IMG/VR virus record: IMGVR_UViG_3300030104_003872
Coordinates: 11,291 to 75,290 of that record
Direction: 5' to 3' (one strand)
Length of the DNA: 64,000 nucleotides
Source of the DNA: a virus
Below, piece after piece: positions 1 to 64,000 of this stretch. The position numbers were made by a program, and so were the translations under genes. Numbering within the stretch: the stretch's first letter is position 1; every line of letters begins with the position of its first letter. The notes beneath the pieces were generated by a model, which saw nothing but the letters and a program-made list of their open reading frames with translations, did not search any database and had not been told where the DNA came from.

Positions 1-6
1 TTTCCA

Positions 7-249
7 TCACATCAACCCATCTATGCCGTATATTGAGGCAATAGTTGCGAGTCCAATTTTCATAAACTTGAATCCTTCGGTTAATATTTGATTAGTAACT
101 GCTTGTGTCTCATAAAGAGCCGCCTGTTGAACATGAAGTGATGCTAGACCATCACCCATCTTCTCAATCAATTCATCATGCTTTTCAACACGTTTTTCTA
201 AGTTTTCAAGCCGTAAATCTTGTACTGCTGGACCTGACGCTCGGCTCAT
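7..249 (-). CDS. small coiled-coil protein with C-terminal hydrophobic helix (holin/XhlA-like membrane protein)
   Basis: Heptad LENLEKRVEKHDELIEKM followed by hydrophobic MKIGLATIASIYGI; last gene of the late block in this window. Confidence 0.4.
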   Translation of the reverse strand: MSRASGPAVQDLRLENLEKRVEKHDELIEKMGDGLASLHVQQAALYETQAVTNQILTEGFKFMKIGLATIASIYGIDGLM

Positions 250-282
250 TAGTGAACAAGAAGTCCAATCCCTGTATGAACC

Positions 283-852
283 TTATGTGTAGCGGGGTCC
301 ACGATACCAACCAACTAGGCTAGTCCTAGAACCATCTAGTATTGATTCAACACAATGCTCTTGATAAGAAAGAAATGCTATGATTGTACCTTTTTTCTTT
401 ACTGCTACCGGATTGGGATTTTCTATGTGCTTGAATCTAAAATCCCCACCTTCATATTCTGATGGGTCTGTTAGTTGTAAGACTAATGATATTTTTCTAT
501 GTGTTCCTGTTTGGTTTGAAAAATCGACATCGTGATGCCAACCGTACTTGTAACCTATATCTTTGTACTCGGTAAATTGTAATTCTGGAAGATAGGATAA
601 TTCCATACCAAAAACTACATTCGCTACCATTGCGTATTTTTCAAAAATCTCATTTATCCAATCGTGTTCATCATCTTTTGGGACCCATCTAATCTGTGTC
701 TTTCTGTTAGGGTCTTCGTATAGTGGGTCTTCACCTGCCCTAAATGTTGTTGCATTTTTACTAGGTAATTTTTCACACCATTCTACTATCTTATCACATA
801 ATTCACTAGGAAGTGCTTCTTCCCATAATAACCAGTCGGGGAATTGTTGCAT
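283..852 (-). CDS. 2OG-Fe(II) oxygenase (prolyl-hydroxylase/PKHD-type)
   Basis: YGWHHD (HxD), RKISLVLQL...YEGGDF, distal H in QEHCV, RTSLVGW; TATA-like CTTAAAAG about 24 nt upstream (leaderless). Confidence 0.9.
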   Translation of the reverse strand: MQQFPDWLLWEEALPSELCDKIVEWCEKLPSKNATTFRAGEDPLYEDPNRKTQIRWVPKDDEHDWINEIFEKYAMVANVVFGMELSYLPELQFTEYKDIGYKYGWHHDVDFSNQTGTHRKISLVLQLTDPSEYEGGDFRFKHIENPNPVAVKKKGTIIAFLSYQEHCVESILDGSRTSLVGWYRGPRYT

Positions 853-886
853 ACCTATCGCACCTAGCCATTACTTTTAAGGCTTT

Positions 887-1435
887 CTAACTAACACCCC
901 AAAACCCTATGTTTGTAGTGTAAGGTGAGTATTTATCACTTACTAATGTCTGATATTCATTAATTGTAATTGGGTTATCAGATAACCATGTATCAGCCCA
1001 TACAGTATCAAAAGAACTACCTTCGGGGGGATTCCATGTTTCAAAGTCTGCAACTATAAGATTAAACGTGTCGTCCTTTGCACAATGCTCCCATACTAAA
1101 TCGACCACATCTTGTTCTAATTCAATAATAGTAACGGCAGTTACATTTGGATTATCAACAAGTGCTTGGTTTATCATTCCTATACCAAGACCGCCCACTA
1201 AAACGTGTCCTGTTGCATTATCCCATAACCATTGATGTTCATTGTATTCTGCTTCTGAATCTTGCATTATAGGCATATCGCAACCTTTTTTCAATAAGAC
1301 TTTGTGAGAAGAATGTGATTCCCTTTTCATTTGTAAATAGACCTGCCACATATTATCTGTGGTTTCGGTAGTATATTCAGCAATTTCATAAATGCCCGAT
1401 ACTCCATTTGGAATATTAACTTGTATTCTGCTCAT
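887..1435 (-). CDS. class I SAM-dependent methyltransferase, spermidine-synthase-like
   Basis: VLVGGLGIG SAM motif, TIIE acidic residue, FDTVWADTW; start moved to ATG 1435, coupled to the upstream stop. Confidence 0.75.
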   Translation of the reverse strand: MSRIQVNIPNGVSGIYEIAEYTTETTDNMWQVYLQMKRESHSSHKVLLKKGCDMPIMQDSEAEYNEHQWLWDNATGHVLVGGLGIGMINQALVDNPNVTAVTIIELEQDVVDLVWEHCAKDDTFNLIVADFETWNPPEGSSFDTVWADTWLSDNPITINEYQTLVSDKYSPYTTNIGFWGVS

Positions 1436-1436
1436 A

Positions 1437-2342
1437 TTATGTCCACTCGTGAGTCCAATAAACGTAATCTGATTCAAATGTCTGGTCTGGATTTGGTGCA
1501 GTCCAAGTTTTAACTACCCTTATCTTGCAGGTAAATGTATCTCCAACAGAAGGTAAAATCACTCCTCCTCTGCCTCCTCCCCACACTTGCATAAAGGCTT
1601 CTCCAGTATGAATACCATTTCTATTTGAATTAGGAGTATAGCCGGAATTAGTCGCCGCTATGATAGTACCATCTTGAAACCAAGGGTCAGCAAGGTTTCC
1701 AGAGCCATATACCCCATTTCCATTACTCATAGACTGTGAATGAACTGACCTTTCCCATTTATAACTTGTGTTTGTTGTGGTTGTGCTTAAGTCTCTTGCG
1801 GCCGCTAAAATGTAAAATACTATTGCCCCTGTTGTACGACCACTCATCCATGAAGTAATGTCAGATACACTACAAGTAGTCCAAACTGTTCCCCCATTTT
1901 GAGGCCCTCTGCCCACGCCCCATAGAAGATTATCTTCGTCACCATCCAAGTCGTTAAGAGCCTTATAACCACCTCTATAATGACCCGAGCCACCATAAAA
2001 ACCATCTGTAACCCCCAATGCGAAACCAGACTGAGGGATTAGTGGGCTTGAACCAGATTGACAAGCATATACTTGAAATCCATTAATAGCACCATTGGCT
2101 ACATCTTTATGAGATTTATCCCATTCAGAAACTAATGCTGAACCTGCCGTACCGTGTAGTGGAGTAACTGTCGTACCGATAAACAACAATTTATTTCCCG
2201 AATGCGATTGTCCTCCAGTACCCGCACCATAAGGACCTGCACCTCCAGCACCATTATCCGGCCAATCCGAAGGCTCTAATAGAGTTTCATATCCTCCAGC
2301 CTCAACACAACCAAGTAGTGCCGTTACCATTCTATCAACCAC
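1437..2342 (-). CDS. Gly/Ser/Thr-rich putative virion (tail-tip) protein
   Basis: Overlaps the end of the fibre gene; beta-rich composition; no motif recognised. Confidence 0.45.
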
Positions 2343-5300
2343 CTAGATGAATCCATGTACTAGCACTACCATTATTAGCAATACAGATAAATGTCCTTGC
2401 CCCACTAGGAGCAATACTATGGGCTTGTCTCCAATTTGTTGAAATGCTACCACCATTAAGGGCAACAGTCTTATTAAAATTGGTATTGTTTAATACAGTA
2501 AATGATACTCCGACAGCACAATTTGACGGTAGAGTAAGATTGTTACCAGTCCAATTTATTACATAACCATCTTGCGTACTTGCGTTTAATGTGGTATTGC
2601 TTGCTACGCCTAGAACAGTCATTCCACCCGACCCAGATGGACCAGTAGGTCCTGTTGGACCGGTCGGTCCTGTGGGACCTGTTGGTCCTGCTGAACCATT
2701 TGACCCATCAGAGCCATCGCTACCGGCAGGTCCAGTAGGACCCGTAGGACCAGTCGGACCCGTAGGTCCCGTAGGTCCTGCTGAACCGTCTGAACCATCA
2801 TCACCGTCTGCTCCCGCAGGACCGGTTGGTCCGGCTGGACCTGTAGAACCTGTGGGTCCAGTTGGTCCTGTAGGACCTGTTGCACCCGCCGGAATACTAA
2901 ACGCAAAGACTTTAGCAGTTGCAGGTCCACTTGCACTCACACCAATAGGTCCTGTGCTTGCGGTCGGTGTTCCAAAACCAGCCGCCGTTCCGGTGGGTCC
3001 AGTTGGACCCGTAGGTCCTGTTCCTCCGTCCGAACCATCGTCTCCATCTGCTCCTGCCGGTCCCGTTGGACCAGTAGGTCCTGTTGGTCCAGTTGCTCCA
3101 TTTGACCCATCACTACCTGCTGGTCCCGAAGGTCCTGTCGGACCAGTAGGTCCCGTTGGACCCGTACTTCCAGTAGGTCCTGATGGTCCGGTTGAACCTG
3201 TTATGTCTGCAATTTCAGACCATGAGCCCGATGCTTTCTTGTAAATCTTATCGTTGCTTGTATTGAAATGAAAGTCTCCGTTTGAACCCCCGCTTGGTGT
3301 TGTATTGCTTGAAGTCCATGTGGCTCCATTAGTACCTGCACTTCCCGTACTTCCTGTCGGACCATTTGGTCCAGTTGGTCCAGTAGGTCCGGTGGGACCA
3401 CTAGGTCCTGTGCTTCCATCATTACCGTCATCTCCGTCTGCCCCTGCTGGACCCGTAGGACCCGCTGCTCCCGTTGGTCCTGTGGGACCGGCCGCTCCTG
3501 TGGGTCCTGTTGGACCAGTAGCACCATCTGACCCTGCACTTCCTTGTGGTCCTGCTGGACCTTGTGGACCCGTTGGACCTGGAGGCCCTGCTGAGCCATC
3601 ACTCCCGTCTGAACCCGAAGGTCCAGTTGGTCCGGTTGGACCGGCCGGTCCAGTAGGTCCTGTACTTCCTGTGTCTCCTTTATCACCTGTTCGGGCAAAG
3701 GTTACGCTTACATCTTCTCCATTTGAAAATGGTGCTGATGCAGAAGAATCTACTGTGCTTACTGTAATATCGAAATAACCACTTTCTTCTGTTAGTGAGG
3801 ATATAGTATGTAATGTAAATTGAGATGAATCGGTTAAGTTAGAAATCTTCACATGGCCTTTAATAGTCGAAGTGGAATCATCTATTGTACGAAGGAATGA
3901 TTGAATGTCTGTTCCATCAAGGTCGCTATCATCAATATAGATTCCAGTTGCTCCGCTTTGTGTTGCGTTATCTAATCTAATCTTTCCTGCTCCGGGGTCA
4001 GATTTTGAAGTGGTTGTGGAAAAATCATACTTAAAAGTTGCTCCACCAAAAGAACCTTGAGCTCCTGTTGGTCCTGTGGGACCTGTTGGTCCTGTATTTC
4101 CTTGACTTCCCGAAGGTCCGCTAGGTCCTGTGGGTCCTGTTGGACCAGTAGGACCTGTACTTCCGTCGCTTCCATCCGAGCCAGCGGCTCCTGTTGGACC
4201 TGGAGGCCCTGCACCCCCACTTGGTCCCGAAGGACCTGTTGGACCGGTAGGTCCTGTGGGTCCGGCACTTCCATCAGAACCGTCTGAACCTGCGGGTCCA
4301 CCCGGTCCAGTTGGACCTGTTGCTCCAGTTGGACCTGCTGGTCCAGTAGGACCAGTTGCTCCTGTACTTCCTGTAATATCTGCTATTTCGCCCCAAGAAC
4401 CGGAAGTCTTTTTGTATATTTTATCATTAGATGTGTTAAAGTGGAAATCACCATTAGAGCCACCCGAAGGTGTGGTGTTTGAAGAAGTCCATGTTGCTCC
4501 ATCACTTCCACTTGGTCCTGTTGGACCGGAAGGTCCCGTACTTCCCTGTGGTCCCGTTGGACCAGAACCTCCTGTTGGACCTGTTGGTCCAGTTGCTCCT
4601 TGAGGACCTGTCGGACCTGCTGGACCGGCCGCTCCTGCATCACCATCTGCTCCTGCTGGACCAGTAGAACCTGAGGGTCCGGTTGGTCCTGCTGAACCTG
4701 CGGGTCCTGTTGGACCTGTCGCTCCATCGTTACCATCTGAACCATCTGAACCACTTGGTCCTGTGGGACCTGGAGGACCTGCTGAGCCTGTACTGCCTGT
4801 GGGTCCGGATGGTCCTGCCGGACCAGTTGGACCACTTGGTCCTGCCGGACCTGTGGCTCCGGTATCACCCTTATCTCCAGTTCTTGCGAATGTAATATAA
4901 ACATCGTCATCATTTGCGAATGGGCTTGATGCAGATGAAGCAACATTGGCTACTGTAACTTTGAAGTAACCTGTTGCATCAACTAGGGAAGCGATAGTAA
5001 ATAATAAGAAATCAGATTGGTCGGACTTCTTACTAATCTTAATATGCCCTTTGATTGTTGAAGTTGAATCATCAATAGTTTGAAGGAAAGAGGATATATC
5101 GTCATTGTTTTTATCGTCATCGTCTATGTAGAGAATAGTAGCAGATGTTTGGGTGCTAAAGTTATTGAATCTGAAATATCCACTACCGGGAGCAGAATCA
5201 GTTGTGTGGCTAGATGTATCATAGTGGAATGTTGCCCCACTAAAAGCACCATCTGGTCCCGTTGGACCCGTTGGACCCGTAGGTCCTGTTGGACCAGTGC

Positions 5301-7770
5301 TTCCGGCAGGTCCACTTGGTCCGGTTGGTCCCGTACTTCCGGCGGCTCCATCGCTACCATCATTTCCCGCAGGTCCAGTTGGTCCAGCAGGACCAGTTGG
5401 TCCCGTTGCTCCTTGTGGACCTGTACTTCCGCTAGGTCCGGCTGGTCCCGAAGGTCCTGTACTTCCTTGTGGACCAGTTGCACCCGAAGGTCCTTGAGAA
5501 CCCGTTGCACCTGTTGGACCACTAGGTCCAGTTGGACCCGCTGGTCCTGTATCACCTTTAGATGCTAAAACATCCCAATAAGATGTGTTAGTTGGTAATA
5601 TCGAGCCGGATGAAGTGTGTGCTTGGTTACAGATATAAGATGTACCGGAATAGAAAACTCCATCATCAACAGAATATGTTGTTCCACTAGCCCACGCATC
5701 ACGCCATGTTATTCCTTCTGCCCCTTGTGCTCCTGCTGGTCCAGTTGGACCTGTGCTTCCTGTTGGTCCCGCCGGACCGGTCGGACCTGTGGGTCCTGTT
5801 GAACCATCTGAGCCGTCGCTTCCGTCTGAACCTGCCGGACCTGCTGGTCCCGTAGGTCCGCTTGGACCTGTCGGACCCGTTGGTCCTGTGGCTCCGTTTG
5901 AACCATTAGAACCTGCTGGTCCAGTTGCTCCCTGTGGACCAGTTGGTCCTGTTGCACCAGTAGCACCTGCTTGTACTAAAACATTCCAATATGCTCCTGT
6001 TGTTGGAAGAATAGACCCAGATGAAGTATGTGCTTGTATGCAAATGTAAGATTGTCCGTTACTTGTGTAATATACTGCGTCATCGACCGCATAAGCAGTT
6101 GAAGTAACCCAATTCCCATCCCAATTTATTCCATCCGGTCCTGTTGGACCTGTTGGACCCGATGGACCGTTTGGTCCTGTTGGACCAGTAGGTCCGGCTG
6201 GACCTTGTGTTCCTTGTGGTCCTGTTGCTCCCACAGGTCCTGTTGCACCAGTAGCACCAGTAGGTCCGACAGGACCTAACGCACCAGTAGAACCTGTTGG
6301 ACCTGCATCACCTTGCGGTCCACTAGGACCACTAGGACCAGTTGGTCCGGTATTACCTGCTGGACCAGTAGGTCCACTTGGTCCCGCAGGACCCGTTGGT
6401 CCAGTTGAACCTATATCACCTGTTCTAGTGAATGTGACCGCAAGGTCTTCACCATCAGAAAATGGGGAATTAGCGGATGAATCAATAGCGGTTACTGTTA
6501 TCTCGAAATAACCTATCTTTTCAGCAAGAGCCGTGATTTGCCATATAATAAAATCAGAGGAATCATCGTAATCACTTATTCTAACGTGTCCTTTTACTGT
6601 TGATGTGGAATCGTCAATAGTTCTCAAAAAAGATTGAATATCATTTGAATCCTTATCTGAATCGTCAATGTAAATACGGGATGCTCCATTTTGTGTTGAA
6701 TCATTAAACTTTACCTTTCCTGCTCCGGGGTCGCTATCTGCAATACTTCCTGTTTCCATTTCATACTTGAAAGATGCTCCACCAAAAACACCTGCTGGAC
6801 CTGTTGGACCCGTAGGACCAGATGCCCCAGTAGGACCCGCTGGTCCTGTGGCTCCGGTTGCACCTGCTGGTCCTGTAGGACCTGTGGGACCTGTTGCCCC
6901 ATCATCTCCATCTGCTCCTGATGGTCCGGCTGGACCTGTTGGTCCAGAGGGTCCTGTATTTCCTGTTGGTCCCGAAGGACCCGGAGGACCTGCCGCTCCA
7001 TCTGGTCCTGTTGCTCCGGCATTTCCGGTTGGACCCGCTGGACCTGTCGCCCCTTGTGGACCTGTTGGTCCTTGTGGTCCTGTTGCTCCATCTGAACCGG
7101 AAGGTCCTGCTGGACCGGATGGACCTGCTGCTCCTGCTGGACCAGTTGGACCAGTAGAACCGTCATTCCCATCTGAACCGGAAGGTCCCGAAGGTCCTGT
7201 CGGACCTGTTGCTCCTTGAGGACCTGTCGGACCTGATGGTCCAGTCGCACCGTCGCTTCCATCAGAACCCGCTGGTCCTGTGGGTCCTGCTGGACCTGTT
7301 GCTCCAGTTGGTCCATCTGCACCTGCTCTTGCTAATAATACAAGCCATGTGTTAGTATCTGTTTTAATTAGTTCTCCACCTTCATATTGTGCTACCGAAT
7401 GTGAAGAAGGGTTTATTGTTACCCCTGTACCTGCACTAAATGTTAATGCACCTGCTCCTAGATTGATGAAAGGGATTCTTGTTAAGTCTGTTGGGAATGG
7501 AATAGATGAATTAGGGGGAATAGTAATTGCTACTGCTGAACCACTAGTAACATGAAGAATACGACCTTCATCAGTTCTTGTTAATGTTGTTGATGATGTT
7601 ATGTTATTAAATGGCCTTGTATCAACTGCTCGCCCACCTGCGGTTGAACCATCACCAACGAATAGTGCTCCTGATGTGGTGTCTTTTATTAATTGTTCAG
7701 TTGCAGGGGTAACTGATAATCTATTACCTTGTGTATCGGAAATAAGGTTCTTATTGCTTGTGATACTCAT
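2335..7770 (-). CDS. collagen-like tail fibre/adhesin (1811 aa) with repeated globular domains
   Basis: Long (G-P-T/S/A)n tracts interrupted by three ~120-aa [19 protein letters not shown] domains, two W..W...Y.V.D.V.Y...YIC..AHTS (CBM5/12-like) modules and two [22 protein letters not shown] modules. Confidence 0.85.
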
Positions 7771-8123
7771 TTACGCTTACCCCCGTAGTATTCTTGAGCA
7801 AGCCCCGACGCTATTAAATGTTCGCCTACGTTCTTTTTTTCGCCATTTTTCTCGATAAAGATTTCACCTAAGCATCGACCGAACTTACCAACACCATGCG
7901 ATTTCATAATAACTTCGTCTGCTTCGTTTAGAAGTTTTGTTAAAACTGCTTTGGCCGCTAAACCTCGTTTCTTTTCTTCTAAGTCCCTAGTCCTTGTTTC
8001 GGGTGTGTTTATCCCGTACATTCTCACACGAATATTCCTATGTGTGAAAAAACCTAAATCAACACTAACGTCGATAGTGTCACCATCAATTATTCTTAAT
8101 ACTTTAACTCTATATTCCCACAT
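7767..8123 (-). CDS. thermonuclease (SNase-like)
   Basis: [18 protein letters not shown] and GKFGRCLG motifs. Confidence 0.9.
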
Positions 8124-8197
8124 CTAAACCACTATGCCTATAAACTTCATGACCTTAAGCATGATAGCGGGTGCGTCTAATTCCACTCCATCATCAG

Positions 8198-8893
8198 TCA
8201 TCTTCTTACCTCTACTGCGTACCAATCAGTACCTCTAGTATATTTGCCACTTAAACCGAAAGTGGAATGAATATCGTAAATCCCATGTGTTATATTCCCT
8301 AATGTGATATTAACATAATCCCATGAAGAACCTTGTGTTTCATATGTAAGATAATCTTGTGAAGTAAAGTTACCTGTTGCATTCTCATACACAGTCCAAT
8401 ATACAGTAAGATTGAATACTTCATCTTCGCAAGATATATCCGCATCCCAACTAATAGTCAAGTTTGTTCCGTTATAATCTAAAATATATGCGTCATACAT
8501 CATAGCCATACAGTCATGCTCTACTGTTTCGTTATCAGTATTATTAGCGGGTGGATTGACAATTACAGTAGTATTATTAGTAGGTTGAATTACATTAGGT
8601 TCATCCGGTTCATCCGAACCATCACGACAATTCTTGTAACCGTCATTTACTAAAGAGGCTTCTATAATCGAACCATCTCCACATTCAAAATCGTCGCCCA
8701 TTTCCCAATCATCGTCAGTAACCCATTCGTCATCACCTTCACCATAAGGTGTAAGGTCAAGAACACCAACTGCTTCTAGACCGGGCATTACTAAGGCAAT
8801 AATAGATGCTAATGTTATGATTAAAGAGCGTATCTCTTGAGCCCTTTCATTAACAGTATCAATAATGGAATCTGCTTCTTCTTGACTCAACAC
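8198..8893 (-). CDS. membrane-anchored surface glycoprotein with an LDL-receptor class A-like repeat
   Basis: N-terminal hydrophobic helix; FECGDGSII...VNDGYKNCRDGSDE; about 11 N-x-T sequons. Confidence 0.7.
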   Translation of the reverse strand: MLSQEEADSIIDTVNERAQEIRSLIITLASIIALVMPGLEAVGVLDLTPYGEGDDEWVTDDDWEMGDDFECGDGSIIEASLVNDGYKNCRDGSDEPDEPNVIQPTNNTTVIVNPPANNTDNETVEHDCMAMMYDAYILDYNGTNLTISWDADISCEDEVFNLTVYWTVYENATGNFTSQDYLTYETQGSSWDYVNITLGNITHGIYDIHSTFGLSGKYTRGTDWYAVEVRR

Positions 8894-8901
8894 AATTCAC
8901 C

Positions 8902-11490
8902 TCACACAACAAGCGACCCAAAAGTTATCACACTCTGAGTACCACTTACGACCAACGGACCCATATCAAGGCTTCCCTTACCTTCTGCTGAAAGCGTCCC
9001 TTGTGGTCCAGTAGGACCGGAAGGTCCGGCCGCTCCAGTCGCACCTGTGGGACCGGTAGGACCAGTTGCTCCTGTTGGTCCTGTGGGACCAGCAACACCT
9101 TGTATTCCTTGCGGACCTGCACTTCCAGTAGGTCCTAAATTACCTGTTGGACCAGAGGGTCCCGTTGGACCAGTAGGTCCAGTTCCTCCGGTTGCCCCAG
9201 TTGCTCCAGTTGCCCCTGCGGGTCCAGTGGCTCCAGAAGGACCAGAAGGTCCGCTAGAACCACTAGGTCCGGTATTACCTGTGGGTCCGCTAGGTCCGGT
9301 TGGACCATTAGCCCCCGTTGGACCGGCGGGTCCCGCAACTGTTGAATCTGCTCCGGCAGGACCGGTAGGACCAGATGGTCCCGAAGGTCCAGTAGGTCCC
9401 GAAGGTCCAGTAGGTCCTGTATTTCCAGTAGGACCAGCAGGTCCTGTTGGACCAGCATCTCCATCATCACCTTTCACTCCTGTTGCACCCGTTGGACCTG
9501 TCGCTCCTGTATTTCCGGCAGGTCCACTAGGACCTGTGGGTCCTGTAGGTCCGGTTGCCCCAGTAGGTCCGGAAGCACCATCTGAACCATCCGCTCCTGC
9601 TGGACCTGTCGCTCCTGTACTTCCTGTGGGACCAGCGGGTCCGGTGGGACCTGTGGGTCCGTCATCACCCTTAGCACCTGTGACTCCTGTTGGACCAGTT
9701 AATCCAGTAGGACCAGCGGGTCCACTAGGTCCGGCAGGTCCAGTTGCACCATCCGACCCATCGTTACCGTCTGCTCCAGCAGGTCCAGTCGCCCCAGTCG
9801 CTCCAGTCGCTCCAGTTGGACCCGCTGCTCCGGCTGGTCCCGAAGGTCCTGAGGGTCCCGCAATACCTTGTAATCCTTGTGCTCCAGTAGCACCTGTGGG
9901 TCCTGTATCTCCTTTATCACCATCTGCTCCAGTCGGACCTGTTGGACCCGTAGCACCTGTCGCACCCGCAGGACCAGTAGGACCAGTAGGTCCAGTCGAA
10001 CCATCTGCTCCGTCATTACCACTAGGTCCCGTTGCCCCTGTGGCTCCGGTCGCACCAGTAACCCCTGTGGGTCCAGCAGGACCAGTAGGTCCAGTAGAGC
10101 CATCTGCTCCAGCGGCTCCTGTTGCTCCTTGAGGACCTGTTGGTCCAACTGCACCTGTTGTTCCGGTACTTCCTGTGGCTCCTGTGGGACCTGCGGGTCC
10201 AGTTGGTCCGTCAGGACCTTCGGGTCCGGTGGGACCAGTTGGTCCTGCACTTCCAGATGGACCTTGTGCTCCCGCCGAACCATCTTGACCGGCTGGTCCT
10301 GTAGGACCGGTGGGTCCAGCAGGTCCTGTTGAGCCAGTTGGACCGCCACTTGTTACTGTCGCCCATTCTAAGCCTGTTGCGGTTGAATTAACACGAAGGA
10401 CTTGATTAGATGTACCTATTGTTGTTACACCTGTTCCACCTTGAAAAATAGGGGTTAGTTCCTGTTCTAAAGGTCCTGTCCCATCAACTGCTCGGTAAAG
10501 ACCATCACTAACCTGTACGAAGTTACCTATACTTCCATTTACTTTAGGTAAAGAGGAAACTTCTATTTCTGCTTTACTATTTCCATAAAGCATACAACCC
10601 GCATCTATTTCTAATTTATGCACGCTTAGGCGGGAATCACCCACCAACTTAGCAAAAAGCCCTACGTTTGCTTTGTAGGTTGCAGGAGTAGGATTATAGA
10701 TATGAAGCCCATACATCTTAGCAACAAACTGCCCCGAACTGCCTCCGTAAGCCCGACCAGAAGAATGATTATTGCTAGTTGGTACTGTTCTAAAACCACT
10801 TGCAGTTCCGGGTAGAGATAATGTAGCATATCCTAAGTTAAGTGTGTTTATAGAAACGGTAAAGGCATTAGCATCAACATTTGTTATTCTAATTTTGACT
10901 TCTCTATCTCTTCTTCCTGAGCCGGATGGGGATATACTAGAGAATGTTGACTGAACATCTAACTTTTCAATATCTATTGTTTCGTTATCTGAATAATATG
11001 GTTGCACATACTGAGGTCTAAATGTTCCTGTATGAAAAATCACAATAGGATGAACTCCCCTATCCATGTGGAATATTCCACCGGAAAACTTAAAAGTAAG
11101 GTTAGAAATATGTGAGCCGTATTCTAAGTTAGCCCCGTTCTTAACATATCTGCCGTCATAGGGGGGTGTTCCGCTAAAAGTTAAGGTTTTTCCGACCGGA
11201 CACTTGACTATACCATCTGCTATAAATCCATTTAATGCAACATTCACATCAAACTTTAAGTACCCTTGAAATCTTCTTTCTGTATTATCTGATGTATCAA
11301 CATCCATTTCTATTTTACTTACGCTCGCAATATCCCAATCACAATTCTCTTCTGAATAATAACCAAAATGTGCGGTATCAGATGCTCCGGGAGCGGCGAG
11401 GGCATTTGCACCTGTTGGAGAACCTGCGTGCCAATTAGATGCCGTAGAGGCATCGGTATCTGTATCTCCTATCCAATATAAATCAGCCAT
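8902..11490 (-). CDS. collagen-like fibre protein with an N-terminal beta-helix-like domain
   Basis: LYWIG...ASNW...P..SDTAHF N-terminus, GGTG...[14 protein letters not shown] linker, then about 450 aa of G-X-Y. Confidence 0.8.
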
Positions 11491-11496
11491 AAGTCA

Positions 11497-11901
11497 TCAA
11501 ACCGTATTGTCTCCGGACAATCGGCTCGTTGTGCTCTTTGTGCTAAACGCAGTACCACCTACTTCTCTAACTTGTGCATACAAGTCATCGGCTCTTTTAC
11601 TCATTTCTTTCAACTGCTCACGGAATCTTTGTTCCGCGTACCGACCATCTTCTTCTGTATAGTATGAGGGGATTGTGTCAATTAAGACTAATAAACAATC
11701 TACCGCAACTCTTGTTTTGATTACTGCTTCTTTTAAGTCTGTTGAAACTGCGTTTTCTGCGGTAACTCCAAAAAGAGTACTGCTTCTAGCCGTCTTGTTT
11801 ATTTCTAGTGTACGAATGCTAATATATTCGTTAATAGTACCTTCCAAAAGACCTCTAGGACGATTTAACAAGTCTCTGACGTTATCAGTTGTTACTGCCA
11901 T
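11497..11901 (-). CDS. putative head-tail adaptor
   Basis: Position just downstream of MCP; helical MAVTTDNVRDLL N-terminus; GGAGTGG RBS before ATG 11901. Confidence 0.5.
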   Translation of the reverse strand: MAVTTDNVRDLLNRPRGLLEGTINEYISIRTLEINKTARSSTLFGVTAENAVSTDLKEAVIKTRVAVDCLLVLIDTIPSYYTEEDGRYAEQRFREQLKEMSKRADDLYAQVREVGGTAFSTKSTTSRLSGDNTV

Positions 11902-12229
11902 ACCACTCCTCCGGTACATCCATGACCCGCATGGTATTTGGGACTTGTGCTTCGTTAAGCCTCCCAACAACCGTAACAATGTGTGGTTTTGAATCAACTA
12001 TTGCTCTAGCATAAGCACTAGATGGGACCCAAACGCTTTCGTTGTTTGGAAAGTCCCTTGCAGGACCTGTTCCTCTAGATGTTGGCTTAATAGACCTAAG
12101 CACATACCCTTTACCGCTTTCGCGGGTCGCTAGTATAGTTTCTAATTCAGTGACCGTTGCTTTGCTAGGGAAGTCGATGCCTTTGTCTTTTAATTTCTTA
12201 ATCAGACTTGCTCGGTTGCTTTTCGCCAT
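11885..12229 (-). CDS. hypothetical head-module protein with a HeH/LEM-like N-terminus
   Basis: LIKKLKDKGIDFPSKATVTEL; AGGTGA RBS. Confidence 0.5.
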   Translation of the reverse strand: MAKSNRASLIKKLKDKGIDFPSKATVTELETILATRESGKGYVLRSIKPTSRGTGPARDFPNNESVWVPSSAYARAIVDSKPHIVTVVGRLNEAQVPNTMRVMDVPEEWYGSNN

Positions 12230-12332
12230 CTTTCTTCACCTTCTTTGCTTTAGCCTTTGGTTTCACTTCGGGTTCGGCAGGTGGAGCCGTTTCTGACTCC
12301 ACCCACTGATTTCCGATGCGTATTCTCGCCAA
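12198..12332 (-). CDS. small Lys/Pro-rich protein (44 aa, not in ORF track)
   Basis: TTG start after AGGTGG RBS; MARIRIGNQWVESETAPPAEPEVKPKAKAKKVKK...; fills the gap after MCP. Confidence 0.45.
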   Translation of the reverse strand: MARIRIGNQWVESETAPPAEPEVKPKAKAKKVKKDGEKQPSKSD

Positions 12333-12342
12333 TCTAACCACC

Positions 12343-13296
12343 TTAAGCGATTAGGTCAGTCATCTTAACTATGCGGTTGTTAACACCGCTACCGGCCGCG
12401 TTTCCTGTGTCTTGGTGCTCGTGGATAACCATACCGAAGTATGATGTTAGCAACCAATCGTAACCTAGACCTGGAATCCTTGTTAATTCGGTTTCCATAA
12501 AGCCCGGTCCGTTGTACTGGAAGAACTCTGCGGTTGTTGCTCCGGGGACCAAAAGAAGTCCATCGTTCTGCAATGCACCGCTTGTACCTGCCGCACCTGC
12601 TCCGTTTCCGAAGTCACGGGTGTAGTAGACTGCAATGTTAGCAATGTCAGCCATGTGCTCTTGTAGTGATAGGATTACGTTACCAAACAGTTGTGTGTTT
12701 AGCATAGTGCTTCTGCACAGTGTTGGTAGAACCAAAGCAAGTCCTTCGTCACCACTAACTCTAGCGTTAGTGAAGATTAAGTCCATAGCGTCAAGCATAT
12801 TCTGCTCTGGGTCTGCCGCATTTCCACCGTTCCACTTTGCAGTTCCTCCACCGATAGCAAGGGTTTGTCCTGCTCCAGCACGAAGGTTTGTTAGAATTAG
12901 GTTATCAATAACTGATGCCCTGTTAGTAATGATAGCAAGTTGTTGCCTGTCAAGGGTTTCCCAAGTCTCGCCACGTAGTCTTACTGAATCTAGGAAGGTT
13001 GTTCGACCTTGTCCTTTCTTCAATACAACACTGTAGGATTTGGTTAATTCTTTGGTTGCGTCAACGATTGCGTTATCATCTAGTGGGTAGGTGAATGTTC
13101 CTTCAACACCTGTGTACCACTTGAATGTTAGCCAAGGTACTGTTCGTACTCCAACTAATTTTGTACCTACCGAAATGGTTAGTGACTGCAATTGGATAAA
13201 GTCTCTTAGAGTCTGCTCCAATACAGAATCGCCCTTTCCAAAAGGACCATCTTTCGCTTCTACTTGCAATATTTCTTCTAGTGTTCTACCTGCCAT
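12343..13296 (-). CDS. major capsid protein (HK97-fold, encapsulin-like)
   Basis: 317 aa; order portal-protease-decoration-MCP-adaptor; typical MCP composition. Confidence 0.75.
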   Translation of the reverse strand: MAGRTLEEILQVEAKDGPFGKGDSVLEQTLRDFIQLQSLTISVGTKLVGVRTVPWLTFKWYTGVEGTFTYPLDDNAIVDATKELTKSYSVVLKKGQGRTTFLDSVRLRGETWETLDRQQLAIITNRASVIDNLILTNLRAGAGQTLAIGGGTAKWNGGNAADPEQNMLDAMDLIFTNARVSGDEGLALVLPTLCRSTMLNTQLFGNVILSLQEHMADIANIAVYYTRDFGNGAGAAGTSGALQNDGLLLVPGATTAEFFQYNGPGFMETELTRIPGLGYDWLLTSYFGMVIHEHQDTGNAAGSGVNNRIVKMTDLIA

Positions 13297-13302
13297 ACTT
13301 AA

Positions 13303-13728
13303 TCACCATCCTGAGTTGTTAGTATTGATAGGCACTAACTCGCCCGCCACAACAACTTTTGCGTGGTCTCCAACGTACATCCCAACTGCGGTTGCACCTG
13401 AGGACTGTGTAGCGTCAACATGACCTGCGGCCGTGTCTGAAAGATAAACTGTTGCACCTAGATTGTAAGTACCTGCGTCTGCTCGCATCCATAGTACTCC
13501 ACCGGAAGGACAGTATGTTACTGTACCTGCCGCAACTAATGCTCCATCCACATCTCGGGATGATTCATCAAGTGAAACTGCAAATGGTGTATCTGCATCA
13601 GCAGAAGTTGTTCCACCTGCAACTGTAAGAGCTCCGCTTGCTACCTTTAGTATGTAACCGCTTGATGCTACTGTCTGTCCGCTCGCTAGTGTTCCTGTTC
13701 TTGTATTACTGTTACCAATGCTACTCAT
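13303..13728 (-). CDS. capsid decoration/cement protein (DUF2190-like)
   Basis: Small G/A/T-rich beta protein just upstream of MCP; GATVYLSDTAAG. Confidence 0.6.
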   Translation of the reverse strand: MSSIGNSNTRTGTLASGQTVASSGYILKVASGALTVAGGTTSADADTPFAVSLDESSRDVDGALVAAGTVTYCPSGGVLWMRADAGTYNLGATVYLSDTAAGHVDATQSSGATAVGMYVGDHAKVVVAGELVPINTNNSGW

Positions 13729-13729
13729 A

Positions 13730-15466
13730 TTATCTTTCCTCCGTGAAGTTTAGAATGTCTTTTTGTCCTTGTGATAGGTCTTCGTATCGTGTTGCCCTAT
13801 CATCAGCGGCTCCAAGACCTCTGTTGTATGCACTAACCCATGAATTGAATGCTCTAGCGTAAATGCTTTCAGCAGTCTTTAGGTGTGTACCGTTGAAGTA
13901 GTTAGCCACGAATACGCCGTCATCAGATGCGATAGGGGCTGATGCCTCTACCATTTTTTCTGTTGCCGCCTCAACTGGCTTCATTTCAACAACCTCGGGT
14001 TCGGGGTTAGAAGCCTTCCATGAAGCAATAAGGTTAGTTATTACATCAGCAGACAAAGTTTCGTGTCCCTTTAGTCCGAGGGCAGTCGCGTCCGCAACCA
14101 AAGATTCGCGTACTGCTTCCGCTTTTTCCGCTTCTCTGGCCTCGAACTGCTCAATGGTTGCTTTGCTAAGAATTAACTCTGCTTTCAACGCATCGAGCTC
14201 ATCGTTATTTATTTCAGATACTATTGTCTCGTCTGTCATGTTCAATGCCTCGTTGGCTTGCACTTGAGCCGAACCATACTTAAAGTTAGCGACAGTTGCA
14301 GTTGGTTTTGCCCGCTCTTTAACAGAAACAACCCTCGCCTCGTCGATAGAGGCATCGGGATAAGCAGGGTGATGAACGATAGCCAAATGGTCTAAAGTAA
14401 AGTCACTAGCGAAGAAAGCATATCCTGTTTTCTCCTCATACTTAGTAGGTACTCCGTACCCACCGATAGATACTCCGTACTCTGGTCTTAGCCATAGGCC
14501 GGATTCAAGTGCTTCAAAGAGTTCTTTTCTATGGACTTCTGCTTCATAGGTTACTTTCCAGTACTCTTCTTCTTCTGTTAATTCCGCTCCTGTAACAACA
14601 CCAACAACGGCTTCATCTACGCCACCGTCCATATTCCTTCCGAAACCACCTGCGGTCGCTTTGGGATGATTTAGTGTTAAGTCTATACCTTTTAGTTGCT
14701 CGACAACATTTCTACCTGCTTCTAATCCTAATTCCCAATTGTTTTTGTTTTTACCACTATGGAATGCAATACCTTTAATCATAACAACAGTCTTACCTGT
14801 GGATGCGTTAAGATACAATTTAGATTCGTCAACTGTTAGTTGTATAGCCACATTTACCATTTCATCTTCTGCACAACCACACCCACACGGTCCTTTTGCT
14901 TCTTGGGTTAGTTTATTGACAGGGGTTTTAGACCACATCTTACATGACCAGTAACCTGCTTTAGTTTTATCTTTCTTTTCGGCACAATTATGCCTATCAC
15001 GGAATGCCTTTCTTCTTTTAGGGTCATCACGCTTGATTTCCATGTTTGGGTCACCGAATCGTACTATTACAACACGACCGGACTTGTTCTTGACATATAC
15101 GGCAAACTTTTTATTACCACCCTTTGTTCTGAACGGTTTGTTAAGGGAAACTTTTTTTCCACCATACTCGGCCGCAATATCTTCAAAATATGTTGCTTCT
15201 TCTGATTCTTCCCCCCAATCTTCATATGCAATTGCTTTTTCTTTGCAGTTATCTAATTCTTGACATTCTGCTTCACAACCGCAGTCTGCACTTGCTTTGT
15301 GGTCAGCAGGGGAATGGGCTTTGTCTTGGTCCATAAAGGTGTGTCCTTCATGTGCAACCATGCAAGCATCTTCTGAATGACCTGCAAGTGTGCATCTAGC
15401 CATATATTCATCATGCGTCTCATTATCTACAGGAGTTGGTGGGTTGACACCTTCAGCAGATTTCAT
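13730..15466 (-). CDS. prohead protease-scaffold fusion with an N-terminal basic insert
   Basis: Catalytic-type LTLNHP and GVSIGG, DHLAIVHHPAYPDA; C-terminal coiled coil. Confidence 0.85.
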   Translation of the reverse strand: MKSAEGVNPPTPVDNETHDEYMARCTLAGHSEDACMVAHEGHTFMDQDKAHSPADHKASADCGCEAECQELDNCKEKAIAYEDWGEESEEATYFEDIAAEYGGKKVSLNKPFRTKGGNKKFAVYVKNKSGRVVIVRFGDPNMEIKRDDPKRRKAFRDRHNCAEKKDKTKAGYWSCKMWSKTPVNKLTQEAKGPCGCGCAEDEMVNVAIQLTVDESKLYLNASTGKTVVMIKGIAFHSGKNKNNWELGLEAGRNVVEQLKGIDLTLNHPKATAGGFGRNMDGGVDEAVVGVVTGAELTEEEEYWKVTYEAEVHRKELFEALESGLWLRPEYGVSIGGYGVPTKYEEKTGYAFFASDFTLDHLAIVHHPAYPDASIDEARVVSVKERAKPTATVANFKYGSAQVQANEALNMTDETIVSEINNDELDALKAELILSKATIEQFEAREAEKAEAVRESLVADATALGLKGHETLSADVITNLIASWKASNPEPEVVEMKPVEAATEKMVEASAPIASDDGVFVANYFNGTHLKTAESIYARAFNSWVSAYNRGLGAADDRATRYEDLSQGQKDILNFTEER

Positions 15467-15518
15467 GCTTAGTACCCCTTTTTCTTCTTCTTACTTATTT
15501 TTTTCTTTTTGTATGCCA

Positions 15519-16934
15519 TTATTCAGTCACCTCTTTATCTTGTTTGAGTGTATTATCACGAGGGTTGCGACCTTGCGGTGCAGTCTCTGGCTCAGGCTTA
15601 AAGTCCTCGCCTCCTTTAACCTTTTCCATGTGTACTATGTCTCTCGCCTCATTCTTCGTCATTAAGCCCATAGTATATCCGGTAGTTGCCCTTTTCATTG
15701 ATTCACCCCTAGATTCTTCTTCTATTGGTTTGAAAGTCATTAGAGGTAAATCTTCTTTGGTTGCCTGTATTCCTAGTAATTCTAGGTGTTTCAAAAAGAG
15801 GTGACAACATGATTCTATCGCTACCGCTTGAAGCCTTCTGATAGCATTTATACTCCACATAGAAGCAGAGTAGGTAGCCGCAAACGTCGAACCCCTTTCT
15901 TGACCTGCCGCGACCCTTGGTACTTGTAAAACTGCTGATATATCCCCATTTACTATGTCTAAGAAAGCAGTTGGGTCGGGGATAGTGTTTTTCAAATCAA
16001 CGTGGTGCATTTCAACATAGGAAGGAAGTATGGGTATCTGGTCACCCCTTAGTCCTTCTAGCAATTCTGCAACCTGCGTCATTATGTATGCTAGTCTTTG
16101 TTGTTGTTCGTCTGGGTCTGTGATATGTTCAACAGATTGTGCATCAATAGTAATGTATTGCTTAGTTAGTGCTTCTTCTAAGGCAATTCTGTTATTTATC
16201 ATGTTGTATTTTGCTCGGATGGGTTGCTTTAGGCTTGAGAACCTAGAAGCACCCCAAACGCCGTAACTCCAGCGTCCGAGCCTATCTTGAAACCAATTGC
16301 TTCTGTAATCTATACGGGTGTGCCATATTTCGTCAGTAGGAAACTCTTGTGGATAAGTACCTTGCTCTTGTAGCATATAGAGCGTAGGCTTCATAATAGG
16401 TGACTCGCGTGTAACCGAAGGTGGTTGAATACCTCTGCTATCCTTTATAGTTATTTGATGAACAGGAAGAGATTGTACTTCTGTTACCCCAACCCCTGTC
16501 TTACCAACTAACTTATTGATGTCGTTGCCATAAACCATTAGGTTACGAAGCATATTAATAAGAATATCATCAAAGTCAATTGCATACACAAATTGTTCGA
16601 TAGCATTTCTAATTTTCCTATTCCTTCCTTTTGAATAGTCTATTTCCCAATTGTTAGCGGTCAGGCTTACTGAACGGACCGCACCATTCAACTCAGGGTC
16701 TAATTTTAACATTTCATCGTACAAATCGAACTCGTCATCATATTTTGTCCTTCCAAAAGACCTCTTGTGGTCACGAAGATGCTTTGTGTCCTCAAAAACA
16801 TCAGATAAGCCCGCCACTTGTGCAAAACTCATAGGTCTATTTACTGCTACACGCTCGACACGCTTTTCTCCATCAATTTGACCGTCTTTTGGTGTAGAAC
16901 GACGGAAGAAATCAAATATTGACCGCTCAGCCAT
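15519..16934 (-). CDS. portal protein
   Basis: 471 aa; LMVYGN, ISAVLQVP...G.ERGSTFAA, GLMTKNEARD; first gene of the head operon. Confidence 0.85.
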   Translation of the reverse strand: MAERSIFDFFRRSTPKDGQIDGEKRVERVAVNRPMSFAQVAGLSDVFEDTKHLRDHKRSFGRTKYDDEFDLYDEMLKLDPELNGAVRSVSLTANNWEIDYSKGRNRKIRNAIEQFVYAIDFDDILINMLRNLMVYGNDINKLVGKTGVGVTEVQSLPVHQITIKDSRGIQPPSVTRESPIMKPTLYMLQEQGTYPQEFPTDEIWHTRIDYRSNWFQDRLGRWSYGVWGASRFSSLKQPIRAKYNMINNRIALEEALTKQYITIDAQSVEHITDPDEQQQRLAYIMTQVAELLEGLRGDQIPILPSYVEMHHVDLKNTIPDPTAFLDIVNGDISAVLQVPRVAAGQERGSTFAATYSASMWSINAIRRLQAVAIESCCHLFLKHLELLGIQATKEDLPLMTFKPIEEESRGESMKRATTGYTMGLMTKNEARDIVHMEKVKGGEDFKPEPETAPQGRNPRDNTLKQDKEVTE

Positions 16935-17014
16935 GACACTACCGAAAAGCCTTAACTGTTAAAAGGGTTCTGTTAAACCAAATCCTTAAATATGGATATA
17001 CTTTCGGATATACC

Positions 17015-18517
17015 ATGAGCGGCGAAAGAAGGATAGCACTAAGGGAAAAAACATTAAATTACATACGACCACATTTAGAGCATTGGACTGGAACTGATGC
17101 TCAGTTCGCTGATTTTCTTTACGAAGTTAATTATCTTCAGAAAGGCGAAGGACCTGCAAAACCTCTTTCTTGGAGAAACACAGTATCAAGATTTAGAAAA
17201 CTATACCCTAGAGAAGCACCTATAAATGACATTTTCACTAATGGAAAAGAAATGTCTTTAGATGAAGCAGATGCAACATGGATTTCTGATGAACCTTACT
17301 ATTACAATTCTGAAACCGATGTTTATGTTACTTTCATAAGGTCAGCAGGTAATAAGCCTGTTACAGTTAGTGGGGATGTTCATAGGGCAATGAAATCTGC
17401 TTATAGCAACATGGTCAACAAACCTTCAAGTATGAATCAAATATCTAGGGATTTTCAGATTCCCCGTGCATGGTTTGACGAATATAGACGAGTTCATGGT
17501 TGGACTCACGATATGGACCCATTTACTAATGAAGAATTGAAAGATGCTGATTCAGTCGAAGACCTTGTTGATGAATTAGTGTTACGCCGAAGGCGTTCTC
17601 TACATATAACTTATGAAAAGAAAAAGTGGGATGAAATACAAAAAGACGCTGAAAAATGGAGAGAATTTGAAGATACCTTTATCGAGCACCTAAAGATTCA
17701 TAAACCGGAACATAGAGAAGTACAAATGATTACTTTACAAGAAACTGACCCCTATGCACTTGTTATATCCCCCACAGACCTCCATTATGGAAAATACGGA
17801 TGGGAAGATGAAGTAGGGGAAAGATATGACTTTGACGAAGCACGAAAAAGACTTCACGAAGCGACTAGTGCATTAATTTCAAGATTAGGCGGAACACCGG
17901 AAAAAATTATAGTCGCGGCTGGCTCAGATTGGTTTCATGTGGATAATGACGGTGGCACAACAACTGCGGGTACTGCACAAGACAGATACGGTAGTCCGGC
18001 ACAGATTTTGATGCAGGGTTGTGAATTAGCAAAAGAGCACATAGATATGCTTAGAAGTGTTGCACCTGTTGAAGTTGTTTTCATGGCGGGTAATCATGAC
18101 CGTCATTCAACCTTAGCATTAGGGCTATTTTTGAAAGCAACTTACGAATCTTGTGATGACTGTACCGTTATTCTTGATGCAAACATGAGCAGACAGTATA
18201 TTACCTATGGAAATACACTTTTAGGCTTTACACATGGAGATGGTGTGCGATTTAATCAATTACCTTCAACTATGGCTAAAGAACAATGGGAGAATTGGGG
18301 TAAGTGCCGATATAAGGTATGGTTTTCCGGTCATCTTCATCATCAAGCCCTAAAAGAGCATGGTGGTGCGTTTTGTGTTCAATTACCTAGTCTTGCCGGA
18401 CATGACCGTTGGCATCATAGAAAAGGATTTGTGAGCCAAGCCGGAATGTCTGCACATTTAATTGACCGCGAAGAAGGTATGATAGGAAGTATGTTTAAGC
18501 CCGTAGTCGATGAGTGA
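17015..18517 (+). CDS. calcineurin-like metallophosphoesterase
   Basis: DLHYG, GSDWFH, GNHD, THGD and GHLH motifs; leaderless after CCTTAAATA. Confidence 0.85.
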   Translation: MSGERRIALREKTLNYIRPHLEHWTGTDAQFADFLYEVNYLQKGEGPAKPLSWRNTVSRFRKLYPREAPINDIFTNGKEMSLDEADATWISDEPYYYNSETDVYVTFIRSAGNKPVTVSGDVHRAMKSAYSNMVNKPSSMNQISRDFQIPRAWFDEYRRVHGWTHDMDPFTNEELKDADSVEDLVDELVLRRRRSLHITYEKKKWDEIQKDAEKWREFEDTFIEHLKIHKPEHREVQMITLQETDPYALVISPTDLHYGKYGWEDEVGERYDFDEARKRLHEATSALISRLGGTPEKIIVAAGSDWFHVDNDGGTTTAGTAQDRYGSPAQILMQGCELAKEHIDMLRSVAPVEVVFMAGNHDRHSTLALGLFLKATYESCDDCTVILDANMSRQYITYGNTLLGFTHGDGVRFNQLPSTMAKEQWENWGKCRYKVWFSGHLHHQALKEHGGAFCVQLPSLAGHDRWHHRKGFVSQAGMSAHLIDREEGMIGSMFKPVVDE

Positions 18518-18523
18518 TTTACG

Positions 18524-18649
18524 GTGCTAGTGTGCGACTACTGTCAAGAAACGTCTATCTCCGCTCCTTATATGACTCATGACATTTACTTAAAGACATT
18601 GGGACTATGCCCCGTATGTGGGAAAAACGGAAGTGTAAGAAATGTCTGA
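18524..18649 (+). CDS. small Zn-ribbon protein (41 aa, not in ORF track)
   Basis: GTG start; CDYC...CPVC; overlaps the terL start. Confidence 0.5.
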   Translation: MLVCDYCQETSISAPYMTHDIYLKTLGLCPVCGKNGSVRNV

Positions 18650-20144
18650 TATACTAAGAGGATTTAATTTAGAGCGTTCAAGAACAGATTTTAAGCATTT
18701 TTATGAATGGGTTGGTTATGTTTGGGGCGACCACATAGGCGAATGGGATAAATTGTATCGTGATAGGCAAGAAGCCAATGTTCACCGTGTTTGTATCATT
18801 GCTCCGCGTGACCACAGTAAGTCAACAACCTTAAGAATGGTAATGTTGCATCAATGCCTATTCAATACATGGCGAGACAAGCCTTTTACTATATGGTTGT
18901 TCTCTGCGTCTAAAGAATTGGCCGCTAACAGGCTCGAAGAAATACGAGGCGATATGATGCGTCATAGAGAACTTAGAAAGTTTATTGATATGCGAAGGGG
19001 TGGAAAACTTAACTTAAGATTCACAAATGGGGCATGGATTAAGGCTACCGGTATAGGTTCTGCTATTCGTGGTGAACATCCGGCTTGTATTGCTATGGAT
19101 GACGTACTCGATGATACAGGAGACATTACCCCCGAATCCACTAGGCATTGGTTTAGAAAAAAGATAACACCGATGCTTTCTCCCGGAACTTGGATGTATT
19201 GTGTCGGCACACCAATGGGAATGACTGATTTATACCACACCGAAATGCTAGAGAACCCTGCTTGGAAAACATGGCTCGGTTCTGCTTTCCCCAATTGGGA
19301 TGAATGGAAGTCTGACCCCGATGGTGTGGATTTAGAATGCCTATGGCCGGAACATCGGTCACTAGACTTCTTGATGGAACAAAAACAGGCTATGGGGGAT
19401 TTAGCATTCGTACAAGAATATCTTTGTAAGGTTGTGGATGAAGATGCTCAAGTTTTTACTAGGTACGATACGCGAGCACACTTAGAATCAACCGATATAA
19501 TGATGACAGGTAAAGAATTAGATGGAAAATACGCCATAGGCTTTGACCCTGCACATGGATTGGGAAGAGACTATTCTGTAATGGTTGTTGTTAGGCAAGA
19601 TAAGGATGGTGACCTTCATGTTGTTGATTTATGGAGACGTAATGATTTTCCCCCTGCGAAGCAGGTCGATGAGATTTTGTCTATGTGTAAAAAATATGAT
19701 AATCCGGCTTTTGCTTGCGAAGATGCGGGATTCCAAAGGCTCTATGAACAATTATTGTTAGAAAGGGGGGCAATGGTGGACTTTAGACCTTCTAAGGTAA
19801 GTAATAAGACACTAAAACAGGCACTATTGAATAGGTTGCGTGTTTGGTTTGAACAACAGAGGATTCACTTTCCATTTGGGGATGATAAAACTAGAAGAAA
19901 CATGAACATCATCTTAGAAGAATTAGACCACCATGTATGGAAGCAAGGCGAGATTATGGACGTTGGGAGACACAACGATACAGTAATGGCTCTTGCACAC
20001 GCAGTTGACCAGTTTTATTCGTGGGATAGGGGAGCACCTGTTGCTACCGGAAAGATTGAATCAAGTGGTTGGCTTCGACCGGATGGTGAATCTAAAGCAC
20101 CAAGATATAGCAGACCGCAGACAGGACGCTACCGCATACTTTAG
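18642..20144 (+). CDS. terL: terminase large subunit
   Basis: APRDHSKST Walker A, IAMDD Walker B, VGTP, QEY, nuclease GFDPA and HNDTVMALA. Confidence 0.95.
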   Translation: MSDILRGFNLERSRTDFKHFYEWVGYVWGDHIGEWDKLYRDRQEANVHRVCIIAPRDHSKSTTLRMVMLHQCLFNTWRDKPFTIWLFSASKELAANRLEEIRGDMMRHRELRKFIDMRRGGKLNLRFTNGAWIKATGIGSAIRGEHPACIAMDDVLDDTGDITPESTRHWFRKKITPMLSPGTWMYCVGTPMGMTDLYHTEMLENPAWKTWLGSAFPNWDEWKSDPDGVDLECLWPEHRSLDFLMEQKQAMGDLAFVQEYLCKVVDEDAQVFTRYDTRAHLESTDIMMTGKELDGKYAIGFDPAHGLGRDYSVMVVVRQDKDGDLHVVDLWRRNDFPPAKQVDEILSMCKKYDNPAFACEDAGFQRLYEQLLLERGAMVDFRPSKVSNKTLKQALLNRLRVWFEQQRIHFPFGDDKTRRNMNIILEELDHHVWKQGEIMDVGRHNDTVMALAHAVDQFYSWDRGAPVATGKIESSGWLRPDGESKAPRYSRPQTGRYRIL

Positions 20145-20263
20145 AATATGTACCATATTAGTAAAAACATACAGTCAAACCAAATGAAAAGCCAAATTAG
20201 GTCGTCTATCCAATCATTTTCCCCCATGTCAATGAATCTGAGGAACCACTTAGGTATTTTCAT
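20141..20263 (-). CDS. small membrane protein
   Basis: MKIPKWFLRF...WLFIWFDCMFLLIWYIF; TATA-like sequence upstream; converges on terL. Confidence 0.4.
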   Translation of the reverse strand: MKIPKWFLRFIDMGENDWIDDLIWLFIWFDCMFLLIWYIF

Positions 20264-20586
20264 CAAACAATGATGCGTCCATAGAGCATATAGACTTATC
20301 TTTATAATGTCACTCCGAAAAAAATTAGAGAAAACTCTCGTAGGCACTAGGCGGAGATATATGGGCTAAATGCGTGATTTATGGCCTTCTATTATATACT
20401 AAGGCCGTATTTCACCATTTGCTGATATCGGATATTGGTGTTGTCCTTCGGGGCTTCGGACGAAAGCATCTGAACATAACAGGCTAGAATTAGCCTTCCG
20501 AATGCTTTGCCGGACACAAGATGGAAGGCGAATGGAATAAACAAACCAATCGGGCAAATAATCAACATCTGAAAGGTGAAGAAGCA

Positions 20587-21024
20587 ATGGCTAAGGCTAA
20601 GGCTAAGGCACTATATCAGATGGATGCGGAAGAAGCGATTGCTTCGTTCAATAGTACCCGTGCTGACAACAGTAAGGGATTGGGCAAAGCAATAGTGCAT
20701 AAGCCCCGAATGCGTAAGGCATCCGGCAGTCATGTTATGATTGTTGATTTGTCTAAACTGCCTAAGGGAAGCACGGTTGAACACCATCTAGGCTTGGCAA
20801 CAAGTAAGGTGAATGGGAAACCTGCTAAATATGCTTGCGTGTGTCTAACACACAATAGAAGCGTACTATGCACAACACGCCATCAGGCAACCTTCGGGGC
20901 AGTCTTTACTGCCCTTAAGGACGCTAGGACACCGAAGCAACTGATTCAGTCTAAGGGATTTACCCTAACTGATGGAATCGGTTGGTGTGATGGTTGTGTG
21001 AAGGCTTCATTAGCATCTGTCTGA
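20587..21024 (+). CDS. C/H-W family protein, copy 1 (putative pre-early Zn-binding protein)
   Basis: AAAGGTGA RBS then ATG 20587; ACVCLTH...TTRHQA...WCDGC; TATA ATTATATACT at 20391. Confidence 0.75.
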   Translation: MAKAKAKALYQMDAEEAIASFNSTRADNSKGLGKAIVHKPRMRKASGSHVMIVDLSKLPKGSTVEHHLGLATSKVNGKPAKYACVCLTHNRSVLCTTRHQATFGAVFTALKDARTPKQLIQSKGFTLTDGIGWCDGCVKASLASV

Positions 21025-21208
21025 AATGTGTCTTGCCACTATTAGGTGAAGTGGGCTTCCGTAATATGCTAGATATGTATGCGTCAATGAACAGTCAATC
21101 AGACTAACCAAACGATACCCAAGATTAGCACCTGTACAGGATGGATTTCAATGGCTATATCCCGCCGTTAAATCCTGTATAGTTTGAAGCCCCTTCCCAC
21201 ACGAAACC

Positions 21209-21361
21209 ATGATTTTGAAAAGGTATTTTATTGAATGGCGTGATGGAACAATAACCGAAATTAGCATTGATGAATTGAAGCGATTAGATGAATCAGGATT
21301 CCCGAAATCCATGCTTAATTTCATGGAATATCGGGCGTTTAGGAAGTGGTTGAAGGATTAG
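21209..21361 (+). CDS. hypothetical protein (50 aa, not in ORF track)
   Basis: MILKRYFIEWRDGTITEISIDELKRL...WLKD*; ends at the terminator hairpin; all Glu codons are GAA. Confidence 0.45.
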   Translation: MILKRYFIEWRDGTITEISIDELKRLDESGFPKSMLNFMEYRAFRKWLKD

Positions 21362-21410
21362 GCCGAAAGGCCACCTTCTTCCCTTTTTTTTGTGTTTTTT
21401 CAGATTTTTT
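21360..21410 (+). terminator. hairpin plus oligo-T terminator
   Basis: GGCC-GAAA-GGCC followed by three T-tracts (T8, T6, T6). Confidence 0.75.
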
Positions 21411-21448
21411 GAATCTACCGCATAAAAGATGGTTAAAGCCTTCGGTCC

Positions 21449-21545
21449 GCCCCTGTGAGAGAACAAAGGTCCGGAGAAAAAAGGTCAGGAGAAAAAGGTC
21501 TGGAGAAAAAGGTCACGCTGACAAAGGTCAGCCCCTGTGAGAGAA
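21449..21545 (+). repeat. iteron-like array: five AAAGGTC between 15-bp direct repeats
   Basis: AAAGGTC at 21465, 21480, 21494, 21508 and 21523; GCCCCTGTGAGAGAA at 21449 and 21531. Confidence 0.85.
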
Positions 21546-21600
21546 AACACGAGACGCCACCCATGATGACGCCTCGCTTACGTTAGTCCTCTGTCTCGAT

Positions 21601-21789
21601 TCAATTCATCTCAACAAGTGTCTGAATTAAGCATTGCTCCAGTTGTTGCGGGGTCATCTCTGCGTTTATGCCGAGGTCTATTGGTGTTCTCACTAGAGTT
21701 GTTATTACACCTTCCTGACGCCCGTCGTCTCCAACGACTGCGTGTTGCACGATTTTCGCGGTCACTTCTCCTATCTTTATTTTTCTCAT
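21601..21789 (-). CDS. hypothetical early protein
   Basis: AGGAGG RBS; TATA at 21838-47. Confidence 0.6.
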   Translation of the reverse strand: MRKIKIGEVTAKIVQHAVVGDDGRQEGVITTLVRTPIDLGINAEMTPQQLEQCLIQTLVEMN

Positions 21790-22047
21790 TTCATTTCCTC
21801 CTATGGGCTTTCCGCCCTACCTCCTCATGGAAGCCATAGTATATATACTTTGTGTATTTACGACCTCCACCTGAGAACTCTTTCTCGGCTCGGGGTGAGG
21901 CCCCCAAAAAGTAGTGTCGGGGAGAGAGAGGCTCGGGGAGAGGCCCTAAAAGACGCTCTCTCGCCCGGTCCGCCCCCGAGTAGGCGTTTGAGTGCGAGTC
22001 GTGATGCCAGACCGCCCCTCCGAGATGTCGTGGCTGAGTCGTACGTT

Positions 22048-22075
22048 TCTCCGGAGACCGCAATGTTTATAACCC
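22048..22075 (+). promoter_or_regulatory. early promoter: TCTC-CG-GAGA palindrome, 8-nt spacer, TTTATAA
   Basis: Same geometry as ten other early promoters. Confidence 0.7.
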
Positions 22076-22112
22076 CCTACCCCTACAGCGAGGTAGGCCA
22101 AGAGGCCGGGAG

Positions 22113-22460
22113 GTGAAAAATCTGGAAACTGAGAATTACTGGGAGAACTGCGAGAGAAAGACAGGAGCGGCGCTCGGAAAGTTGGGAGTCAAGACCGCCA
22201 AGAGTATTGGCGTAAAAGGAGCATGGACTCTAAAATACCGAGGCAAGGCAAAAATACTCGTTGGTTGCATGAGGAGAGTTGAATCCGAGTGGGCTGACAA
22301 GAGTATTCTGAACGAGAAAAAGGACAGAGTTGCTGAGCACGTTACAGTCTGTGAGCACGGAGTGGCAGTTGGAGCATCCACGAGAAAGGTTGCGATAGAG
22401 CTGGCTAAGAAATCCGAGCACTGGTGCGAGAAGTGTGCCGCGAGAACCGCCGTCCTTTGA
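22113..22460 (+). CDS. C/H-W family protein, copy 2
   Basis: GAWTLK.R.KA...VGC and VCEHG...GASTRKVAIELAK..EHWCEKC; start uncertain (GTG 22113 or CTG 22122). Confidence 0.75.
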   Translation: MKNLETENYWENCERKTGAALGKLGVKTAKSIGVKGAWTLKYRGKAKILVGCMRRVESEWADKSILNEKKDRVAEHVTVCEHGVAVGASTRKVAIELAKKSEHWCEKCAARTAVL

Positions 22461-22970
22461 GACGCGACGTAAATCCAATGACCCCCGAAAGGGGCGAGGA
22501 TGTACTCTCTGGGGTCACGACTCTCTAGTATTGAGGCTCGACCCTATTTGCACAAAGGTCGGGGGGTCACGACTCCGCCCCTTCTCGACCCTAAACGCAC
22601 AAAGGTCAGAAGCCTCCGGGTCCGCCCCAGAGAGAGAAGGCTCGATTCTCACTCATCTTAACCCCTAACCCGAGAACTCGAGCGTTTCTCCGTGTGCGGG
22701 CGGGCGAGCGAGTACTCAAATGTATGACATAAAAGGACCCTGAGCCGACGGGTCACGCCCCACGACTCACTGCTCATCACGACACGCATCTCAGGAGAGG
22801 AGCACGTTTTTTTAGTGGGAGCACAGGTCACCAGAGCCCCCCTACTCTACACGAGCGGACCCTAGAAGGCTTGAGCCCCTCAGGAATCTCGTGGGTGATG
22901 AGCTCCGGCAGGTATTTCTCCCACCAGAGCCTTTACGTCATCTCGAATAACTATCTCGGGGATAGAATAC

Positions 22971-23378
22971 TCAGACGCTCGCATCCTTGATGCTCTGTCT
23001 TGATTTCTCACACCAGATGTGAGCCAGTTTGCATAGCTCGATTGCTTTCTTTCTCGATGATGCTCCCATCACTGACCCATAGTCTGTGACCGCAACATGA
23101 GTTGGTGCAACCATCTCGCCATTTACGAGAATGGTCATGCCTTTGGTCGCTTCGGTAACTTGCTCATCCGCGTTCTCCACGAAAATGCAACCGACCCGAC
23201 ATCCAGCCTTCCTTCTCATCTTCAAAGTCCATGCTCCGGCTCTTCCGATGGTTCTCGCAGTCTTGGCTCCGTCCTTGCCGAGATGTGCTCCAGTTGAAAC
23301 TGTTGCTCCATCCCAATACATGGTCGGGGTTTTCTCTGCTTTACTGCTCTTCTTAGTGCTCTTACTAGTTTTGCTCAT
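22971..23378 (-). CDS. C/H-W family protein, copy 3
   Basis: GAWTLKMRRKAGCRVGC and GASSRKKAIELCK..HIWCEKS; clearly paralogous to 22113. Confidence 0.8.
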   Translation of the reverse strand: MSKTSKSTKKSSKAEKTPTMYWDGATVSTGAHLGKDGAKTARTIGRAGAWTLKMRRKAGCRVGCIFVENADEQVTEATKGMTILVNGEMVAPTHVAVTDYGSVMGASSRKKAIELCKLAHIWCEKSRQSIKDASV

Positions 23379-23480
23379 AAAGTTCTCCTCCTTGTCTCCA
23401 ATACGTGTCTCCGAGTCACGGTAAGGTTCTCATTCAATGTCATTCTCATCGTCCGCCCTACATGACCAGATAGAAGTTAT

Positions 23481-23608
23481 AGGATATAAAGTTTTCGGAC
23501 TCTTGAGTTAGACCGCCCTCACCGTGAGAGTAGTGGAGAAGTCGTAATGTTTTCACTCGAGTTGTCGATGCCTACGTAAAAGAGAACAGGGAGGCAATTC
23601 TCCGCCCC
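23481..23608. promoter_or_regulatory. composite intergenic module 1
   Basis: Minus-strand TATA 23481-90, ACTCTTGAGT 23499, ACTCGAGTTGTCGATG 23555, AAAAG 23578, TCCGCCCC 23601. Confidence 0.8.
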
Positions 23609-23612
23609 TGTC

Positions 23613-24041
23613 TCAATCTCTTCTAGTTTGACCATATAGCCGAGATTCAAATGCTTGCTCGGCTTGTTTCTCTAGTCTCTGTACTTCTGCGTGCTCGTCA
23701 ATTTTCTCTAGTACCTCTGCCACATCTTTCTCGGCCTGTCTCTTATTGTATATCTCCCAAACTTTGTCGGTTACGTTTCTCTTAACCATTTCTCCGAAGT
23801 GTCTCCATTGTCCCTCGTTTATGATATCTCTAGTCTTGTCATCAGTCAATGACCCAAGACCCATGTGTGATAATTTCTCCATTAGAGAATCTATTACGAC
23901 CGGACTGTCATGGAGTTTATCGTACTCTATTGAGTATATTTTGTCTATCTCATTTATTGTGAGTACGTCATCGGTATTTCTCCGGAGGTCTAATCTCCAA
24001 CCTCTGCTGAAATAGGTCCATTTTATCTCAGAGTATGACAC
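23613..24041 (-). CDS. hypothetical early protein
   Basis: Lies between modules 1 and 2; GTG start next to the upstream stop. Confidence 0.6.
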   Translation of the reverse strand: MSYSEIKWTYFSRGWRLDLRRNTDDVLTINEIDKIYSIEYDKLHDSPVVIDSLMEKLSHMGLGSLTDDKTRDIINEGQWRHFGEMVKRNVTDKVWEIYNKRQAEKDVAEVLEKIDEHAEVQRLEKQAEQAFESRLYGQTRRD

Positions 24042-24188
24042 CTATCTCCACCAACAGTCGAAATGTTCAGGCTCAATCGTTTCCTTCTCGGACTTGGTGG
24101 CTCCTTTCTTAACGAGAACCACTCGCCCCTTAAAGAGTTTATTAGCCAACTCTTTTGTTATCTCATATTCATTACTTCTCAATTTCAT
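24042..24188 (-). CDS. hypothetical protein (48 aa, not in ORF track)
   Basis: AAAGGTGA RBS; MKLRSNEYEITKELANK...CWWR*; first gene after the module 2 promoter. Confidence 0.5.
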   Translation of the reverse strand: MKLRSNEYEITKELANKLFKGRVVLVKKGATKSEKETIEPEHFDCWWR

Positions 24189-24242
24189 TTCTCTATTTCA
24201 CCTTTCCTCGGCCTTCCGGCCTACTCTGAGGATGGAAGTCAT

Positions 24243-24346
24243 AGGATATAAACATTTCTGACTCTTGAGTTGTCGCGTGTAGCGTAATAATTTACTCGAG
24301 TTGTCGATGACTACACAAAAGGTCTTGCTCTTGACGACTCCGCCCC
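24243..24346. promoter_or_regulatory. composite intergenic module 2
   Basis: TATA 24243-52, ACTCTTGAGT 24261, ACTCGAGTTGTCGATG 24294, AAAAG 24317, TCCGCCCC 24339. Confidence 0.8.
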
Positions 24347-24382
24347 AACTCTACCGCGTGAGGCAAAGGGGGTATCTCGCAA

Positions 24383-25195
24383 TCACTCGTAATGCGGAGA
24401 ATCCGCGTACTCGTAAAGACCAGTTATAGGTTCGACCTTATAGAAGTGCTCTTTTGCACAGACCCATCCGGTCGGTGTATATCCCTCGGGATAAGTCGAA
24501 CTAACTGTCTCGTCACCGCCTAGAGATTCCCAATCCGGCTCCCATTGTGCTCCATTCGCTCGCCTGTCTTTTATCTCTTGTAACCATTGTATTCTCTTAA
24601 GTTCTCTGAGAACGGCATAGGCTTCTCGGAATGTATTAAGTGGTCCGAGGAAAGCATCGTGGCTCACAATAGAGCGATACCATCCGCCCTCCTCTGGTCC
24701 GCCGTATGCTCTTACTTTCTCGTACCTGCTCACATATATTTGGTCGCCGTGATTCTTCTCCCAATAACCTTCCTCGGGGAAGAAATCGTACTCACCTTCT
24801 TTGAGCAGATATAGTTTCTCCATACCTGAGCCAGCGTAATGCCATCTCTGATAGTCCCACTGCTCTTTGCGGTACTCGTAAAGTGTAACGAGCCAGTCGC
24901 CGTTGATACTCTGATATTTATCTCCTATTCGCTCAGGAAGACCATTTTCGTCTTGTTCTCTGCAATATTGCTCAAACGCCTGTTGCTCAGTCTGATGTCG
25001 AATTCTCTTCTGCTTGTGCTCACGCCTTGACTCGCTATGCTTTAGGTCATAGACCCAAGCACGAGTGGATAGCAATGTTCTCGCTAAACCGGTCAGTTCT
25101 GCATTCTCTTCAAAACTTCTCTTTTCGTCGTATAATTCTTTCTCTTTCTCGTAATCTGTCATATTTTTCTCACCTCCCTTATGGTCTGACTCCAT
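24383..25195 (-). CDS. hypothetical early protein (YGGPEEGGW motif)
   Basis: Long ORF; GGAGGTGA precedes an internal Met (about 25162), which is the likely true start. Confidence 0.65.
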   Translation of the reverse strand: MESDHKGGEKNMTDYEKEKELYDEKRSFEENAELTGLARTLLSTRAWVYDLKHSESRREHKQKRIRHQTEQQAFEQYCREQDENGLPERIGDKYQSINGDWLVTLYEYRKEQWDYQRWHYAGSGMEKLYLLKEGEYDFFPEEGYWEKNHGDQIYVSRYEKVRAYGGPEEGGWYRSIVSHDAFLGPLNTFREAYAVLRELKRIQWLQEIKDRRANGAQWEPDWESLGGDETVSSTYPEGYTPTGWVCAKEHFYKVEPITGLYEYADSPHYE

Positions 25196-25213
25196 TTCAT
25201 TGTATTCTCTTGA

Positions 25214-25570
25214 TTATAACTCATTAACTGCATCTCTTAATTCGACTTCATTGGCTATTCGAGTTGCTTCTCGATGTGCCTTTAATCTCCGGATGTAACT
25301 CCTATCTTCTTTCTCTAATGTATCGAACTCTTCACCTGCGAATCTCGCATAGTTGGTCAATAATGCGTGGAGATTAATACGATGCACTCCGCAACTATAT
25401 CTCATTAGTTTTAACGAGTGCCTATCTCCCTTCATGGGAGATGATTGCATCTCTAATAGTTCGACCTGTAAGTCAAACTCTTTCATTTTCTCTAGTAACT
25501 CTTTCTGTAACTCAACTGCTCTAATCATAGAGTTTATGAGTTCCATTTCTTCATCCTCCGTTTCCGCCAT
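25214..25570 (-). CDS. hypothetical helical protein (leaderless)
   Basis: ATG about 20 nt downstream of the module 3 TATA. Confidence 0.65.
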   Translation of the reverse strand: MAETEDEEMELINSMIRAVELQKELLEKMKEFDLQVELLEMQSSPMKGDRHSLKLMRYSCGVHRINLHALLTNYARFAGEEFDTLEKEDRSYIRRLKAHREATRIANEVELRDAVNEL

Positions 25571-25589
25571 GTAGAGGTATAGGGGTTCT

Positions 25590-25693
25590 AGGTATTAAAC
25601 CTTTCTAACTCCTGAGTATCCTCAGAGAATGATAGATTTACTCGAGTTGTCGATGGGTTGGTAAAAGAGAATAGGATTGTGAATCTCCGCCCC
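25590..25693. promoter_or_regulatory. composite intergenic module 3
   Basis: TATA 25590-99, ACTCCTGAGT 25608, ACTCGAGTTGTCGATG 25640, AAAAG 25663, TCCGCCCC 25686. Confidence 0.8.
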
Positions 25694-25699
25694 ACACGA

Positions 25700-26176
25700 C
25701 TAGTAATTAAAATCGGTCAGGGGAAAGTCATTCTCTTCGACTATCCTTTCGTTGTTCTCAAAGAACTTCCTCACATGCTCAAGACCTATCAGATGGGCTC
25801 TACCGGACTTACTTCTATTGTCGATAACTGATGGGTCATCTGCAAACTGCTCGTTCAGTATGCTCAGATATAATCTCTTAGCCACATCATACTCTTGAGG
25901 TTTCCATAATAAGACCTCTTCTGTCTCGACATATCTTTGCTCAGTTCTAAATCGAGTGTTGATTCGCTCTAATTGCTCATCATCCATGATTTCTCTGCTT
26001 CTGAGCAGAATAAAACCATGCTCATGATGACCTAGTTCCTCGTCATAACTCTTATTCACAGACCATATTAAATCTCTTAATTCAGATTTCTCTTCACCAG
26101 TTCTGCTCATCCATGAACGAGCAAGTGATTGTGGTGTCGTGTGTCGCCACTCTGTACGTGACCTGACCAAAATCAT
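25700..26176 (-). CDS. hypothetical early protein
   Basis: ORF in the minus-strand operon; true start may lie further upstream, near GGAGGTGA at about 26225. Confidence 0.55.
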   Translation of the reverse strand: MILVRSRTEWRHTTPQSLARSWMSRTGEEKSELRDLIWSVNKSYDEELGHHEHGFILLRSREIMDDEQLERINTRFRTEQRYVETEEVLLWKPQEYDVAKRLYLSILNEQFADDPSVIDNRSKSGRAHLIGLEHVRKFFENNERIVEENDFPLTDFNY

Positions 26177-26256
26177 CCTGTCCTCTGATATTTTATACTC
26201 GTATTCGTCTATCTCTATTCACCTCCTTTAGACTCCAAATCTCCCATCTATGAATC

Positions 26257-26595
26257 TCATTGCAGAGAACTTTCCTTCTCTTGCTTTTGCATCTCGTACA
26301 TCATCTTTCTCCCTTCTATACGAGCCTTCCACATAGAGATACCAAAACTCATTGCTTGTTGTCTCTTTTCCATATCCTCATCAAACGGGTCCATACCCAT
26401 TCTCGCGGGTAAGACCATAGTGGCGTCGCATAAGTCGCAACATCTCGAATCGAAATCTTTTGGGTCAGCAAGGAGTGGGTAGGGATTATTACCCATGTAT
26501 TCTCCGGTCTTGAATAATAACTCGTTGGTATGAGGGTGTCTTGGTCCCTTAATCTCTTTCTTACAGAGACAACACTTAAGATTACTCTTCCTCAT
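26257..26595 (-). CDS. Zn-finger protein
   Basis: CCLC...GNNPYP...RCCDLCD..V.PAR. Confidence 0.65.
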   Translation of the reverse strand: MRKSNLKCCLCKKEIKGPRHPHTNELLFKTGEYMGNNPYPLLADPKDFDSRCCDLCDATMVLPARMGMDPFDEDMEKRQQAMSFGISMWKARIEGRKMMYEMQKQEKESSLQ

Positions 26596-26779
26596 CGTTG
26601 ATTGCTCCTTCTAATAGTCGTCGAATGACACTAGGGTCAATAGCAGACTCTTTGATAAGAGCCATAAACTCTTCGGCCGTTTGACCTGTTGCTACCGTTT
26701 CGCCTGTCTCTTTGCTTACAACTCTGAATAAAGGAGCATCCGCACCCGCATTCTCTGTCTCTACATCAATTACGGTCAT
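26582..26779 (-). CDS. hypothetical protein
   Basis: AGGAGTG RBS; coupled to the next gene. Confidence 0.55.
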   Translation of the reverse strand: MTVIDVETENAGADAPLFRVVSKETGETVATGQTAEEFMALIKESAIDPSVIRRLLEGAINDEEE

Positions 26780-26939
26780 ACTTATGCACTCCTAGCCTCA
26801 TACTGTTTTTTGGTCAGTCCATACCTTCTCAGGTAATATTTGTCGTTCATCTCTTCAATCATATTTCTCATCTTGTTGCTCATCTTCTATTCGCTCCTGT
26901 TTCATGTGGGCTCGCCACGCTAATATCTCTATATGTATT

Positions 26940-27104
26940 TTACTCATCTACTTTCCTCCTTATCCTTAAATACTCATGGCAGGGCTCGCAAAGAGTTGCA
27001 CTCTCACCTGCCCGACCTGAATGGAAATCAGTCGGCATATTACCGACAACCCACCATGACTCGGCATGGAATAAGTCGTCACCACATTGGTCGCAATAGG
27101 TCAT
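26940..27104 (-). CDS. small Zn-ribbon protein (not in ORF track)
   Basis: MTYCDQC...LCEPCHE; ATGA overlap with a small leaderless ORF at 27101-27232. Confidence 0.45.
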   Translation of the reverse strand: MTYCDQCGDDLFHAESWWVVGNMPTDFHSGRAGESATLCEPCHEYLRIRRKVDE

Positions 27105-27251
27105 TCTAAATCATACTCCTCATATACCCACTCTGGGGTTTCTAGTCGAAACTTGAATCTGGTCACCAAGAGTTTATTCCGTAGTCGGGAATACTTAACT
27201 CGGGTGATGTTTCCATCGTCGCCGTCCGCCATATCTACCAATTATCGTCTT

Positions 27252-27376
27252 AGGATATAAAGGTTTTGGACTCTTGAGTTATGGTGTATTTTAACTCGAG
27301 TTGTAGGTTATAGTAGTAAAAGGTTCGGTAGAGCACTACTCCGCCCCAACTCAAGAGTTGGAAAGGTTTATATTCT
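27252..27376. promoter_or_regulatory. composite intergenic module 4 (divergent promoters)
   Basis: Minus TATA 27252-61 with ACTCTTGAGT 27270; ACTCGAGTTGT 27294; AAAAG 27318; TCCGCCCC 27340; ACTCAAGAGT 27349 with plus TATA 27367. Confidence 0.8.
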
Positions 27377-27425
27377 AGTTAGATGATTCCCTCATGTAGC
27401 GGAAGCACAGGAGACATCAGATAAA

Positions 27426-28127
27426 ATGAGTGAAAATGAAAACAGAGTAATTGAACAAGAGACAGAGCGTGAAGCAGGTAAGAGTATAACCCTGACCTTC
27501 ACACCTATCGGAGCAATCATAGATTCCGAGAAAGAAAGCAAAGTACAAGAGCAAGATGAAAATGCAGACCTGTTCTTTATGAGAAGTATCAACACGACCT
27601 TCGGGTTCAAGATGTTGAGAAACTCATGGGATAGTGAGCACGACATCAAAGCAGGAGCAACTGAGACTAATACCAAGAGTACAAATGGACTAAGAATCGG
27701 AGATACAACCGTGACGAGTTTCATAACATCAGAGTTGGAGTGGTTCAAAGAGGCACTAATGCCTCTGCTTATCGACCAAAGTGATGTGGAGATAATCCAG
27801 ACCACTAAGGAAGAGATAGTAATAGTTGAGCCACTAGGCAGATACGAGCACTTCGGTTGGGACGAGACACCAGAGTGGGCTGATGAAAGAGTAACCCTCG
27901 AATACATCGACCTTCGTAATGGTAAGGCCTCTATTCTCGTACAAGGCGAGACAGGTTCTGACCTTCAAGGGGATGAGGTGAACGAGGCAGTTAAGGGCTA
28001 CCACGATATGCTTATGAGTACCATCAGAAGTATGACCTGCACAGACGAGAATGAATATAGCAGAGATTGTAAGAGTTTGCTTAAAGTGGAGTCTCATAGA
28101 GTTTGCGACACATCCTTCTTGAATTGA
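27426..28127 (+). CDS. hypothetical acidic protein
   Basis: Follows the module 4 plus-strand promoter; AGGAG RBS. Confidence 0.7.
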   Translation: MSENENRVIEQETEREAGKSITLTFTPIGAIIDSEKESKVQEQDENADLFFMRSINTTFGFKMLRNSWDSEHDIKAGATETNTKSTNGLRIGDTTVTSFITSELEWFKEALMPLLIDQSDVEIIQTTKEEIVIVEPLGRYEHFGWDETPEWADERVTLEYIDLRNGKASILVQGETGSDLQGDEVNEAVKGYHDMLMSTIRSMTCTDENEYSRDCKSLLKVESHRVCDTSFLN

Positions 28128-28245
28128 GTTCTTTGGGGGAGAGAACTTCGTAAGCCTCGGCGTGGGTAAATCTCACGCTGAGGTGAAACATCTTATGCTC
28201 TCAGTAGGAGGAACGATAGGATGACAGACCTGAAACTTCGAGGGG

Positions 28246-29445
28246 GTGATGAGAATGTCAGATGAAAGAGGATTAATACCTTACTCTAACAAAGAAGAGA
28301 TGATTCTCGCTATGCAAGATTTGTCGGATGAAATGCTTAAGGTAGGTCACGATAATGTGGAAGAGTTCCTAGCACTCGTAAAACAAGAGATGTGGGATAG
28401 AGAACACGCTATGGTGGTCACATACAATGAAGAGTTCAAAGAAAAGTGGGCTCATGTATTCGACTTATTTAACGAAGGTTGGTCTATATTAAGAGAACTA
28501 TACCAAATATGCGAGGACTATGATGGAGATAATAATTTTATCACAGAGAAGAATGAGCATCCGAATTATCCTCATTGCGAGTTAGAAAAGGCTTGGGTCG
28601 TAAGATACGAGTCATTTTTAGCAAGAGCAAAAGATATGCCTAGTCGTGGTTATACACATGAGGGACCATATGGAACTCTAGTATTCAGAGAAGAATATCT
28701 AAAAGAGTTGGATTTAGAGTCTTATTGGGCGACTACATATTCAACGGAGATAGCAAGGAGATTGGAGCCTAAAGAGAAGGACTTAAAGTATGGTCTTACT
28801 TTTGCTCATTATCCTACAGACCCTTTCAAAGAGGAAGAGGAATACATCGAAGATTGGAGCAGATACAAATATGTTAGAGATACTAAGATAGAGGCCTTTG
28901 ATAAAGTCGTATATTTCTTGAGAAATGTTATGGTTAAGTCGGAGACAAAGGATATAAGACCTTCACAAAACGACGATTGGAAAACCAATGAGCTCAAACA
29001 CTATAATCTCGAAACACATCAGTTAGAGAGACCTTTAGAGTGGAAGATAATAGAGGATGAGCAGATAGTGGGTGCTATTTACGGTAGAGGTAGGAGCGAT
29101 AATAAATATGCGACTTGTTTCGACTGTGATGAAAATGGTCGAAATAGATTAGCCGTGAGAACATATTACGAGCGTGGGTATCAAGAGATGCCAGGAGCTC
29201 CTGTTCATGCTACATGCGAGTACTTTACTTGTATGAGATGTGGAAGTGAGCGTAAAGGTGGAGAACATGGAGATTTCCCTGTTGGTGGAGTTGACTTAAT
29301 AGGTCAGCCACTCTTTGCAGGTATGAGCACAGAAGAAGTATGTCGTCAATGCTCATGTTATACTACCAAACAGTACGGTGGTAGCGGAGAACGAGGAAGC
29401 GATAGGGAGTGTTGGGCTTGCTATGGAGAACCCGGTCATTACTAG
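28246..29445 (+). CDS. hypothetical protein with C-terminal CxxC pairs
   Basis: CFDC, CMRC, CRQC and CWAC; GGGGGTGA RBS. Confidence 0.7.
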   Translation: MMRMSDERGLIPYSNKEEMILAMQDLSDEMLKVGHDNVEEFLALVKQEMWDREHAMVVTYNEEFKEKWAHVFDLFNEGWSILRELYQICEDYDGDNNFITEKNEHPNYPHCELEKAWVVRYESFLARAKDMPSRGYTHEGPYGTLVFREEYLKELDLESYWATTYSTEIARRLEPKEKDLKYGLTFAHYPTDPFKEEEEYIEDWSRYKYVRDTKIEAFDKVVYFLRNVMVKSETKDIRPSQNDDWKTNELKHYNLETHQLERPLEWKIIEDEQIVGAIYGRGRSDNKYATCFDCDENGRNRLAVRTYYERGYQEMPGAPVHATCEYFTCMRCGSERKGGEHGDFPVGGVDLIGQPLFAGMSTEEVCRQCSCYTTKQYGGSGERGSDRECWACYGEPGHY

Positions 29446-29519
29446 ACAGGTCTGGTGGTAGAGATACCGCCATTCCTCTCACTCTAAGATAAAAGAAAAG
29501 AGCGCTCCTCTCTCCGCCC

Positions 29520-29820
29520 CTTGAGAGAAGAAGGTGGTGGGTCTAGATTGCAGTATGCCTACCCAGCAATGTCTCCCCGACCCACCGAAAGGAGTATTAG
29601 GTGGAGGCTTATCCGACTTGTTACCGCCTGTTTTAGACTCACTTCCTCGTTGCATTTCTGCCTCTTTCGAGATAAGGGTAGTGTGCGGCTCGGTTACGGT
29701 TTGGTCTACCACCTGTTTATGTAGACTCGCCCCCTTTTTGTATGCTCCGTCATGTACCCGTTCTCATGGTGGACGGAGCCACACCATGTGGTCGTTTCGT
29801 GCGGAAGAACGCTCGAATTG
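29520..29820. ncRNA. candidate multi-hairpin structured RNA or long 3' UTR
   Basis: Stems GGTGGGTC/GACCCACC, GTCTAC/GTAGAC and GCTCCGTC/GACGGAGC, CTC-GAAA-GAG (minus); U-tract at the minus-strand 3' end. Confidence 0.4.
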
Positions 29821-29821
29821 T

Positions 29822-30301
29822 CTAAGCAGTCGCTTTAACTTCTGTCTCTGTGACTTCTGTCTCAGCCTCTGCCGTTGCTTTAGCCTCTTCCTCGGCTTTC
29901 GCCTTAGCCTCGGCTAATTTCTCCACTATCTTTTGAGCCTTGTTGCTCCATGTGGCCGGATGTCTCGCTAGTTCGAGTGCCTTTTTCCTTGAAGTTGCTC
30001 CGTGCTTCTGGAGAATCTTCATTTTTAGGTCTTTTGCTCCCTTTTCGTGAGTTCCTGTGATAACGACTGTATGCTTGTCTGGTCTGTTACAGATAGGCTC
30101 GTCAGATGCCTCGGTTAAGTAAATTCTCACTTGCATACCTCCAATCTCCTGACAACCCTTCTCACGCCACAATCCTCTGATGCCGTAAAGGTCAACATTA
30201 GAGTGTCCGTGTGTTTCTGTATCTCCCTTAGACCACTTTGGGATAGGTTTCTCATCTTCTGTGGTCTTTGATTCTGATTTAGTCTCTTTCTTTGTGCTCA
30301 T
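29822..30301 (-). CDS. C/H-W family protein, copy 4 (Cys-degenerate)
   Basis: HTVVI...HGATSRKKALELARHPATWSNKA; GGAGGTGA RBS. Confidence 0.7.
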   Translation of the reverse strand: MSTKKETKSESKTTEDEKPIPKWSKGDTETHGHSNVDLYGIRGLWREKGCQEIGGMQVRIYLTEASDEPICNRPDKHTVVITGTHEKGAKDLKMKILQKHGATSRKKALELARHPATWSNKAQKIVEKLAEAKAKAEEEAKATAEAETEVTETEVKATA

Positions 30302-30365
30302 AACATTTCACCTCCTCGGGGTTTCGCAGTCCTCCCGCTTCGCATATCTACAACTACATTTATCT

Positions 30366-30533
30366 AGTATATATAATGTTCTAACTCTTGAGTTGTGCTT
30401 GAGTTGTAGCCTACTGCCTTACTACTAGAGTAGATACTACGCGTGTAGTGAGTGAGTGCTCTTATTATTGGTAAAAGATTCGGTAGAGGTATTCTCCCGC
30501 CCGTAACTCGTGAGATGGAAACATTTATGTGCC
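30366..30533. promoter_or_regulatory. composite intergenic module 5 (divergent promoters)
   Basis: Minus TATA 30366-75 with ACTCTTGAGT 30384; AAAAG 30473 and TCCCGCCC 30495; ACTCGTGAGA 30506 with TTTATGT 30524. Confidence 0.75.
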
Positions 30534-30594
30534 GTCAAGATATATTAGTAGATATGTACGGTACGACGATAAGTTTTACACAGGAGGCTGAATA

Positions 30595-31023
30595 ATGAAA
30601 TGCGAGGCAATGGGGTGCGACAGCGAGGCTACGCTTATGTGTCACCAGAGTTACTTATGCGAGGGTTGTGGTGTTGAGATGGCGAAGGCGACAGGCCACG
30701 ATACTCAACCTATTATACTGTCGTCTGTACTCAAAACTATGAGTGAAGAAGAAAAGGAGTTTCTTGACCCACTTACTGTTCTTGTCGATGACGAAGAGCA
30801 TGACCACCGCACATTTGATTTACAAGATGTCGGTACAATTGACCACATAGTACCTACTAATGGTTTGACCATATTCCATGAGCCTATTGTCATGGCGAGG
30901 TGCGTTCATTGTGAGGCATACGCTATCGGTCATATCAACAAGGTAGGAGGTTGGTTCGCGAGACACCAACACTACCACACGCACGCAGAGGCAAATGATG
31001 ACGACTTTGCCATGCCGTCGTGA
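30595..31023 (+). CDS. Zn-finger protein
   Basis: CEAMGC...C...LCEGC and RCVHC...WF..H..YH; AGGAGG RBS. Confidence 0.65.
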   Translation: MKCEAMGCDSEATLMCHQSYLCEGCGVEMAKATGHDTQPIILSSVLKTMSEEEKEFLDPLTVLVDDEEHDHRTFDLQDVGTIDHIVPTNGLTIFHEPIVMARCVHCEAYAIGHINKVGGWFARHQHYHTHAEANDDDFAMPS

Positions 31024-31043
31024 GTTCAAAAACTTTATATCCT
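31016..31043 (+). promoter_or_regulatory. early promoter (degenerate palindrome CGTCGTGAGT, 8 nt, TTTATATCCT)
   Basis: Same spacing as the other early promoters. Confidence 0.65.
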
Positions 31044-31086
31044 AGAATTAATTATTGGTAGTATAGCGGAAGCGGAGGAAAGTATA

Positions 31087-31653
31087 ATGAGCAAATCAGC
31101 CGAAGAAGAGTTAATAGAAGAGTGGAAAGAACCAGAGCAACCAATGGATTATCTGATTCGACAACAAGAGAATGCTATCACGCAGACCAAGTATCTATTC
31201 TACAAACTCTATGATAAGAGTGACAAAGGATGGAGTGACGAGCAGAAAGAAGAGTGGGGTAATCATATCGACGAAAACGGTTTCCGCAAGTCGGAGTTAT
31301 TCCAAGAAGTACCTGCTCAACACAGATATGTGGTCGCTATACCAGAGACAGGCGAGTGGAAATCATTTAAGACTCGTTCCGAGGTAACACAAGACCGGCA
31401 AGGTGGAGCAATGTACCCCTATGCTAAGTGGTCTAAGCACGAGTCAGCCCGAATGGAGGCCTATGGTGCTATGAAACTCATGAGTTTAGCGTGTTCTAAG
31501 GTCTTACCTGAGAACTGTGATGACGAGCAAGCGTATTTACGACCTTCCGACATTGAAAGAGTTGCACTTATCCTATTAGAGATTGACGCAGAGCGAAGGG
31601 AATTATCAGAGTATTACGATGAGTTAGCCCAAGAATTAGAGGTTTCAGCATGA
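31087..31653 (+). CDS. hypothetical protein
   Basis: GGAGG RBS; ATGA overlap with the helicase gene. Confidence 0.65.
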   Translation: MSKSAEEELIEEWKEPEQPMDYLIRQQENAITQTKYLFYKLYDKSDKGWSDEQKEEWGNHIDENGFRKSELFQEVPAQHRYVVAIPETGEWKSFKTRSEVTQDRQGGAMYPYAKWSKHESARMEAYGAMKLMSLACSKVLPENCDDEQAYLRPSDIERVALILLEIDAERRELSEYYDELAQELEVSA

Positions 31654-33281
31654 GTATTGAAGAAGAGAACCTTCCAGTTAGAGTTTCAGAAAGACTCAAG
31701 GAATTGAGTGACACGAAAAGAAGTGAAATGAGCCTATATCTCTGGCAAGAAGGAGCAATACAGGCTTGGTCAGGCAACGGAGTTGCACGTGACCCTATTT
31801 CTGATAAACCTCTAGATGGTGATAAAGAGTTCTTTGGTATTGTCTCAGCCGTGACCGGTTCTGGAAAGACCTATGTTGCATCAGAGTGTGCGTGGGTCTG
31901 GTTACAGAAGAACCCAACCGGTAGAGTAACCGTATTGGTCCCGTCAAGAGCATTACAGAATAAGTGGAGAAAAGACATGGCCGGAGCGTTCCCCCACATG
32001 AGAATAGGTATGATGGGTGGTGGTAGAAGAGATTTCCGACAAATATCAATAGTGACCATGAATACGGCCGCTAAAGGTCTTCCAGAGACAGACGGTGAGC
32101 ATCTTATCATTGTAGATGAGTGCCATAATATCGGTTCAGAGTTTCGACAATATGCTATTCGTAATAATTCTCATACTGCGGTATTAGGTCTTAGTGCAAC
32201 TCCAGCGAGGGAAGATAGCGGTTTGACCGTTGTATCACACCTATGCGGTCCGGTCGTTTATCAATACAAGTATGACCAAGCACTCAACGACGATGTTATT
32301 ATCCCGTTTAGAGTTAGGGCGGTTGCAGTTCCTCTAACCCATATGGAGCGTTCAGAATATGAAGAGATTACAAATCAGATTAGGAAAATCTCTTTCATCC
32401 TCCGTAAGCGATATGGAGCAGGTACAAATTGGTTTGCACTCAAACAAGACCCATCAGACCCCGATACTGCTTTGACCACGTTCAAAGACCTATGTATGAA
32501 GCGTAAGAGACTTGTAAATGAGTGTCATCTAAGATTCGAGTGCGTTGATGATATATTGAGGTTACACGAGAACAGTAAGACCATGATATTTCACGAGCGT
32601 ATCAAACAAATAGAGTGGATGCACGATAAATACCGAGGCCTATGTCCAGAGACAATACCAAATTGCGAGGACACATGGGAAGAAGTCGCTTTGACCCCAC
32701 CGGACTGTTCCGAGTGGTTAGGCATGAATCCAGAGTTATATCACGGTGATATGACCAAAGGGGAAAATGATAGAGCGTTTGAGGCATTTGCCGAGGGCGA
32801 TGCTAGTATTCTCTTGTCATGTAAGGCTCTTCGTGAAGGAGTTGATGTACCCTCGTGCGACTTAGGTATTATGGTGAGTGGTACTAATTCCGCTCGTGCT
32901 AGAGTTCAGACACTTGGTCGTTGCTTGAGACGTGGAGAAGGTAAAACAGGAGCGATTGTATATTTACTCTATGTCCCAAATACGACTGATGCGAAAGGAC
33001 TCGCTAATCTCAAATATGGTGGAAAACTACCCGACGGTACTATCGAATGGTGGAGATACACCCCCAACAAAGGTCTAGTTAAGTATGGTGAGGAAGAGCA
33101 ACCCGAAATACCTAAGAGGAAACCAAAAGCCGAGAAGAAGAAACATATATGTGACTCGTGTCATAAGGTCTTTCATACGGAGTCAGCATCGTTGTCAGAG
33201 AACCACCATTGCTATCCTCGATTAACCAAGACAGGTCGAAAGCCTATTGACCTTTGGGGTGATATGATTGGTCGAAAGTGA
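31650..33281 (+). CDS. superfamily 2 DEAD/DEAH helicase (XPB/Rad25-like)
   Basis: TGSGKT, IVDECH, GLSATP, EGVDVP and QTLGRCLR; C-terminal C2H2-like CDSC...HH. Confidence 0.92.
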   Translation: MSIEEENLPVRVSERLKELSDTKRSEMSLYLWQEGAIQAWSGNGVARDPISDKPLDGDKEFFGIVSAVTGSGKTYVASECAWVWLQKNPTGRVTVLVPSRALQNKWRKDMAGAFPHMRIGMMGGGRRDFRQISIVTMNTAAKGLPETDGEHLIIVDECHNIGSEFRQYAIRNNSHTAVLGLSATPAREDSGLTVVSHLCGPVVYQYKYDQALNDDVIIPFRVRAVAVPLTHMERSEYEEITNQIRKISFILRKRYGAGTNWFALKQDPSDPDTALTTFKDLCMKRKRLVNECHLRFECVDDILRLHENSKTMIFHERIKQIEWMHDKYRGLCPETIPNCEDTWEEVALTPPDCSEWLGMNPELYHGDMTKGENDRAFEAFAEGDASILLSCKALREGVDVPSCDLGIMVSGTNSARARVQTLGRCLRRGEGKTGAIVYLLYVPNTTDAKGLANLKYGGKLPDGTIEWWRYTPNKGLVKYGEEEQPEIPKRKPKAEKKKHICDSCHKVFHTESASLSENHHCYPRLTKTGRKPIDLWGDMIGRK

Positions 33282-33464
33282 GAAAATACATAGATGCGAC
33301 TTAGAGATTATTGGTTTTGATTATGACCAAAAGAAATGGGAGGTCACAGAACACCTCCGATGTAAAGAGTGCGGTGCTAGAGCAACAAAGATAGTAAAAG
33401 AGGTATATGTTCTTGACTCTTACTCAAAAAATATTAAGACATAGCCGGTAGCGACGTCTACTTG

Positions 33465-33492
33465 ACTCAAGAGTCAGCAATGTTTATATCCT
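33465..33492 (+). promoter_or_regulatory. early promoter (TGACTCAAGAGTCA palindrome, TTTATATCCT)
   Basis: Palindrome core 33465-74, 8-nt spacer; drives leaderless ardC. Confidence 0.8.
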
Positions 33493-33511
33493 AGTTTGAT
33501 ATTTTGGTAGT

Positions 33512-34744
33512 ATGGCGAAAGACGGAGGCTTCGGAAGAAGCATGAGCAAGGAAAAGCGTAAAGAGTTTGAGCGTCAACTTGCTGATGAGTTCATTGAGAA
33601 AATAAAAAGTGGCGATGTCGGTGCTTGGAGTTCAGGTTGGACCAACTTAGGAGGCAATACTATGCCTCATAATACAAAAGGTCGCCCATATAGAGGTATA
33701 AACACAATAATTCTCTGGCTTAGAGGTTCAGATTATAACTCTAATACATGGGGTACTTATCACTCTTGGAAAGAGGTTGCGAGGAAACACGCAATAAAAG
33801 AGGGTAAGTTTGAGTTAAAAATCGGTAGAGATGGAAAACCATACAAGCATACGACTGAGTGGTATGGAGTAAAGCAAGGAGAAAGCGGTACAAGCATTAT
33901 TCTCTGGAAACCACTCACATACAAGAACGAGAAAACCAATAAAAAGACAGGTGAGATAGAAGAGTCTATCGGTATGACCATGTTAATGCGAGTATTTACA
34001 GTATTCAATCGTGACCAGACAGGATTACCTGAGATTATTACAGAAACAGAGTTAGAAGAAGCAGAAGAGTTCAACAGTAGAGAAAAACAATTAGAAAACT
34101 GCCTCAATTGGTACATTGAGAACCCAAATCGTAAGGTGGTCAAGACTGGTGAGATGCTAGTACATCCTCATCCGAAGGCAGGTGAGAAACATACAGGTGA
34201 AGACCCTATATGGGTCGTAAAAGATGGTGATATTATTCTCAAACACGGCGGAGATAGAGCGTTCTATACATCTAGCAGAGATAGGATAGCACTTCCTCTT
34301 CGTGAGCAATTCAAAGAAAATGCGAGATACCTATCTACTAAAGGGCATGAGATTATCCATAGTACAGGTCACCCACTTCGACTTAATCGTGCTCTTGGTA
34401 ATAGATTCGGGAGCGAAGATTATGCTAAGGAGGAATTGATTGCCGAGTTCGGTACTGCCTTTCTCATAGGCTCATTCGGCATACAGGGAGAACTTCGTAA
34501 TGTTGAGTATATCAATAATTGGGCTTCGGTCTTGAGTAAAGAACCTAGATTCCTCATTACTGCGGCTCAAAGAGCACAAAAAGCAGTTAATTATGTACTC
34601 GAACCTTGGGTAGAACACGAGGCATGGCGTGACCAAGAAATAAATGACTTAAGAGAATATCTTGAGGGCAAAGAAATACAAATTACTCCTATGGGTCTTA
34701 ACAGATTACACGGAGATTTATCAGTTATGGAGGAAGAAGAATGA
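33512..34744 (+). CDS. ardC: ArdC-like ssDNA-binding antirestriction protein with a zincin-like domain
   Basis: PYRGIN...W.TY..W, V..GE.GT, FTVFN.DQ; AFY....D.I.LP, HEIIHSTGH, YAKEELIAE, YINNW. Confidence 0.9.
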   Translation: MAKDGGFGRSMSKEKRKEFERQLADEFIEKIKSGDVGAWSSGWTNLGGNTMPHNTKGRPYRGINTIILWLRGSDYNSNTWGTYHSWKEVARKHAIKEGKFELKIGRDGKPYKHTTEWYGVKQGESGTSIILWKPLTYKNEKTNKKTGEIEESIGMTMLMRVFTVFNRDQTGLPEIITETELEEAEEFNSREKQLENCLNWYIENPNRKVVKTGEMLVHPHPKAGEKHTGEDPIWVVKDGDIILKHGGDRAFYTSSRDRIALPLREQFKENARYLSTKGHEIIHSTGHPLRLNRALGNRFGSEDYAKEELIAEFGTAFLIGSFGIQGELRNVEYINNWASVLSKEPRFLITAAQRAQKAVNYVLEPWVEHEAWRDQEINDLREYLEGKEIQITPMGLNRLHGDLSVMEEEE

Positions 34745-34814
34745 GTAAAAAGAAATTGAGTAAAGATGGGTTAGAGATATTTGAGTTCAAACTACCATCA
34801 AAGGAGGAAGAAGA

Positions 34815-34958
34815 ATGAGTTATAAGATATTGAGATTTAGATTTGAAGGAAAAACAAGAGTAATAAAAAGAGGATTGACACTCGAAGAAGCCCAAGAGCA
34901 TTGCCGTGACCCAAAAACAAGTGGAGATGGTTGGTTCGACGGTTATACGGAGGAATAA
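34815..34958 (+). CDS. small conserved-looking phage protein (not in ORF track)
   Basis: MSYKILRF...RGLTLEEAQEHCRDPKTS..GWFDGY; AGGAGG RBS. Confidence 0.6.
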   Translation: MSYKILRFRFEGKTRVIKRGLTLEEAQEHCRDPKTSGDGWFDGYTEE

Positions 34959-34960
34959 AT

Positions 34961-35116
34961 ATGGCTATGAGCAGAAAACATTATAGAGTAATAGCAGAGG
35001 CAATAAGAACAAACGACGATAAGAGGAAAATGATACTAGAACTCAGTATGTTTTTCAAGGAGGATAATCCTAATTTTAACTTGAGTAAGTTTTTGGAGGC
35101 GTGTCATTTTGAGTGA
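34961..35116 (+). CDS. small phage protein
   Basis: MSRKHYRVIA...DNPNFNLSKFLEAC; GGAGG RBS. Confidence 0.6.
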   Translation: MAMSRKHYRVIAEAIRTNDDKRKMILELSMFFKEDNPNFNLSKFLEACHFE

Positions 35117-35294
35117 ATACAAGAAGTGCAACGAGACACAACACGAATGGACTCGACAAGACATGGATGATAGCGAGTTCGATAAATTATCATTGACCTA
35201 CCATTGTTTGCATTGCGGAGCAACGTGCGAGATGGAGGGTGATGTAAGGACAGATGATGGTAGGTTCATAGAGTGGGTGCTGACCGATGAGTAA
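35109..35294 (+). CDS. small Zn-ribbon protein
   Basis: C....HEW...CLHCG; coupled overlaps. Confidence 0.5.
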   Translation: MSEYKKCNETQHEWTRQDMDDSEFDKLSLTYHCLHCGATCEMEGDVRTDDGRFIEWVLTDE

Positions 35295-35778
35295 TTGGTA
35301 CTGTGGCGACCCTTGTTATGTTATACACGACGAAAGATGGGGAGAGTTTTGTAATAAACTCTTTGCACACCCTAGTTATGAGAAAAACAACTACCCAATT
35401 GGTATAGAGTGGGAAGTCGATGGGAAAAAATACGAATTAGAGATATGGGGTTCTCCCGGAGGCGACGGGGTCTGGCGTTTTAGTGCAGGAGAACTTGGAG
35501 TTGATGCGGGATTACTTTCTATCATTCCGGTAGAGTGCCTTGACCCTCAAGAGGCACCATTCGACAGACTAGGTATTATGTTCGAGGAAAAGCCAGTACT
35601 CGATGCCGACTATAATGAGGGTAAAGTATGGTTAAATGGAGAACTAGATAATGATTGGGTCATGTGCGATTGTGGAGAAATGCAAAGGACAGAGCAGATT
35701 TGGGATTGTGAGCATTGTTTTAGTGCAGAGTGCGACAACTGTTACCCATGTTGCGACGGAAATGGTGAAGAGGAATGA
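35287..35778 (+). CDS. hypothetical protein with a C-terminal Cys cluster
   Basis: YCGDPCYV, GGDG and GVDAG motifs. Confidence 0.6.
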   Translation: MSNWYCGDPCYVIHDERWGEFCNKLFAHPSYEKNNYPIGIEWEVDGKKYELEIWGSPGGDGVWRFSAGELGVDAGLLSIIPVECLDPQEAPFDRLGIMFEEKPVLDADYNEGKVWLNGELDNDWVMCDCGEMQRTEQIWDCEHCFSAECDNCYPCCDGNGEEE

Positions 35779-35944
35779 GTAAGATGAATTGTGGATGCGA
35801 GTTTGATGAAGTAGAGTTGGATGAGCGTGTGTTAGGCGAGGCTTGTGGTTGCTCATCATGTCTGGACTGTGGACTCATCAACACACAAGACCCTAATCCT
35901 CAGAATTGGAAATGCTACCCCGACCACCCATGTTCCTGTGACTA

Positions 35945-35972
35945 ACTCAAGAGTTACAAATGTTTATGTACT
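35945..35972 (+). promoter_or_regulatory. early promoter (TAACTCAAGAGTTA palindrome, TTTATGTACT)
   Basis: Core 35945-54, 8-nt spacer. Confidence 0.75.
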
Positions 35973-36117
35973 AGTTAGCGTTAGGTGTAGATGTAGGGGG
36001 TTGTGAGGTGATTACGGTTTTTCCAGACTCGTGTCTTTCATTCAAACGAGTCATCACATTTCATTGTAATTCTCTGGCTGTTGTTGTCTCCACCTCCTGC
36101 AATCAAGGAGATTTAAT

Positions 36118-36468
36118 ATGAGAACAGATAGTTGGTCGGTACATGGAGATGAAATTGACGCAAAAGAGTATAAGAGCCTTGTTGAAGAGGCAGTTGTCAA
36201 AAACATGACCGAAAACAGAGATGTGGAATTAGAATTACTCATCCATGATGGCGAGTTTATGTCTGATGAAGAGATAATAGACAACCTTAGAGGTATGTTA
36301 GATGAGCACGTTTGGTATAGAGTTCTTTTAGACAAATATAGAGCACGCATAAGAACGGCCGAGACACTAATCAAAATGGTCCGTGACCATAATGGCTCTT
36401 TCGCGAGTGAAATTGCTATACAGACCAATGTTGACCTATTCCTAAGACACGGAGGCGAAGAAGAGTGA
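36118..36468 (+). CDS. hypothetical protein
   Basis: AAGGAG RBS after a structured leader. Confidence 0.6.
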   Translation: MRTDSWSVHGDEIDAKEYKSLVEEAVVKNMTENRDVELELLIHDGEFMSDEEIIDNLRGMLDEHVWYRVLLDKYRARIRTAETLIKMVRDHNGSFASEIAIQTNVDLFLRHGGEEE

Positions 36469-36583
36469 CGACAACATATAGACTAGAGATAATAATGGAT
36501 GCAGACGACAAAGACGACTTTATTGATGTGGTTATGAGTCTGAATAGAAGAGAGTTAAGAGAACACGTTAAGGAGATGGATTA

Positions 36584-37162
36584 ATGGCGATAGAGATACT
36601 ACAACAACCTTCTGTTGTGTGGCCGGTAGACCTTGATGCAGAGGATGATGACAGTTTCGGACGGACCTATGCAGAACAGGCTCAAGCATATTTTGAGCGT
36701 CTAAAAGAAAGCCCAGAGTACGGCGTGAGCACAGGTAAATTAGAAGCGACTTACGAAGATTGTCTCATATATGTATTGGCTAACTTCGGTCATGTCGATA
36801 TGAAGCAACTAACACCCTCGGTTGTTAGAGATGCTTATGGAGATAACTGTTGGTACATACATACTCATAAAACTCCACAAAAGACTTTGAGATTATACAT
36901 GAAAGTCGGAAATCCATTATCCGAGTTTGGGAGGCAGAATCAAGATTTGCTCCCAGATAACTACACTACTAGAAGAGTTGTATGTGAATGGTATGGTAGG
37001 GATGGAGGTATAGTTATACTCTATGGTCCAACTCCGGAAGATACAAGATTATGGTCTTTCGGGTGTAATCACTCGATGGCGACTAGGAAGCGGATAGGTA
37101 GTTGTTATAACGAGTATTCGTGCGAATGTGGAGCGAAATGGACGGTGGATTCGAGTGGTTAA
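36584..37162 (+). CDS. hypothetical protein
   Basis: AAGGAG RBS; C-terminal GC.H...C...CECG...VDS. Confidence 0.6.
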   Translation: MAIEILQQPSVVWPVDLDAEDDDSFGRTYAEQAQAYFERLKESPEYGVSTGKLEATYEDCLIYVLANFGHVDMKQLTPSVVRDAYGDNCWYIHTHKTPQKTLRLYMKVGNPLSEFGRQNQDLLPDNYTTRRVVCEWYGRDGGIVILYGPTPEDTRLWSFGCNHSMATRKRIGSCYNEYSCECGAKWTVDSSG

Positions 37163-37430
37163 ATTATTGAGATGGACAGGTAAAGTTGAGGACTTAGGTT
37201 CTGAGAAAGATATATCAATGGAGCGTTATCAGCAGTTAGTCGGTGGTTACTTCGAGTCAATAGTCCTCAAGACAGGCGAAAGAGCGTATGTCAATGAGGA
37301 TGCTTCTTACTCTAACTTACCCCTCAATCCACTATGTTTTCTCCATCATATATACACGCAAGGTAGAGATATTCACCCAAGAGGAAATGTAATAGTTTTC
37401 TCTGATAAAGAATGGAGACAAATGACATGA
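37128..37430 (+). CDS. DUF3846-like protein
   Basis: YQQLVGGYFE...YVNED...PLNP...RGNV; start may be slightly downstream. Confidence 0.6.
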   Translation: MERNGRWIRVVKLLRWTGKVEDLGSEKDISMERYQQLVGGYFESIVLKTGERAYVNEDASYSNLPLNPLCFLHHIYTQGRDIHPRGNVIVFSDKEWRQMT

Positions 37431-37663
37431 GAATTAATGAATTATACGACAAAATATATTGGAACGACAAGAATAGCATAGTAATACTCTGGCACACAGA
37501 CGACGTGAAGTCGATAAGACCGGATTTAGATGATGACCAGTGTATGAAAGTTCTCAATAAGGTTTCTCGCAACCATGACGCTCAGATTGGAGTAAATTGG
37601 GATGTTTTAGAGTTTTGGGCTGACGAGTTATATGGTGTAATGAGGTCAGAGGAAGAAGAATGA
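37412..37663 (+). CDS. hypothetical phage protein
   Basis: W...DV...RPDL.DDQC..VL...HDA..G.NW. Confidence 0.55.
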   Translation: METNDMRINELYDKIYWNDKNSIVILWHTDDVKSIRPDLDDDQCMKVLNKVSRNHDAQIGVNWDVLEFWADELYGVMRSEEEE

Positions 37664-38129
37664 TTCGACCTATGGGACCTTGGTTTAATGAGCCATGCAA
37701 AAATTGTGGCGAGAAAGCAGACAAACAGGTCATTCTAGACCAAGATATTGTCTATCTCTGCGAAAAATGTTACTCTAAAATATGAGTCTTTTTTTGTAGT
37801 TTATTTCCGGTAGAGTTAAAGAGAAAATGCTTCTGCGAGATGTAGCACTCCGACAAAACTATTATAGGGAGAAGGGACAAAAAGGACCACTTGGGGCTTT
37901 CTCACGAGTAGGTTTAACACCGAAGAAATTGACGAAGAGATTCCTGTTACTCTATGGGAATGCGTCTTTTGTGATTCTCAATTTTACATTATCACAGACT
38001 GTAGACCAGATTATTGCCCCGAATGCCTTAAAAGAGGCACATTGGTCTTTCTCGACGACATAGAAAATGATTCTTGGAGACCTAGGGACTATGAATAAGT
38101 TTATATCAAAATACGCCTAGCATCCATTA

Positions 38130-38591
38130 ATGACGTTACAGGCACGAAGAAGAGGACCACTACACGCAGTTGAAGCGTTCTCAGAAAATAAAAATACTGT
38201 TCTTGATACTAGGAAAATGGAAGCGAAGCAATTATACTTTGGTTGGTGGCAGAGATACAATAAAACTCGAATAGATGAACCATGTCTTGTTCTTTGGTCG
38301 AAACAACTTAAGAGAAATATTCTTATTAGGGGGAATAAGATGGTAGGAAAATTATTCGGACAGATATTGTATGGAGAGGACATGGATGAAGATTTTGTAT
38401 TAGAATCAATGTTAGGAGAAGATTCTTTGGAATGGTTTTTGGCTAATCTCAAAACAATGTTAGAGGATAATGAAGATACTTATGATTATGAACCAAACTT
38501 TACATTAACTGGTGGCGGTCCACATCCTACAACACCTTCCCTTTGGTTTAACGGGTACGAGTTAGCAGATATATTATCAACAGGTGAATAA
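38130..38591 (+). CDS. hypothetical protein
   Basis: ATG about 25 nt after TTTATA at 38100; ORF may hide two smaller genes. Confidence 0.4.
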   Translation: MTLQARRRGPLHAVEAFSENKNTVLDTRKMEAKQLYFGWWQRYNKTRIDEPCLVLWSKQLKRNILIRGNKMVGKLFGQILYGEDMDEDFVLESMLGEDSLEWFLANLKTMLEDNEDTYDYEPNFTLTGGGPHPTTPSLWFNGYELADILSTGE

Positions 38592-38964
38592 AATGGTAAG
38601 AGTAAAAACAAGAGAACAGATAAATGAAGATATGCCTAAGAGAAACAACGCAATTAGGGTTCAACATAGAATACACGCCCGACATTGTTGGGGTTGTGAT
38701 AGTGTGATAGCAAGAGGAAACAAAAGACAGAAAAATCACGTAGGTTTGTGTAGACCTTGTATGACAAATCCAGACATAAGGCCAAAATGCTTAGGTAAAA
38801 CGGTCAAAGGAAAACCATGCAGGGCAATGGCGACTAAACAACTTGATTATTCATACCCACAACCGGTAGGTTATTGTATAAGACATGACCCGCAAGGAGA
38901 TTGGGATTACTACAAGGATAGAATCACTAGAGGACCCAATAGTAAAGATAGAAAGAGGAATTGA
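38584..38964 (+). CDS. basic Zn-finger protein
   Basis: CWGC, CRPC and C.G.T.KG.PC...YC..H. Confidence 0.55.
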   Translation: MNKMVRVKTREQINEDMPKRNNAIRVQHRIHARHCWGCDSVIARGNKRQKNHVGLCRPCMTNPDIRPKCLGKTVKGKPCRAMATKQLDYSYPQPVGYCIRHDPQGDWDYYKDRITRGPNSKDRKRN

Positions 38965-39161
38965 AAATGAGTCAGAATACTAATTGTGTGGTTTGTGATG
39001 CAGACCTTAGCGAGTATATTGGTCATGCAAGTTATGGTGACCTGTATTTAACTTGTACTGAATGTGGTAGAGTTGTATGTACTTACCACGATGAAATAGA
39101 TTGGGAGATTGGTGCTTGTCCCAAGTGTGCGAATGGGAAAGGACGAAAAGGAAACCTTTAA
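38961..39161 (+). CDS. Cys-rich Zn-finger protein
   Basis: CVVC, CTEC, C..H, CPKC. Confidence 0.55.
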   Translation: MKMSQNTNCVVCDADLSEYIGHASYGDLYLTCTECGRVVCTYHDEIDWEIGACPKCANGKGRKGNL

Positions 39162-39185
39162 TATCTAGTTCGTGTAGGGTACTTT

Positions 39186-39683
39186 ATGAACATATTTATC
39201 CTAGATGAAGACCCAATAATGTCTGCAAAGTTTTACTGCGACAAGCACATACCTAAGATGGTTGTTGAGTTATACCAACAACTAGGTAGTGCAGTTATCC
39301 GACACGGTGCAACGCCCGACATGATGCCACTTACTAAAAAAGGTACGCCCCTACGCGGAGGTTACCACAACCACCCTTGTACCCGTTGGGTAGGAGATTC
39401 ACGGGCTAACTTTCTATGGGCTTCTTATCACGCCGCTATGCTCTGCGAAGAATATACAAAGCGATTCGACAAAACACATTTCTGCGAACATGGGATAGAA
39501 AAATTATACGAGTTACACAAACTTATTCCCGATGGCGAATTGACACCGTTTGCTCAGGCTATGCCCGATGAGTACCGTGATGAAGATGCGGTGGTAGCAT
39601 ATCGCAACTACTATATGTACGACAAGTCAAGATTTGCACAATGGAATCGTGGTCGTGACGCACCTTATTGGTGGGTAGTTTAA
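39186..39683 (+). CDS. pyrimidine-dimer DNA glycosylase / endonuclease V-like protein
   Basis: MNIFILD.DP...CDKH..KM..E..Q, HNHPCTRW, EY..R..K.H, FAQAMPDEY, AYRNYY. Confidence 0.8.
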   Translation: MNIFILDEDPIMSAKFYCDKHIPKMVVELYQQLGSAVIRHGATPDMMPLTKKGTPLRGGYHNHPCTRWVGDSRANFLWASYHAAMLCEEYTKRFDKTHFCEHGIEKLYELHKLIPDGELTPFAQAMPDEYRDEDAVVAYRNYYMYDKSRFAQWNRGRDAPYWWVV

Positions 39684-39900
39684 TTCTTTTTATTCTTTCA
39701 ATCCCCTACTGAAATAATAACAAGGGCGTAGTACAACGGTTTTAGGTATATATTTTATTTCGTGTAGGGTGTAGATATATACTACTAAGGCCAGTAGTTA
39801 TCATATACCTACATAGGGAAATAAAAGAATTAGTACAACAGGGGCGTAGTATAGCGTTTTATTCTTTTTGTAGGCTACAGAAATAATAAAAAGAATTAAT
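39680..39900. repeat. AT-rich intergenic region with nested inverted and direct repeats (putative replication origin)
   Basis: 15-bp inverted repeat TTAATTCTTTTTATT 39680 / AATAAAAAGAATTAA 39885; GGGCGTAGTA at 39724 and 39842; two CTACnGAAATAATAA; directly upstream of the MCM-like gene. Confidence 0.6.
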
Positions 39901-40033
39901 TCCATGCAAAGGTTTAATACTAAATGGGTTATGTCAAGGCTATAAGCCGAACAATGCGATAAGAGCAATAACAATTAAAGAGATTAATAAGGATGAAAAA
40001 TAAAATATGTGAGGCTTACCAAAAGGTGAGCAA

Positions 40034-41359
40034 ATGGATGTATTCAAATCAACACAAAATTACTGCGACTTAAATTATCTAATTGATTTAGAGGATAAGA
40101 TACCTATATTCCTAGCGTCAGTTGGCTCGCATATATTCAATTCTATGAACAAGTGTGCTACCTGTGACTTTACAGAAGGCGAAGAGTTTGTAATCGAACC
40201 ATGCCCTATGAGACACCCTAATGCCCCATTCTATACACCCGGAGCAAGAGCGGCCGACACACGCCTACATATATTAATGAGAGGCATGAAGGGTTCGGGT
40301 AAGTCAATCCTAATCGACACATTTTTAGCACAAGGCACAGGTCTGCTTTGGAATCCAAAAGGGTTTAAGGGAGAAGGCTTCCGAACCATGATAGGACCTA
40401 ATAGCGTAACAGAAGCAGGTATGTTTGGGTCAGTAAATGAAGATGGTATTATAGTGGGGCGACCACTTGCACGTGAGATGTGTGGTGGGTTCTTAGGTTT
40501 TGAAGAGTTTAGTACATTAGTTGATGCAGGGAATAAAGACCATAGTACCGATATGATGAATCAAATGCTTACATCAACAGATAATGGTCGTGTGAATAAA
40601 TCTATGCGAAGTGGATGGGTGAGATACACAACCCGATATACTGTATGGGGTGGAACACAACCCGGTCGTTTTGAATTAGAATCCGGTATGGATAGGAGAT
40701 TCTTTATCATAGATATAGACATGAACCCCGAAAAGGAATTAGCATTCAAAAGAGCAAATCAACAACAGGCAAATATGCCCCACGAAAGAAGGCTCAAGAT
40801 ACACAACTTAAGAGAAGCAATAAGAAAGTTTTTGATGCACAGGCAATTAGAGGCTATTTTGAATCCCCCTGTTCAAGTACGATTCGGTAGTGATGTTCAA
40901 GATTGGTTAGAGAATAAAGATGTTCGTTCATGGGAAGCGGATTTGTTTAGGAGATTAATGATAGGGTATTGGATGATGCAACCTGAGTATAAACCAATGC
41001 CTATATTTGAGATTTCGATAAACCCTCAACTAAGAAAGTATCTTGATGATGCTTTGAGAATGCGAAGAACTGTAATGGACGCAGACATGGAGTTAATCAA
41101 ATCAACTTTCTGGGGTCAAGACTTGCCTAAATCAACACTAGTGAAAGAGGTTGCTAGAATGGTTACTAACGGGGATTATCAGTCATCGAAGAGATGGATT
41201 GAAGAATCATTACAAGGTAATTCTTGGTACAGAGAGTTCAAAGCAACTAAAGAAGGTAGGGGCAGAAAGGGGGTTATGTGCCGAATAGGTTATGAACCCT
41301 CGCCTGTTCGGAAGAAACCAGAGTTGAACTGGGGCGAATGGAAGGAGGCATCGGCATGA
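40034..41359 (+). CDS. MCM-like AAA+ replicative helicase (N-terminally truncated)
   Basis: LHILMRGMKGSGKS, SVTEAGMFG, GGFLGFEEF, MDRRF arginine finger. Confidence 0.75.
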   Translation: MDVFKSTQNYCDLNYLIDLEDKIPIFLASVGSHIFNSMNKCATCDFTEGEEFVIEPCPMRHPNAPFYTPGARAADTRLHILMRGMKGSGKSILIDTFLAQGTGLLWNPKGFKGEGFRTMIGPNSVTEAGMFGSVNEDGIIVGRPLAREMCGGFLGFEEFSTLVDAGNKDHSTDMMNQMLTSTDNGRVNKSMRSGWVRYTTRYTVWGGTQPGRFELESGMDRRFFIIDIDMNPEKELAFKRANQQQANMPHERRLKIHNLREAIRKFLMHRQLEAILNPPVQVRFGSDVQDWLENKDVRSWEADLFRRLMIGYWMMQPEYKPMPIFEISINPQLRKYLDDALRMRRTVMDADMELIKSTFWGQDLPKSTLVKEVARMVTNGDYQSSKRWIEESLQGNSWYREFKATKEGRGRKGVMCRIGYEPSPVRKKPELNWGEWKEASA

Positions 41360-41997
41360 AAACAAGAAAATTGGTAGAAGAAAAATTAATGAAGTTGGGT
41401 TCTAAAGGAGATTGGGCTGACGCTCTTAGATGGGTTCTTACACCGCCCGACTGTCCTTTGTGTGAATCACCTAATAGAGTTGAATTAGAAATGAAGTTAT
41501 ACAGGGGCGAGACTACCGCATCATTCTTAGAACAAAAGTATGGTTGGCTACCCGGCTCAGTAAATGTTCATTTATCAGACCACGAAGATTACGACCCACT
41601 AAAAGCAGGGCTTATAGAAGCAATGCGACAAGATACAATAAACACAGTTAATCTAGCAGAAAATATGGCTCAAAGACTAACAACTTGGATTGATGAATTA
41701 GAAGCACAACGGTCTGCGGATTTCATAGATAGCGACTTTATTGCTGACGCAACTAGACTTACTTCTCAACTAGGTGGTTATCTAAAATTAGCAGGGCAAC
41801 TAAAGAAGGAGATTGGTGTTGATAATCAACTACTATTAGCACAACGTCAATTAGATGATATTATGTATGTTCTTGTCGATACTTTGAAGGAACATCCTAA
41901 ATTACTAGACCAAGTGGAATTAAGAGTATCAACAATGAAAGCACCTGCAATAGATGTGAGTTATACAGTTGAGGATGTTGAAGATAAAGATGACTAA
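41356..41997 (+). CDS. Zn/HTH plus helical protein, possible terminase small subunit
   Basis: CPLC.SPNR..LE..L..G...HL..H then a coiled coil; ATGA overlap at 41356. Confidence 0.4.
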   Translation: MKTRKLVEEKLMKLGSKGDWADALRWVLTPPDCPLCESPNRVELEMKLYRGETTASFLEQKYGWLPGSVNVHLSDHEDYDPLKAGLIEAMRQDTINTVNLAENMAQRLTTWIDELEAQRSADFIDSDFIADATRLTSQLGGYLKLAGQLKKEIGVDNQLLLAQRQLDDIMYVLVDTLKEHPKLLDQVELRVSTMKAPAIDVSYTVEDVEDKDD

Positions 41998-42319
41998 GTT
42001 CAAGTTTCTCGATACTGATTACATTCCCGATAAAGAGGAAATTGAAGTAATAGCAGATATGATTCCGAAAAGCGGAAGGGAAAAGTGGAGGAAAAGAAAT
42101 AGACACATAGCGACTAAACCTATACCAACAGAATTATTTCCCACGCTCGCTAATCTAATGATAGAAGATAATGTGAGATTTGTTTTGAATGACGAAGGTT
42201 ATCAATGGTTTCATGGAGAATACAAGGTTACAACTACCGCTATCCGTGAAGTATGGGGTTTGACAGAACATCAATGGAGACGGTTTATGCGGTGGTGTTA
42301 TAAGGGGTGGCCTTGCTGA
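41969..42319 (+). CDS. hypothetical protein
   Basis: Operon position; start probably 41990. Confidence 0.5.
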   Translation: MRMLKIKMTKFKFLDTDYIPDKEEIEVIADMIPKSGREKWRKRNRHIATKPIPTELFPTLANLMIEDNVRFVLNDEGYQWFHGEYKVTTTAIREVWGLTEHQWRRFMRWCYKGWPC

Positions 42320-42325
42320 CTTAAT

Positions 42326-42895
42326 ATGGATGAATGGGCGGAATATGAACTTTATCAGATTGAGCTCAATGATTACATGAATAAATTGGAGGAACAATAT
42401 ATGGAACAAGAAAAAGAATACGACAGCATAGAATGGAATCACGAAGCATGGGCTGAAAGGGACGAAGGAGCCTACAGCATCGTGGCGGTGATGGCCGGAG
42501 CAATAATGGAAAAAGGACAAGAACATCACTTTGTAGAGATGGTTCGTAACTTAGGTGCAAAGCATGAGCCACTATTGATAGGACAATCAGTTACACTTCC
42601 TGACCTAGAAGATAGAGACCACCCACTTCCAGAGACAGGTGGAAGGCATGATTTGTTTTTCGCATTTCATAACCTAGATATTGCTAGAGTTGCAGTACCT
42701 AGACTTATGTATGGTATTAGGTGGTGGTCAGATGTTGTGGATAATGAATGGAATCATATGTCCCTAGAGAATAAAGCAAACTACCGCGAACACACTATAT
42801 ATCCCGAATATGTATTTGAGACTTGCGGGTTTGGTGAAAATGAAGTTGCTGAGTTTTGGAATAATCCTTCACCTGTAAGGAGTGAAGAAGAGTGA
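42326..42895 (+). CDS. hypothetical phage protein
   Basis: TGGRHDLFF...RL.YGIRWW.DV. Confidence 0.55.
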   Translation: MDEWAEYELYQIELNDYMNKLEEQYMEQEKEYDSIEWNHEAWAERDEGAYSIVAVMAGAIMEKGQEHHFVEMVRNLGAKHEPLLIGQSVTLPDLEDRDHPLPETGGRHDLFFAFHNLDIARVAVPRLMYGIRWWSDVVDNEWNHMSLENKANYREHTIYPEYVFETCGFGENEVAEFWNNPSPVRSEEE

Positions 42896-43176
42896 AGAAG
42901 TATGATAGGAGAATGGCTTTACTAAAGGCAGTTGAGAATTGGTCTGGTTTGACTAATAATCATCACTTTACTACCATAGACATAATTAACTCGGGTGTTC
43001 TTGATAATGCTAGAGGTGCAAGTGGTAGGAAAATACCAAGAGGCTTTGGAATCAGTTTTTTCACCGTAAATGGTGGTCTATGTGAATTAGAGCGAATGGG
43101 TTTTATTAAACAAATTACAGACCAAGAACAAGGACAGATGAGATTATGGCGGTTCAATGGAGAGGCTACTGTATAG
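42892..43176 (+). CDS. putative winged-helix DNA-binding protein
   Basis: FTTIDI...L.ELERMGFIKQ...RLWR. Confidence 0.5.
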   Translation: MKKYDRRMALLKAVENWSGLTNNHHFTTIDIINSGVLDNARGASGRKIPRGFGISFFTVNGGLCELERMGFIKQITDQEQGQMRLWRFNGEATV

Positions 43177-43384
43177 AATGTTGTAAATGGCGACATTCCA
43201 AACACGTTATAGAAAATATTAGGTCAGGTGAAATGAGATGCAAGATATGTATTACACGACTTCTGATGATATGCAAGGCTTGTAAAGGAGATGGTAAATT
43301 GAAACATAAAGAAGGAGTTGAATTATGTTCCGCTTGTGCTGGTCATAGAGTTATACCACAACAACCTGTGAAGGAGATGATATA

Positions 43385-44050
43385 ATGGGAGTAATAATTT
43401 ATGCGGGTGATGATAAGGATTTCAAGAACGGAGACCATATAGTAATGTATGGTGAAATGACTTCTCCCCCTACTGCACCTAACACAACATATATTCTTCA
43501 TTGTGAATCATTCCCCCTATCTATGGCTAAAGAATGGGCTAATTTAGTAACATATAGGCTAGTTGTGATACCTAGAAAGGGTATTAGGGGCATTCGTGAA
43601 GGGGATAATATTCTAATCCACAAATCGGCTAAAACGGCTAAAAATAACTATAATTCACCAATCAATGCTATGATGAAGTGGTCAGACCGCAACAGGGCAT
43701 GGAAGGCTATGAAACCTGTCCCATTTGCTTTAGCAGAGGCATTTCATAAAGTAAATAGACCGAATGGTATAGAAGAGCAAAGGATAATCAGCAAAGCCCG
43801 CTATCAGATGGAAGAAGAATATGCAAAGGCGGCTCTTGTATTCGGAACAGAAGCGATTCACAGTCATGTCTCATGGCCTAAGAAGAAAGCAGACGAAAAT
43901 GATACAATCCCCTTTGGGTTCAGGTCTACTGATGTGTATGCTGATATGATAGTACAACACGCCCCCGAAGTACGAAATAAACTTAGAGCGATTGACCAAG
44001 CACCTTCTAGTATCAAGAAAACAAAGGAGTCATTGTTAGAATGGCTTTGA
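43385..44050 (+). CDS. putative clamp-loader accessory (degenerate RFC large subunit-like) with a C-terminal PIP-like motif
   Basis: Ends KTKESLLEWL*; lies near RFC small; AAGGAG RBS. Confidence 0.4.
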   Translation: MGVIIYAGDDKDFKNGDHIVMYGEMTSPPTAPNTTYILHCESFPLSMAKEWANLVTYRLVVIPRKGIRGIREGDNILIHKSAKTAKNNYNSPINAMMKWSDRNRAWKAMKPVPFALAEAFHKVNRPNGIEEQRIISKARYQMEEEYAKAALVFGTEAIHSHVSWPKKKADENDTIPFGFRSTDVYADMIVQHAPEVRNKLRAIDQAPSSIKKTKESLLEWL

Positions 44051-44211
44051 TTTGGGTTTTCCTTGCCTGTGTGGTATTTTACGCTCTCTTTCTAGTATTT
44101 TATGTATGTTTTATAAACCTCTTTCCAAAATATTCACCAGAAAAATTCTCCGGCCGAACTACCGATGATGATATAGATTTGTTGCTATCATCACTCTTCT
44201 TAGAACAGTAA
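44041..44211 (+). CDS. small membrane protein (not in ORF track)
   Basis: MALIWVFLACVVFYALFLVFYVCFINLF... Confidence 0.4.
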   Translation: MALIWVFLACVVFYALFLVFYVCFINLFPKYSPEKFSGRTTDDDIDLLLSSLFLEQ

Positions 44212-44248
44212 CCCTTTTAAGCAATGACAGGTCCGACAAAGTGGTAGT

Positions 44249-44773
44249 GTGGTTGGGCGAAGAAAGTCTTGGGGTTCGCGTGGGGATGAACATGAAGCCT
44301 TTGACCGAACACTAAGAAAAGGCCAATCATTATACTACATGGGAAGAAGAACGAAGGGAAATAGGATGACGGCACATAACGCAAGAATAAGAAGGGAATT
44401 AATCTATATCCTATGGGATGTCGATGAACCTTTGACCAAACAAGAGATTACAACACACTTAGAAAAAAGAATGAAACTAATTAACGCTCCTAGTGCTATA
44501 TCTTTAGGTACTATACTATCCCGAAACCCTCAAGTTAATTCTGAAAAGACCGTTATTATTACAACGGGTGATGGTAGAAGAAGGCGTGTTCCGCAGTACG
44601 AAATAAATAGCGAATTGATATATGAGATAGAAGATATAATCTTTACCTTGCCTTACAATGCACTAACTAAGAAAGAGCAAGAATCGGCAGTATTGTGTAA
44701 GGGATGCGGTAGGAGAAGATACTTCGATAATGATATGGATTTATGCCTTCAATGTACTAGGCTTCCAAAATGA
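44249..44773 (+). CDS. winged-helix plus Zn-ribbon protein (putative transcription factor)
   Basis: EPLTKQEI...SLGTILSRN; CKGC...CLQC. Confidence 0.55.
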   Translation: MVGRRKSWGSRGDEHEAFDRTLRKGQSLYYMGRRTKGNRMTAHNARIRRELIYILWDVDEPLTKQEITTHLEKRMKLINAPSAISLGTILSRNPQVNSEKTVIITTGDGRRRRVPQYEINSELIYEIEDIIFTLPYNALTKKEQESAVLCKGCGRRRYFDNDMDLCLQCTRLPK

Positions 44774-44947
44774 TTATAACCCCTGTCCTTTAGGGTTAGT
44801 TATGTCTGTACGTCCCGTAACTATGTCAGTACCTCAAAACGAAGAACTCAACTGTTATTTCTGTAATCTGAAATTAAATAATGAAGAAATAATATTTTAC
44901 AGAGTCTGTATGAATAATAAGTGGGGTACAGGTAGTGTATGTGAGAT

Positions 44948-45889
44948 GTGTTGGCGTGTAGCAGAAGAAGTAAGGGGATGGTACTCGTGAAAGTAATTTG
45001 GGCTGAAAAGTATCGACCTAAGATTTTGGATGAAGTATTATCACAGGATTCGGTAGTATCTGAAATGCGAGCGATTGTTAGCGGGGATGCACCCATGCAA
45101 CATTTCTTATTCCACAGTCCTGAGCCGGGTAGTGGTAAAACAACTATGGCGAGGGTTATGGCTGATGAATTAGGTTATCAACTACATGAGTTTAATGCTT
45201 CCACTAAGAAACAAAGAGGAATAGATTTTGTCGAAGATGATATTGCCCCTATGTCTAGGATTGGTCAGTTTGAAACTATATTCCTTCTTGACGAGGCAGA
45301 TAGAATTACACCGACTGCACAAGACGCATTGAAAGGTGTTATTGAGAACGCACAGGGATATTTCATTCTAACCTGCAACGACTTGAACAAAGTATCTCCT
45401 TGGCTCAAATCTAGGTGTCAAGTTAGGACCTTCAAACCTATACCCGATGACTTAGTAATGGAGCGTCTAAAACATATATGTGTTCAAGAAGCGGTAGAGA
45501 TGACCGAAGATGATTTGTTAATAATTATTAAGAAACATGGTGGTGATATGAGAAACGCTATTGGTGCATTACAGGCGGCCTCTTATCTATCCCCCATAGA
45601 TAGACAACAATTTATTGCATCCATAAGCACTCCGACCATAGATGCAGGTTCGGTTTTGACTATTTGCTTCAAAATGGGTAATGTTCCCGAAGCGGTCAAG
45701 ATATTGAGCCAAGCACCTGCACGTGAGGCTATTCATCAAGTATTCCTTAAAGCAATAGAGGCAAACATAACAGACCATGAAAAGAAGATGTTGGTTGTTG
45801 AAGCATCCATTCAAGCACGCAGAGACCTAATAAATGGTGTTCCCGAAGTGTATGTTATTTGGGAGTTTTGCCGATTTATAAGCCAATAA
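44948..45889 (+). CDS. rfcS: replication factor C small subunit (clamp loader)
   Basis: WAEKYRP, PGSGKTT, EFNAS, LLDEAD, AQDAL, SRC and GDMR; true start probably near 44978-44987. Confidence 0.95.
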   Translation: MLACSRRSKGMVLVKVIWAEKYRPKILDEVLSQDSVVSEMRAIVSGDAPMQHFLFHSPEPGSGKTTMARVMADELGYQLHEFNASTKKQRGIDFVEDDIAPMSRIGQFETIFLLDEADRITPTAQDALKGVIENAQGYFILTCNDLNKVSPWLKSRCQVRTFKPIPDDLVMERLKHICVQEAVEMTEDDLLIIIKKHGGDMRNAIGALQAASYLSPIDRQQFIASISTPTIDAGSVLTICFKMGNVPEAVKILSQAPAREAIHQVFLKAIEANITDHEKKMLVVEASIQARRDLINGVPEVYVIWEFCRFISQ

Positions 45890-45948
45890 AAGCAAATCCT
45901 TATAAGGGGTGGCTTGCGTGGGATAAGTAGGAGTAAAATGGTGATTAT

Positions 45949-47196
45949 ATGACCGATATTAATACAGAACAAATAGTAAAAGACCTTGCAAGCAACTTAG
46001 GTGTTGCTGAGGATAGGTTAAGACAGAAGATGAGTGAGGTGCTTGCAGAAAACGGAGCATCTTGGGCTAATGCAGGTAAAGACGAAACGACTTGCACTAT
46101 CCTTTCAGCCCGCGTTGCGGGTCGCCAACTAAAAATGATTGGTGAAAGACTGAAAAAGAGTGGACTAGAACAATTCGAGGGAATGTTCATTCGTGTACCA
46201 CCTTACAAGGATTGGGCTCAGATTGCTTACAGAAAGGCAGAACGCGAGTTGTCAGCAAGAGGTAACGTAAGTGACCCTGCAACACAGGCACAACTTAGAA
46301 ATGGTGCTTTAGTATATTACGAGGCTAGTGGAACAGGATATACCCGATATGCAAATGCCGGTCTAATGAACAAAACAGGTTTGAATGATGAGATTAGCGA
46401 AGCAACAGTTGATTCTCTTCCAAAGAATCATCACGAGTTACCTAACGGAGATGCTTTCTATCTGATTTGGAATAACACAACACCGACTTTCCCAAGCGGT
46501 GATGCTAACTTCAAATACGGAGCACCACGCCCCGCATCTGAAAAGGAGCGAACCTGCGTATTTTTGGGGAGAAAGGTTGGTTCAACTAGTGAGCCAGCAT
46601 TAATTAATGTTAGAGCAAACGGTAAGACTGCTGATACTCAGCACGCAACATTCCTACCCGGAACAATCGGACTTAGACCCGGACGAGATGGGAAAGTTGC
46701 TTATGCTAAAGAACTAAGCGACCTTGTACCTAACGATGAAGTGGCGGGAATATTCTCATCACCACCATTCGCTATCGGTGAAGCGGGTCCAGAAGGTATT
46801 GTACCGGATATGCTAGGCGGTCTTTACCCTAACGGAGGTATTCTGCCTTCATTCGCAACACTAGAACAATACCACACCGACCACAAAGATGATTCAGATT
46901 GGTGGGACCAGTGGGTAGGTATCGTTGGTGAAGTGGTACATATAGACCCGCGTGAGCGTGGTGGATATACAGTAACCCTCGGGGATATTGACATTACAAG
47001 TGTTGCACCCGGTCAGGATTTGGTTATTCCAAAGGCACAAGAGCACCTAGTTAATTTCGGTATCGGTTCGCAAATACTAATTGTCGGACAGACATACAAA
47101 TCTAGGGATGATGAAATGAGATTTACAACACATGGTTGGTGGTGCGTCGATTCAGTTGAGGCAGTATCGGTTGATGCAGAATCTTGGGAGGACTAA
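45949..47196 (+). CDS. ssDNA-binding protein (RPA/OB-fold)
   Basis: C-terminal OB-like VGIVGEVVHID...TVTLGD; acidic tail; next to the recombinase. Confidence 0.6.
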   Translation: MTDINTEQIVKDLASNLGVAEDRLRQKMSEVLAENGASWANAGKDETTCTILSARVAGRQLKMIGERLKKSGLEQFEGMFIRVPPYKDWAQIAYRKAERELSARGNVSDPATQAQLRNGALVYYEASGTGYTRYANAGLMNKTGLNDEISEATVDSLPKNHHELPNGDAFYLIWNNTTPTFPSGDANFKYGAPRPASEKERTCVFLGRKVGSTSEPALINVRANGKTADTQHATFLPGTIGLRPGRDGKVAYAKELSDLVPNDEVAGIFSSPPFAIGEAGPEGIVPDMLGGLYPNGGILPSFATLEQYHTDHKDDSDWWDQWVGIVGEVVHIDPRERGGYTVTLGDIDITSVAPGQDLVIPKAQEHLVNFGIGSQILIVGQTYKSRDDEMRFTTHGWWCVDSVEAVSVDAESWED

Positions 47197-47198
47197 GT

Positions 47199-48143
47199 AT
47201 GGCATGGGCTCAGAATACCAAGCCGAAGGCGTCGACCAAACCTGCATACACGGTTGACCATTATAGGGATTTATTCAATAAGAATGCCGACCGGAAATTG
47301 GGGGCAACCCCTGTCCGTATGGCTCTTGTTGGTAAAGAGAATACTGCTAAGACAGGACTCGCATTATCCCTATCAAGAACACCGGAAGAGGTTAAAGAAG
47401 GTAAAAAAGTTATTATCTTTGACTTCGACAATTCAGCAGAAGCAACCGTAAGGTTTGTTTATCCTAACGACCCTAATGTAATAATATTGAAACTGTTTGA
47501 CGAGATGGATGATTCTATCTTTGAAGAGGATGGTGTAACAGTATTGTGGCATGGTCTAGTAAAGAAAGTAAAGGCATTCGTGACCATAGCAGGGGATTTA
47601 GTCAACGAGGGTAATGTTGCTTCGATTATATTCGATGGCGGTAGTACCTTTTCCAAGTGGTGCGAGTTTAGTATGCGTGAATCACTATTAGAAAGAGGTG
47701 TAACAGAACACGAAGGCGATTCATTCAATCAGAAAGAGTGGCAGGAGAGAAACAGACTTTTCCGTGATACACTATATCGAGTACAGGCTTTACCTGTTGA
47801 TAGAGTATTCTTTACCTTCCATCTGAAAGACCACAAACAATATCTAGGTGATGGTGGAGGCAAAAAGGTTCTCATGAAAGTTGGTGAAAAGCCCGACTGG
47901 ATTGACGGTACTCAAAGAAATATGAGTCAACAGATATTCCTAGCGAGATACACCAAGAAAGGAGACGACGCGGCAGGGGTCAAATCTGATAAAACTCTTA
48001 AAGAAGGCGAGTTTGTTGTCCGTGCAACTGTTGAGGAAATGAAAGGGACAGGAAGTGAGTTTGTGGGAACAACTCACGATGTTCTCTTAATCAAGAATAA
48101 CAAAGTAACGTGGAACGGTCTACCTGACATGGGGTTGATATGA
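47199..48143 (+). CDS. RecA/RadA-superfamily ATPase (Sak4/AAA_24-like)
   Basis: ALVGKENTAKT, IFDFD, IIFDG, FTFH; GGAGG RBS before ATG 47199. Confidence 0.75.
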   Translation: MAWAQNTKPKASTKPAYTVDHYRDLFNKNADRKLGATPVRMALVGKENTAKTGLALSLSRTPEEVKEGKKVIIFDFDNSAEATVRFVYPNDPNVIILKLFDEMDDSIFEEDGVTVLWHGLVKKVKAFVTIAGDLVNEGNVASIIFDGGSTFSKWCEFSMRESLLERGVTEHEGDSFNQKEWQERNRLFRDTLYRVQALPVDRVFFTFHLKDHKQYLGDGGGKKVLMKVGEKPDWIDGTQRNMSQQIFLARYTKKGDDAAGVKSDKTLKEGEFVVRATVEEMKGTGSEFVGTTHDVLLIKNNKVTWNGLPDMGLI

Positions 48144-48342
48144 TGGATGATATGAAACAAACTCTTCAATACTTAAGGTCAGACATAGACACTTTGATGC
48201 TAGAAATGCGTACATTAAAAGAGGAAAATAGACAATTAAAATCAAGCCTAGAAATTATGGCTCAAAGATTGGCTAATGAAAGGAACGAACCTCTGATAAA
48301 ATGGACATAATCCTTATAAGTGGGTGCTAGGTGGAATAGAAT

Positions 48343-49170
48343 ATGTTAGTCAAGGCAAGCAACATGAAAAAGTTACTAGAAGTAACTGCGAGAAAACAAT
48401 TTGTAAATGGAAAACCTCAACAACAGGTAATAGGTTGTGTATTAAGAGGAACTCAGATGGATGAAGTAAGCACAACGAGTTTAGTTCGTGATGGTAAAAC
48501 ATCTATCGCACAGTTCTCAACTGTATGCGACTGGAAAGATGATGAACAGGCTATTGTTATCCCCGACATTGATAGAACACTAGGAGTTCTTTCAGCACAC
48601 AACGGAGATATAACTATGACGCAAGATGGTGGCTCATTAAGAATAAAGAGCAAAGGCAAGCAAACAACCATTGTTGCAGAGCCCGGTAGTTTAGCATTTC
48701 CTCACACACAAGAAACTATTGCTGAGTGGGAAAGTAAATCACTAACCCTTTCTGAGCAAGTCAATGAAGATGCAGGTTCTTACAAAATGCGAGATGGTTC
48801 TGACAGAAAAGCATTCTTTATGGCTGAGACTTCTGCGTCTATACTTCACGAGGCTTTGAAGGCTGATAACATGAACTCGCAGAAACTTAACCAATACACA
48901 TTCAGATATGACGGTCAAAATGTTCTATATGTTCAGACTGGTACTGACCTAAAAGGACAGACAGAAACAATACTGAACGACGATTGTCAGCAACAGGTTG
49001 AATCTTTCGAGGCAACTTATGAAGGTGGGCTTGAGCAAATACTATCACACTATGACGGTATGGTCAAACTATACTTCTTAGACTTCCGACCAGAAGGACA
49101 GGGTATCAGACTAATTGTTAGTTTTGATAACGGAGATTGGGTTTTCCAAGCGTGCGTTCTAAAGAGGTGA
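48343..49170 (+). CDS. DNA sliding clamp (PCNA-like)
   Basis: 275 aa with a two-domain alpha/beta pattern; same module as RFC and PolB; leaderless after CTTATAAG. Confidence 0.65.
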   Translation: MLVKASNMKKLLEVTARKQFVNGKPQQQVIGCVLRGTQMDEVSTTSLVRDGKTSIAQFSTVCDWKDDEQAIVIPDIDRTLGVLSAHNGDITMTQDGGSLRIKSKGKQTTIVAEPGSLAFPHTQETIAEWESKSLTLSEQVNEDAGSYKMRDGSDRKAFFMAETSASILHEALKADNMNSQKLNQYTFRYDGQNVLYVQTGTDLKGQTETILNDDCQQQVESFEATYEGGLEQILSHYDGMVKLYFLDFRPEGQGIRLIVSFDNGDWVFQACVLKR

Positions 49171-49175
49171 TTTGA

Positions 49176-49373
49176 ATGATAAGAAAAATTCTCCGGACTA
49201 CCTTTAATACTTCTTACGGAACGACGCATATTAACGTGTCTGATATTTCCGCTATCACAGAAACTAGAGATAGATTTGAAATCCATATGACTTCCGGTAC
49301 TATATTTACTACCGTTGATAAAGAAGGACCATATGTGTTTGTTACTAAATGGATGGAGGGGCGAATTGAATGA
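49176..49373 (+). CDS. small hypothetical protein (FlbD-like beta fold)
   Basis: HINVSDISAI...EIHMTSG; GAGGTGA RBS. Confidence 0.5.
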   Translation: MIRKILRTTFNTSYGTTHINVSDISAITETRDRFEIHMTSGTIFTTVDKEGPYVFVTKWMEGRIE

Positions 49374-50548
49374 GTATCGAAAGACATATCATTAGAACCC
49401 CATTAAGGGAGCGTTATGGTGCTCCACCTTTCAGCATCCTAGATGCACGACAAGGTTATTGGCAAGACAGAAAGCGTTGGTGGACTCGTAAAGGCATCCG
49501 GTCAGAATTAGGAAGGGGTGAGGCACTTATCGCTATGTCTAAATCGAACATGAAGTATATGTTTGGTAAAAAAGAGTACGATGTTGACCAGTTACAGAAA
49601 GAGGGAATCCTTCTAACTGATGAAGAAGTTGAAGTTGGTGGAGATTCTAAAGGTAACGCTAAGACATTCGCTATTGGAGATAAAGCAACGTGGAATGAAA
49701 CTAAGAGCGATACTAGAGCAATTCCAGGAGGAGGGACAGGTAAAAATAGTGTTTGGCTTCATAAGAAAGAAGATGGGAGCATGGGTGCTTCCCTAAAGGA
49801 AGAAGATGCTTTCAAGAATAGAGCAACAGGTACTTCTATATTCGACCCAGTCCTAACAGAATTAATGTACGATTGGTTTTGTCCGAAAGACGGTAGTATT
49901 CTTGACCCTTTCTGTGGTGGTTCTGTTAGAGGGATTGTCGCGGCTCATGGTAATCATCAGTATGCGGGTATGGAATTACGTTCCGACCAAGTACAAGCAA
50001 ATAGGATTCAAGGATTAGAGATACTAGGCGATACTGATTATCCTATGCCTAATTGGGTTGTTGGAGATGCACTAGACATACAAGATAAGATAGGTGGTCA
50101 ATGGGACATGGTATTTTCATGCCCCCCTTATGGTGACCTTGAAGTCTATTCAGAAGATGATAGGGATTTATCCACTATGGAACACCACGAGTTTTTAGAT
50201 TCATATAGAAATATTATTCAGCGTTCTGTTGATATGCTCAAGGATAATAGATTTGCAGTATTTGTTGTTGGGGATTTTAGAAACGAAAAAGGATTCTATC
50301 GTAACTTCGTTAGCGACACTATTGACGCATTCCAATCAGCAGGTGCTACCTTATACAATGAATGTATCTTAATTACAGTTGCAGGTAGCCTTCCTATAAG
50401 AGTACATAAGCAATTCGCTAACAATAGAAAGTTAGGTAAAACTCATCAGAATGTTTTAATCTTCTTCAAGGGTGACCCCAAGACTATACAGGATGAGTTC
50501 CATTATCTTGATGTTGAAGATAAGACAGAGGACGTGGAATGGCTTTAG
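49370..50548 (+). CDS. amino (N6-A/N4-C) DNA methyltransferase-fold protein with a C-terminal PIP-like motif
   Basis: PPFSILD, SIFDPVL.E, ILDPFCGGSVRG (motif I), FSCPPY (motif IV variant), LEVYS, HQNVLIF; ends VEWL*. Confidence 0.85.
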   Translation: MSIERHIIRTPLRERYGAPPFSILDARQGYWQDRKRWWTRKGIRSELGRGEALIAMSKSNMKYMFGKKEYDVDQLQKEGILLTDEEVEVGGDSKGNAKTFAIGDKATWNETKSDTRAIPGGGTGKNSVWLHKKEDGSMGASLKEEDAFKNRATGTSIFDPVLTELMYDWFCPKDGSILDPFCGGSVRGIVAAHGNHQYAGMELRSDQVQANRIQGLEILGDTDYPMPNWVVGDALDIQDKIGGQWDMVFSCPPYGDLEVYSEDDRDLSTMEHHEFLDSYRNIIQRSVDMLKDNRFAVFVVGDFRNEKGFYRNFVSDTIDAFQSAGATLYNECILITVAGSLPIRVHKQFANNRKLGKTHQNVLIFFKGDPKTIQDEFHYLDVEDKTEDVEWL

Positions 50549-51501
50549 ACTTTAGCGAGTTTGTACCATTAACATTTGATAATTACAGAGCCTTTAGGAA
50601 TGGATTGTTCCGTGCCTACCGTCATCCACGATATTATCAATCACCTATGAGGCTTCTTCACCAACCCCATGTATTCAAGTTAGGGTATGTTGATGATGAC
50701 TTGGTCGTTCTAAAAGACAGGCAAATAATGGGAACACAGGTTCTCTATTCTATATTGCCCCCGAATAATTGGGAGGTAATACATAAACTAACAGAAGGAG
50801 GTGTCCCTTGTTTTCTAAGTGACGAAGATGTGTTTAATGCTCCTGATAAGCATGGGGTTGTTCCTGTAAAGGACAACATAGAGTATGTGTATCATCTATC
50901 AGCATTTTCGGATAGATATGGGGTGAATAAGAACCAACTTAGAAGGCCATGTAACAAGGCTGAGTCGCTTTGTGAGTCGGGTGAAATAACTATTGAAGCA
51001 CATTGGGGTAATGTTCCCTATGAAACGCTTAATTCATGCAATGTTTTGACCGCTAAGTGGTTAGCCCAAAGGGATAAGAAAGCATGGAAACCTAACTTCT
51101 TTATTGACTCTTTCAATAAGTATTCTAAACTAGAACACGCTCTTCTTTTGACTGTTATGCAGGGGGATAGATGTTTAGGCTACCACCTATCACATAGGGT
51201 ATGTAATGGTTTAATTTACGATGTGGCCTGTAAGGATTATGAGAACACACCTATTAAGAATATGACTCCTGTCCTTCTTCACTATGCTTCTAAAGCGTGG
51301 GCGGAGAAGTTCCCTTCACAGTTAGAATACACAAGGGTTAATAGAGGAGCGGCAGTTAGGGGTGCGTCTAGCCGGATAGCCAAAGACAAACTAAGACCGC
51401 TATTAAAGAATCAGATATACAAGACAGTTCCCCCTATCAAGATGACTAAAGAATTAAAATCATCATACTTTGAAGTAAAACAGAATGTCGAATGGTTATA
51501 A
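50539..51501 (+). CDS. DUF2156 / MprF-C-like tandem-GNAT transferase with a C-terminal PIP-like motif
   Basis: EYVY...G...LRR..NK and VNRG...G...R.AK.KL.P resemble the DUF2156 dYiY..G..kRn..N and iNre.DlG..gLr.aK..y.P patterns; ends VEWL*. Confidence 0.55.
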   Translation: MALDFSEFVPLTFDNYRAFRNGLFRAYRHPRYYQSPMRLLHQPHVFKLGYVDDDLVVLKDRQIMGTQVLYSILPPNNWEVIHKLTEGGVPCFLSDEDVFNAPDKHGVVPVKDNIEYVYHLSAFSDRYGVNKNQLRRPCNKAESLCESGEITIEAHWGNVPYETLNSCNVLTAKWLAQRDKKAWKPNFFIDSFNKYSKLEHALLLTVMQGDRCLGYHLSHRVCNGLIYDVACKDYENTPIKNMTPVLLHYASKAWAEKFPSQLEYTRVNRGAAVRGASSRIAKDKLRPLLKNQIYKTVPPIKMTKELKSSYFEVKQNVEWL

Positions 51502-51569
51502 TACGAAGCCTTATAAGTAACCGCCTCTTCGGATATAGTAGAAAGCCCATAGGCAGAAGGCCATAACAA

Positions 51570-51854
51570 ATGAAGTACAGTTTAGTAATAGAAGATGAAG
51601 ATAGCACAAGAACAATTCCGATTGACCCTAATGAACGATTAGTAGTTGATAATGTATGGTACTCACTTGAACTAGGTCAAGCAAAAACAGATAGACCATA
51701 TAGAAGTGAAGAATGGCTAACTGCCGTATATCATGGTGAAGGTAAGACTCTTAAAGAAATAGGAGATATGTGTGGCGTAAGTCCGATGACCATAAATCAA
51801 TGGTTAGTAAAGCACGGAATCACTAGCAGACCTCGTGGGAGGAGAAGAGAGTGA
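51570..51854 (+). CDS. HTH DNA-binding protein
   Basis: EEWL...Y..EGKTLKEIGDMCGVSPMTINQWL.KHGI. Confidence 0.8.
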   Translation: MKYSLVIEDEDSTRTIPIDPNERLVVDNVWYSLELGQAKTDRPYRSEEWLTAVYHGEGKTLKEIGDMCGVSPMTINQWLVKHGITSRPRGRRRE

Positions 51855-52354
51855 ATGTTACTTTCTATCTTTGCGGACCGATACTTAGTGAAAATGAAAG
51901 ATGGCGTTCATTAGAGTGGCGTGAAATCGCTTTTGATATTCTCGATTCTAATGGCTTCAATGTTTTCAATCCTATGGTAAGTGAGGACTATGGGAATGTT
52001 CATTATGATGAGCAATTTAAGGAATTGATTGTTCCACGAGATAAACTAATGATAGACCGTTCAGATGTTATAATAGTGAATTGGATTCCTAAAGAAATGA
52101 GTATAGGGACTTGCATGGAAGTCATGTATGCTCATCAGCAGGGGAAGAAGGTAATATGGTTCGCAGAAGACCAATCACTTGCTCTTGAACTCGAAGAAAA
52201 CCCTTGGGTCATAGCACACAACGATTGGGAGTTTGTTAGACCGTTTAGTTCCGATAACATAAGGGATATAGCAGAATGGTTTGGTTGCTTCAAAAAGACT
52301 AAGAGAATGGTCAAGTTTTTGAACAGTAACGAAAGGCCAAATGACTTTTGCTAA
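51851..52354 (+). CDS. nucleoside 2-deoxyribosyltransferase / dNMP N-glycosidase (Rcl/MilB-like)
   Basis: YLCGPI, D..MIDRSDVII, SIGTCMEVMYA...GKKV. Confidence 0.85.
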   Translation: MNVTFYLCGPILSENERWRSLEWREIAFDILDSNGFNVFNPMVSEDYGNVHYDEQFKELIVPRDKLMIDRSDVIIVNWIPKEMSIGTCMEVMYAHQQGKKVIWFAEDQSLALELEENPWVIAHNDWEFVRPFSSDNIRDIAEWFGCFKKTKRMVKFLNSNERPNDFC

Positions 52355-52385
52355 GTGTTATAAGTAAATACGCATCCGCAAGTAT

Positions 52386-54587
52386 ATGATAGTGGATGGC
52401 TTAGGTGGAAGAAGGGTTGCAGTCAGGTATCGTGACCCAGTTACACTTGACCGGAAGCAAGATATTATTAATGATATTTACCCATACGCATTTATTAGTG
52501 ATGTTGATGCTGACCTTATTCCGGCAGTAAAGAAAGAAAGTGGATTCACTGGTCTGTATGGTGAAAATATTACCAAGATTACACTTGCTGACCCTTACGA
52601 AACTTCACAACTAAAGAATACATTTTCTCAGACATGGGAATGTAATATCCCCTTCACTAACAGAGTACTTATTGACAATGGTAAGCATTATGATTTCTAT
52701 AAGCATCGTGTGTGGTACGTTGACCTTGAATGGAATGAAAGGGAAGAAGTAACAGTTGCGACTGTCTATGATAATTACATGGGGAAGTATCTAACGTGGT
52801 TTGTATCACCGCCCGGTCAAACTCACCCACCATTGGTAAATAAATTAGGAGATAAAACATTCAATCCCCCACTAAAAGCATTCAAGACCGAAAAGGAATT
52901 ACTCGATGACTTCTTCCATGTGATGATGAAGAAGGACCCCGATGTATTGACAGGTTGGTTCTTCATGGGTGCTGATATGCGAGTCCTGTTTGATGCTTGT
53001 AAGAGACATGGTTGGAATGCAGGTAAGCGTATGAGCCCGCATGGTTCTGTTCGTTATCAGTTTGACGACTATTCACAATGTATCAAGGGCAGAATTACTA
53101 TTGACCTTATGACTGTATTTTGCAGACTATGGCGTGTAAAGAACGGACAACTACCAGGTCAAAGCCTAAAAGATGTATCGCAGTTTGTTCTTGATAATGA
53201 AGAAAAGATGGACCTAGCAGACGGGCATGATACATACTATACCGACTTAGGGACATATATTGACTATAACATACAAGACGTTGCTTTGCTACCTAAATTG
53301 GATAAGATGCTTAACTGTATCGACCACTTCCTTAACCTTCAACATATTGTTCAATGTGATTTCATTACCACTCCTTGGGTCACAAGATTAGCAACCATTC
53401 TTCTTCTAAGGGATGAGAAGTTTGATAGAAGGATTCCAAGTAAGCCACAGTTTGCTTATGAGGATTATCAAGGGGCAGATATACAGGAAGCGGTAGCAGG
53501 TTTGTATGAAAGAGTTGCTATCATGGATATAAGAGCAATGTATCATAGTAACATTCTGAAATACAATATCTCATGGGAAACTATACTTGATGAAAAGAAT
53601 GGAGTGTTTGATACTGACGCACCAACAGGGGCATTAGGCCGTGCTATGGACCTACTTACAAATCTAAGGAATGAGTACAAGGCTAATATGAAGGCTTCGA
53701 CAACCAAAGAAGAAAAGACTAAATGGGATTCGGCTCAATACGCCACGAAGTCGCTAGTGGCTTCCCTGTATGGAGTCTGTGGTGATAGCCGATTCGGTAT
53801 GTATCACCCTGCGGTAGCGGCGGCTATTACTCGCACATCAAGAAATACGCTTGGTGAATTACGAGACAAGTGTATAGAATGGGGTTGTGATGTTATCTAT
53901 GGTCATACTGATTCTGTTTTCGTTACCGTTGAATCCCCCGAAGCAGGTATGGAGATGGTTGATTGGATTAATAAAGAAATGGCTCCAATAGAAACTGAGT
54001 TTGAAAAGTATTGTGAGCGTATGTTGCTTAAGGCTAAGAATAGGTACGCAGGTAAGGTCACATGGACTGATGGTGAATATCACGAACCCGACTATTATGT
54101 CAAGGGGATAGAATCTAAACAGGCTAGAATGCCTCAGGTAATGAAGGATGCTATGAATACTACAATAAACTCTATGCTTGATGGTAAATCTGAACAATGG
54201 GTCAATGATAAAGTGTGCAGTATTATTCACGATATGGTAGATGGTAATATCCCACTTGACGAGTTGAAGCAGAAAGGAAAACTAAAGAAGGACCTAAAAG
54301 ATTATAGAACAATAGGAGGTTCGGCCGCAGGAGCATTGTGGGCTAATACAAACTTGGGGAAGGAATATAGAAAGGGAAGTTATTTCTGGGTCTTACTTGA
54401 TTCAAGCGGAAGGTTTATAGCGTTTGACTCAGTGGAAGAACTACCAAGTAACATTGCGATAGGCTATGAGGTGATGATTCAACGATACATAATAGAAAAG
54501 GTCAAACCTTTTTATGAAATAGCATCGTGGGAAATGAGCCAATTACATGACGCAAAGAAAGGAAGAAAAGCAGTAGAGTGGTTATAA
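52386..54587 (+). CDS. polB: family B DNA polymerase
   Basis: Exonuclease VDLE and YNIQD; polymerase DIRAMYHS, KSLVASLYG, YGHTDS, KNRY and VKGIE; ends VEWL*. Confidence 0.95.
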   Translation: MIVDGLGGRRVAVRYRDPVTLDRKQDIINDIYPYAFISDVDADLIPAVKKESGFTGLYGENITKITLADPYETSQLKNTFSQTWECNIPFTNRVLIDNGKHYDFYKHRVWYVDLEWNEREEVTVATVYDNYMGKYLTWFVSPPGQTHPPLVNKLGDKTFNPPLKAFKTEKELLDDFFHVMMKKDPDVLTGWFFMGADMRVLFDACKRHGWNAGKRMSPHGSVRYQFDDYSQCIKGRITIDLMTVFCRLWRVKNGQLPGQSLKDVSQFVLDNEEKMDLADGHDTYYTDLGTYIDYNIQDVALLPKLDKMLNCIDHFLNLQHIVQCDFITTPWVTRLATILLLRDEKFDRRIPSKPQFAYEDYQGADIQEAVAGLYERVAIMDIRAMYHSNILKYNISWETILDEKNGVFDTDAPTGALGRAMDLLTNLRNEYKANMKASTTKEEKTKWDSAQYATKSLVASLYGVCGDSRFGMYHPAVAAAITRTSRNTLGELRDKCIEWGCDVIYGHTDSVFVTVESPEAGMEMVDWINKEMAPIETEFEKYCERMLLKAKNRYAGKVTWTDGEYHEPDYYVKGIESKQARMPQVMKDAMNTTINSMLDGKSEQWVNDKVCSIIHDMVDGNIPLDELKQKGKLKKDLKDYRTIGGSAAGALWANTNLGKEYRKGSYFWVLLDSSGRFIAFDSVEELPSNIAIGYEVMIQRYIIEKVKPFYEIASWEMSQLHDAKKGRKAVEWL

Positions 54588-54958
54588 TGAAAGGGCAAAG
54601 AACACAAAGAAAACAGACCGTAAAGCAAATAATGAAACAAGACCTAATTGCTATGCAAGAAAAAGTCGATTTGATAGAATCTAAACACAATCAATTGGTG
54701 AGCGTATTTATTGATTTCAGCAGACACGCTGAGAACATGACAACACTTCTTCATCTGCATCTATTAGATGCTGGTCTAGCAAGTAAAGAACAATGTTCGG
54801 GTTGTGGAATGGCCGTAATATACCCTCATAAGTTTGAGGAAATACAGGCTATGCCGGTCTGTCCTAACAGAATAGATAAGGATGGTAAAGAGGTTAAAGA
54901 ATGTTTGGATGGGTTTAATCATATTGATAATCCTTTTGCTTCCTCAGAAGAAGAATAG
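54578..54958 (+). CDS. coiled-coil plus Zn-ribbon protein
   Basis: CSGC...CP...C; overlaps the polB stop. Confidence 0.55.
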   Translation: MVIMKGQRTQRKQTVKQIMKQDLIAMQEKVDLIESKHNQLVSVFIDFSRHAENMTTLLHLHLLDAGLASKEQCSGCGMAVIYPHKFEEIQAMPVCPNRIDKDGKEVKECLDGFNHIDNPFASSEEE

Positions 54959-54992
54959 TAATGCTTATAAGTAATGGCTTACCTGCATTATC

Positions 54993-55862
54993 ATGGAATA
55001 CAAGTCGTCTTACAATCCTTACGAGGCGATTGGTGATGTTAAACTCAGAGTAAGCAAGTCATCCTTTATGTCTGCTCGTCAATGTCTTAGAAGGTATTGG
55101 TGGAATAAGATAGCCCTACCGGATGTTCGTATGCCGGAAACTGAGTTTATGATTAAGGGAACAATAGTCCATAAGGGTGTCGAAGATTTGTATAACCTAG
55201 AATCAATAGAAACAGATATACGAGCCTTGTTACCCGTAGCAACAGAGTATGACGACACCTTTGACGAAATCGCAGTTATGGAGACACAACGTCTTGAAGC
55301 ATGGGGTTACGAGTTCTTCCTTCCCATTGAGGCAGAAATGAAAAAGTCAGTATATGACCCCGAACATGATGTTGTTATGGTTGGTATGTGGGATGGTCTT
55401 ATGAAACACCCCGATGGTGGTCTTTGTATTATGGAATTGAAAACAGGCGACCTAAGTACAGGTAAATTAAGCAGGGTACGCAGGGAATTATGCTTCTATA
55501 CTCGAATGCTTAGACTACTAGGCTATGAAGAAAAATATGGTCCTGTAACACACATGATGTTAATTTCCTCTGACTGTGTAAATCCTAAGACCGCAACCAC
55601 ATTAATGTCTAGTAAGAGGAAAGAAGTTTTCTTAGGTGATGAAAAGGGAATTACTGTAATAGAGAAACTAGGTAAGAGAAGTCATACTGCATTTGAGAAA
55701 GACTATGCAGAAACAGTAAAAAAACTAAAGGCCTCAACATGGGAGCCAAACTGGAGTGAATATTTCTGTGCTAACTATTGTGATTTCTATATGTCATGCG
55801 ACGATGAAATACATGGTGGTGGAGATAACCCAACGCTTTCTAAGGAGTTCGGAATAGTATGA
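54993..55862 (+). CDS. Cas4/AddB-like PD-(D/E)XK exonuclease
   Basis: QC.RRY, GT.VH, G.WD...ELKTG, EL.FY and C-terminal C..YC....C (4-Cys Fe-S pattern). Confidence 0.85.
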   Translation: MEYKSSYNPYEAIGDVKLRVSKSSFMSARQCLRRYWWNKIALPDVRMPETEFMIKGTIVHKGVEDLYNLESIETDIRALLPVATEYDDTFDEIAVMETQRLEAWGYEFFLPIEAEMKKSVYDPEHDVVMVGMWDGLMKHPDGGLCIMELKTGDLSTGKLSRVRRELCFYTRMLRLLGYEEKYGPVTHMMLISSDCVNPKTATTLMSSKRKEVFLGDEKGITVIEKLGKRSHTAFEKDYAETVKKLKASTWEPNWSEYFCANYCDFYMSCDDEIHGGGDNPTLSKEFGIV

Positions 55863-56053
55863 AGCGACCAAATCTAACAACAATAGAAATATGCGAAGAA
55901 TGCGGTACTATGCAGATGTGGAATATATCACAAACATTTTCGGTAGCAATGCAAGAAGGAAAACCTTTATCCCCTTCTTACGTTAGGACTTGTCAAGGGT
56001 GCGGTGCGGTTGAAGGTTATGATGACGGAGAAACTTCTAACCTTTCCACGTGA
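55859..56053 (+). CDS. small Zn-ribbon protein
   Basis: CEECG...CQGCG. Confidence 0.55.
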   Translation: MKRPNLTTIEICEECGTMQMWNISQTFSVAMQEGKPLSPSYVRTCQGCGAVEGYDDGETSNLST

Positions 56054-57038
56054 GATTGGTTTGAAAAGACAGGTATGTGAATCGAGATACCAATTCAAAA
56101 ACTATATTGATAAACTAAATGGAAAGGCTGATATATACACGAGCCTATATGGGTTCAAGGATATTAATGATAAAGATAATACCGCTATCATGGATAGAGC
56201 ATGGTGGGATTTCGATTCTAATGAACGATACACAATAGAGCAAGTTAAGGAAGATGTTGCTAAATTGCTTGAAAGACTAGAAGGTGATGTAAGACTTGTC
56301 GCAACAGGAAGAGGATTTCATGTTCATCAGTTATTTATTCGTGCTTTAGATTCAAGAAGATGGAGACATACCATTGACCGTTATCAAAGAAAGATGGCGG
56401 AAGGGCTCCTAACACTAGATGGTGTGGGTTATCCCCGAAAACTATGCAGAATACCTCATACCTACAACGCTAAAAGAAAGCGTTTTGCGGTAATGGTGGA
56501 TGCAAATACTTTCAAGACGACTCCACAGACGACTCCTATACCAAATAGGCCGAAAGAATCACCTGTTGCACACCTTCACCCTTATTGGGGGGATGAAAGG
56601 AATGATACTGGGTTTGACCTAGAATTATGGGCTATGGAAAACCCTGTTGATTTAATGGGAGATTGGAATGTTCAGCAAGTAACCGTAATTGAAGGAACAC
56701 AAGAGGCTATTCCTATGATACCATGCCTTCAAAATGAAATCACAGTATCTAATCCCCCACACCACATAAGGGTAGCATTAGCACAACATTTATTTGAGCA
56801 TCTTCGTAACTTCGCAGAACCAACTGCCCTGACCGCTGAACAGAAAGAAAAAATGATTGATGTTTCAGTTGCATTCATACAGAATCTTGAGTGGCAAGAC
56901 TACAATGAACAGGTCACAAGGAAAGCACTAAATACTCTTGTATCTTATGGAAGGTCTACTTCGTGTGCGTGGTTCTGCAAGCGTGGCCTTTGTCCGGCTC
57001 CGTGTTGGAGAGATGATGGAACTAGGCGTGAGTATTGA
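56019..57038 (+). CDS. archaeo-eukaryotic primase, PriS-PriL fusion
   Basis: WDFD, TGRGFH, R.CRIP.TYN; C-terminal PCL...HH.R...SC...GLC...C. Confidence 0.85.
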   Translation: MMTEKLLTFPREIGLKRQVCESRYQFKNYIDKLNGKADIYTSLYGFKDINDKDNTAIMDRAWWDFDSNERYTIEQVKEDVAKLLERLEGDVRLVATGRGFHVHQLFIRALDSRRWRHTIDRYQRKMAEGLLTLDGVGYPRKLCRIPHTYNAKRKRFAVMVDANTFKTTPQTTPIPNRPKESPVAHLHPYWGDERNDTGFDLELWAMENPVDLMGDWNVQQVTVIEGTQEAIPMIPCLQNEITVSNPPHHIRVALAQHLFEHLRNFAEPTALTAEQKEKMIDVSVAFIQNLEWQDYNEQVTRKALNTLVSYGRSTSCAWFCKRGLCPAPCWRDDGTRREY

Positions 57039-57226
57039 AAAAGTTTTTATAAGTCGTGTTCTCCTATATAGTATTGTGCATATAGAACCTTGTGTTCGGT
57101 GTGGGTCAATCCTAATTATGCCTTTACATGGTGCTAGGAAGTGCTTTTCGTGCTTCATTAGCGTAGACTCATGTTCGGAAGGACACCCAAACTGAAAGTA
57201 AATCTTATAAGTGATAGGCCAGTCGT

Positions 57227-57748
57227 ATGGTCATGTCCGAACTTCCCCGTGAATATCTCATAGTGGATGATAGAGAAAATGATAAGATAATTCATAAGTT
57301 AATAATGAGTCTTGGTGATGCTAAAACAGACCCAGATGGTAAGGTATTTGTAACTCGTCTTAAGACAGGGGATTATATCATAGATGATTGGATTATAGAG
57401 GCCAAAGAAATAAAAGATTTGTCAGCGTCAATAATAGGACAGGGACGTTCAAGAACAATAGCGGCTCAATTAAGGGATATGAATACTTTTGCTTTACTAG
57501 AAGGAAAGATACCTTATCTCGTTGTGTATGGAGAAACAAAAGACCTTAAACCATTTTTCGCCAAAGGAACAAAGGGTGGTAAGCAAAATGCGGTCATCCA
57601 AAAGGCTAGAATGAAAAGTAGGATAGCAAGTTTCAAAAAGAGCTTTCTTTTCAGATTTCCCGCTACCAGATATTTTGAATTAGAAACATTACAGGATTAT
57701 GTCGATTGGTTAATAGAAGCATACAAACAAAAGATTGTGCTCAAGTAA
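57227..57748 (+). CDS. ERCC4/XPF-Mus81-type nuclease
   Basis: IVDDRE, LKTGDY, IEAK...DL..SI...R...QL..M. Confidence 0.85.
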   Translation: MVMSELPREYLIVDDRENDKIIHKLIMSLGDAKTDPDGKVFVTRLKTGDYIIDDWIIEAKEIKDLSASIIGQGRSRTIAAQLRDMNTFALLEGKIPYLVVYGETKDLKPFFAKGTKGGKQNAVIQKARMKSRIASFKKSFLFRFPATRYFELETLQDYVDWLIEAYKQKIVLK

Positions 57749-60700
57749 GTGAATCTTCTTCGTCTTTCTTTATCGCATTGCTACCGGACTTACCCCTTGA
57801 ATCATAACTTACATTACCGCTCGAATCAAAAGTTGCGTCAGAAGTCTTAGATTTCCAAGCATTATCTGTTCCGCTCATCCATCCTTTAGTTCTATCTTTA
57901 GACTCTAATTTTCTTGTTGTTGAAGTTTTTCCTAATTCTTTGTTTTGTGCTTGTTCGTTAAAAGAAACCTCTATACCCTTTATAGTAAGTGAAGAGTATG
58001 GTGCATTATCTGAACCATCAGCACTAGCCATTAACCCACCTCCGGGGACCCTTCCAATAGTTATTTTGATTCTGTTACCTAGAACACTAGAACCTTTTAC
58101 TTTTCTTATAGAAAACAAAGTTACTCTTTGTGCAGTATCGCTATAAGTTATATTTATTACCTTTGATTGTTTATGACCGCTTTCTATACATTCTAATGTT
58201 GCGAATAAAGTATAAGTGGTATTTCCACCTGTCAATGGAGCCTTAATATTCGCAGTAACTTTTATCCTTTCATTAACAACAGAAGGGGGAACAGTAATTG
58301 TAACTGAACCTTCGTGGTAATCTGATTGTACGGGAGCACCACTTTCTAATAGTGCTGAAACTCCAGGTAGGATAAACCCATCAGCACCTATTATCGCACT
58401 TCCACTACTAGTTGTCTTACTTTGACCTATTGCTTCCTTAGAAGTAGTTTTGATATTATTCTTAACAGAACCTCTATTTCTAGTGATTCCCAATAATCCG
58501 CCTTCTTCATTTTCACTTGAAAGGTCTGCTTTACCTTTCATGGTATTCATAGCACCACCACTCATTTTTGACAGGCTTACTTTTCCTCCAGTCATTCTTC
58601 CACCTAACGATTCTTGTGCGGGTGCTCCTGAAATATTACTTAGTCTGTTTTGCTTACTTGTTTTTTCGGTTACACTATGACCAGTACCTATACCACCTTT
58701 ACTTGGTGGCTTTAATCCACCCCAACCCGGAGCCCAACCTATATCATCTCCCGGTAGGTATGGTATATCACCTATTCCGCCTCCCGGTAGACCGCCACCG
58801 CCGTTATTAGGTGGATTACCAGTTGCAGGGGGTGTGTCTGAACCACCACCGCCACCACCTAATCCTCTAGGTAATCTAAATTGTGATTCGTCTTTCATTA
58901 AAGTCAATGAAACTTTATCACTATCTCTTTCTTTCAGAGTCCAACCAATCTCAACTAGTGTTAAGTCTTGATTTATGTTCAAATGGCTATCATTGTAACT
59001 AACAACAGTTCCGGGTCGCCAAACCATGTCATCAACAATTTCAACAGTAGGGGCGTAGTACAACGCTCTTGGTCTTAATTGCCATACAGGTCCTTGTCTG
59101 CCTCTTGCATCTTCTGAACCTGCTGGTCGATGGTAAAGGGATAGTCCTAGTGGGAATGCTGATGCTTCATTAACTGACGAGCCCGTTGTCAAATCAAGAA
59201 CCGATACATCAGTTGAAGGAATGGTTGTTACTCTATTTCCTTTATTTGACTTAGATGTATTGGTATTGTTACTTCTATACTTCAATAGGTCAACGCAGTA
59301 TTCTTTGTTAAAAGATACTATCATTTTTGCCCCGCTTGTTGCTCCGTATGATGTTGGGAATGGTACTTCGTGGAATCCATTCTTAGTTATGTCAAGATAT
59401 GAAATCTTAGAGGAAGTTAGGGGATTGTTACCTGTATATCCTTGCCTTCTTTGTGAATCAAAGTGAGAATCTACTAACCAAAGTCTGAAAACTGCATCAT
59501 TCGCAGTATTGGATTTATGAGTAATGAACATTCTTAATTTCTGTCCCGACCCAGAACTTACTTTCGGTGTATTTCTTGGGATATGTACTATCTGAACTGC
59601 CTTCTCTATACAATGAATACCGTATGGTGTGTATTGTCCGTACCATTGGGTTGCGTGTGTATCATATGTATTACAACCACCACCCCCATGATACCCATTC
59701 CCTGCTTGAATATATTCCATTCCTCTTTGTGCTCCTATTAGGTTAGCATTAGTAGCCATTAAGTTTCCATCCATAGCATTTTGCCTACCACCAATGATTT
59801 GTCCTGTCATGTTTCCGTGTGGGTCAAAAGCACCCCAATTCGCGGCTGACCCTAAATCTGATAAGCATTGTATCAATGGTGTAGAGATATACCCATAAAG
59901 ACCGCCGTCAAACATAGGGCTTCTGCTATCAGTACCCCCTATTAATTCTGCCTTTACTTGCACATTCTTATCTTTTGTACTTTCTAATTCTTTCAACGCT
60001 AATGCTTCTGCCGAGGCACTTGTTCTAGTGTTAGGGGAATTGACAATTCTAAACTTAATTTGTGAACCGTCTAGGATTGGTGTAGGGTAATCAACAAATG
60101 ATTCACCCGAATTATAGAATACTCTAACGTGTGTAAATTGTGCTCTTGCTTGTGTTTTAGTTTCTGATTCTCTTAGCAAGTTTCTATCTAATGCTTCGCC
60201 CGAATCATAAGATGGTCTAAACTCGAACTTACCGTTTCTTCCAACCATGTAATTAAAAGCATTATAGTTTCCATTTACTCCTTGACCAGACGCCTGTTGT
60301 ATTGACATAAGTGCCTTAAATGTTGTCGATGCTCTAACATCAACAACAGAACCGAAGGAATCAGTAGGCATATCATAAGTTATTGGTACGTTTTGAATAT
60401 CATAACTAGTGCATATATCACTACCTGCTAACCAAGATTTTACTCCGTGTGTTTGGAACAACAATCTAATTTTATCATGCTCATAAAATGAACCACATTC
60501 GGGTGATTTAACATAACCTTCCATTGATAACATAGCAGATAGGCTCATAAGTGATGACCAAGTACCGTGAATAGCGTGCTCTTTATTTGATGGGCTTTCT
60601 GATATATTGTTATTAAGAGTTGTTAAAGCCATAGATTCACCCATTGGGTCTTGAACACTTACGTTGCTATAATCCACTTTATTAGTCCCTAGATTTATAT

Positions 60701-63700
60701 AGAGCCTTACTGCGTTACTGCTAATTGATTCGTCATATTGAGATACAAAGCATCCACCCATTCTATATGTGAATATATCTAAATTATCACTATCTGCTTT
60801 GAACTCCATAATACCTGTACCTTTTAGGTCTGGGAAATAACTTCCTTCGTAATTCTTAGAAGAATCTAAAACCATAAGAGGTTTTTTGTCTAAATCTTCC
60901 ACTAATCTACTTTCATATCTAACATAGAATTGGAAATTAGGGTCATAAGGATGACGATACTTTGCAGTATATGGGTGAGGACCTGCTTGCCACCAATAAT
61001 TATCCATAAGTTTTGCTTCACCTGCTACACTAAAGTCATACTCGCCTATTGTTTTTACACCACCAGAGGATTGTCCTATACGACCGTTGTTAGTCATAGT
61101 ATTTAGATTGAAAAACTTACTAGCGTCAATAGCCATAGGTGCTCCTGCTTTTGATTCCCAATTATGCAGATAGGTCATGTTAGTCATAGTATTACTATAA
61201 TTACCTGACCAAGCAGAACCACTATAAGGGTCAAGATTAGTCAAATCCCACATATCTATGTCAGTTCCTATTGCGAGCTCTGCTATATCTTCTTGTGTTT
61301 CTGAAAATACTACCGATACCTTGTATTGTTCTTCTAGTGGATATAAAAGACCCCAGTTAGTTTGTCTCCCGCCACCATCTGCGTCTGCTGAACCATCGTT
61401 TCTCATATCAGCCCAATTAAGCCAAATGTGATTGAAATTATTTTTGATTTTTCTGAACCTTCCTTTTGCACCAATAGCATGACTATTCTTAAGAAACTTT
61501 ACTCCATTCATTTGAACATCACCTGCATATAGTTTGCATATAGTTGGTCCGTTTTGTGTTGCACCGCCAGTTAGACCCGGATTATCAACAGGACTACCAG
61601 TTCCCTTTACTAATTTCCACTTCCAACCTTGAAATCCTCCACTTACTGCATTTTCTGTTGTTTGACCCATAGCAACAGGATGCCTGTTACTTGTGATAGT
61701 GTGGTCGCAATAAGCATATTCGGCGGGGAATATAGTAATAGTTGAATGGTCGGCCGCTTTTTCAAGAACCCTGTACCACCTGTAAGATACTAAATCTCTA
61801 TCTTCACCGTAAGGATTTTCCACGTTATAGTGAGCATCAACACTAGTTGTTACGGGTTGCGATACTGACCCTTGTGTGTTTCCTAAGAATATAACATCAC
61901 CAACAGATATAGACTGGAACATTCTTGAACCGCTTACTGCTGAATCACTACCACTATGAAACCAATCTGGGTCTTTTCTCTTTACTGTGTCAAATCTTGT
62001 TTTGTTAGTTGTAAGATATTGTGAGGCATTTTGAGCCGCAGTTATAGTTATTGGACCCGGACTTATAGTGTTTGCTCCTTCACTACTCATTACCCATTCA
62101 CCAGTATTAGGGTCTATAATATTTAGTATTTCTGTTTGAGACATAGCAACAATTTCCCAATGTGTATAATCATCATCTGACTTATCTAAACAAGTATTCA
62201 TAACTGCTGAACGAGCAACCCCCACATCAACTGTCCCATCTTCATTATCAATTTCAAATATTAGACCACCATTGTTCATAAACCGCTTTGAAGAATGTGC
62301 GTTAGCCCTAGAAGGAATGCTTATTGTTGGGTCTGTTCCTATGTCATATTCCGTACTTCCCTTGTCTATATATCTCCTATCTTTGAAGTTTTCATCAATA
62401 AGCGGTACTGTTGCGTTTGATAAAGTTAAAGTAGTGCTAGTACCTACCGTGTATGGTGCTGTTAAGGTAAAGTACTCGCTATATTGTGTCGTGTAAGGGC
62501 TTATATCGTCATATTCAAAGTGTTGGAATCTCCACCCAACATCAGTAGAAGTTCCTGAACCATGTATCGTAGTTATTCTATTACCTTTTCTTGCTAATAC
62601 ATTTTTTCCGGGTCCATGAAGCCCGTGTGCGTCGGGTTCTATAATACCAAATACCATCCTAAACCATAATGACGAGGCTATATCGTGAATATAAGAAGCG
62701 TGTGCAACCCTATATCTTGAATCACTTTCTCTTCCCGAAGGTGGGGTAAATATTGCTTGACAATTACTAATGACGGGGAATAAGAATGTTCTGAATGAAT
62801 TACTAGACCCACCATTTATAAGTTGTTGTATTGTGCTTGTTCCTTCTTGTAAAATAGTACATCCTGTTAGTTTATCATTAGCCACATCCACGCCACGCCA
62901 TCTGATGAATCCCTGAGCAGAACCTCCTGGTCCAACAGTACCCCAACCAGTAGCAGGTAGTAAATCAACAATACCCCCTGTACCTATTGTCAATTCAATT
63001 TCATTACCTGTTCCGCTTAGTGCGGTTACTTTATACTCTACACTATTAGGCCTCATAAATGCTTTTGAAGCAGACTTCATGTGATGTACGCTAGTGCTCC
63101 AAGATTCATTTACATTTAGAAGTGGTAATTGACTAGGGTCTTGTTGGTCTATATCATTTCCTCTAACAACCATACTTAATTCTGTATCTTCGTTACCTAA
63201 CCAATAGTTTCCGCTAATAGAAGAAAAGCCAAACTCTGTTTTCCTAAACTTTTTCATGTAATCAACAATTGACAAAATCTGACTTCTATGTGTAGAGCCT
63301 ATTGTTCCTATGTATTCTAAGGCAAATCTGTAATTGTATTGGTCATCAGCACTAGGTAATTGTCTGCCGTCATAGAAATTAAACATAGGTCCTACCGTAA
63401 CTAAACCATGTGGGTCATTAATATATTTTATACTTGAGTTTTTCAAGGGGATTATTCCGGCAGGTTTGAATGAATACTGACTATAACCTCGCCAATCAGT
63501 TGCAGATTCAGTCCCGTGAGTATCTAATGCGGTGGAAAAGTCTTTACCCCATGTGTTATGAATAATAGAATCTGGACTCACACTATCTGTAAACTGGTCC
63601 CATGTAACGGCACTCGCGGCCTGTAAAGCACCTACCCCGTGGTCTTTTTCATAGAAATCATGTCTTGTATAATAAGCACTCCATTGCCTTCCGTCTATTG

Positions 63701-64000
63701 CAGTAATTTTTCCTAGTGTATCTGAATGATGTTGTCCTACCGGCATAAGTCCTCGTGCTGATGTTTCAACAAAGTTTCCTTGAGTCCAACCAGTATAAGC
63801 ATAAGGGCTTGAACTTCCAAAATTAAAACCTAAACCTAAATCGTCTGGATGCCTTGTTACAACAGAATAAAAATGACCTGTTTCATCTTTTAAATGTCCG
63901 AATATAGCACCAACAGTATTTTTGTATTCAAAACAGAAGTGGTGATTATCTATTATTTTCTTAACGACAATATCTAAACCATTCTTACCGTCACCTGTTA
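57741..64000 (-). CDS. very large virion/tail protein (5' end outside the window)
   Basis: Frame stays open from the track's ATG at 63746 to the window edge; contains tail-hub-like NGKFEFRP, FTHVRVFY and WRPGTVV; Gly/Pro-rich linker near the C-terminus. Confidence 0.7.
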   Translation of the reverse strand, partial: TGDGKNGLDIVVKKIIDNHHFCFEYKNTVGAIFGHLKDETGHFYSVVTRHPDDLGLGFNFGSSSPYAYTGWTQGNFVETSARGLMPVGQHHSDTLGKITAIDGRQWSAYYTRHDFYEKDHGVGALQAASAVTWDQFTDSVSPDSIIHNTWGKDFSTALDTHGTESATDWRGYSQYSFKPAGIIPLKNSSIKYINDPHGLVTVGPMFNFYDGRQLPSADDQYNYRFALEYIGTIGSTHRSQILSIVDYMKKFRKTEFGFSSISGNYWLGNEDTELSMVVRGNDIDQQDPSQLPLLNVNESWSTSVHHMKSASKAFMRPNSVEYKVTALSGTGNEIELTIGTGGIVDLLPATGWGTVGPGGSAQGFIRWRGVDVANDKLTGCTILQEGTSTIQQLINGGSSNSFRTFLFPVISNCQAIFTPPSGRESDSRYRVAHASYIHDIASSLWFRMVFGIIEPDAHGLHGPGKNVLARKGNRITTIHGSGTSTDVGWRFQHFEYDDISPYTTQYSEYFTLTAPYTVGTSTTLTLSNATVPLIDENFKDRRYIDKGSTEYDIGTDPTISIPSRANAHSSKRFMNNGGLIFEIDNEDGTVDVGVARSAVMNTCLDKSDDDYTHWEIVAMSQTEILNIIDPNTGEWVMSSEGANTISPGPITITAAQNASQYLTTNKTRFDTVKRKDPDWFHSGSDSAVSGSRMFQSISVGDVIFLGNTQGSVSQPVTTSVDAHYNVENPYGEDRDLVSYRWYRVLEKAADHSTITIFPAEYAYCDHTITSNRHPVAMGQTTENAVSGGFQGWKWKLVKGTGSPVDNPGLTGGATQNGPTICKLYAGDVQMNGVKFLKNSHAIGAKGRFRKIKNNFNHIWLNWADMRNDGSADADGGGRQTNWGLLYPLEEQYKVSVVFSETQEDIAELAIGTDIDMWDLTNLDPYSGSAWSGNYSNTMTNMTYLHNWESKAGAPMAIDASKFFNLNTMTNNGRIGQSSGGVKTIGEYDFSVAGEAKLMDNYWWQAGPHPYTAKYRHPYDPNFQFYVRYESRLVEDLDKKPLMVLDSSKNYEGSYFPDLKGTGIMEFKADSDNLDIFTYRMGGCFVSQYDESISSNAVRLYINLGTNKVDYSNVSVQDPMGESMALTTLNNNISESPSNKEHAIHGTWSSLMSLSAMLSMEGYVKSPECGSFYEHDKIRLLFQTHGVKSWLAGSDICTSYDIQNVPITYDMPTDSFGSVVDVRASTTFKALMSIQQASGQGVNGNYNAFNYMVGRNGKFEFRPSYDSGEALDRNLLRESETKTQARAQFTHVRVFYNSGESFVDYPTPILDGSQIKFRIVNSPNTRTSASAEALALKELESTKDKNVQVKAELIGGTDSRSPMFDGGLYGYISTPLIQCLSDLGSAANWGAFDPHGNMTGQIIGGRQNAMDGNLMATNANLIGAQRGMEYIQAGNGYHGGGGCNTYDTHATQWYGQYTPYGIHCIEKAVQIVHIPRNTPKVSSGSGQKLRMFITHKSNTANDAVFRLWLVDSHFDSQRRQGYTGNNPLTSSKISYLDITKNGFHEVPFPTSYGATSGAKMIVSFNKEYCVDLLKYRSNNTNTSKSNKGNRVTTIPSTDVSVLDLTTGSSVNEASAFPLGLSLYHRPAGSEDARGRQGPVWQLRPRALYYAPTVEIVDDMVWRPGTVVSYNDSHLNINQDLTLVEIGWTLKERDSDKVSLTLMKDESQFRLPRGLGGGGGGSDTPPATGNPPNNGGGGLPGGGIGDIPYLPGDDIGWAPGWGGLKPPSKGGIGTGHSVTEKTSKQNRLSNISGAPAQESLGGRMTGGKVSLSKMSGGAMNTMKGKADLSSENEEGGLLGITRNRGSVKNNIKTTSKEAIGQSKTTSSGSAIIGADGFILPGVSALLESGAPVQSDYHEGSVTITVPPSVVNERIKVTANIKAPLTGGNTTYTLFATLECIESGHKQSKVINITYSDTAQRVTLFSIRKVKGSSVLGNRIKITIGRVPGGGLMASADGSDNAPYSSLTIKGIEVSFNEQAQNKELGKTSTTRKLESKDRTKGWMSGTDNAWKSKTSDATFDSSGNVSYDSRGKSGSNAIKKDEEDSLT

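Follow-up and report, generated by a model that had tools for sequence, protein, structure and literature searches.

A shield tied to the trinucleotide GAG/CTC may explain which restriction-type sites survive in an uncultured marine archaeal tailed virus

The restriction-type sites that survive in the genome of an uncultured virus seem to be best accounted for by a shield tied to the trinucleotide GAG/CTC. We analysed a window of 64,000 nt, positions 11,291 to 75,290 of IMG/VR virus record IMGVR_UViG_3300030104_003872, and also scanned the complete genome (75,290 bp; 75.3 kb). By its gene content (a family B DNA polymerase (PolB), an RFC-like clamp loader, XPF/ERCC4, a portal, a terminase and tail genes), this uncultured marine virus belongs with the archaeal tailed viruses whose replication genes are of archaeal/eukaryotic type. 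Among cultured viruses, its PolB is matched best by those of haloarchaeal tailed viruses, at 22–23% identity. We propose, with a probability of about 0.55, that the virus marks its own DNA covalently at GAG/CTC, that shielded sites survive while others are purged, and that P0001 together with P0002 are the candidate genes.

Expected word numbers were obtained from 200 synonymous-codon shuffles. In the complete genome, GATC is absent (240 ± 11 expected), and AGCT (12 versus 240 ± 12), GCGC (2 versus 85), CCWGG (9 versus 60), GCWGC (3 versus 61) and CASTG (20 versus 96) are scarce; 11 hexamers are wholly missing. These mostly palindromic short words lie far under composition, Markov and codon-preserving nulls, as in restriction-site avoidance. 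A first-pass annotation, made by eye, had reported no GATC and only GAC for Asp before a C-starting codon. Exhaustive counting bears out both, with no GATC in the window and the codon GAT used 920 times before A, G or T and in 0 of 170 cases before C. The observation is confirmed as real and is stronger than first reported.

All 12 AGCT survivors in the genome are GAGCT or AGCTC (P = 1.7e-5 by chance), and 8 of the 12 are GAGCTC (P = 6e-9 for at least 8 flanked on both sides). The window holds 11 of them, every one with G on the 5′ side or C on the 3′ side and eight in GAGCTC; the extra copy outside it is GAGCTT. The scarcity of AGCT and its invariable overlap with GAG/CTC had thus been seen correctly, and the tally of nine had not, the copies at 4060 and 13630, both GAGCTC, having been missed. 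As a hexamer, GAGCTC is undepleted (8 versus 10.6 ± 3.0 by codon shuffle). Survivors occupy all three codon phases and two intergenic spots.

In a pool of nine non-redundant relatives (334 kb), GAGCTC occurs 39 times versus 58 expected, and one-sided AGCT 11 times versus 421, so that 97% is purged and a single overlapping GAG is insufficient for AGCT. The many AGCT without GAG/CTC overlap that would speak against the first-pass reading do not exist there (0 observed versus 763 expected), and CAGCT gives no rescue among the relatives compared. GAGCTC copies lie mostly at non-orthologous positions among relatives with 70–85% DNA identity, and therefore have independent origins.

Table 1. Coordinates of genes, surviving sites and GAG/CTC-defined regions in the window.
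Feature	Position	Strand	Remark
GCWGC as GCTGCTC	3464–3470		collagen-like repeat; further copies 7127–7133, 9824–9830
AGCT in GAGCTC	4059–4064		
AGCT in GAGCTC	13629–13634		
AGCT in GAGCTC	14195–14200		
Segment without GAG or CTC	20354–21457		1,103 bp, adjoins dense region
GAG/CTC-dense region	21457–38000		3-fold excess, both strands, all codon phases
GCGC then TC (GCGCTC)	22170–22175		
AGCT one-sided, GAGCTG	22398–22403		
CASTG as GAGCACTG	22416–22423		
CASTG as CACTGCTC	22768–22775, 24858–24865		putatively shielded
AGCT in GAGCTC	22900–22905		intergenic
AGCT one-sided, TAGCTC	23034–23039		
GATATC as GATATCTC	23823–23830		one of two
GAATTC as GAATTCTC	25000–25007		only copy in genome
GGATAC/GTATCC, GAGTATCCTC	25614–25623		only copy in genome; flanked both sides
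AGCT in GAGCTC	28990–28995		
CCAGG then GAGCTC, CCAGGAGCTC	29191–29200		CCWGG and AGCT survivors with one GAG in common
GCGC, GAGCGCTC	29500–29507		flanked both sides
AGCT in GAGCTC	42362–42367		
Protein with tail LLEWL	43385–44050	+	
Possible sliding clamp	48343–49170	+	language-model similarity to gp45-type clamps only
P0001	49370–50548	+	ParB-like N-terminal domain and amino-methyltransferase; candidate writer of the mark
P0002	50539–51501	+	tandem GNAT, DUF2156/FemX/MprF-C fold (aminoacyl-tRNA transferases); ends VEWL
PolB	52386–54587	+	tail AVEWL
AGCT one-sided, GAGCTT	57640–57645		
AGCT in GAGCTC	61275–61280		

The GAG/CTC flank is common to more than 12 unrelated purged words. GCWGC survivors are GAGCWGC in 10 of 12 cases, CASTG survivors follow the GAG/CTC rule in 8 of 28 (null about 0.025), and the sole survivors GAGGATACTC, GAGTATACTC and GAGTACTC carry flanks on both sides. 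The two GCGC sites reported to overlap CTC/GAG do so, exactly at 22170 and 29502, within GGCGCTC and GAGCGCTC. The enrichment of survivors for GAG/CTC, which the first-pass annotation had put forward as a check, has p = 1e-3 to 1e-8 for purged words, whereas the unpurged controls GTAC, TCGA, CATG, TGCA and CCGG in this genome have little or none (p = 0.014 to 1). One-sided GCWGC and hexamer sites persist fairly often and one-sided AGCT and GTAC are nearly all purged, so the model has to allow for enzymes that are not equally sensitive to a single-strand mark. Two words behave differently. CCWGG had been described as mostly beside GAG/CTC, which holds, although not as '6 of 8': nine copies exist and seven abut it, all seven as CCWGGAG, so that the 5′ G of GAG lies inside the site, and our model has no explanation for them. 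GATC overlapping CTC is never rescued (0 seen versus about 6.8 expected at AGCT rates). Its lack of protection had been put down to an adenine that can never lie inside GAG; GATC can nevertheless overlap CTC, as GATCTC, and is still lost.

In an unbiased test, we scored a preceding GA for the survivors of G-starting purged hexamers and for control words. GA preceded 24 of 66 survivors (36%) versus 5.9% of controls (p = 2e-13), both within and beyond the GAG-rich region. The mirror arrangement, with the 5′ G of GAG as the outer pair of the site, had no effect (2 of 31 versus 6.0% of controls). Rescue thus occurs in one orientation only, so the position that matters is the base pair between GAG's 3′ G and CTC's 5′ C rather than the adenine. 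A shield linked to GAG/CTC, as first suggested, gives the best fit for AGCT, GCWGC, GCGC, CASTG and the purged hexamers; its placement 'probably on the adenine' is not supported, as the adenine adjoins the site in both orientations, and the putative mark more likely sits on the terminal C:G pair. The cytosine proposed to carry the mark would be the very one on which cognate archaeal methyltransferases act, as in AGm4CT and GTAm4C (PMC10609329) and, for M.ApeKI, the second C of GCWGC (PMC8557920).

We envisage a covalent mark on the virus's own DNA at the three-base GAG/CTC, carried by the pair of the CTC 5′ C and the GAG 3′ G, most likely as an N4 substituent of the cytosine. Restriction-type sites would be tolerated when their outer base pair is the marked one, and AGCT fully so only with the mark on both strands, as in GAGCTC; unshielded sites would be lost through selection by host nucleases, which vary from host to host. 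P0001 probably writes the mark at the replication fork, and P0002, its obligate neighbour, may elaborate it.

No methyltransferase other than P0001 was found in the genome, and the C5-methyltransferase domain PF00145 had no match in the complete genome. Residues 246–376 of P0001 match PF01555 at 39.8 bits (cut-off 26.7), on profile positions 2–112 only, and the protein matches phrog_498 at 4e-80. Motif I, LDPFCGGS (read against the SAM-binding consensus FxGxG), is followed by motif IV, FSCPPY, with C ahead of PPY where the consensus is (D/N/S)PP(Y/F). This SCPPY variant is kept in essentially all family members retrieved, and the family runs to thousands of proteins at about 60% identity, spread over phages that infect many hosts. 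A fold search returned generic class I amino-methyltransferases, RNA m2G enzymes included; no close relative of P0001 with a solved structure was found. The start of P0002 overlaps the stop codon of P0001, and the two genes are adjacent at 11 of 11 loci whose upstream sequence reaches far enough, even where identity falls to 40%. One P0002 homologue is located on a MAG labelled Euryarchaeota. The AF2 model of P0002 (pLDDT 90.1) has the tandem GNAT arrangement and matched 2hqy in Foldseek (E = 6e-13, TM 0.72/0.77), followed by FemX, A-PGS/L-PGS, MprF and Sbb17. PF09924 scores 24.3 bits on P0002, under its cut-off of 27.5, and has precomputed matches on several homologues. P0001 ends in VEWL, and an [LV]EWL C-terminus is common to P0001, P0002 and PolB. 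It is possible, if doubtful, that the pair forms a replisome-tethered two-enzyme DNA hypermodification system in marine archaeal viruses, in which P0001 would select and flip the base in GAG/CTC and P0002 would load an amino acid from a charged tRNA onto the exocyclic amine; this would be the second independent tRNA-dependent DNA modification after that of Mu Mom. No tRNA genes were found in the virus genome.

Close relatives differ in the sets of words that they purge: GTAC stands at 0/232 in G001 versus 234 in G000, ACGT and CTAG at 0/192 in relative G002, and CGCG at 0/43 in relative G003. The shield is constant while these words vary, and therefore travels with the virus clade. A distant PolB group purges AGCT (0/282) and also lacks GAGCTC (0 versus 8.9 expected, P = 1.4e-4). 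P0001 and P0002 were not found there, in contigs only 23–42% complete, and may lie in the missing parts of these genomes. One relative (L063) has an intact P0001/P0002 pair yet no GAGCTC (0 versus 5 expected).

An alternative is that the adenine of GAG is bulkily hypermodified by P0002 in a Mom-like manner, blocking enzymes whose sites contain or abut that adenine. The P0002 matches to aminoacyl-tRNA transferases (2hqy, FemX, the MprF C-domain), the tail that it has in common with PolB, and the CCWGGAG and TCCGGAG survivors, which place A beside or within the site, all agree with this, as does the precedent of Mom, which makes a tRNA-dependent adenine mark that protects against restriction, with GAG among the versions of its 3-nt motif (PMC13219725). 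We nevertheless regard it as unlikely, given that the orientation test separates two arrangements in which A adjoins the site equally (control rates of 6% in both), that most rescued classes have a recognition sequence without that adenine, and that P0002, with its tandem GNAT build, differs from Mom, no resemblance between the two having come to light. On the indirect evidence of the site statistics, a modified adenine in S-A-S also fits poorly with a rescue that follows the 3′ G:C pair of GAG and omits CAGCT.

Explanations that do away with a virus-made three-base mark are weaker. Occlusion of nucleases at overlapping sites by a viral or host protein on GAG/CTC, or by DNA shape, is improbable: GAG/CTC does act as a functional word, with its 3-fold excess over 16 kb and its 1.1-kb gap, but stoichiometric cover of about 2,000 sites per genome would be needed, also on incoming DNA, and the dependence on one end and on both strands at AGCT suits a base mark better, as does the conserved methyltransferase gene. 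It is quite improbable that host nucleases simply cut poorly beside GA/TC, or that the surviving words are functionally required. Flank preferences of enzymes are real and several survivors lie in repeats, such as three GCTGCTC in collagen-like repeats; against this, one flank recurs at more than 12 unrelated words, the distant group lacks GAGCTC under the same AGCT purge, and GAGCTC turns over between relatives and is found in every codon phase as well as between genes. Ordinary 6-bp (SacI-type) methylation of GAGCTC, with the other associations due to chance, is scarcely credible. GAGCTC makes up 39 of 50 AGCT survivors and is methylated by Bacillus phage rho11s and by the multispecific C5-methyltransferases of Bacillus phages, but this would leave unexplained the survivors among GCWGC, CASTG and the hexamers (p = 2e-13) as well as one-sided AGCT (11 versus 0 unflanked), and the genome has no C5-methyltransferase that we could find.

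Some archaeal virus genomes (HF1-group haloviruses; an arTV survey) wholly lack GATC, CTAG and AGCT, and in archaeal tailed viruses a word tends to be present where the virus itself encodes a methyltransferase for it (PMC7230728; PMC8651126). The loss of such words recurs here, but the exempt word has 3 nt, is no restriction site itself and rescues many sites by overlap, depending on which triplet end sits in the site; we found no earlier description of such end-dependent rescue in the literature. M.MspCM1200mP10I, which makes m4C in CTCC, blocks ScaI at GGAGTACTCC (PMC8919816), and so also has a short non-palindromic cytosine-N4 mark that guards a palindrome from both flanks. That is a bacterial orphan enzyme acting in vitro, whereas our case is read from what selection has left in the genomes of a virus clade, with a 3-nt motif and a candidate enzyme only. 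Mu Mom takes glycine from a charged tRNA and attaches it to N6 of adenine, giving 6-NcmdA in SAS motifs (S = C/G) (PMC13219725). It likewise combines a viral 3-nt-motif mark (GAG included), broad restriction evasion and the GNAT superfamily with charged tRNA. Mom, however, has just one GNAT, which carries an HTH-like insertion, and works alone on adenine; here the GNAT is tandem, of the DUF2156/FemX type, and always comes with an amino-methyltransferase, the statistics point off adenine and the host is probably archaeal. Phage post-replicative T-dioxygenases prefer NTC/CTC and include a ParB-dependent subclass (PMC13229309), and resemble our system in acting after replication in phage DNA, in 2–3-nt contexts including CTC and, in some, with ParB-like partners. 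Their target is the T opposite the central A, a position against which the asymmetry argues, and no dioxygenase was found in this virus.

Persistent orphan GATC (m6A) and AGCT (m4C) methyltransferases occur in Nitrososphaerota and Methanomicrobiales (PMC10609329; PMC8919816), and GATC methylation occurs across marine archaea (PMC6329791). GATC and AGCT, purged without exception in the clade and the distant group, are these universally methylated words, which would link their total absence from marine archaeal viruses to methylation in marine archaea. These methyltransferases are encoded by hosts, and no cognate nuclease is known for them. Sequences from an uncultured virus clade would predict a mark, its motif (GAG/CTC), its position (CTC 5′ C : GAG 3′ G), its need for both strands at AGCT and two candidate genes. 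If true, this would be a DNA mark with an unusually short 3-nt target and possibly a new, replisome-tethered enzyme pairing, in which a methyltransferase works with a protein of aminoacyl-tRNA-transferase fold. More generally, the footprint of a shield may be read from what flanks the sites left after a purge. The GAG/CTC-dense stretch of about 16 kb and the adjoining GAG/CTC-free gap are both kept in a relative.

An exhaustive count of the window bore out and extended the list of purged words, restriction-type words far below expectation, that a first-pass annotation had compiled by eye. GATC, described there as absent, has no copies, and the two GCGC noted are the only two; AGCT and CCWGG are as scarce as claimed, with corrected totals of 11 AGCT rather than 9 (those at 4060 and 13630 had been missed) and 9 CCWGG rather than 8. 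Under a maximal-order Markov model of the window, GATC, AGCT and GCGC are the three most depleted tetramers (z −8.6 to −14), and strong depletion extends to CCWGG, GCWGC and CASTG. Relative to 200 shuffles of the whole genome that preserved every protein and the codon usage, we counted 0 GATC versus 240 ± 11, 12 AGCT versus 240 ± 12, 2 GCGC versus 85, 9 CCWGG versus 60, 3 GCWGC versus 61 and 20 CASTG versus 96. The avoidance of GAT as the aspartate codon before C also held, with 0 of 170 cases there and 920 uses elsewhere.

The surviving copies of AGCT overlap GAG or CTC, as had been proposed: all 12 in the genome are GAGCT or AGCTC (P = 1.7 × 10−5), and 8 of them are flanked on both sides as GAGCTC (P = 6 × 10−9). 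These survivors are spread over all three codon phases and two intergenic spots, so a codon-pair artefact does not explain them. The hexamer GAGCTC is itself undepleted in this genome (8 versus 10.6 ± 3.0 in the shuffles), but a flank on a single side is seen at just 4 AGCT, versus about 85. When counts from nine non-redundant clade genomes (334 kb) were combined, GAGCTC was observed 39 times versus 58 expected, one-sided AGCT 11 times versus 421 and unflanked AGCT 0 times versus 763. DNA identity between the clade genomes is 70–85%, and most of their GAGCTC copies lack an orthologous position; the copies therefore represent largely independent events. A shield linked to GAG/CTC, as inferred from the sequence, is well supported on both statistical and comparative grounds.

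Across the short purged words the flank is found at a fixed offset to a varying extent: GAGCT in 50/50 AGCT survivors, GAGCWGC in 10/12 GCWGC survivors, GAGCASTG in 8/28 CASTG survivors (null near 0.025) and GAG in 2/9 GCGC survivors. In six genomes, we applied an unbiased flank test to all hexamers at or below 15% of expectation that contain none of the short purged words. At the G-starting ends of surviving purged hexamers, GA precedes in 24/66 (36%), versus 5.9% in non-purged controls (p = 2 × 10−13). The base after the rescued G may be G, A or T, as in GAGGATAC, GAGAATTC, GAGATATC, GAGTATAC, GAGTAAAC and GAGGAACC, and three words survive in a genome or contig as a sole copy that is flanked on both sides: GAGGATACTC (window 25614), GAGTATACTC and, for GTAC, GAGTACTC.

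Several other explanations of the flank effect were weighed against these counts. A GAGC motif with its C inside the site was dropped, because the sites from which it was read allow no other base there; hexamers starting with GG, GA or GT are rescued equally, which also rejects a palindromic methylase acting on GAGCTC only. The effect could have been a by-product of a GAG-rich region of the genome, and stratification ruled this out: it is present both inside the region (11/20 versus 11%) and outside it (12/41 versus 4.9%). The first-pass annotation had placed the modification probably on the adenine. The mirror arrangement, in which a site ends in G and is followed by AG, has no effect (2/31 versus 6.0%), although the adenine directly adjoins the site in both arrangements. 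This asymmetry speaks against the adenine, and the data therefore point to the terminal C:G pair as the critical position, with the G at the 3′ end of GAG paired to the C at the 5′ end of CTC.

On the opposite strand these rescued forms read AG-C*-TC, GTA-C*-TC and GCWG-C*-TC. C* in AGCT and GTAC is the cytosine methylated (m4C) by the cognate archaeal enzymes (PMC10609329), and in GCWGC it is the second C, methylated by M.ApeKI (PMC8557920). In the case of a marine bacterial enzyme, m4C in flanking CTCC blocks a palindromic site (PMC8919816). That GATC goes unprotected, as previously suggested, was confirmed: a GATCTC form is possible, and 0 were observed where AGCT rates predict 6.8 (P about 0.001). 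This lack of rescue fits a pressure that is read through the adenine of GATC. GATC carries m6A across marine archaea, and Mrr attacks methylated GATC in Haloferax (PMC8919816, PMC10609329, PMC7230728). The existence of the mark, its chemistry and its writer are all inferred.

In Nitrososphaerota, persistent orphan enzymes methylate GATC (m6A) and AGCT (m4C) throughout; GATC is methylated across marine archaeal metagenome-assembled genomes (MAGs), and in Poseidoniia AGCT shows weak modification (PMC8919816, PMC10609329, PMC6329791). GATC and AGCT are exactly the words purged in every genome examined here. Thaumarchaeal methyltransferases that vary between strains recognize GCWGC, CCWGG, GGCC and GTAC, a set that matches the variable purges described below.

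Relatives were gathered through the methyltransferase P0001, the polymerase and P0002, a tandem-GNAT protein. All of them lack GATC, and their AGCT copies are exclusively GAGCTC or one-sided forms. Extra purges differ among the close relatives G001, G002, G003, G005 and G011 (loci L015–L025, L010 and L053–L055), in which the methyltransferase is 88–95% identical: G001 lacks GTAC (0/232) and GCWGC (0/71), G002 lacks ACGT (0/192), CTAG (0/192) and CCWGG (0), G003 lacks CGCG (0/43), and the GCGC count is normal in four of the five. The variable purges resemble the outcome of restriction pressure from particular hosts; the exemption of GAGCTC, being constant, seems to belong to the virus. Clade GC content spans 38–50% and one P0002 homologue lies on a MAG labelled Euryarchaeota, which would make Marine Group II a better match for the host than thaumarchaea. 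In one 50%-GC contig (VTLG01004064.1, locus L063), P0001 and P0002 are intact, yet GAGCTC occurs 0 times versus 5 expected, reflecting either chance or a lineage with a non-working shield.

A distant group of marine viruses (L032–L044), with a PolB 28% identical, was also compared. In its 89 kb of unique sequence, GATC, AGCT (0/282 expected), ACGT, CCWGG and CGCG are all at zero, and GAGCTC is missing as well (0 versus 8.9 expected, P = 1.4 × 10−4). Genes for P0001 or P0002 were not found in these contigs, which are themselves only 23–42% complete.

P0001, a candidate enzyme for the mark together with P0002, is the sole methyltransferase found in the genome, in which no C5 or Dam-type enzyme was detected. 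The FSCPPY variant of its catalytic motif is conserved in thousands of homologues that share about 60% identity. One homologue belongs to the cultured phage Mae-JY30, which has 66% GC, unpurged AGCT and several methyltransferases of its own. Searched by sequence with P0001 and P0002, the PDB yielded no useful relatives, and a fold search with P0001 gave generic matches. For P0002, a confident model (pLDDT 90) predicts a tandem GNAT resembling aminoacyl-tRNA transferases, with the DUF2156 structure 2hqy as the best match (TM 0.72–0.77) and FemX, the MprF C-domain and tRNA-dependent peptide synthases as further ones. P0001 and P0002 are adjacent in 11/11 loci with enough upstream sequence, at P0002 identities down to 40%; genome contigs searched with the P0002 alignment gave no match. 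In phage Mu, Mom writes tRNA-charged amino acids onto DNA at the 3-nt motif SAS (PMC13219725). Four unrelated proteins, P0001, P0002, PolB and the 43385 ORF, end in [LV]EWL encoded by differing codons. This tail is probably a shared docking peptide, suggesting a partner at the replication fork; a putative gp45-like clamp is possibly that partner, as a lead only.

Features of the window discussed in the text
Feature	Position	Strand	Details
Collagen-like Gly-X-Y repeat ORF	2335–7770	−	1,811 aa; repeated GGACCTGGAGG and GCTGCTCC units
CCWGGAG survivors	3578, 4199, 4769, 29191, 49724, 58363, 62926		Three within collagen-like repeats
GAG/CTC-free gap	20354–21457		1,103 bp; directly before GAG-rich region
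GAG-rich region	21457–38000		About 16 kb
ArdC-like anti-restriction domain fused to zincin peptidase	33512–34744	+	Inside GAG-rich region
43385 ORF	43385–44050	+	[LV]EWL tail
Putative gp45-like clamp	48343–49170
P0001	49370–50548	+	ParB-like N-terminus; motif I LDPFCGGS; FSCPPY in place of (D/N/S)PPY
P0002	50539–51501	+	Start overlaps P0001 stop codon
Nucleoside 2-deoxyribosyltransferase-family gene	51851–52354	+	Between P0002 and polB
PolB	52386–54587	+	[LV]EWL tail

The 75,290-bp virus contig, of which the window covers bases 11,291–75,290, has overlapping ends and is thus probably a complete record. The window encodes a portal, terminase, tail tube and tape-measure-like proteins, together with a family B DNA polymerase, an RFC-like clamp loader, an ERCC4/XPF nuclease and an ArdC-like anti-restriction protein; the collagen-like ORF is probably a tail fibre. 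No tRNA genes were found in the genome, and a DNA search gave no match to cultured phages. The nearest polymerases are those of haloarchaeal tailed viruses (22–23% identity), and the runs that contain the virus sequence are all marine metagenomes. We take it to be an uncultured tailed virus infecting a marine archaeon.

Some patterns lie outside the shield model. In this genome, 7/9 CCWGG survivors are CCWGGAG, five of them CCWGGAGG, with the 5′ G of GAG inside the site; this arrangement gives no rescue for other words, and the model leaves it unexplained. GAAGAC, a BbsI-type word, has 11 survivors versus 41 expected in the whole genome, and C follows in 11/11, which could point to a further context rule, independent of GAG. 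Across the GAG-rich region, presumed to be the early region, GAG/CTC is 3-fold denser, whichever strand or codon phase is considered. GAG there encodes 64% of Glu versus 25% elsewhere, CTC encodes 22% of Leu versus 4%, and G-ending codons other than GAG are unshifted. Both the dense region and the GAG/CTC-free gap recur in the relative G001.

What the first reader, a model, noticed from the sequence alone, without database searches (positions are those of the whole stretch)
20357..21456. A 1.1-kb GAG/CTC desert holding one complete transcription unit
Seen: zero GAG or CTC in 1100 bp, where roughly 30 are expected from composition. Every Glu codon is GAA and the RBS is AAAGGTGA rather than GGAGG. 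The segment starts just past terL and an AGAGAAAACTCT inverted repeat (about 20327-38). It contains TATA, a structured leader, the first C/H-W family gene and a strong terminator, and ends exactly at an iteron array. Known analogy: T5 first-step-transfer DNA, which is depleted of restriction targets and ends at a repeat-rich stop signal. Inference: this is the genome end or terminal repeat that enters first and must remain unmodified or unbound so host RNA polymerase can read it, or so it escapes a GAG-directed defence.
Basis: partly seen in the sequence, partly recalled or inferred. Interest (0 to 1): 0.92.

Follow-up and report, generated by a model that had tools for sequence, protein, structure and literature searches.

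The report
Mark-free first gene cassette of a virus
A marine, probably archaeal, tailed virus keeps one complete 1.1-kb gene unit entirely free of the three-letter DNA word GAG/CTC, a word that seems to carry a protective chemical mark everywhere else and is packed densely into the next 16.5 kb, so this unit is probably the only ordinary, unmarked DNA the virus delivers into a cell.

Summary
It is not chance, an assembly chimera or an import. About ten relatives (terL 80% identical or more) have a 1.0-1.46 kb GAG/CTC-free gap at the same place. Their DNA there is mostly unalignable and its GC ranges from 0.38 to 0.63. The gap spans one transcription unit: a conserved TATA box, a fast-evolving 145-aa Cys/His protein of unknown fold, a variable small gene and an oligo-T terminator. 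It ends at an iteron array. Next comes a 16.5-kb early zone with three times more GAG/CTC, evenly spaced and thinning with distance.

In this clade, otherwise purged restriction-type palindromes (AGCT, AGGCCT, AGTACT, AGCGCT, GATATC, GAATTC) survive only where GAG/CTC overlaps them. Sister clades lack this pattern, the desert, the rich zone, and a methyltransferase-like/GNAT-like gene pair.

Best reading (about 0.5): GAG/CTC carries the virus's own protective DNA mark, and the desert is a first-read cassette kept unmarked. Whether it is the entering genome end could not be tested.

This scan noted similar mark-free first genes in other phage genomes (unchecked AI notes).

The parts
18642..20144 (+). 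Large terminase gene (terL). It is the last conserved gene before the desert.
   Evidence: PHROG 38 at E 7.8e-45 and Terminase_6C. It is 80-91% identical in the relatives that carry a desert.
20296..20356 (.). Conserved spacer block just left of the desert. It holds a TTTATAAT box, ACTCCGAAAAAAA, the AGAGAAAACTCT inverted repeat at 20327-20338, and the last GAG at 20354-20356.
   Evidence: The block is recognisable in L003, L004, L006, L007, L008 and L012. Its function is unknown. It is a candidate packaging or end signal, by inference only.
20357..21456 (.). The GAG/CTC-free segment ('desert'), 1100 bp.
   Evidence: Equivalent gaps of 1002-1463 bp lie right after terL in L003, L004, L006/G002, L007, L008 and L012/G003. 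More are seen in L051, L054, L055, L057-L061.
20387..20399 (+). Archaeal-type promoter (TTCTATTATATAC) of the desert unit. It lacks the operator box that the neighbouring early promoters carry.
   Evidence: A TTCTTTATAT-like box is conserved about 40-45 nt inside every relative's desert. Compare the zone promoters.
20587..21024 (+). Desert gene: a 145-aa basic protein with invariant R41, R43, C86, T88, H89, R98, W133, C134 and C137. It is an orphan family.
   Evidence: Alignments A1 and A2 show 32-49% identity among lineages, apart from one close relative at 84%. Only 11 cluster representatives match among 1.84 billion proteins. The AlphaFold model has pLDDT 84.7 and pTM 0.80, with no fold match. 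There is no hit in Pfam, PHROG, NCBIfam or PADLOC.
21209..21361 (+). Second small ORF (50 aa), a variable cargo of the cassette.
   Evidence: A similar ORF occurs only in L007. Other relatives carry unrelated small ORFs in this slot, all free of GAG/CTC.
21361..21411 (+). Terminator: the hairpin GGCCGAAAGGCC followed by runs of T8, T6 and T6.
   Evidence: Read directly from the sequence. T-rich ends are also seen at the right edge of the relatives' deserts.
21444..21545 (+). Boundary array: five AAAGGTC iterons with a 14-15-bp period, flanked by 20-nt direct repeats GGTC(C/A)GCCCCTGTGAGAGAA. The first GAG is at 21457.
   Evidence: CAAAGGTC and GGTCCCGCCCCTGTG elements recur at the same boundary in relatives.
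21457..37980 (.). GAG/CTC-rich early zone (56 per kb against 18 per kb elsewhere). It holds ArdC-like anti-restriction and SF2 helicase genes, many orphans, and nine ACTCNNGAGT-N8-TATA promoters.
   Evidence: Enrichment is seen in all three frames, on both strands and in non-coding DNA. Density falls with distance (rho -0.81). Spacing is even: CV 0.65 and a longest gap of 84 bp. The right edge is conserved in L033 and L034.
49370..50548 (+). ParB-like plus amino-methyltransferase-like protein (motif I DPFCGGS, motif IV SCPPY). It is the candidate writer of the GAG/CTC mark.
   Evidence: It is present in clade members G000, G002 and G009, and absent from the complete sister genomes G001, G006 and G007.
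50539..51501 (+). GNAT-like protein of the LPG_synthase_C/DUF2156 type, overlapping the methyltransferase gene. It is a candidate second modification enzyme.
   Evidence: The Pfam hit has E 2e-5 and scores below the curated cut-off. It is clade-specific.
51851..52354 (+). Nucleoside 2-deoxyribosyltransferase-like protein, found in the clade but not in the sister genome G001.
   Evidence: Pfam PF05014 at E 1.8e-11. It is present in G002 and absent from G001.

Best explanation
The virus marks its own DNA covalently at the word GAG/CTC, most likely on the base pair formed by the last G of GAG and the first C of CTC. The likely writer is the clade-specific methyltransferase-like enzyme, possibly helped by the adjacent GNAT-like and deoxyribosyltransferase-like proteins. 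The mark shields overlapping restriction sites.

The genome is zoned by mark density:
- The 16.5 kb that follow the iteron array are painted densely and evenly, with no unmarked stretch over 84 bp and a density that falls with distance. This looks like generic camouflage of the DNA that is exposed longest before viral counter-defences exist.
- The rest of the genome carries few marks.
- One complete transcription unit (20357-21456: its own operator-less TATA promoter, a fast-evolving Zn-type protein, a swappable small gene and an oligo-T terminator) carries none.

That unit is therefore the only chemically ordinary DNA in the particle. I infer that it is the first unit read by the naive host's transcription machinery. 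I infer that it is kept mark-free because even one mark there is costly. The most likely cost is that a mark-dependent host nuclease could hit it before its product, a probable counter-defence or takeover protein, is made. A less likely cost is that marks hinder the very first round of transcription.

Shown: the desert, its conservation, its unit structure, the zoning, and the link between the word and site survival. Inferred: the chemistry, the writer, the order of entry, and the function of the protein.
For: 1. The desert is exact and extreme.

2. It recurs after terL in every relative with terL at least 80% identical and around every homologue of the desert protein, about ten lineages in all. 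The DNA there is mostly unalignable and GC runs from 0.38 to 0.63. The dinucleotide-based expectation summed over seven deserts is 162 against 0 observed.

3. The gap runs from about 35-45 nt upstream of a conserved TATA box to just past an oligo-T terminator. Its length follows gene content.

4. Evidence for a mark:
- All 12 AGCT in the genome are GAGCT or AGCTC, and both GCGC are GCGCTC.
- Across the clade, 63 of 65 AGCT/AGNNCT copies are covered in this way, against 12 of 47 in sister clades. The two exceptions lie inside a desert.
- Outside deserts, coverage is GATATC 6/6, GAATTC 4/4, AGGCCT 12/12, AGTACT 9/9 and AGCGCT 6/6.
- In the clade, 6-bp palindromes that contain the word have O/E 0.79 against 0.26 for all others. 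In sister clades the figures are 0.03 against 0.21.

5. Sister clades, including three complete genomes, lack the desert, the rich zone, the desert protein and the methyltransferase-like/GNAT-like pair.

6. The enrichment acts at the DNA level. It is seen in all frames, on both strands and in non-coding DNA, is evenly spaced and graded, and has sharp conserved edges.

7. The desert protein evolves fast (32-49% identity among lineages, where terL keeps 80-91%) and is an orphan with no known fold. This is typical of arms-race early genes.

8. Precedents in print. Motifs in the first-injected region decide sensitivity to restriction (PMC12455610; T5/BF23, PMC10644984). Short-word protective marks are known: Mom at SAS (PMC13219725) and dPreQ0 at GA/GGC (PMC7544227).
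Against: - No chemical evidence of any modification exists. Everything is inferred from sequence statistics.
- The specificity of the methyltransferase-like protein is unknown. Carriers of its 41-43%-identical homologues show no GAG/CTC pattern.
- The physical genome ends and the order of entry are unknown. The assembly is circular and the source contig crosses the region.
- If marks blocked transcription strongly, the densely marked early zone and the late genes could not be expressed. The 'readability' version therefore needs a weak or context-dependent effect, yet zero tolerance suggests a one-hit cost.
- The one-hit (mark-dependent nuclease) version needs stepwise DNA entry, for which there is no evidence here.
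- GATC is absent even in GAGATC/GATCTC contexts, so the mark does not protect every site.
Confidence: 0.5

Rival explanations
1. The gene is kept invisible to its own product. The desert protein, or another early protein, is a DNA binder that reads the triplet GAG/CTC and coats or regulates the word-rich early zone. Targets would include the ACTCAAGAGT operators and the GGAGAA iterons. Its own transcription unit avoids the word so that it is never bound.
For: The protein is small, basic and has a Cys/His/Cys/Cys signature. The word sits in the operator of nine early promoters and in the iterons next door, while the desert promoter lacks the operator. The protein, the desert and the rich zone co-occur. 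A similar reading was proposed for another genome in this scan (note e1-5961610, unchecked).
Against: Occlusion by a protein does not readily explain why restriction-type palindromes survive only when overlapped by the word across the whole genome, including late regions with sparse words. It also does not explain why the clade-specific methyltransferase-like gene tracks the pattern. Enrichment in all frames of coding DNA with even spacing fits coverage better than discrete binding sites. No DNA-binding fold was recognised.
Confidence: 0.15
2. The reason is structural: DNA ends, packaging or replication. The segment would be a terminal repeat or the DNA next to the packaging or replication start, lying between terL and the iterons. 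Marks there would disturb terminase, end recombination or origin function. Transcription timing would be irrelevant.
For: The segment lies directly after terL and ends at an iteron array with conserved flanking elements. Density in the next zone falls with distance from this point, so a polar process starts here. Many relatives' contigs break in this neighbourhood.
Against: The DNA inside the desert is not conserved, so it holds no shared recognition site. Its length varies from 1.0 to 1.46 kb with gene content. Its edges coincide with a promoter and a terminator rather than with a fixed distance. Contig breaks fall at no consistent position and are expected at any hypervariable spot.
Confidence: 0.1
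3. A host defence reads the unmodified word. This could be a very short-motif nuclease or a CRISPR PAM of GAG/CTC. The leading cassette avoids it, and the virus has no mark of its own.
For: Both orientations of an asymmetric 3-bp word are absent, as expected for recognition of double-stranded DNA. Motif-free leading regions that escape restriction are known (PMC12455610).
Against: The word is enriched threefold right next door and is common in the rest of the genome. That would be suicidal for a target motif. Sites overlapped by the word are kept, not lost, so the word protects rather than exposes.
Confidence: 0.07
4. Chance, an assembly chimera, or a recent import from a genome that avoids GAG.
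For: None beyond the a priori possibility. The record is a metagenome assembly.
Against: About ten lineages from different samples show the same gap, with unalignable DNA and GC from 0.38 to 0.63. The segment shares the genome's purge of GATC, AGCT and other palindromes. An independent contig from the probable source run spans it.
Confidence: 0.01

Closest known systems
Motif-free leading (first-injected) regions that decide sensitivity to restriction: Murciavirus (T7-like; PMC12455610) and the terminal-repeat, first-step-transfer DNA of T5/BF23 (PMC10644984)
   Same: A short, hypervariable, early-gene-bearing stretch lacks a DNA word that the rest of the genome carries. Its likely role is to allow early anti-defence genes to be expressed safely.
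   Different: Here the missing word appears to be the virus's own protective mark, not a host restriction site. Host-type palindromes are purged genome-wide. The word is enriched and evenly spread in the next 16.5 kb. First entry is not shown. The promoters are of archaeal type.
Phage Mu Mom: post-replicative, tRNA-dependent GNAT hypermodification of adenine at the 3-nt word SAS, which includes GAG (PMC13219725)
   Same: It is a three-letter, very frequent modification word that protects against many unrelated restriction enzymes. A GNAT-like gene of an aminoacyl-tRNA-transferase type sits in the clade-specific gene cluster.
   Different: No homology to Mom was shown. Only GAG/CTC is involved, not GAC, CAG or CAC. 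The site contexts point to the G:C pair rather than the A. The candidate writer is a methyltransferase-like protein with an unusual CPPY motif. No mark-free cassette or density zoning is described for Mu, to my knowledge.
Motif-specific 7-deazaguanine (dPreQ0) in phage CAjan at GA and GGC (PMC7544227)
   Same: It is a phage-encoded, sequence-context-specific base modification that blocks restriction at overlapping sites.
   Different: None of the gene products submitted to family searches here matched a DpdA/TGT or preQ0-synthesis family. That covers most of the larger ORFs, not the whole genome. The word is different.
Magroviruses and haloarchaeal tailed viruses (PMC5434244; HVTV-1, HRTV-27)
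   Same: It is a marine metagenomic tailed virus with family-B polymerase, clamp loader and archaeal-type promoters. The nearest cultured PolB and terL hits include haloarchaeal viruses.
   Different: Identity is only 21-25%. The genome is 75 kb rather than about 100 kb. The host assignment is inferred, not tested.

Membership tests
T5-type first-step-transfer DNA | It lies in a long direct terminal repeat at the genome end. | not testable with these tools
   Only Logan contigs were available. The source contig runs through 18600-23000 without a break, and no start, end or depth data exist. The assembly is circular with a 98-bp overlap inside a giant gene.
T5-type first-step-transfer DNA | Host restriction sites are absent from the segment but tolerated in the rest of the genome. 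| tested here: not met
   Strongly avoided palindromes have O/E 0.02 in the rest of the genome and 0.10-0.12 in the desert. The purge is genome-wide, and the desert is no cleaner.
T5-type first-step-transfer DNA | DNA entry occurs in two steps, with a stop signal at the end of the segment. | not testable with these tools
   An iteron array and conserved boxes sit at the right edge. Their function is unknown.
Leading-region motif avoidance (Autographiviridae type) | A DNA word is absent from a short, hypervariable early region but present elsewhere. | tested here: met
   There are 0 GAG/CTC in 1100 bp against 18 per kb and 56 per kb elsewhere. The region is hypervariable.
Leading-region motif avoidance (Autographiviridae type) | The word is the recognition site of a host restriction system. 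| tested here: not met
   The word is enriched next door, and overlap with it rescues otherwise purged sites. It therefore behaves as protection, not as a target.
Short-word protective DNA modification (Mom-like or DpdA-like in function) | Restriction sites that overlap the word are protected. | tested here: met
   This is an evolutionary proxy. In the clade 63/65 AGCT/AGNNCT copies are covered, against 12/47 in sister clades. GAGCTC occurs 27 times against 0, and CTCGAG 19 times against 2.
Short-word protective DNA modification (Mom-like or DpdA-like in function) | A virus-encoded modifying enzyme is present. | tested here: inconclusive
   A clade-specific methyltransferase-like protein (PF01555, type II MTase models) and a GNAT-like neighbour are present. 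Their specificity and chemistry are unknown. Among the gene products submitted to family searches, none matched a Mom or DpdA family.
Short-word protective DNA modification (Mom-like or DpdA-like in function) | A modified base is chemically present in virion DNA. | not testable with these tools
   No native-DNA signal data or mass spectrometry is available.
Self-invisible regulator gene (a gene that lacks the word its product reads) | The product binds the word. | not tested
   The protein has a Cys/His signature and is basic, but no DNA-binding fold was recognised.

The most novel reading that the evidence does not exclude
A clade of marine archaeal-type tailed viruses writes a previously undescribed covalent mark on the 3-bp word GAG/CTC. 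The writer would be a CPPY-type methyltransferase-like enzyme, with a tRNA-transferase-like GNAT and a deoxyribosyltransferase-like partner. The clade has evolved a genome zoned by mark density as an entry programme. A mark-free immediate-early cassette comes first. An evenly and densely marked leading region with a distance gradient follows, whose promoters carry a palindromic operator built from two copies of the word. That operator could let the virus tell parental (marked) DNA from newly replicated (unmarked) DNA. The rest of the genome is sparsely marked.
Probability: 0.35. Interest if true: 0.9.

Novelty: new variant of a known kind. Interest (0 to 1): 0.86.

Why it matters
If this reading is right, sequence alone reveals three things about an uncultured virus:
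- that its DNA is chemically marked;
- at which word it is marked;
- which gene it needs first.

It would extend the 'leading region' logic of T5 and T7 from avoiding host sites to managing the virus's own mark. It would also show that selection can tune the density of a mark along a genome: zero, dense and even, or sparse.

It gives testable candidates. The methyltransferase-like, GNAT-like and deoxyribosyltransferase-like trio may carry out a new 3-bp-specific DNA modification. The orphan Zn-type protein of new fold may be a counter-defence or takeover factor.

This scan has flagged similar mark-free first genes with other words in unrelated phages. The pattern may therefore be a general and so far undescribed strategy. 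This case has the strongest internal control, because sister clades lack every element.

Tried and rejected
- Genome ends. The look-up of sequencing runs gave only assembled Logan contigs from marine metagenomes. Laying them showed one source contig crossing the region and small fragments in other runs, with no starts, ends or depth. Nothing about termini can be said.
More homologues were reached through the search for related loci instead.
- Rfam found nothing in 20000-22500. The 5' leader folds no better than shuffles (z -1.3).
- The sigma-70 and terminator scan was uninformative, because the promoters are of archaeal type.
- No tRNA genes were found.
- Paralogy of the desert protein with early-zone ORFs 22113-22460, 22971-23378 and 29822-30301 is rejected.
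- Function of the desert protein. There is no family hit, no solved-structure fold match (Foldseek E above 1, best VIA Z 3.9) and no Atlas lead.
- A virion RNA polymerase as reader of the marked zone is rejected. The giant ORF (2977 aa when the genome is circularised) is G/S/T-rich with no polymerase motifs.
- Relaxed restriction-site avoidance inside the desert is not significant (p 0.03-0.08 in two genomes, none in the third).
- Carriers of distant methyltransferase homologues (41-43% identity) show no GAG/CTC pattern, so they give no help on specificity. The phage records with homologues were uninformative.
- The GGWCC excess seen early on is just collagen-like Gly-Pro repeats in tail fibres.
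- No close cultured relative was found by DNA search.
Full report
**What the window is.** The window is bases 11291-75290 of a 75,290-bp IMG/VR virus record. The record's ends overlap by 98 bp inside a giant gene, so the assembly is circular and 75,191 bp long. Gene content is that of a tailed virus.
- Structural genes, on the minus strand, include a portal, collagen-like tail fibres and a 2977-aa G/S/T-rich protein.
- An exonuclease and terL follow on the plus strand.
- A replication block holds family-B polymerase, clamp loader, PD-(D/E)XK and ERCC4 nucleases.
- There is no close cultured relative. The best terL hits are 24-26% identical, to Bacteroides and Paenibacillus phages, with haloarchaeal viruses also on the list. 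The best PolB hits are 21-24% identical and are haloarchaeal tailed viruses.
- Early promoters have an A-rich element plus TTTATAT, some about 25 nt from the start codon (leaderless). This is the archaeal pattern.
- The holding runs are marine metagenomes. A marine archaeal host is therefore likely, but this is inferred.

**The observation.** No GAG or CTC occurs from 20357 to 21456 (1100 bp), and the next-longest gap is 468 bp.
- Expected counts are 29.9 (composition), 23.3 (dinucleotides) or about 18-20 (local density).
- Synonymous reshuffling of the 145-aa gene never gives zero.
- Two details fail. The leader is not significantly structured. The protein has no detectable paralogues in this genome.

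**The surroundings.** The desert is the sharp left edge of a larger pattern.
- From 21457 to about 37980 the word occurs 56 times per kb, against 18 per kb in the rest of the genome.
- The excess is specific to this trinucleotide.
- It is present in all three codon frames, on both strands and in non-coding DNA. Other synonymous codon choices hardly change.
- Density falls with distance from the desert (rho -0.81; in relative G003, -0.62).
- Sites are spaced more evenly than random. The CV is 0.65 against 0.97, and the longest gap is 84 bp against 101-169 expected. G003, G002 and L051 are similar.
- The right edge is abrupt and conserved in L033 and L034.
- The zone shares the genome's total purge of GATC and near-total purge of AGCT and GCGC, so it has the same host history.

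**Comparative test.**
- Relatives found through terL split cleanly. Those at least 80% identical (L003, L004, L006/G002, L007, L008, L012/G003) have a 1002-1463-bp GAG/CTC-free gap right after terL, followed by a rich zone. Those at 54-67% identity have neither.
- The deserts are almost unalignable with one another, and their GC runs from 0.38 to 0.61.
- Dinucleotide-based expectations sum to 162 sites over seven deserts, and none is observed.
- Each desert holds a homologue of the 145-aa protein. Identity among lineages is 32-49%, with invariant Arg, Cys, Thr-His and Trp-Cys-x-x-Cys positions. Each desert also holds different small ORFs.
- Every further homologue in the metagenome collection also lies in such a gap, with GC up to 0.63.
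- The family has only 11 cluster representatives among 1.84 billion proteins.
- The gap always starts about 35-45 nt upstream of a conserved TTCTTTATAT-type box. It ends after a T-rich terminator at conserved CAAAGGTC/GGTCCCGCCCCTGTG elements.
- This rules out chance, a chimera or a recent import. It shows strong selection, or a directed process, acting on a whole transcription unit.

**What the word is.** An earlier scan note (e1-6067112) suggested that AGCT survives only next to GAG. I tested and extended this.
- All 12 AGCT in the genome are GAGCT or AGCTC, and both GCGC are GCGCTC.
- All further AGCT in the clade members examined are also in that context. Sister clades have no AGCT at all.
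- Outside deserts, every clade copy is overlapped so that the last G of GAG (first C of CTC) lies in the site: AGGCCT 12/12, AGTACT 9/9, AGCGCT 6/6, GATATC 6/6 and GAATTC 4/4. Sister-clade rates are 9-26%.
- The only two uncovered AGNNCT copies in the clade lie inside a desert.
- Six-base palindromes that contain the word are kept in the clade (O/E 0.79 against 0.26 for all others). They are purged in sister clades (0.03 against 0.21).
- A single mark on GAG/CTC explains all of this. The alternative needs several host enzymes that share the same flank exception.
- Sites that start with G point to the G:C pair rather than the A, but the A is not excluded.

**Candidate writers.** Genes present in the clade and absent from complete sister genomes include the desert protein, the rich zone, a ParB-like plus amino-methyltransferase-like protein with an invariant (S/T)CPPY motif, an overlapping GNAT-like (LPG_synthase_C-type) gene and a deoxyribosyltransferase-like gene. 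Their specificity is unknown. Distant homologues' carriers show no pattern. Mom of phage Mu shows that a GNAT can hypermodify double-stranded DNA at a 3-nt word using charged tRNA (PMC13219725).

**Mechanism.**
- Dense, even coverage of the zone fits generic camouflage. With a mark every 12-18 bp, most recognition sites of any restriction system would be touched.
- The gradient and sharp edges fit a polar process that starts at the desert side.
- In print, the first-injected region decides sensitivity to restriction and is hypervariable and rich in anti-defence genes (PMC12455610; T5/BF23, PMC10644984).
- Against this background, the adjacent unit with zero marks, its own operator-less promoter and a fast-evolving orphan protein is best read as the immediate-early cassette that must be ordinary DNA.
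- Complete absence suggests a one-hit cost such as cleavage by a mark-dependent nuclease, rather than a small slowing of transcription. Late genes and the dense zone are evidently expressed despite carrying marks.
- This step, and first entry itself, are inferences.

**Rivals.** The rivals are:
- a word-reading protein kept blind to its own gene;
- a structural role at a genome end or origin;
- a host defence aimed at the unmodified word.

Each explains part of the data but not the site-survival pattern together with the clade-specific enzyme genes.

**Novelty.**
- Word-specific phage DNA marks and motif-free leading regions are both known.
- I found no description of a cassette free of the virus's own mark, combined with graded, evenly spaced enrichment next door.
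- Earlier notes of this scan report similar word-free first genes in other phages (e1-3409407, e1-6013280, e1-6049348). They are unchecked AI notes and are not counted as evidence.
- This case is stronger because the palindrome test is clearly positive and sister clades serve as a natural control.

Noticed in passing
window 21446-29519 (also G003, G002, L004, L007): Twelve of the 14 TCCGCCC copies in the window lie here, all on the plus strand whatever the gene direction. Many form part of an AAAAG-N17-18-TCCGCCCC element. The first copy ends the desert. Co-oriented copies also occur in relatives. The function is unknown.
   Followed up: partly
window 23499-35954: Nine ACTCNNGAGT boxes occur in the zone (mostly ACTCAAGAGT, 0.9 expected). 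Most are placed 8 nt upstream of a TTTATAT box, and the one at 31476 is not. This is an early regulon of archaeal-type promoters, several of them leaderless. The operator is built from one CTC and one GAG.
   Followed up: partly
whole genome (G000): Palindromes are purged to an extreme degree. GATC occurs 0 times (279 expected), GCGC 2 (147) and AGCT 12 (279), and 30 of the 64 six-base palindromes are absent. Most relatives and sister-clade loci checked also lack GATC (L007 has 2), and the pooled sister-clade set holds 46 against 671 expected.
   Followed up: partly
window 49370-50548, 50539-51501 and neighbours: The methyltransferase-like and GNAT-like proteins both end in VEWL. The methyltransferase motif IV is (S/T)CPPY in all homologues examined, not the usual D/N/SPPY.
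   Followed up: partly
window 2335-11490: Tail-fibre genes carry long collagen-like Gly-X-Y repeats. These explain a local GC rise and a 5.6 per kb excess of GGWCC. This is ordinary.
   Followed up: yes
window 57741-64000 and genome 1-about 2800: A 2977-aa G/S/T-rich ORF spans the contig junction. It has no family hit and no polymerase motifs, and is probably a structural or adhesin-like protein.
   Followed up: partly
G003 (L012/L031-L032) against G000: Clade members with 80% identical terL differ by 10 points of GC (0.52 against 0.42) yet keep the desert and the rich zone.
   Followed up: no
L055 7173-7448: In one relative a second 275-bp word-free stretch follows the boundary elements right after the main desert. 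It may be a second mark-free mini-unit.
   Followed up: no
window 20424 and 21133; G003 8666 and 9060: This genome's only uncovered GATATC and its only TGTACA, and G003's only uncovered AGGCCT copies, lie inside the deserts. This hints at slightly relaxed site avoidance there, but it is not significant.
   Followed up: yes

Follow-up and report, generated by a model that had tools for sequence, protein, structure and literature searches.

The window analyzed here is the 64,000-nucleotide stretch at positions 11,291 to 75,290 of the IMG/VR record IMGVR_UViG_3300030104_003872. Judged by its PolB and clamp loader, the virus is a marine, magrovirus-like archaeal virus, and its hosts are likely Marine Group II archaea. 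Magroviruses belong to the archaeal viruses that are most abundant in the surface ocean, viruses and hosts alike are uncultured, and most of the viral genes that are neither structural nor replicative have no assigned function (PMC5434244). Four open reading frames, c1 to c4, were found where the original prediction had placed them (Table 1). All four products are small and basic, as had been claimed, with a pI of 8.4–9.9 (9.5–9.9 for the core). The c4 protein combines a Lys-rich N-terminal tail, a basic core, and an acidic Ala/Glu/Lys C-terminal tail. None of the window's four proteins has a Pfam match, and c2 was also without a match in PHROG and NCBIfam. The description of a diversified, unclassified family, in part of a zinc type by prediction, was borne out.

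Table 1. Positions of the four genes, the promoter-like boxes, and the GAG/CTC-free stretch in the window
Feature	Position	Strand	Description
c1	20587..21024	+	ORF, 145 aa, basic, pI 9.9
c2	22113..22460	+	ORF, 115 aa; complete putative Cys-x-His...Cys-x-x-Cys set; reference member of the family
c3	22971..23378	-	ORF, 135 aa; Lys/Ser/Thr-rich N-terminal tail; three of four putative ligands gone
c4	29822..30301	-	ORF, 159 aa; all four putative ligands gone
c2 promoter-like box	22049..22072	+	CTCCGGAG, 8 nt, then TTTATAA
c3 promoter-like box	23484..23507	-	CTCAAGAG, 8 nt, then TTTATAT
c4 promoter-like box	30369..30392	-	CTCAAGAG then TTATATAT
GAG/CTC-free stretch	20354..21457		1,103 bp; holds c1 and its flanks; zero GAG or CTC

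Promoter boxes, flanks, and RNA-library coverage

Each of c2–c4 has a CTC-NN-GAG box with a TATA-like word, a combination observed at 12 sites in the window against 1.0 expected; about nine further sites, at 22–36 kb, have this promoter type in common with the three genes. The claim that every copy has its own promoter thus stands for c2–c4, while for c1 we read by eye only a word resembling TATA and an AGGTGA of Shine-Dalgarno type. By their promoter type, c2–c4 may be early genes. The word CCGCCCC is also concentrated in this zone, with all 10 occurrences within 21.4–30.5 kb and on the + strand (2.4 expected). The flanks had been described as hairpin-rich, but their folding z-scores of -1.66, -0.58, and -1.62 against dinucleotide shuffles are not beyond chance. 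Metatranscriptome contigs cover c2 (22148–22366), c3 (23221–23442), and c4 (29687–29850 and 29868–30296), all from one sample in which DNA carry-over is possible. The boxes and the RNA-library coverage of c2–c4 are new here, as is the conserved GAG/CTC-free island around c1.

The c2–c4 family and its predicted fold

In BLASTP comparisons, c2 matched c3 (E 3e-24, 45% identity) and c4 (E 6e-4), and c3 matched c4 (E 1e-7, 26% identity across 129 residues). An HMM of c2–c4, run over all 75,290 bp of the viral record with a cutoff of E<=10, recovered exactly these three proteins. The four genes had been proposed as four paralogues; by sequence comparison this is true of c2, c3, and c4, with c1 a possible member only (hhalign probability 1–79%). 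They represent three lineages of old standing; related viruses have orthologues of each, and copy number among the relatives ranges from 1 to 3. Among the 1.84 billion representatives searched, the family comprised 13 representative clusters (best E 1.5e-33), with similarity spanning the whole ~100-residue core. Orthologues include P0001 (92%) and P0003 (61%) for c3 and P0007 and P0018 for c4, and the L005 record adds a third copy. The comparison of c2 with its L004 orthologue gave a dN/dS of 0.09; dS was saturated in the remaining pairs, yet their protein identity is 50–58%.

Residues G36, W38, K41, V50, H76, R91, A94, and W104 are invariant or nearly so across the family. The core is marked by Gly-[Ala/Leu/Cys]-Trp-x-x-Lys, a Val-Gly-Cys strand, His-x-x-x-Cys-x-His-Gly, [Ser/Thr]-Arg-[Lys/Arg]-x-Ala, and Trp-Cys-x-x-Cys. 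All of these are found in c2; c3 and c4 retain the motifs that hold no ligands, and c1 has altered forms of the last three and no other core motif. A residue alignment agreed with the original prediction that the putative zinc ligands are complete in the first two copies and eroded in the others: c2 has C80, H82, C105, and C108, and c1 has C86, H89, C134, and C137 (unchanged in 8 relatives), while c3 retains one of the four and c4 none.

The AlphaFold2 model of c2 (pLDDT 91.8, pTM 0.82) predicts a fold of ~100 residues consisting of a helix, four strands, and two helices, with a treble-clef-like zinc site. By DSSP elements, C80 and H82 lie at the turn between strands 3 and 4 and C105 and C108 where the last helix begins, which we take to be a treble-clef arrangement. 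Treble-clef zinc fingers are a structural motif class in which the turn of a beta-hairpin supplies two ligands and the N-terminal end of the helix that follows supplies the other two, a layout that the ligand positions in the c2 model fit. The model differs from them in its surrounding helix and four-strand sheet, for which no PDB counterpart was found (best Z 4.0, rmsd 3.7 over 63 residues), and some family members are without the ligands. Zinc binding by c2-type proteins is a prediction from these features, and the site would be structural and dispensable, because the c4 lineage and some of the c3 lineage no longer have it.

Sequence and structure searches of the family revealed no likeness to a known RNA-, DNA-, or ribosome-binding domain. 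One lead is dsRBD-like folds (the dsRNA-binding domain and the uS5 N-terminal domain), which have the helix–strands–helix order of the family. The dsRBD motif is Gly-x-Gly-x-Ser-Lys-Lys-x-Ala, which the family's Gly-x-Ser-[Ser/Thr]-Arg-Lys-x-Ala resembles where the helix following the sheet begins. Unlike dsRBDs, the c2–c4 domain has four strands and a predicted zinc site. There was no Pfam match to dsrm among 22 family members, even at E<=10, and dsRBDs were not among the structural matches listed (Foldseek, VIA), an absence compatible with a relation.

c1 and its GAG/CTC-free island

The c1 protein belongs to a separate conserved family. Its homologues are P0005 and proteins of six viral contigs; they have the same N-terminus and adjoin the large terminase gene in conserved synteny. 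Its homology to c2–c4 is possible from profile comparisons, in which case it would be a very distant family member with the same zinc-motif layout. The alternative is that c1 is unrelated, a convergent Cys/His...Trp-Cys-x-x-Cys zinc protein whose function is tied to its fixed position after the terminase, for example in packaging-site recognition or a pre-early role. We give this alternative slightly less than even odds. BLASTP gave no significant match of c1 to c2 or c3, the c2–c4 HMM missed it in the genome at E<=10, its promoter is of another type, its gene is free of GAG and CTC, and the terminase synteny would suit such a function. The ligand spacing also differs (C-x2-H rather than C-x-H), and ~25 extra residues precede Trp-Cys. 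Comparisons with the c2–c4 family by hhalign gave probabilities of 61.6% (E 7.8e-5), 78.9%, 60.5%, 15%, 5.1%, 2.1%, and 1.1%, which vary with the alignments used and drop to 1–5% with broader ones. What holds us back is that the observed scores exceed nearly all column shuffles: 36.6 was above 150 of 150 in the A4 null, and 21.6 was above 149 of 150 in that null and 150 of 150 in its own A10 null. The null as reported has a mean of 11.3, an sd of 2.4, and a maximum of 23.6, and since shuffling wrecks any CxxC motif, scores above it can come from homology and from convergence on a zinc motif alike. All eight c1-family members are collinear with the same region of the c2–4 HMM (per-sequence p 1e-4 to 3e-2), and the predicted secondary-structure order agrees at every aligned element, though the c1 model is poor (pLDDT 52). 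A C-terminal Ala-[Ser/Ala/Thr/Val]-[Val/Leu/Ala] is also found on all four copies and on just 2 of 81 other ORFs.

As the original prediction had it, c1 alone lies inside a desert: it contains no GAG/CTC sites, whereas c2, c3, and c4 contain 28, 24, and 27. Its homologue in six related viral contigs also sits in a gap of 0.8–1.46 kb. Because c1 is kept in such an island beside the terminase, its role is probably separate from that of c2–c4. For c1 as a candidate small terminase subunit, the adjacency to the large terminase gene is conserved, the model is of low confidence, and no Pfam or PHROG match was found. Through the island, the gene is connected to a DNA biology centred on GAG/CTC that this virus is suspected to have. 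T7 gene 0.3 is a first-injected leader gene free of restriction sites, and its product, Ocr, is an acidic DNA mimic. Like this gene and the T5 pre-early genes, c1 occupies a stretch free of a short word near a likely genome end, and its place next to the terminase gene would fit a segment that enters first and unprotected. Unlike Ocr, c1 is basic, and it has no homology to Ocr.

The domain in host uS3 and the possible role of c2–c4

Several Thalassarchaeaceae sequences carry the c2–c4 domain as an in-frame insertion within the acidic tail at the C-terminus of the ribosomal protein uS3, and 5 of the 401 Poseidoniales genomes searched have it as a stand-alone protein; both occurrences are new here. 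In P0010 (367 aa), the sole credible multi-domain match in the 1.84 billion representatives, KH_2 and Ribosomal_S3_C are followed by a c2–c4-type domain at residues 253–359. Further fusions come from other assemblies (P0019, P0020, P0030, and P0031). The insert lies a few residues ahead of the tail's retained terminal EEE, and the uS3 part of the fusion matches, at 98% identity, a uS3 without insert from a Marine Group II genome, where the gene is in an L22-S3-L29-SUI1 operon. Four inserts keep all four ligands and cluster together (84/79) within the starred clade (97/96), alongside the viral c2 and c3 types, in an unrooted tree that does not give the direction of virus–host transfer. The fusion was absent from 47 genome loci and 64 metagenome loci whose uS3 reaches 99% identity, and being rare, it could simply be an insertion that a disordered tail tolerates. 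The stand-alone copies adjoin metabolic genes, with no conserved translation genes in their neighborhood. The viral proteins were rejected as uS3 themselves, since KH_2 and Ribosomal_S3_C occur only in cellular fusions such as P0010; what c2–c4 have in common with the fusions is only the extra tail domain.

By the Rosetta-stone principle, proteins that one genome joins tend to interact where they occur apart, and the in-frame domain in host uS3, the one piece of contextual evidence found, suggests the ribosome or RNA as a target. This differs from the options originally put forward (operator readers, anti-defence proteins, or partners of adjacent RNAs), which stay compatible; no result tied the proteins to the CTC-NN-GAG box, modified GAG, anti-defence, or the adjacent RNAs. 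We tentatively favor, as a possible explanation, that c2–c4 are diverged nucleic-acid-binding paralogues that dock at or near the small subunit of the host ribosome; both the binding and the target are what we infer. Each is an anciently diverged copy of the compact domain, with flexible tails rich in charge and a basic surface that is conserved, and would be expressed from the virus's own co-regulated promoters. Such proteins may bind nucleic acid, dock on or beside the small subunit near uS3, where mRNA enters, or bind mRNA at that site, and bias translation or RNA handling in favor of viral messages, and the three paralogues would probably differ in target or timing. It is unlikely that c2/c3-type proteins are free-standing 30S factors that reprogram translation at uS3 and the mRNA entry, with the domain hard-wired into uS3 by some Thalassarchaeaceae; such hard-wiring may be domestication or a counter-measure.

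Two other readings of c2–c4 bear on the same evidence. They, and perhaps c1, could be sequence-specific or architectural viral DNA-binding proteins, as readers of the CTC-NN-GAG box or of one-stranded CCGCCCC-type sites, or as a chromatin-like DNA coat. Small basic proteins with a zinc motif would suit this role, their genes lie within the 21.4–30.5 kb zone of the 12 palindrome-plus-TATA sites and the 10 CCGCCCC words, and their own boxes are compatible with autoregulation. We nonetheless consider it rather doubtful: profile and structure searches turned up neither a helix-turn-helix nor a ribbon-helix-helix nor another known DNA-binding fold, the palindromic box would call for a reader that dimerizes, and other small zinc-ribbon or AbrB-like ORFs nearby are equally good candidates. 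DNA binding also leaves unexplained the uS3 insertion and the stand-alone cellular copies beside metabolic genes. Distinctly improbable, in our view, are effectors of host takeover or anti-defence that act through protein contact, for example with acidic tails of uS3 (its EEE end) or of other proteins, and that multiplied as arms-race copies. The variable copy number among relatives, the deep divergence with repeated loss of zinc ligands, the T7-like setting of c1, the basic domain beside an acidic tail in the uS3 fusions, and EEE C-termini on 6 of 85 viral ORFs would all be in keeping with effectors. No homology to anti-defence proteins is known for the family, structural similarity of the c2 model to anti-CRISPR entries is at noise level (best Z 2.1–2.2), and strong purifying selection with orthologues in distant viruses fits a conserved housekeeping role better.

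The c2–c4 family is conserved, multi-copy, present in RNA libraries, and confidently predicted to have a fold without a PDB counterpart; if the unlikely reading as free-standing 30S factors is true, no protein family that targets the ribosome would have been described for an archaeal virus before it. The uS3-embedded domain is a rare natural experiment that offers a testable way into magrovirus handling of host translation, and it also opens the study of ribosome heterogeneity in Marine Group II archaea. A known case is PhiKZ014, a phage ribosome-binding protein made at once on infection (PMC10914614), which c2–c4 resemble as small viral proteins of a host-takeover region, with ribosome docking being our proposal for them. 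PhiKZ014 is bacterial and binds the large subunit by experiment (PMC10914614), whereas c2–c4 are unrelated to it in sequence and fold, have an archaeal host, and are linked to the ribosome only by the uS3 gene fusion. Genuine ribosomal proteins, bS21 and bL12 among them, have also been captured by viruses (PMC6375957). As in those cases, a module is common to viral genomes and the host ribosome, but here it is an extra uS3 domain of a few host lineages rather than a known ribosomal protein.

Three paralogues with a degenerate zinc-type site

The original prediction named four paralogues in this part of the genome. All four ORFs, c1 to c4, are present, and c2, c3 and c4 are paralogous by both BLAST and HMM comparison, while the membership of c1 proved doubtful. 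What we observed is a real, conserved three-member family with a doubtful fourth member. c2 and c3 share 45% identity (E 3e-24), c3 and c4 share 26% across 129 residues (E 1e-7), and c2 matches c4 at E 6e-4 with a Gly-Ala-[Ser/Thr]-[Ser/Thr]-Arg-Lys...Trp segment common to both. When the whole viral genome was searched with the c2–c4 HMM, these three were the only matches at E<=10.

Coordinates of the genes, gaps and sites discussed (positions in the window; for L-numbered relatives, positions in the related contig)
Feature	Position	Strand	Remark
c1	20587-21024	+	
c2	22113-22460	+	
c3	22971-23378	-	
c4	29822-30301	-	
Large terminase	18642-20144		
GAG/CTC-free island	20354-21457		1,103 bp, around c1
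GAG/CTC-free gap, L004	8479-9580		
GAG/CTC-free gap, L005	6357-7359		
GAG/CTC-free gap, L006	7624-8839		
GAG/CTC-free gap, L065	3743-4538		Gap reaches locus end
GAG/CTC-free gap, L067	3680-5100		
GAG/CTC-free gap, L068	3678-5141		
62-aa ORF between c1 and c2	21601-21789	-	No family match; just downstream of the island
c2–c3 spacer	22461-22970		510 nt
ORF of 233 aa	27426-28127		Acidic, no family; window 27401-28133: 724-nt contig of run X2 covers fully, X3 contigs partly
Palindrome+TATA boxes flanking the 233-aa ORF	27255-27278; 27350-27373	-; +	Divergent
ArdC N-terminal + MPTase-PolyVal zincin protein	33512-34744	+	Palindrome+TATA box at 33466-33489
Collagen triple-helix repeat protein, 861 aa	8902-11490	-	Pfam Collagen, E 4.5e-64; structural module

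The family has few members: HMMER run in full against 1.84 billion representatives recovered 13 clusters, a word-indexed search three clusters, and a pattern scan of IMG/VR three related viral contigs. A match to P0013, a protein with four CAP domains, was judged spurious. In a maximum-likelihood tree (27 rows, 114 columns), c2, c3 and c4 formed three separate lineages, and because orthologues of each occur in other viruses or metagenomes, the duplications are old. Relatives carry from one copy (a 94%-complete genome of 62.7 kb) to three (a 25-kb fragment). Between c2 and its 70%-identical orthologue dN/dS was 0.09; in the other pairs synonymous sites were saturated, with proteins still 50–58% identical. 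Nothing usable came from scanning the four proteins and 22 family members against Pfam, PHROGs and NCBIfam, and a PDB sequence-profile search gave 0 matches at E<=10. The c2–c4 family is undescribed so far; as a kind, small basic zinc-type viral proteins of no assigned function are not unprecedented.

Family alignments contain a near-invariant Cys in a Val-Gly-Cys strand, a Cys-x-His pair and a Trp-Cys-x-x-Cys pair. They agree with the prediction of ligands complete in the first two copies and eroded in the others: C86, H89, C134 and C137 are invariant across c1 and its seven relatives, c2 has the complete set of putative ligand Cys/His, c3 has kept a single one, the first Cys of Trp-Cys-x-x-Cys, and c4 and its orthologues have none. 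Judging from these alignments, the putative zinc site of the c2–c4 family is degenerate. Since P0006, a homologue within the c3 lineage, retains the full set, the site was lost at least twice.

The AlphaFold2 model of c2, made from a 20-sequence alignment, was confident (pLDDT 91.8, pTM 0.82) and predicts a helix (22-32), strands (37-43, 48-54, 76-80, 85-88) and further helices (91-98, 106-114). In this model C80 and H82 lie at the turn that links strand 3 to strand 4, and C105 and C108 where the last helix begins, a predicted placement that we take to be a treble-clef arrangement. The confident predicted fold had no match in the PDB, with a best Foldseek E of 0.8. A wide VIA-align search of 48,161 chains reached a best Z of 4.0 (MMOD, 6d7k_H; rmsd 3.7, 63 aligned), below the 7–8 that the tool quotes as typical for a best match, and a second VIA pass over Foldseek's own PDB matches gave a best Z of 2.6. 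In BFVD, unnamed viral proteins alone were matched, two of them at TM 0.42–0.50, the best being A0A6M9Z4B2 (E 0.07, TM 0.50, 76 columns). Neither c2 nor c1 scored above 0.83 in the ESM Atlas, no better than chance.

The family domain in archaeal uS3

Among all 1.84 billion representatives, the only credible multi-domain match was P0010, a protein of 367 aa with KH_2 and Ribosomal_S3_C domains followed by the c2–c4 family domain at residues 253–359. A Marine Group II genome of Thalassarchaeum type encodes a 258-aa uS3 (ribosomal protein S3), its gene located between L22 and L29-SUI1, with which the uS3 part of P0010 shares 98% identity. In the alignment only a few residues of the acidic tail follow the insert, and the terminal EEE is kept. 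Further uS3 fusions, known here like P0010 as protein sequences alone, were found in other assemblies: P0019 (Tara, annotated K02982), P0020 (379 aa, 70% identical overall), P0030 and P0031. Four uS3 inserts, with all ligands retained, formed one group (84/79) in an unrooted tree, inside a well-supported clade (97/96) with the viral c2 and c3 types; this implies a single acquisition, in either direction. The family domain is, by its sequence, common to the virus and to host uS3, and its insertion in uS3 is a new observation.

The fusion is rare. Scans with P0010 found only insert-less uS3, up to 99% identical, at 47 loci in genomes and 64 in metagenomes; no fusion was present among 401 sampled Poseidoniales genomes, and a family-alignment pattern scan of 185,579 species genomes gave no confirmed match. 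A stand-alone family copy was observed in 5 of the 401 Poseidoniales genomes, adjoining ordinary cellular genes (PEPCK, PDH E1, aldo-keto reductase, formate dehydrogenase and pseudouridine synthase).

c1 and its site-free island

That one copy lies inside a desert was borne out: the island around c1 has zero GAG or CTC, while c2, c3 and c4 carry 28, 24 and 27 such sites. In 6/6 related contigs the c1 homologue (proteins 30–50% identical) sits inside a GAG/CTC-free gap of 0.8–1.46 kb. Every c1 homologue had 0 sites, and the neighbouring c2-like genes 17–27. Since the gap is kept in six contigs at this level of protein identity, the island is under selection. The conserved site-free island is a new observation.

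c1 represents a conserved family of its own, whose gene immediately follows that of the terminase in all related contigs. Pairwise BLAST of c1 against c2 and c3 showed no relation. Profile-profile comparison with c2–c4 gave probabilities from 78.9% (E 1.6e-5) down to 1.1%, varying with the alignments. Profile scores of 36.6 and 21.6 exceeded 150/150 and 149/150 column shuffles of alignment A4, and 21.6 exceeded 150/150 of its own A10 null (mean 11.3, sd 2.4, max 23.6), a control that is compatible with a convergent zinc motif as well as with homology. Weaker evidence leans towards a relation: the eight members of the c1 family all align collinearly with the same part of the c2–c4 HMM (per-sequence p 1e-4 to 3e-2); the predicted order of secondary structure agrees between c1 and c2, the c1 model being too poor for a fold search (pLDDT 52); and the C-terminus reads Ala-[Ser/Ala/Thr/Val]-[Val/Leu/Ala] in all four proteins but in only 2/81 other ORFs. 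Homology of c1 to c2–c4 stands at about even odds. The alternative, that c1 is unrelated and reached its zinc motif by convergence, with a function linked to the site-free island beside the terminase gene, we put a little short of an even chance.

Promoters, transcripts and possible roles

The expectation that each copy has its own promoter held for c2, c3 and c4, each with a CTC-NN-GAG palindrome 6–11 nt upstream of a TATA-like word; c1 has no such box. The window contains 12 palindrome+TATA sites against 1.0 expected, all within 22–36 kb except one at 8821-8841, and the boxes of c2–c4 are co-regulated. Hairpin-rich flanks were not recovered, folding energies being within the range of dinucleotide shuffles (z -1.66, -0.58, -1.62). 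Where c2 and c3 converge, the spacer has conserved blocks across four viruses (the window and contigs L004, L005 and L006; alignment A11), e.g. GCACAAAGGTCAG...CCGCCCCAGAGAGAG, TAAAAGGACCC and GAGCCCCTCA; it folds no better than shuffles and is without an RNA contig. CCGCCCC occurs in 10 copies, all on the + strand and within an 8-kb zone (21447-29520), against 2.4 expected per whole window, and several lie within longer repeated blocks (families D2, D7, D8, D12) upstream of palindrome+TATA boxes. At 21465-21531, AAAGGTC-N-GGAGAAAA is repeated in four head-to-tail copies with a period of 14–15 nt, bracketed by two copies of GGTC(C/A)GCCCCTGTGAGAGAA at 21444 and 21526. AAAAG-N16-18-TCCGCCCC is, like the CTC-NN-GAG box, a candidate site for DNA binding.

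Two metatranscriptome runs of a single marine sample yielded contigs that match, at 99% or higher, c2, c4 and the 5' part of c3 together with 64 nt of leader, as well as the 233-aa ORF and 25033-25214; from the same sample, the DNA run gave scattered low-depth pieces only. These contigs are consistent with transcription of c2–c4, short of proof. None in the two runs covered c1 or the GC-rich intergenic stretches, which is no sign of silence.

We tentatively propose that c2–c4 family proteins would bind nucleic acid through a conserved basic surface (K41, R43, R91, K/R92) and that, by Rosetta-stone logic from the uS3 fusions, the free viral proteins may act at or near uS3, on the 30S mRNA-entry side; this combined reading is possible, at well under an even chance. 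The boxes and repeats around these genes could also suit DNA-binding regulators or architectural proteins for dense local DNA motifs, an option that we regard as unlikely beside a domain also found in uS3. A role of the family as effectors of protein-contact takeover or of anti-defence seems to us improbable. These readings are partly compatible, not all being mutually exclusive, and the convergent reading of c1 is graded separately.

The 75,290-bp IMG/VR viral record is complete by CheckV, and the window spans its bases 11291-75290. A portal-like protein and the large terminase are followed by the block of small genes and, downstream, by a replication module of SF2 helicase, ArdC-like/zincin protein, RFC-like AAA+ clamp loader, DNA methylase and family-B DNA polymerase. 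The same gene set was reported for magroviruses of Marine Group II archaea (PMC5434244). Among 50,697 deposited phage records, none was DNA-similar (tblastn of c1 and c2, megablast of the region), and terminase relatives were only 24–26% identical; tRNA and Rfam scans of the window gave no match. The collagen-repeat protein is probably a fibre, and the 62-aa ORF could be another small regulator. Pairing of ArdC N-terminal and MPTase-PolyVal zincin domains is known in conjugative anti-restriction proteins, and here it is encoded by an archaeal virus. Finally, 6/85 window ORFs terminate in Glu-Glu-Glu (ends at 26582(-), 34744, 35778, 37663, 42895 and 54958). The same ending is found in host uS3 (host locus L007, 3001-3777), in the uS3 fusions and in P0014, a stand-alone relative, and may be a recurrent C-terminal tag.

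What the first reader, a model, noticed from the sequence alone, without database searches (positions are those of the whole stretch)
21457..37700. GAG/CTC over-representation that starts abruptly and fades with distance
Seen in spot counts per 120 bp: about 14 (21901-22020), about 10 (23641-23760), about 5 (28381-28500) and 0 in a polB sample (52441-52560). The excess appears on both strands, in coding and non-coding DNA. Inference: selection for dense modification or dense protein coating of the DNA that enters next, before anti-restriction functions such as ArdC act. It mirrors the desert.
Basis: partly seen in the sequence, partly recalled or inferred. Interest (0 to 1): 0.75.

Follow-up and report, generated by a model that had tools for sequence, protein, structure and literature searches.

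The report
Evenly spaced GAG/CTC marks saturating early genes
A 75-kb marine archaeal virus packs its early-gene region with the 3-letter word GAG/CTC, about one site every 18 bases and evenly spaced. Independent sequence evidence suggests this word marks a chemically modified base pair that blocks host restriction enzymes. If so, the virus has shaped one genome region for dense coverage by its own DNA modification.

Summary
**Observation confirmed and strengthened.**
- GAG+CTC runs at 56/kb between 21,457 and about 38,060, against about 18/kb elsewhere in the 75-kb genome.
- The left edge follows a 1,102-bp stretch with no sites. The right edge is also a step. The "fade" inside the block is small (observed/expected 2.4 to 1.7).
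With proteins fixed and codons drawn from outside the block, 392 sites are expected and 786 are observed. It also holds out of frame, on both strands and in non-coding DNA.

**New findings.**
1. Sites are evenly spaced by codon choice (gap CV 0.64 against 0.94, z = -12). Same-strand gaps step up at 12 bp, and 96.5% of 40-bp windows hold a site.
2. The block is exactly the early regulon: ten archaeal BRE/TATA promoters carrying a CTCAAGAGT box.
3. Related viruses have the block too, over non-homologous genes and at 52% GC.
4. These genomes purge many restriction-type motifs. Survivors overlap GAG/CTC in one register (AGCT 56 of 56), so the last G of GAG, paired with the first C of CTC, is probably modified.
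5. Block, exemption and even spacing co-occur with a viral amino-methyltransferase and are absent from a complete relative lacking it.

**Interpretation partly supported.** Dense modification is supported. Order of DNA entry is untested. No earlier scan note reports this on other DNA.

The parts
20355..21456 (.). Desert: 1,102 bp with no GAG or CTC, directly abutting the block. It covers ORF 20521-21024 and a small ORF.
   Evidence: last site at 20,354, next at 21,457. The gap is about 22 times the mean gap of the non-block compartment. A low-density zone is also seen in relatives L004, L005, L013 and G004.
21360..21412 (+). GGCCGAAAGGCC hairpin followed by T-runs: a likely terminator closing the late (terminase) unit just before the block.
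   Evidence: Read directly from the sequence.
21450..21552 (+). Iteron-like array AAAGGTCNGGAGAAAA (three copies) bracketed by CCCCTGTGAGAGAA direct repeats. The first GAG/CTC sites of the block lie here.
   Evidence: Read directly from the sequence; function unknown.
21457..38060 (.). GAG/CTC-saturated block, which equals the early regulon: 931 sites in 16.6 kb, mean spacing 17.8 bp, evenly spaced.
22049..22069 (+). Early promoter (CTCCGGAGA-N8-TTTATA variant).
23487..23507 (-). Early promoter CTCAAGAGT-N8-TTTATA.
24249..24269 (-). Early promoter CTCAAGAGT-N8-TTTATA.
25596..25616 (-). Early promoter CTCAGGAGT-N8-TTTAAT.
27258..27278 (-). Early promoter CTCAAGAGT-N8-TTTATA (divergent pair, leftward).
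27350..27370 (+). Early promoter CTCAAGAGT-N8-TTTATA (divergent pair, rightward).
30372..30392 (-). Early promoter CTCAAGAGT-N8-TATATA.
30507..30527 (+). Early promoter CTCGTGAGA-N8-TTTATG.
33466..33486 (+). Early promoter CTCAAGAGT-N8-TTTATA, upstream of the ArdC-like gene.
35946..35966 (+). Early promoter CTCAAGAGT-N8-TTTATG.
31650..33281 (+). SF2 helicase (ResIII + Helicase_C) inside the block.
33512..34744 (+). ArdC-N + zincin-like metallopeptidase (MPTase-PolyVal): a candidate anti-defence gene inside the block.
37128..37430 (+). DUF3846 protein near the right edge of the block.
38098..38130 (+). Plain TTTATA promoter without the CTCAAGAGT box, about 30 nt upstream of the ATG at 38130. 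It starts the replication module and coincides with the right-hand step in site density.
   Evidence: Read directly from the sequence; change point.
49370..50548 (+). Candidate modifying enzyme: an amino-methyltransferase (Pfam N6_N4_Mtase) with motif I DPFCGGS followed by motif IV SCPPY and a C-terminal VEWL tail shared with PolB.
   Evidence: Present in the block-bearing relatives and absent from the complete block-less G001.
50539..51501 (+). Gene overlapping the MTase stop codon. It is MprF-C/DUF2156-like (below the Pfam threshold), carries the same VEWL tail and co-occurs with the MTase. A possible partner in the modification.
51851..52354 (+). Nucleoside 2-deoxyribosyltransferase-family protein in the same cluster, co-occurring with the MTase.

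Best explanation
The window comes from a roughly 75-kb tailed virus of a marine archaeon.

**What the motif is.** In this virus lineage, GAG/CTC is the 3-bp target of a virus-encoded DNA base modification. The modified position is the base pair formed by the last G of GAG and the first C of CTC. The enzyme is most likely the amino-methyltransferase at 49370-50548, possibly working with the overlapping DUF2156-like gene. Both carry the same C-terminal tail as the DNA polymerase, which suggests they act at the replication fork. N4-methylcytosine on the first C of CTC is the simplest chemistry.

**What it does at single sites.** Where this base pair lies inside a host restriction site, the site is protected.

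**What was selected.** Selection spreads the sites evenly along the DNA genome-wide, at about one per 49 bp. In the early regulon (21,457-38,060), codon choice, amino-acid content and non-coding sequence have been driven to near-saturating density:
- about one site per 18 bp;
- neighbouring same-strand sites rarely closer than 12 bp;
- 92-96% of 30-40-bp windows containing a modified base pair.

**Likely purpose (inferred).** The dense marking probably keeps the first-expressed DNA, which also encodes anti-defence proteins such as the ArdC-like protein, shielded or marked against host DNA-targeting factors.

**Shown:** the enrichment, the spacing, the identity with the regulon, the conservation in relatives, the exemption rule and the co-occurrence with the methyltransferase.
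**Inferred:** that the exemption reflects a chemical modification, that this methyltransferase makes it, and what the dense marking is for.
For: **1. The enrichment is not a codon or amino-acid artefact.**
- 786 sites observed against 392 expected with proteins fixed and codons drawn from outside the block.
- The switch is specific: Glu GAG fraction 0.64 inside against 0.26 outside, and Leu CTC 0.22 against 0.04, while Lys, Gln and Arg choices stay unchanged.
- There is an out-of-frame excess on both orientations, z 3.5-6.6. Non-coding DNA has 56.7 sites per kb inside against 17.4 outside.

**2. Even spacing, measured against a null that keeps protein sequence and codon usage.**
- Gap CV 0.62-0.64 against 0.94-0.95 (z -9.5 to -12).
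- Glu-Glu is encoded GAG-GAG once against 18 expected.
- Same-strand gaps step up at 12 bp. Tandem pairs at 12-19 bp have z = +9.8.
- 96.5% of 40-bp windows contain a site.

**3. Negative control.** The relative G001 lacks the methyltransferase and shows random spacing (CV 1.03; empty-window counts match Poisson expectation up to about 40 bp) and no block.

**4. Conservation.** The block sits at the same position in relatives, including one at 52% GC. In G004 it covers DNA with no nucleotide similarity to the window's block.

**5. Exemption rule.** Survivors of purged motifs overlap GAG/CTC so that only the last-G/first-C base pair lies inside the motif.
- AGCT: 56 of 56 non-redundant sites, 44 of them the full GAGCTC (p <= 5e-12).
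- GA|GCAGC: 6 of 7 (p = 2e-5).
- GA|GGCCC: 6 of 6 (p = 3e-6).
- RAATTY|TC: 5 of 5 (p = 7e-6).
- GCGC|TC: 2 of 2.

**6. Co-occurrence with the methyltransferase.** Block-less relatives have zero AGCT with no exceptions. No methyltransferase gene was found in them: G001 is a complete genome, G003 is about 73% complete.

**7. Enzyme family and precedent.**
- The candidate enzyme scores above threshold for the N6_N4 amino-MTase family.
- Mobile-element members of this family with 1-3-bp motifs are documented, and one of them protects entering DNA (PMC5778455, PMC7736820).
- The methyltransferase, its neighbour and PolB share an (L/V)EWL tail.

**8. The block equals the early regulon.** It also contains the ArdC-like, helicase and DUF3846 genes.
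Against: - There is no chemical or kinetic evidence that any modification exists. It is inferred from which sites survived selection.
- The methyltransferase link is a co-occurrence across essentially two clades, so it is confounded with phylogeny. Homology cannot assign the target base: motif IV is an unusual CPPY, and the nearest solved structures include both N4-cytosine and N6-adenine enzymes.
- As a shield against ordinary restriction enzymes, one modified base pair per 18 bp would cover only about a third of 6-bp sites. Protection would be partial unless the relevant threat has a footprint of 30 bp or more.
- A pure shield does not explain why pairs of sites 12-30 bp apart are selected against outside the block, or why a 1.1-kb stretch must carry no sites at all.
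- GATC is never exempt.
- The order of DNA entry and the genome ends are unknown. A contig from the source sample bridges the left boundary.
Confidence: 0.6

Rival explanations
1. Reader or coat model. The sites, modified or not, are arrayed for a DNA-binding protein with an asymmetric footprint of about 12 bp that fills the early regulon cooperatively. It would shut early genes off (or on) at a set time, or physically coat that DNA. This follows the logic of SeqA on clustered GATC sites or phi29 p6 on genome ends. The spacing reflects the footprint. Arrays are avoided elsewhere so that binding does not nucleate in the wrong place.
For: - Same-strand exclusion steps at exactly 12 bp. Convergent pairs peak at 16-18 bp. 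Divergent pairs show no exclusion. This is the pattern an asymmetric footprint would give.
- Pairs 12-19 bp apart are enriched in the block (z = +9.8) but depleted in the rest of the same genomes (observed/expected 0.51, z = -5.9).
- The block equals one promoter regulon, and its promoter box is itself a CTC/GAG palindrome.
- The block has sharp edges and adjoins a stretch with no sites.
Against: - No candidate reader has been identified.
- There is no strict long-range periodicity in the site positions.
- Even spacing also holds at low density across the whole genome. That looks more like coverage than like nucleation arrays.
- The model does not by itself explain why restriction-type motifs survive only when they overlap the site.
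Confidence: 0.2
2. Transcription-factor half-site model. GAG and CTC are half-sites of the factor that recognises the early-promoter box CTCAAGAGT. The thousand dispersed half-sites concentrate or retain that factor over the early region. No DNA modification is involved.
For: All ten boxes lie in the block and contain CTC and GAG. CTCNNGAG gives the d = 5 spike in divergent pairs.
Against: - Single trinucleotides in every flanking context are enriched equally, not the extended box.
- The model does not explain the exemption of purged restriction motifs across the whole genome.
- It does not explain the even spacing outside the block.
- It does not explain the link to methyltransferase presence.
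Confidence: 0.07
3. Expression-level explanation. Early genes use GAG and CTC codons, or early mRNAs carry GAG and CUC motifs, for translational tuning or as targets of a sequence-specific RNase, as with RegB on T4 early mRNAs.
For: - The block coincides with transcription units.
- Sense-strand GAG outnumbers CTC by about 2.4 to 1.
- The largest single component of the excess is in-frame GAG.
Against: - Out-of-frame positions, the antisense motif and non-coding DNA are enriched to a similar relative degree.
- Both GAG and CTC obey the same 12-bp spacing rule.
- No tRNA genes are present.
- The exemption rule concerns DNA cleavage sites.
Confidence: 0.04
4. Compositional heterogeneity without function. 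The block is a foreign or recently acquired segment, or the product of a regional mutational bias.
For: - GC content is slightly higher in the block.
- The left arm is hypervariable between relatives.
- Rare surviving palindromes are concentrated in the block.
Against: - The codon change is specific to GAG and CTC, with Lys, Gln and Arg choices unchanged.
- The property persists over non-homologous genes and in a relative at 52% GC.
- Neither mutation bias nor foreign origin produces under-dispersed spacing, or GAG-GAG avoidance in Glu-Glu pairs.
- The edges coincide with regulon boundaries.
Confidence: 0.03

Closest known systems
Restriction-site avoidance in phage and archaeal-virus genomes (for example Rusinov et al. 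2018, PMC6286503; HF1-group haloviruses, PMC7230728)
   Same: This virus and its relatives purge GATC, AGCT and many other palindromes completely or nearly so. HF1-group archaeal tailed viruses of similar size and gene content do the same.
   Different: The feature here is the opposite sign. One short motif is enriched in one region, its spacing is phased, and purged motifs are exempt when they overlap it. I found none of this in the papers I searched.
Promiscuous short-motif DNA methyltransferases of mobile elements: M.EcoGII (any A), M.HaeV (BA), M.EcoGIX and M.BceJIII (SAY) (PMC5778455, PMC7736820)
   Same: They belong to the same Pfam family (N6_N4_Mtase). They recognise very short motifs and are carried by phages or plasmids. 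They have an anti-restriction role, and M.EcoGIX acts on entering DNA early in transfer.
   Different: - Those enzymes make m6A. The base pair inferred here contains no adenine.
- Motif order is permuted (motif I before motif IV) and motif IV is CPPY.
- No ParB domain is present.
- In those systems the element's genome has not been reported to be reshaped around the motif.
Staged genome entry with early anti-restriction (T7 Ocr and transcription-coupled entry; T5 first-step-transfer DNA). From my own knowledge.
   Same: An early-expressed region encodes anti-defence functions and is treated differently with respect to restriction. The block makes up about 22% of the genome and has sharp limits.
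   Different: T7 and T5 early DNA avoids sites, whereas this block concentrates a protective site. Staged entry and defined genome ends are not shown for this virus.
Clustered methylation sites read by a protein (SeqA on GATC clusters at oriC; GATC cluster in the P1 pac site). From my own knowledge.
   Same: Methylatable short motifs are placed one to three helical turns apart in a delimited region. This gives the region a special state that depends on modification.
   Different: Those clusters span about 0.2 kb and use a 4-bp palindrome. This block spans 16.6 kb and uses an asymmetric 3-bp motif. No reader protein has been identified.
phi29 protein p6 nucleoprotein complex. From my own knowledge.
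   Same: A viral protein coats a viral DNA region with a unit of about 12 bp per monomer and controls early promoters.
   Different: p6 recognises bendability, not a trinucleotide. No homologue was found or tested here, so the resemblance is only numerical.

Membership tests
N6_N4 amino-methyltransferase (Pfam PF01555), for the candidate enzyme at 49370-50548 | A significant match to the family profile above the curated cut-off | tested here: met
   39.8 bits against a cut-off of 26.7, E = 6e-10. Thousands of homologues are annotated as DNA modification methylase.
N6_N4 amino-methyltransferase (Pfam PF01555) | SAM-binding motif I (FxGxG-like) and catalytic motif IV (D/N/S)PP(Y/F) | tested here: inconclusive
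   Motif I, DPFCGGS, is present and invariant. Motif IV is S-C-P-P-Y, with Cys in the position normally occupied by D, N or S, and this is invariant in 18 of 18 homologues. The motif order is permuted relative to beta-class enzymes.
N6_N4 amino-methyltransferase (Pfam PF01555) | Demonstrated methyl transfer to DNA at a defined motif | not testable with these tools
   This needs expression plus SMRT sequencing or restriction-protection assays.
Promiscuous m6A methyltransferases of mobile elements (M.EcoGII, M.EcoGIX type) | Adenine is the modified base | tested here: not met
   By inference, the only base pair shared between GAG/CTC and the exempt motifs is G:C (GA|GCAGC, GA|GGCCC, RAATTY|TC, GCGC|TC).
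Promiscuous m6A methyltransferases of mobile elements (M.EcoGII, M.EcoGIX type) | A recognition motif of 3 bp or less | tested here: inconclusive
   Half-sites and five different overlapping motifs are exempt, so three base pairs appear sufficient. This is indirect evidence only.
Promiscuous m6A methyltransferases of mobile elements (M.EcoGII, M.EcoGIX type) | ParB-domain fusion (M.EcoGIX and M.BceJIII subgroup) | tested here: not met
   No ParB domain is found in the 392-aa protein, although many homologues carry one.
Restriction-site avoidance | Short palindromes far below Markov expectation | tested here: met
   GATC 0 against 234 expected, AGCT 12 against 234, GCGC 2 against 90, and about 25 six-mers at zero.
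Staged-entry early region (T5 first-step-transfer or T7 class I type) | The early region lies at the genome end that enters first, and entry pauses at its boundary | not testable with these tools
   Only assembled contigs were available. The contig ends overlap, as in a circular or terminally redundant assembly. A source-sample contig bridges the left boundary.
Archaeal promoter regulon | A BRE-like purine tract and a TTTAWA TATA box at a fixed distance, repeated before several genes | tested here: met
   Ten copies of CTCAAGAGT-N8-TTTATA, with a GAAA-type tract immediately upstream of the TATA box. All lie in the block.
SeqA-like sequestration or protein coat on clustered sites | A protein that binds the arrayed sites | not tested
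   No candidate was identified. Only the spacing statistics are suggestive.

The most novel reading that the evidence does not exclude
The virus uses the density of one modified trinucleotide as a positional code that divides its chromosome into three states:
- none (the 1.1-kb desert);
- sparse and even (about one site per 49 bp, over the middle and late genes);
- saturated and even (about one site per 18 bp, with a minimum spacing of 12 bp, over the early regulon).

A viral or host protein with a footprint of about 12 bp would read this code to give each domain a different fate, such as accessibility, timing, protection or packaging. This would amount to an epigenetic compartmentalisation of a viral genome written into codon choice. 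Selection at the DNA level would be strong enough to double the glutamate content of the early proteins.
Probability: 0.2. Interest if true: 0.9.

Novelty: new variant of a known kind. Interest (0 to 1): 0.8.

Why it matters
**A new kind of genome adaptation.** Genomes of viruses that infect bacteria and archaea are known to avoid restriction sites and to carry methyltransferases. This case shows what appears to be the complementary strategy. A virus has rebuilt a fifth of its genome so that its own modification site tiles the DNA at near-maximal, evenly spaced density. The rebuilding reaches synonymous codons, amino-acid composition and non-coding DNA.

**If confirmed, it would provide:**
1. 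a 3-bp, probably cytosine-directed, modification specificity in a very large and mostly uncharacterised family of phage methyltransferases with a CPPY motif IV;
2. a purely computational way to read both a modification motif and the modified base from "exemption" patterns among purged restriction sites, usable on uncultured viruses;
3. a measurable length scale (12-bp exclusion, 30-40-bp guaranteed coverage) that constrains what host factor is being countered in marine archaea, whose defences are almost unstudied;
4. a clear example of DNA-level selection reshaping protein composition.

Tried and rejected
- **GGACC/GGTCC as a reciprocal signal.** It looked reciprocal at first but is confined to two collagen-like ORFs at 2-11 kb and is unrelated.
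- **A shared physical terminus inside the block.** I suspected this because relatives G004 and G005 both end there. Mapping showed the ends do not coincide cleanly and the DNA is not homologous, so I dropped the idea.
- **Genome ends from sequencing data.**
  - Only Logan contigs exist for the runs that hold this DNA.
  - When laid on the window, a source-sample contig bridges 18.5-23.3 kb, and no starts or ends can be read.
  - This is no evidence either way on termini or entry order.
  - The lower k-mer depth of contigs inside the block (9.4-10.9 against 15.4) cannot be interpreted.
- **GC skew.** The extremes (26.7 and 57.2 kb) simply follow gene orientation.
- **Strict periodicity.** The Fourier spectrum shows no dominant period apart from codon periodicity. 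The order is nearest-neighbour exclusion plus truncation of long gaps, not a lattice.
- **Named relatives.** Megablast of the block against phage records found nothing. TerL tblastn gave only hits at or below 26% identity.
- **Block proteins.** Pfam and PHROGs found nothing for most of them.
- **Methyltransferase base specificity.** A sequence search against PDB found nothing. A profile search hit both N4-cytosine and N6-adenine enzymes, so homology cannot assign the base.
- **Extending to more divergent methyltransferase carriers.**
  - The 74-kb contig behind L052 is not held, so its presumed block region could not be fetched.
  - Its single AGCT is nevertheless GAGCTC.
- **tRNA explanation for the codon switch.** No tRNA genes are present.
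- **Literature and earlier scan notes.** Searches found no description of a similar enrichment or spacing pattern.
- **GAGGAG avoidance.** The d = 3 depletion (GAGGAG) is not specific to this lineage. It also occurs in the block-less G001 (1 observed against 13 expected), probably as avoidance of internal Shine-Dalgarno-like sequences.

Full report
**The replicon.** The window is the last 64 kb of a single 75,290-bp viral contig whose two ends overlap by about 60 nt. The assembly is therefore circular or terminally redundant.
- It encodes a portal, a large terminase, family-B DNA polymerase, an RFC-like clamp loader, ERCC4 and PD-(D/E)XK nucleases, a DNA methyltransferase, and no tRNAs.
- Its promoters are archaeal: a purine-rich BRE-like tract, a TTTATA box, and GGAGGTGA ribosome-binding sites.
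- The runs that hold it are marine metagenomes.
- It resembles haloarchaeal tailed viruses of the HF1 group in size and gene content but has no close named relative.

**The observation.**
- GAG+CTC is 43-83 per kb from 21.0 to 38.0 kb and 8-27 per kb everywhere else in the genome. The block occurs only once.
- It holds 931 sites against 453 expected from base composition. The rest of the window holds 854 against 1,234.
- The trinucleotide itself is the unit. Its in/out ratio is 3.0 (z = 35), and all flanking 4-mer contexts rise 2-4 fold.
- Change points fall at 21,455 and about 37,950. A 1,102-bp stretch with no sites (20,355-21,456) precedes the block.
- Inside the block, observed/expected declines only from 2.4 to 1.7 (p = 3e-4). 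It then steps down to about 0.8 with no further trend. The "fade" is real but secondary, and the right edge is a step.

- With every protein sequence fixed and codons drawn from the rest of the genome, 392 sites are expected and 786 are observed.
- The excess has three layers:
  - more glutamate (10.1% against 5.6%);
  - a specific codon switch;
  - an out-of-frame excess over codon-preserving shuffles for both GAG and CTC (z 3.5-6.6).
- The codon switch raises the Glu GAG fraction from 0.26 to 0.64 and Leu CTC from 0.04 to 0.22. Lys, Gln and Arg codon choices do not move.
- Outside the block the same out-of-frame counts fall below the shuffles (z -2.4 to -5.3).
- Non-coding DNA shows 56.7 sites per kb inside and 17.4 per kb outside.
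- The enrichment is therefore a property of the DNA duplex (or possibly of transcripts), not of translation.

**Even spacing.**
- Against a null that permutes synonymous codons within each gene, the gaps between successive sites in the block have CV 0.62-0.64 instead of 0.94-0.95 (z -9.5 to -12).
- Gaps of 8 bp or less are halved, and gaps of 40 bp or more are cut from 13% to 5%.
- Glu-Glu pairs are written GAG-GAG once where 18 are expected.
- Pooled over six blocks, same-strand neighbour distances step up at exactly 12 bp and peak at 12-16 bp.
- By orientation:
  - tandem pairs are depleted at 3-11 bp and enriched at 12-19 bp (z = +9.8);
  - convergent GAG>CTC pairs peak at 16-18 bp (z = +7.3);
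  - divergent CTC>GAG pairs show no exclusion.
- As a result, 92% of 30-bp windows, 96.5% of 40-bp windows and 99.5% of 60-bp windows in the block contain a site, and no gap exceeds 84 bp.
- There is no lattice-like long-range period.
- In the rest of the block-bearing genomes, spacing is also more even than chance, at about one site per 49 bp. The CV is 0.86 (z = -5.7), and both short and long gaps are truncated.
- Outside the block, close pairs are strongly avoided: tandem 3-11 bp observed/expected 0.34, 12-19 bp 0.51, and GAGAG 0.25.

**The block is the early regulon.**
- About ten copies of (A)CTCAAGAGT-N8-TTTATA occur in both orientations, all between 22.05 and 35.97 kb.
- The left edge follows a hairpin and T-run terminator, then an iteron-like repeat array.
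- The right edge coincides with a plain TTTATA promoter that lacks the box and opens the replication module.
- The block contains an SF2 helicase, an ArdC-N/metallopeptidase protein and a DUF3846 protein. These are typical of early anti-defence modules.

**Conservation in relatives.**
- Relatives with TerL at least 80% identical show the same low-density zone followed by an abrupt block downstream of the terminase gene. Relatives found through the helicase show the same right-hand step.
- One relative (L013) has 52% GC.
- In G004 the first 4.5 kb of the block has no nucleotide similarity to the window's block, yet carries 61-77 sites per kb. The flanking structural genes are 74-78% identical.
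- The relatives' blocks are evenly spaced too.
- A complete, more distant relative (G001: 73.8 kb, TerL 67% identical) has no block for any trinucleotide. Its spacing is statistically random, which gives a clean negative control.

**Evidence that GAG/CTC marks a modified base pair.**
- An earlier unchecked note (e1-6067112) suggested that restriction-like sites survive only where they overlap GAG/CTC. I tested this.
- The genome purges GATC (0 against 234 expected), AGCT (12 against 234), GCGC (2 against 90), GCAGC, GGCCC, RAATTY and about 25 six-mers. Its relatives carry partly different purge lists.
- All 56 non-redundant AGCT survivors, taken from ten genomes or loci, are GAGCT or AGCTC. 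Of these, 44 are the doubly flanked GAGCTC, although chance favours half-sites about 7 to 1 (p <= 5e-12).
- Survivors of the other purged motifs obey the same register:
  - GA|GCAGC, 6 of 7;
  - GA|GGCCC, 6 of 6;
  - RAATTY|TC, 5 of 5;
  - GCGC|TC, 2 of 2;
  - GATATC|TC and GA|GTATAC|TC also occur.
- In these cases the only base pair shared with the purged motif is the last G of GAG paired with the first C of CTC.
- The simplest reading is that this base pair carries a modification that blocks several host endonucleases, fully when both strands carry it and partly when only one does.
- GATC is never exempt. That fits an enzyme indifferent to modification at that position.

**The candidate enzyme.**
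- The gene at 49370-50548 scores above threshold for Pfam N6_N4_Mtase.
- It has motif I followed by an invariant S-C-P-P-Y motif IV, a permuted order relative to beta-class enzymes. It belongs to a very large phage-associated family whose members are often fused to ParB.
- Homology cannot assign the target base.
- Its stop codon overlaps a DUF2156/MprF-C-like gene (below the Pfam threshold). A nucleoside deoxyribosyltransferase-family gene follows.
- The methyltransferase, its neighbour, PolB and one other protein are the only four proteins ending in (L/V)EWL. This hints at a shared docking site on the replisome.
- All three cluster genes are present in block-bearing G004 and G005. They are absent from the complete G001 and were not found in the 73%-complete G003. 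Those two genomes have zero AGCT and no exemption.
- The literature documents family members on mobile elements with 1-3-bp motifs, and one (M.EcoGIX) that protects entering DNA.

**Mechanism.**
- I conclude, at about 0.6 confidence for the composite, that GAG/CTC is the target of a virus-encoded modification. The early regulon has been selected to carry it at saturating, evenly spaced density.
- What the density is for remains an inference.
- A shield for the first-expressed DNA fits the intense restriction pressure and the anti-defence genes in the block.
- One mark per 18 bp covers only a third of 6-bp sites, however. The relevant threat would more plausibly have a footprint of 30-40 bp.
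- A shield also does not explain why site pairs are avoided outside the block, or why the desert exists.
- Those features, the 12-bp step and the orientation dependence fit a protein that reads the arrayed sites. That model can coexist with the modification model.
- Explanations based on translation, RNA, horizontal transfer or mutation bias are contradicted.

**Limits.**
- There is no chemical evidence for any modification.
- The methyltransferase link rests on two clades.
- Genome ends and order of entry could not be determined.
- I found no description of such an architecture in the papers searched, and no earlier scan note of it on other DNA.

Noticed in passing
window 2335-7770 (-) and 8902-11490 (-): Two giant collagen-like ORFs carry GGACC/GGTCC at 20-60 copies per kb, about seven times expectation. 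This accounts for all of the apparent GGACC excess outside the block.
   Followed up: partly
window 20355-21456: A 1,102-bp stretch with no GAG or CTC covers ORF 20521-21024 (homologues in L013 and G004) and a small ORF. It lies between the terminase gene and the block. It may be a packaging or origin region that must stay unmarked.
   Followed up: partly
window 21450-21552: An iteron-like array, AAAGGTCNGGAGAAAA in three copies, is bracketed by CCCCTGTGAGAGAA direct repeats. It sits immediately after a hairpin and T-run terminator.
   Followed up: no
window 43385-44050, 49370-50548, 50539-51501, 52386-54587: Exactly four proteins end in (L/V)EWL: an unknown protein, the methyltransferase, the DUF2156-like protein and PolB. 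This may be a shared clamp-docking tail.
   Followed up: partly
window 33512-34744, 35287-35778, 37412-37663, 42326-42895, 54578-54958: Five otherwise unrelated proteins end in an acidic EEE or EEEE tail.
   Followed up: no
whole genome and relatives G001, G003, G004, G005, L013: Motif purges are exceptionally broad and differ between lineages. GATC and AGCT are purged in all. GTAC, CTAG, ACGT, CGCG, TGACA, CCAGG, GCAGC, GGCCC, RAATTY and dozens of six-mers are purged in particular lineages. This implies very heavy and shifting restriction pressure.
   Followed up: partly
window 22000-26800, compared with G004:C1:1-4500: The left arm of the block differs in gene content between close relatives. 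Several relatives' contigs end 0.2-1.3 kb into the block. The source-run assembly breaks four times inside the block, and the contigs there have lower k-mer depth.
   Followed up: partly
window 21457-38060 (proteins): Early proteins are unusually rich in glutamate (10.1% against 5.6%) and poor in glycine. DNA-level selection for GAG may be shaping protein composition, or the early proteins may be acidic for their own reasons.
   Followed up: partly
window 39186-39683: A homologue of T4 endonuclease V (pyrimidine-dimer DNA glycosylase) lies just downstream of the block.
   Followed up: no
window 49370-50548 and homologues P0002-P0110: Motif IV of this very large phage methyltransferase family is an invariant S-C-P-P-Y, with motif I preceding it. 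This is an uncharacterised permuted subfamily.
   Followed up: partly
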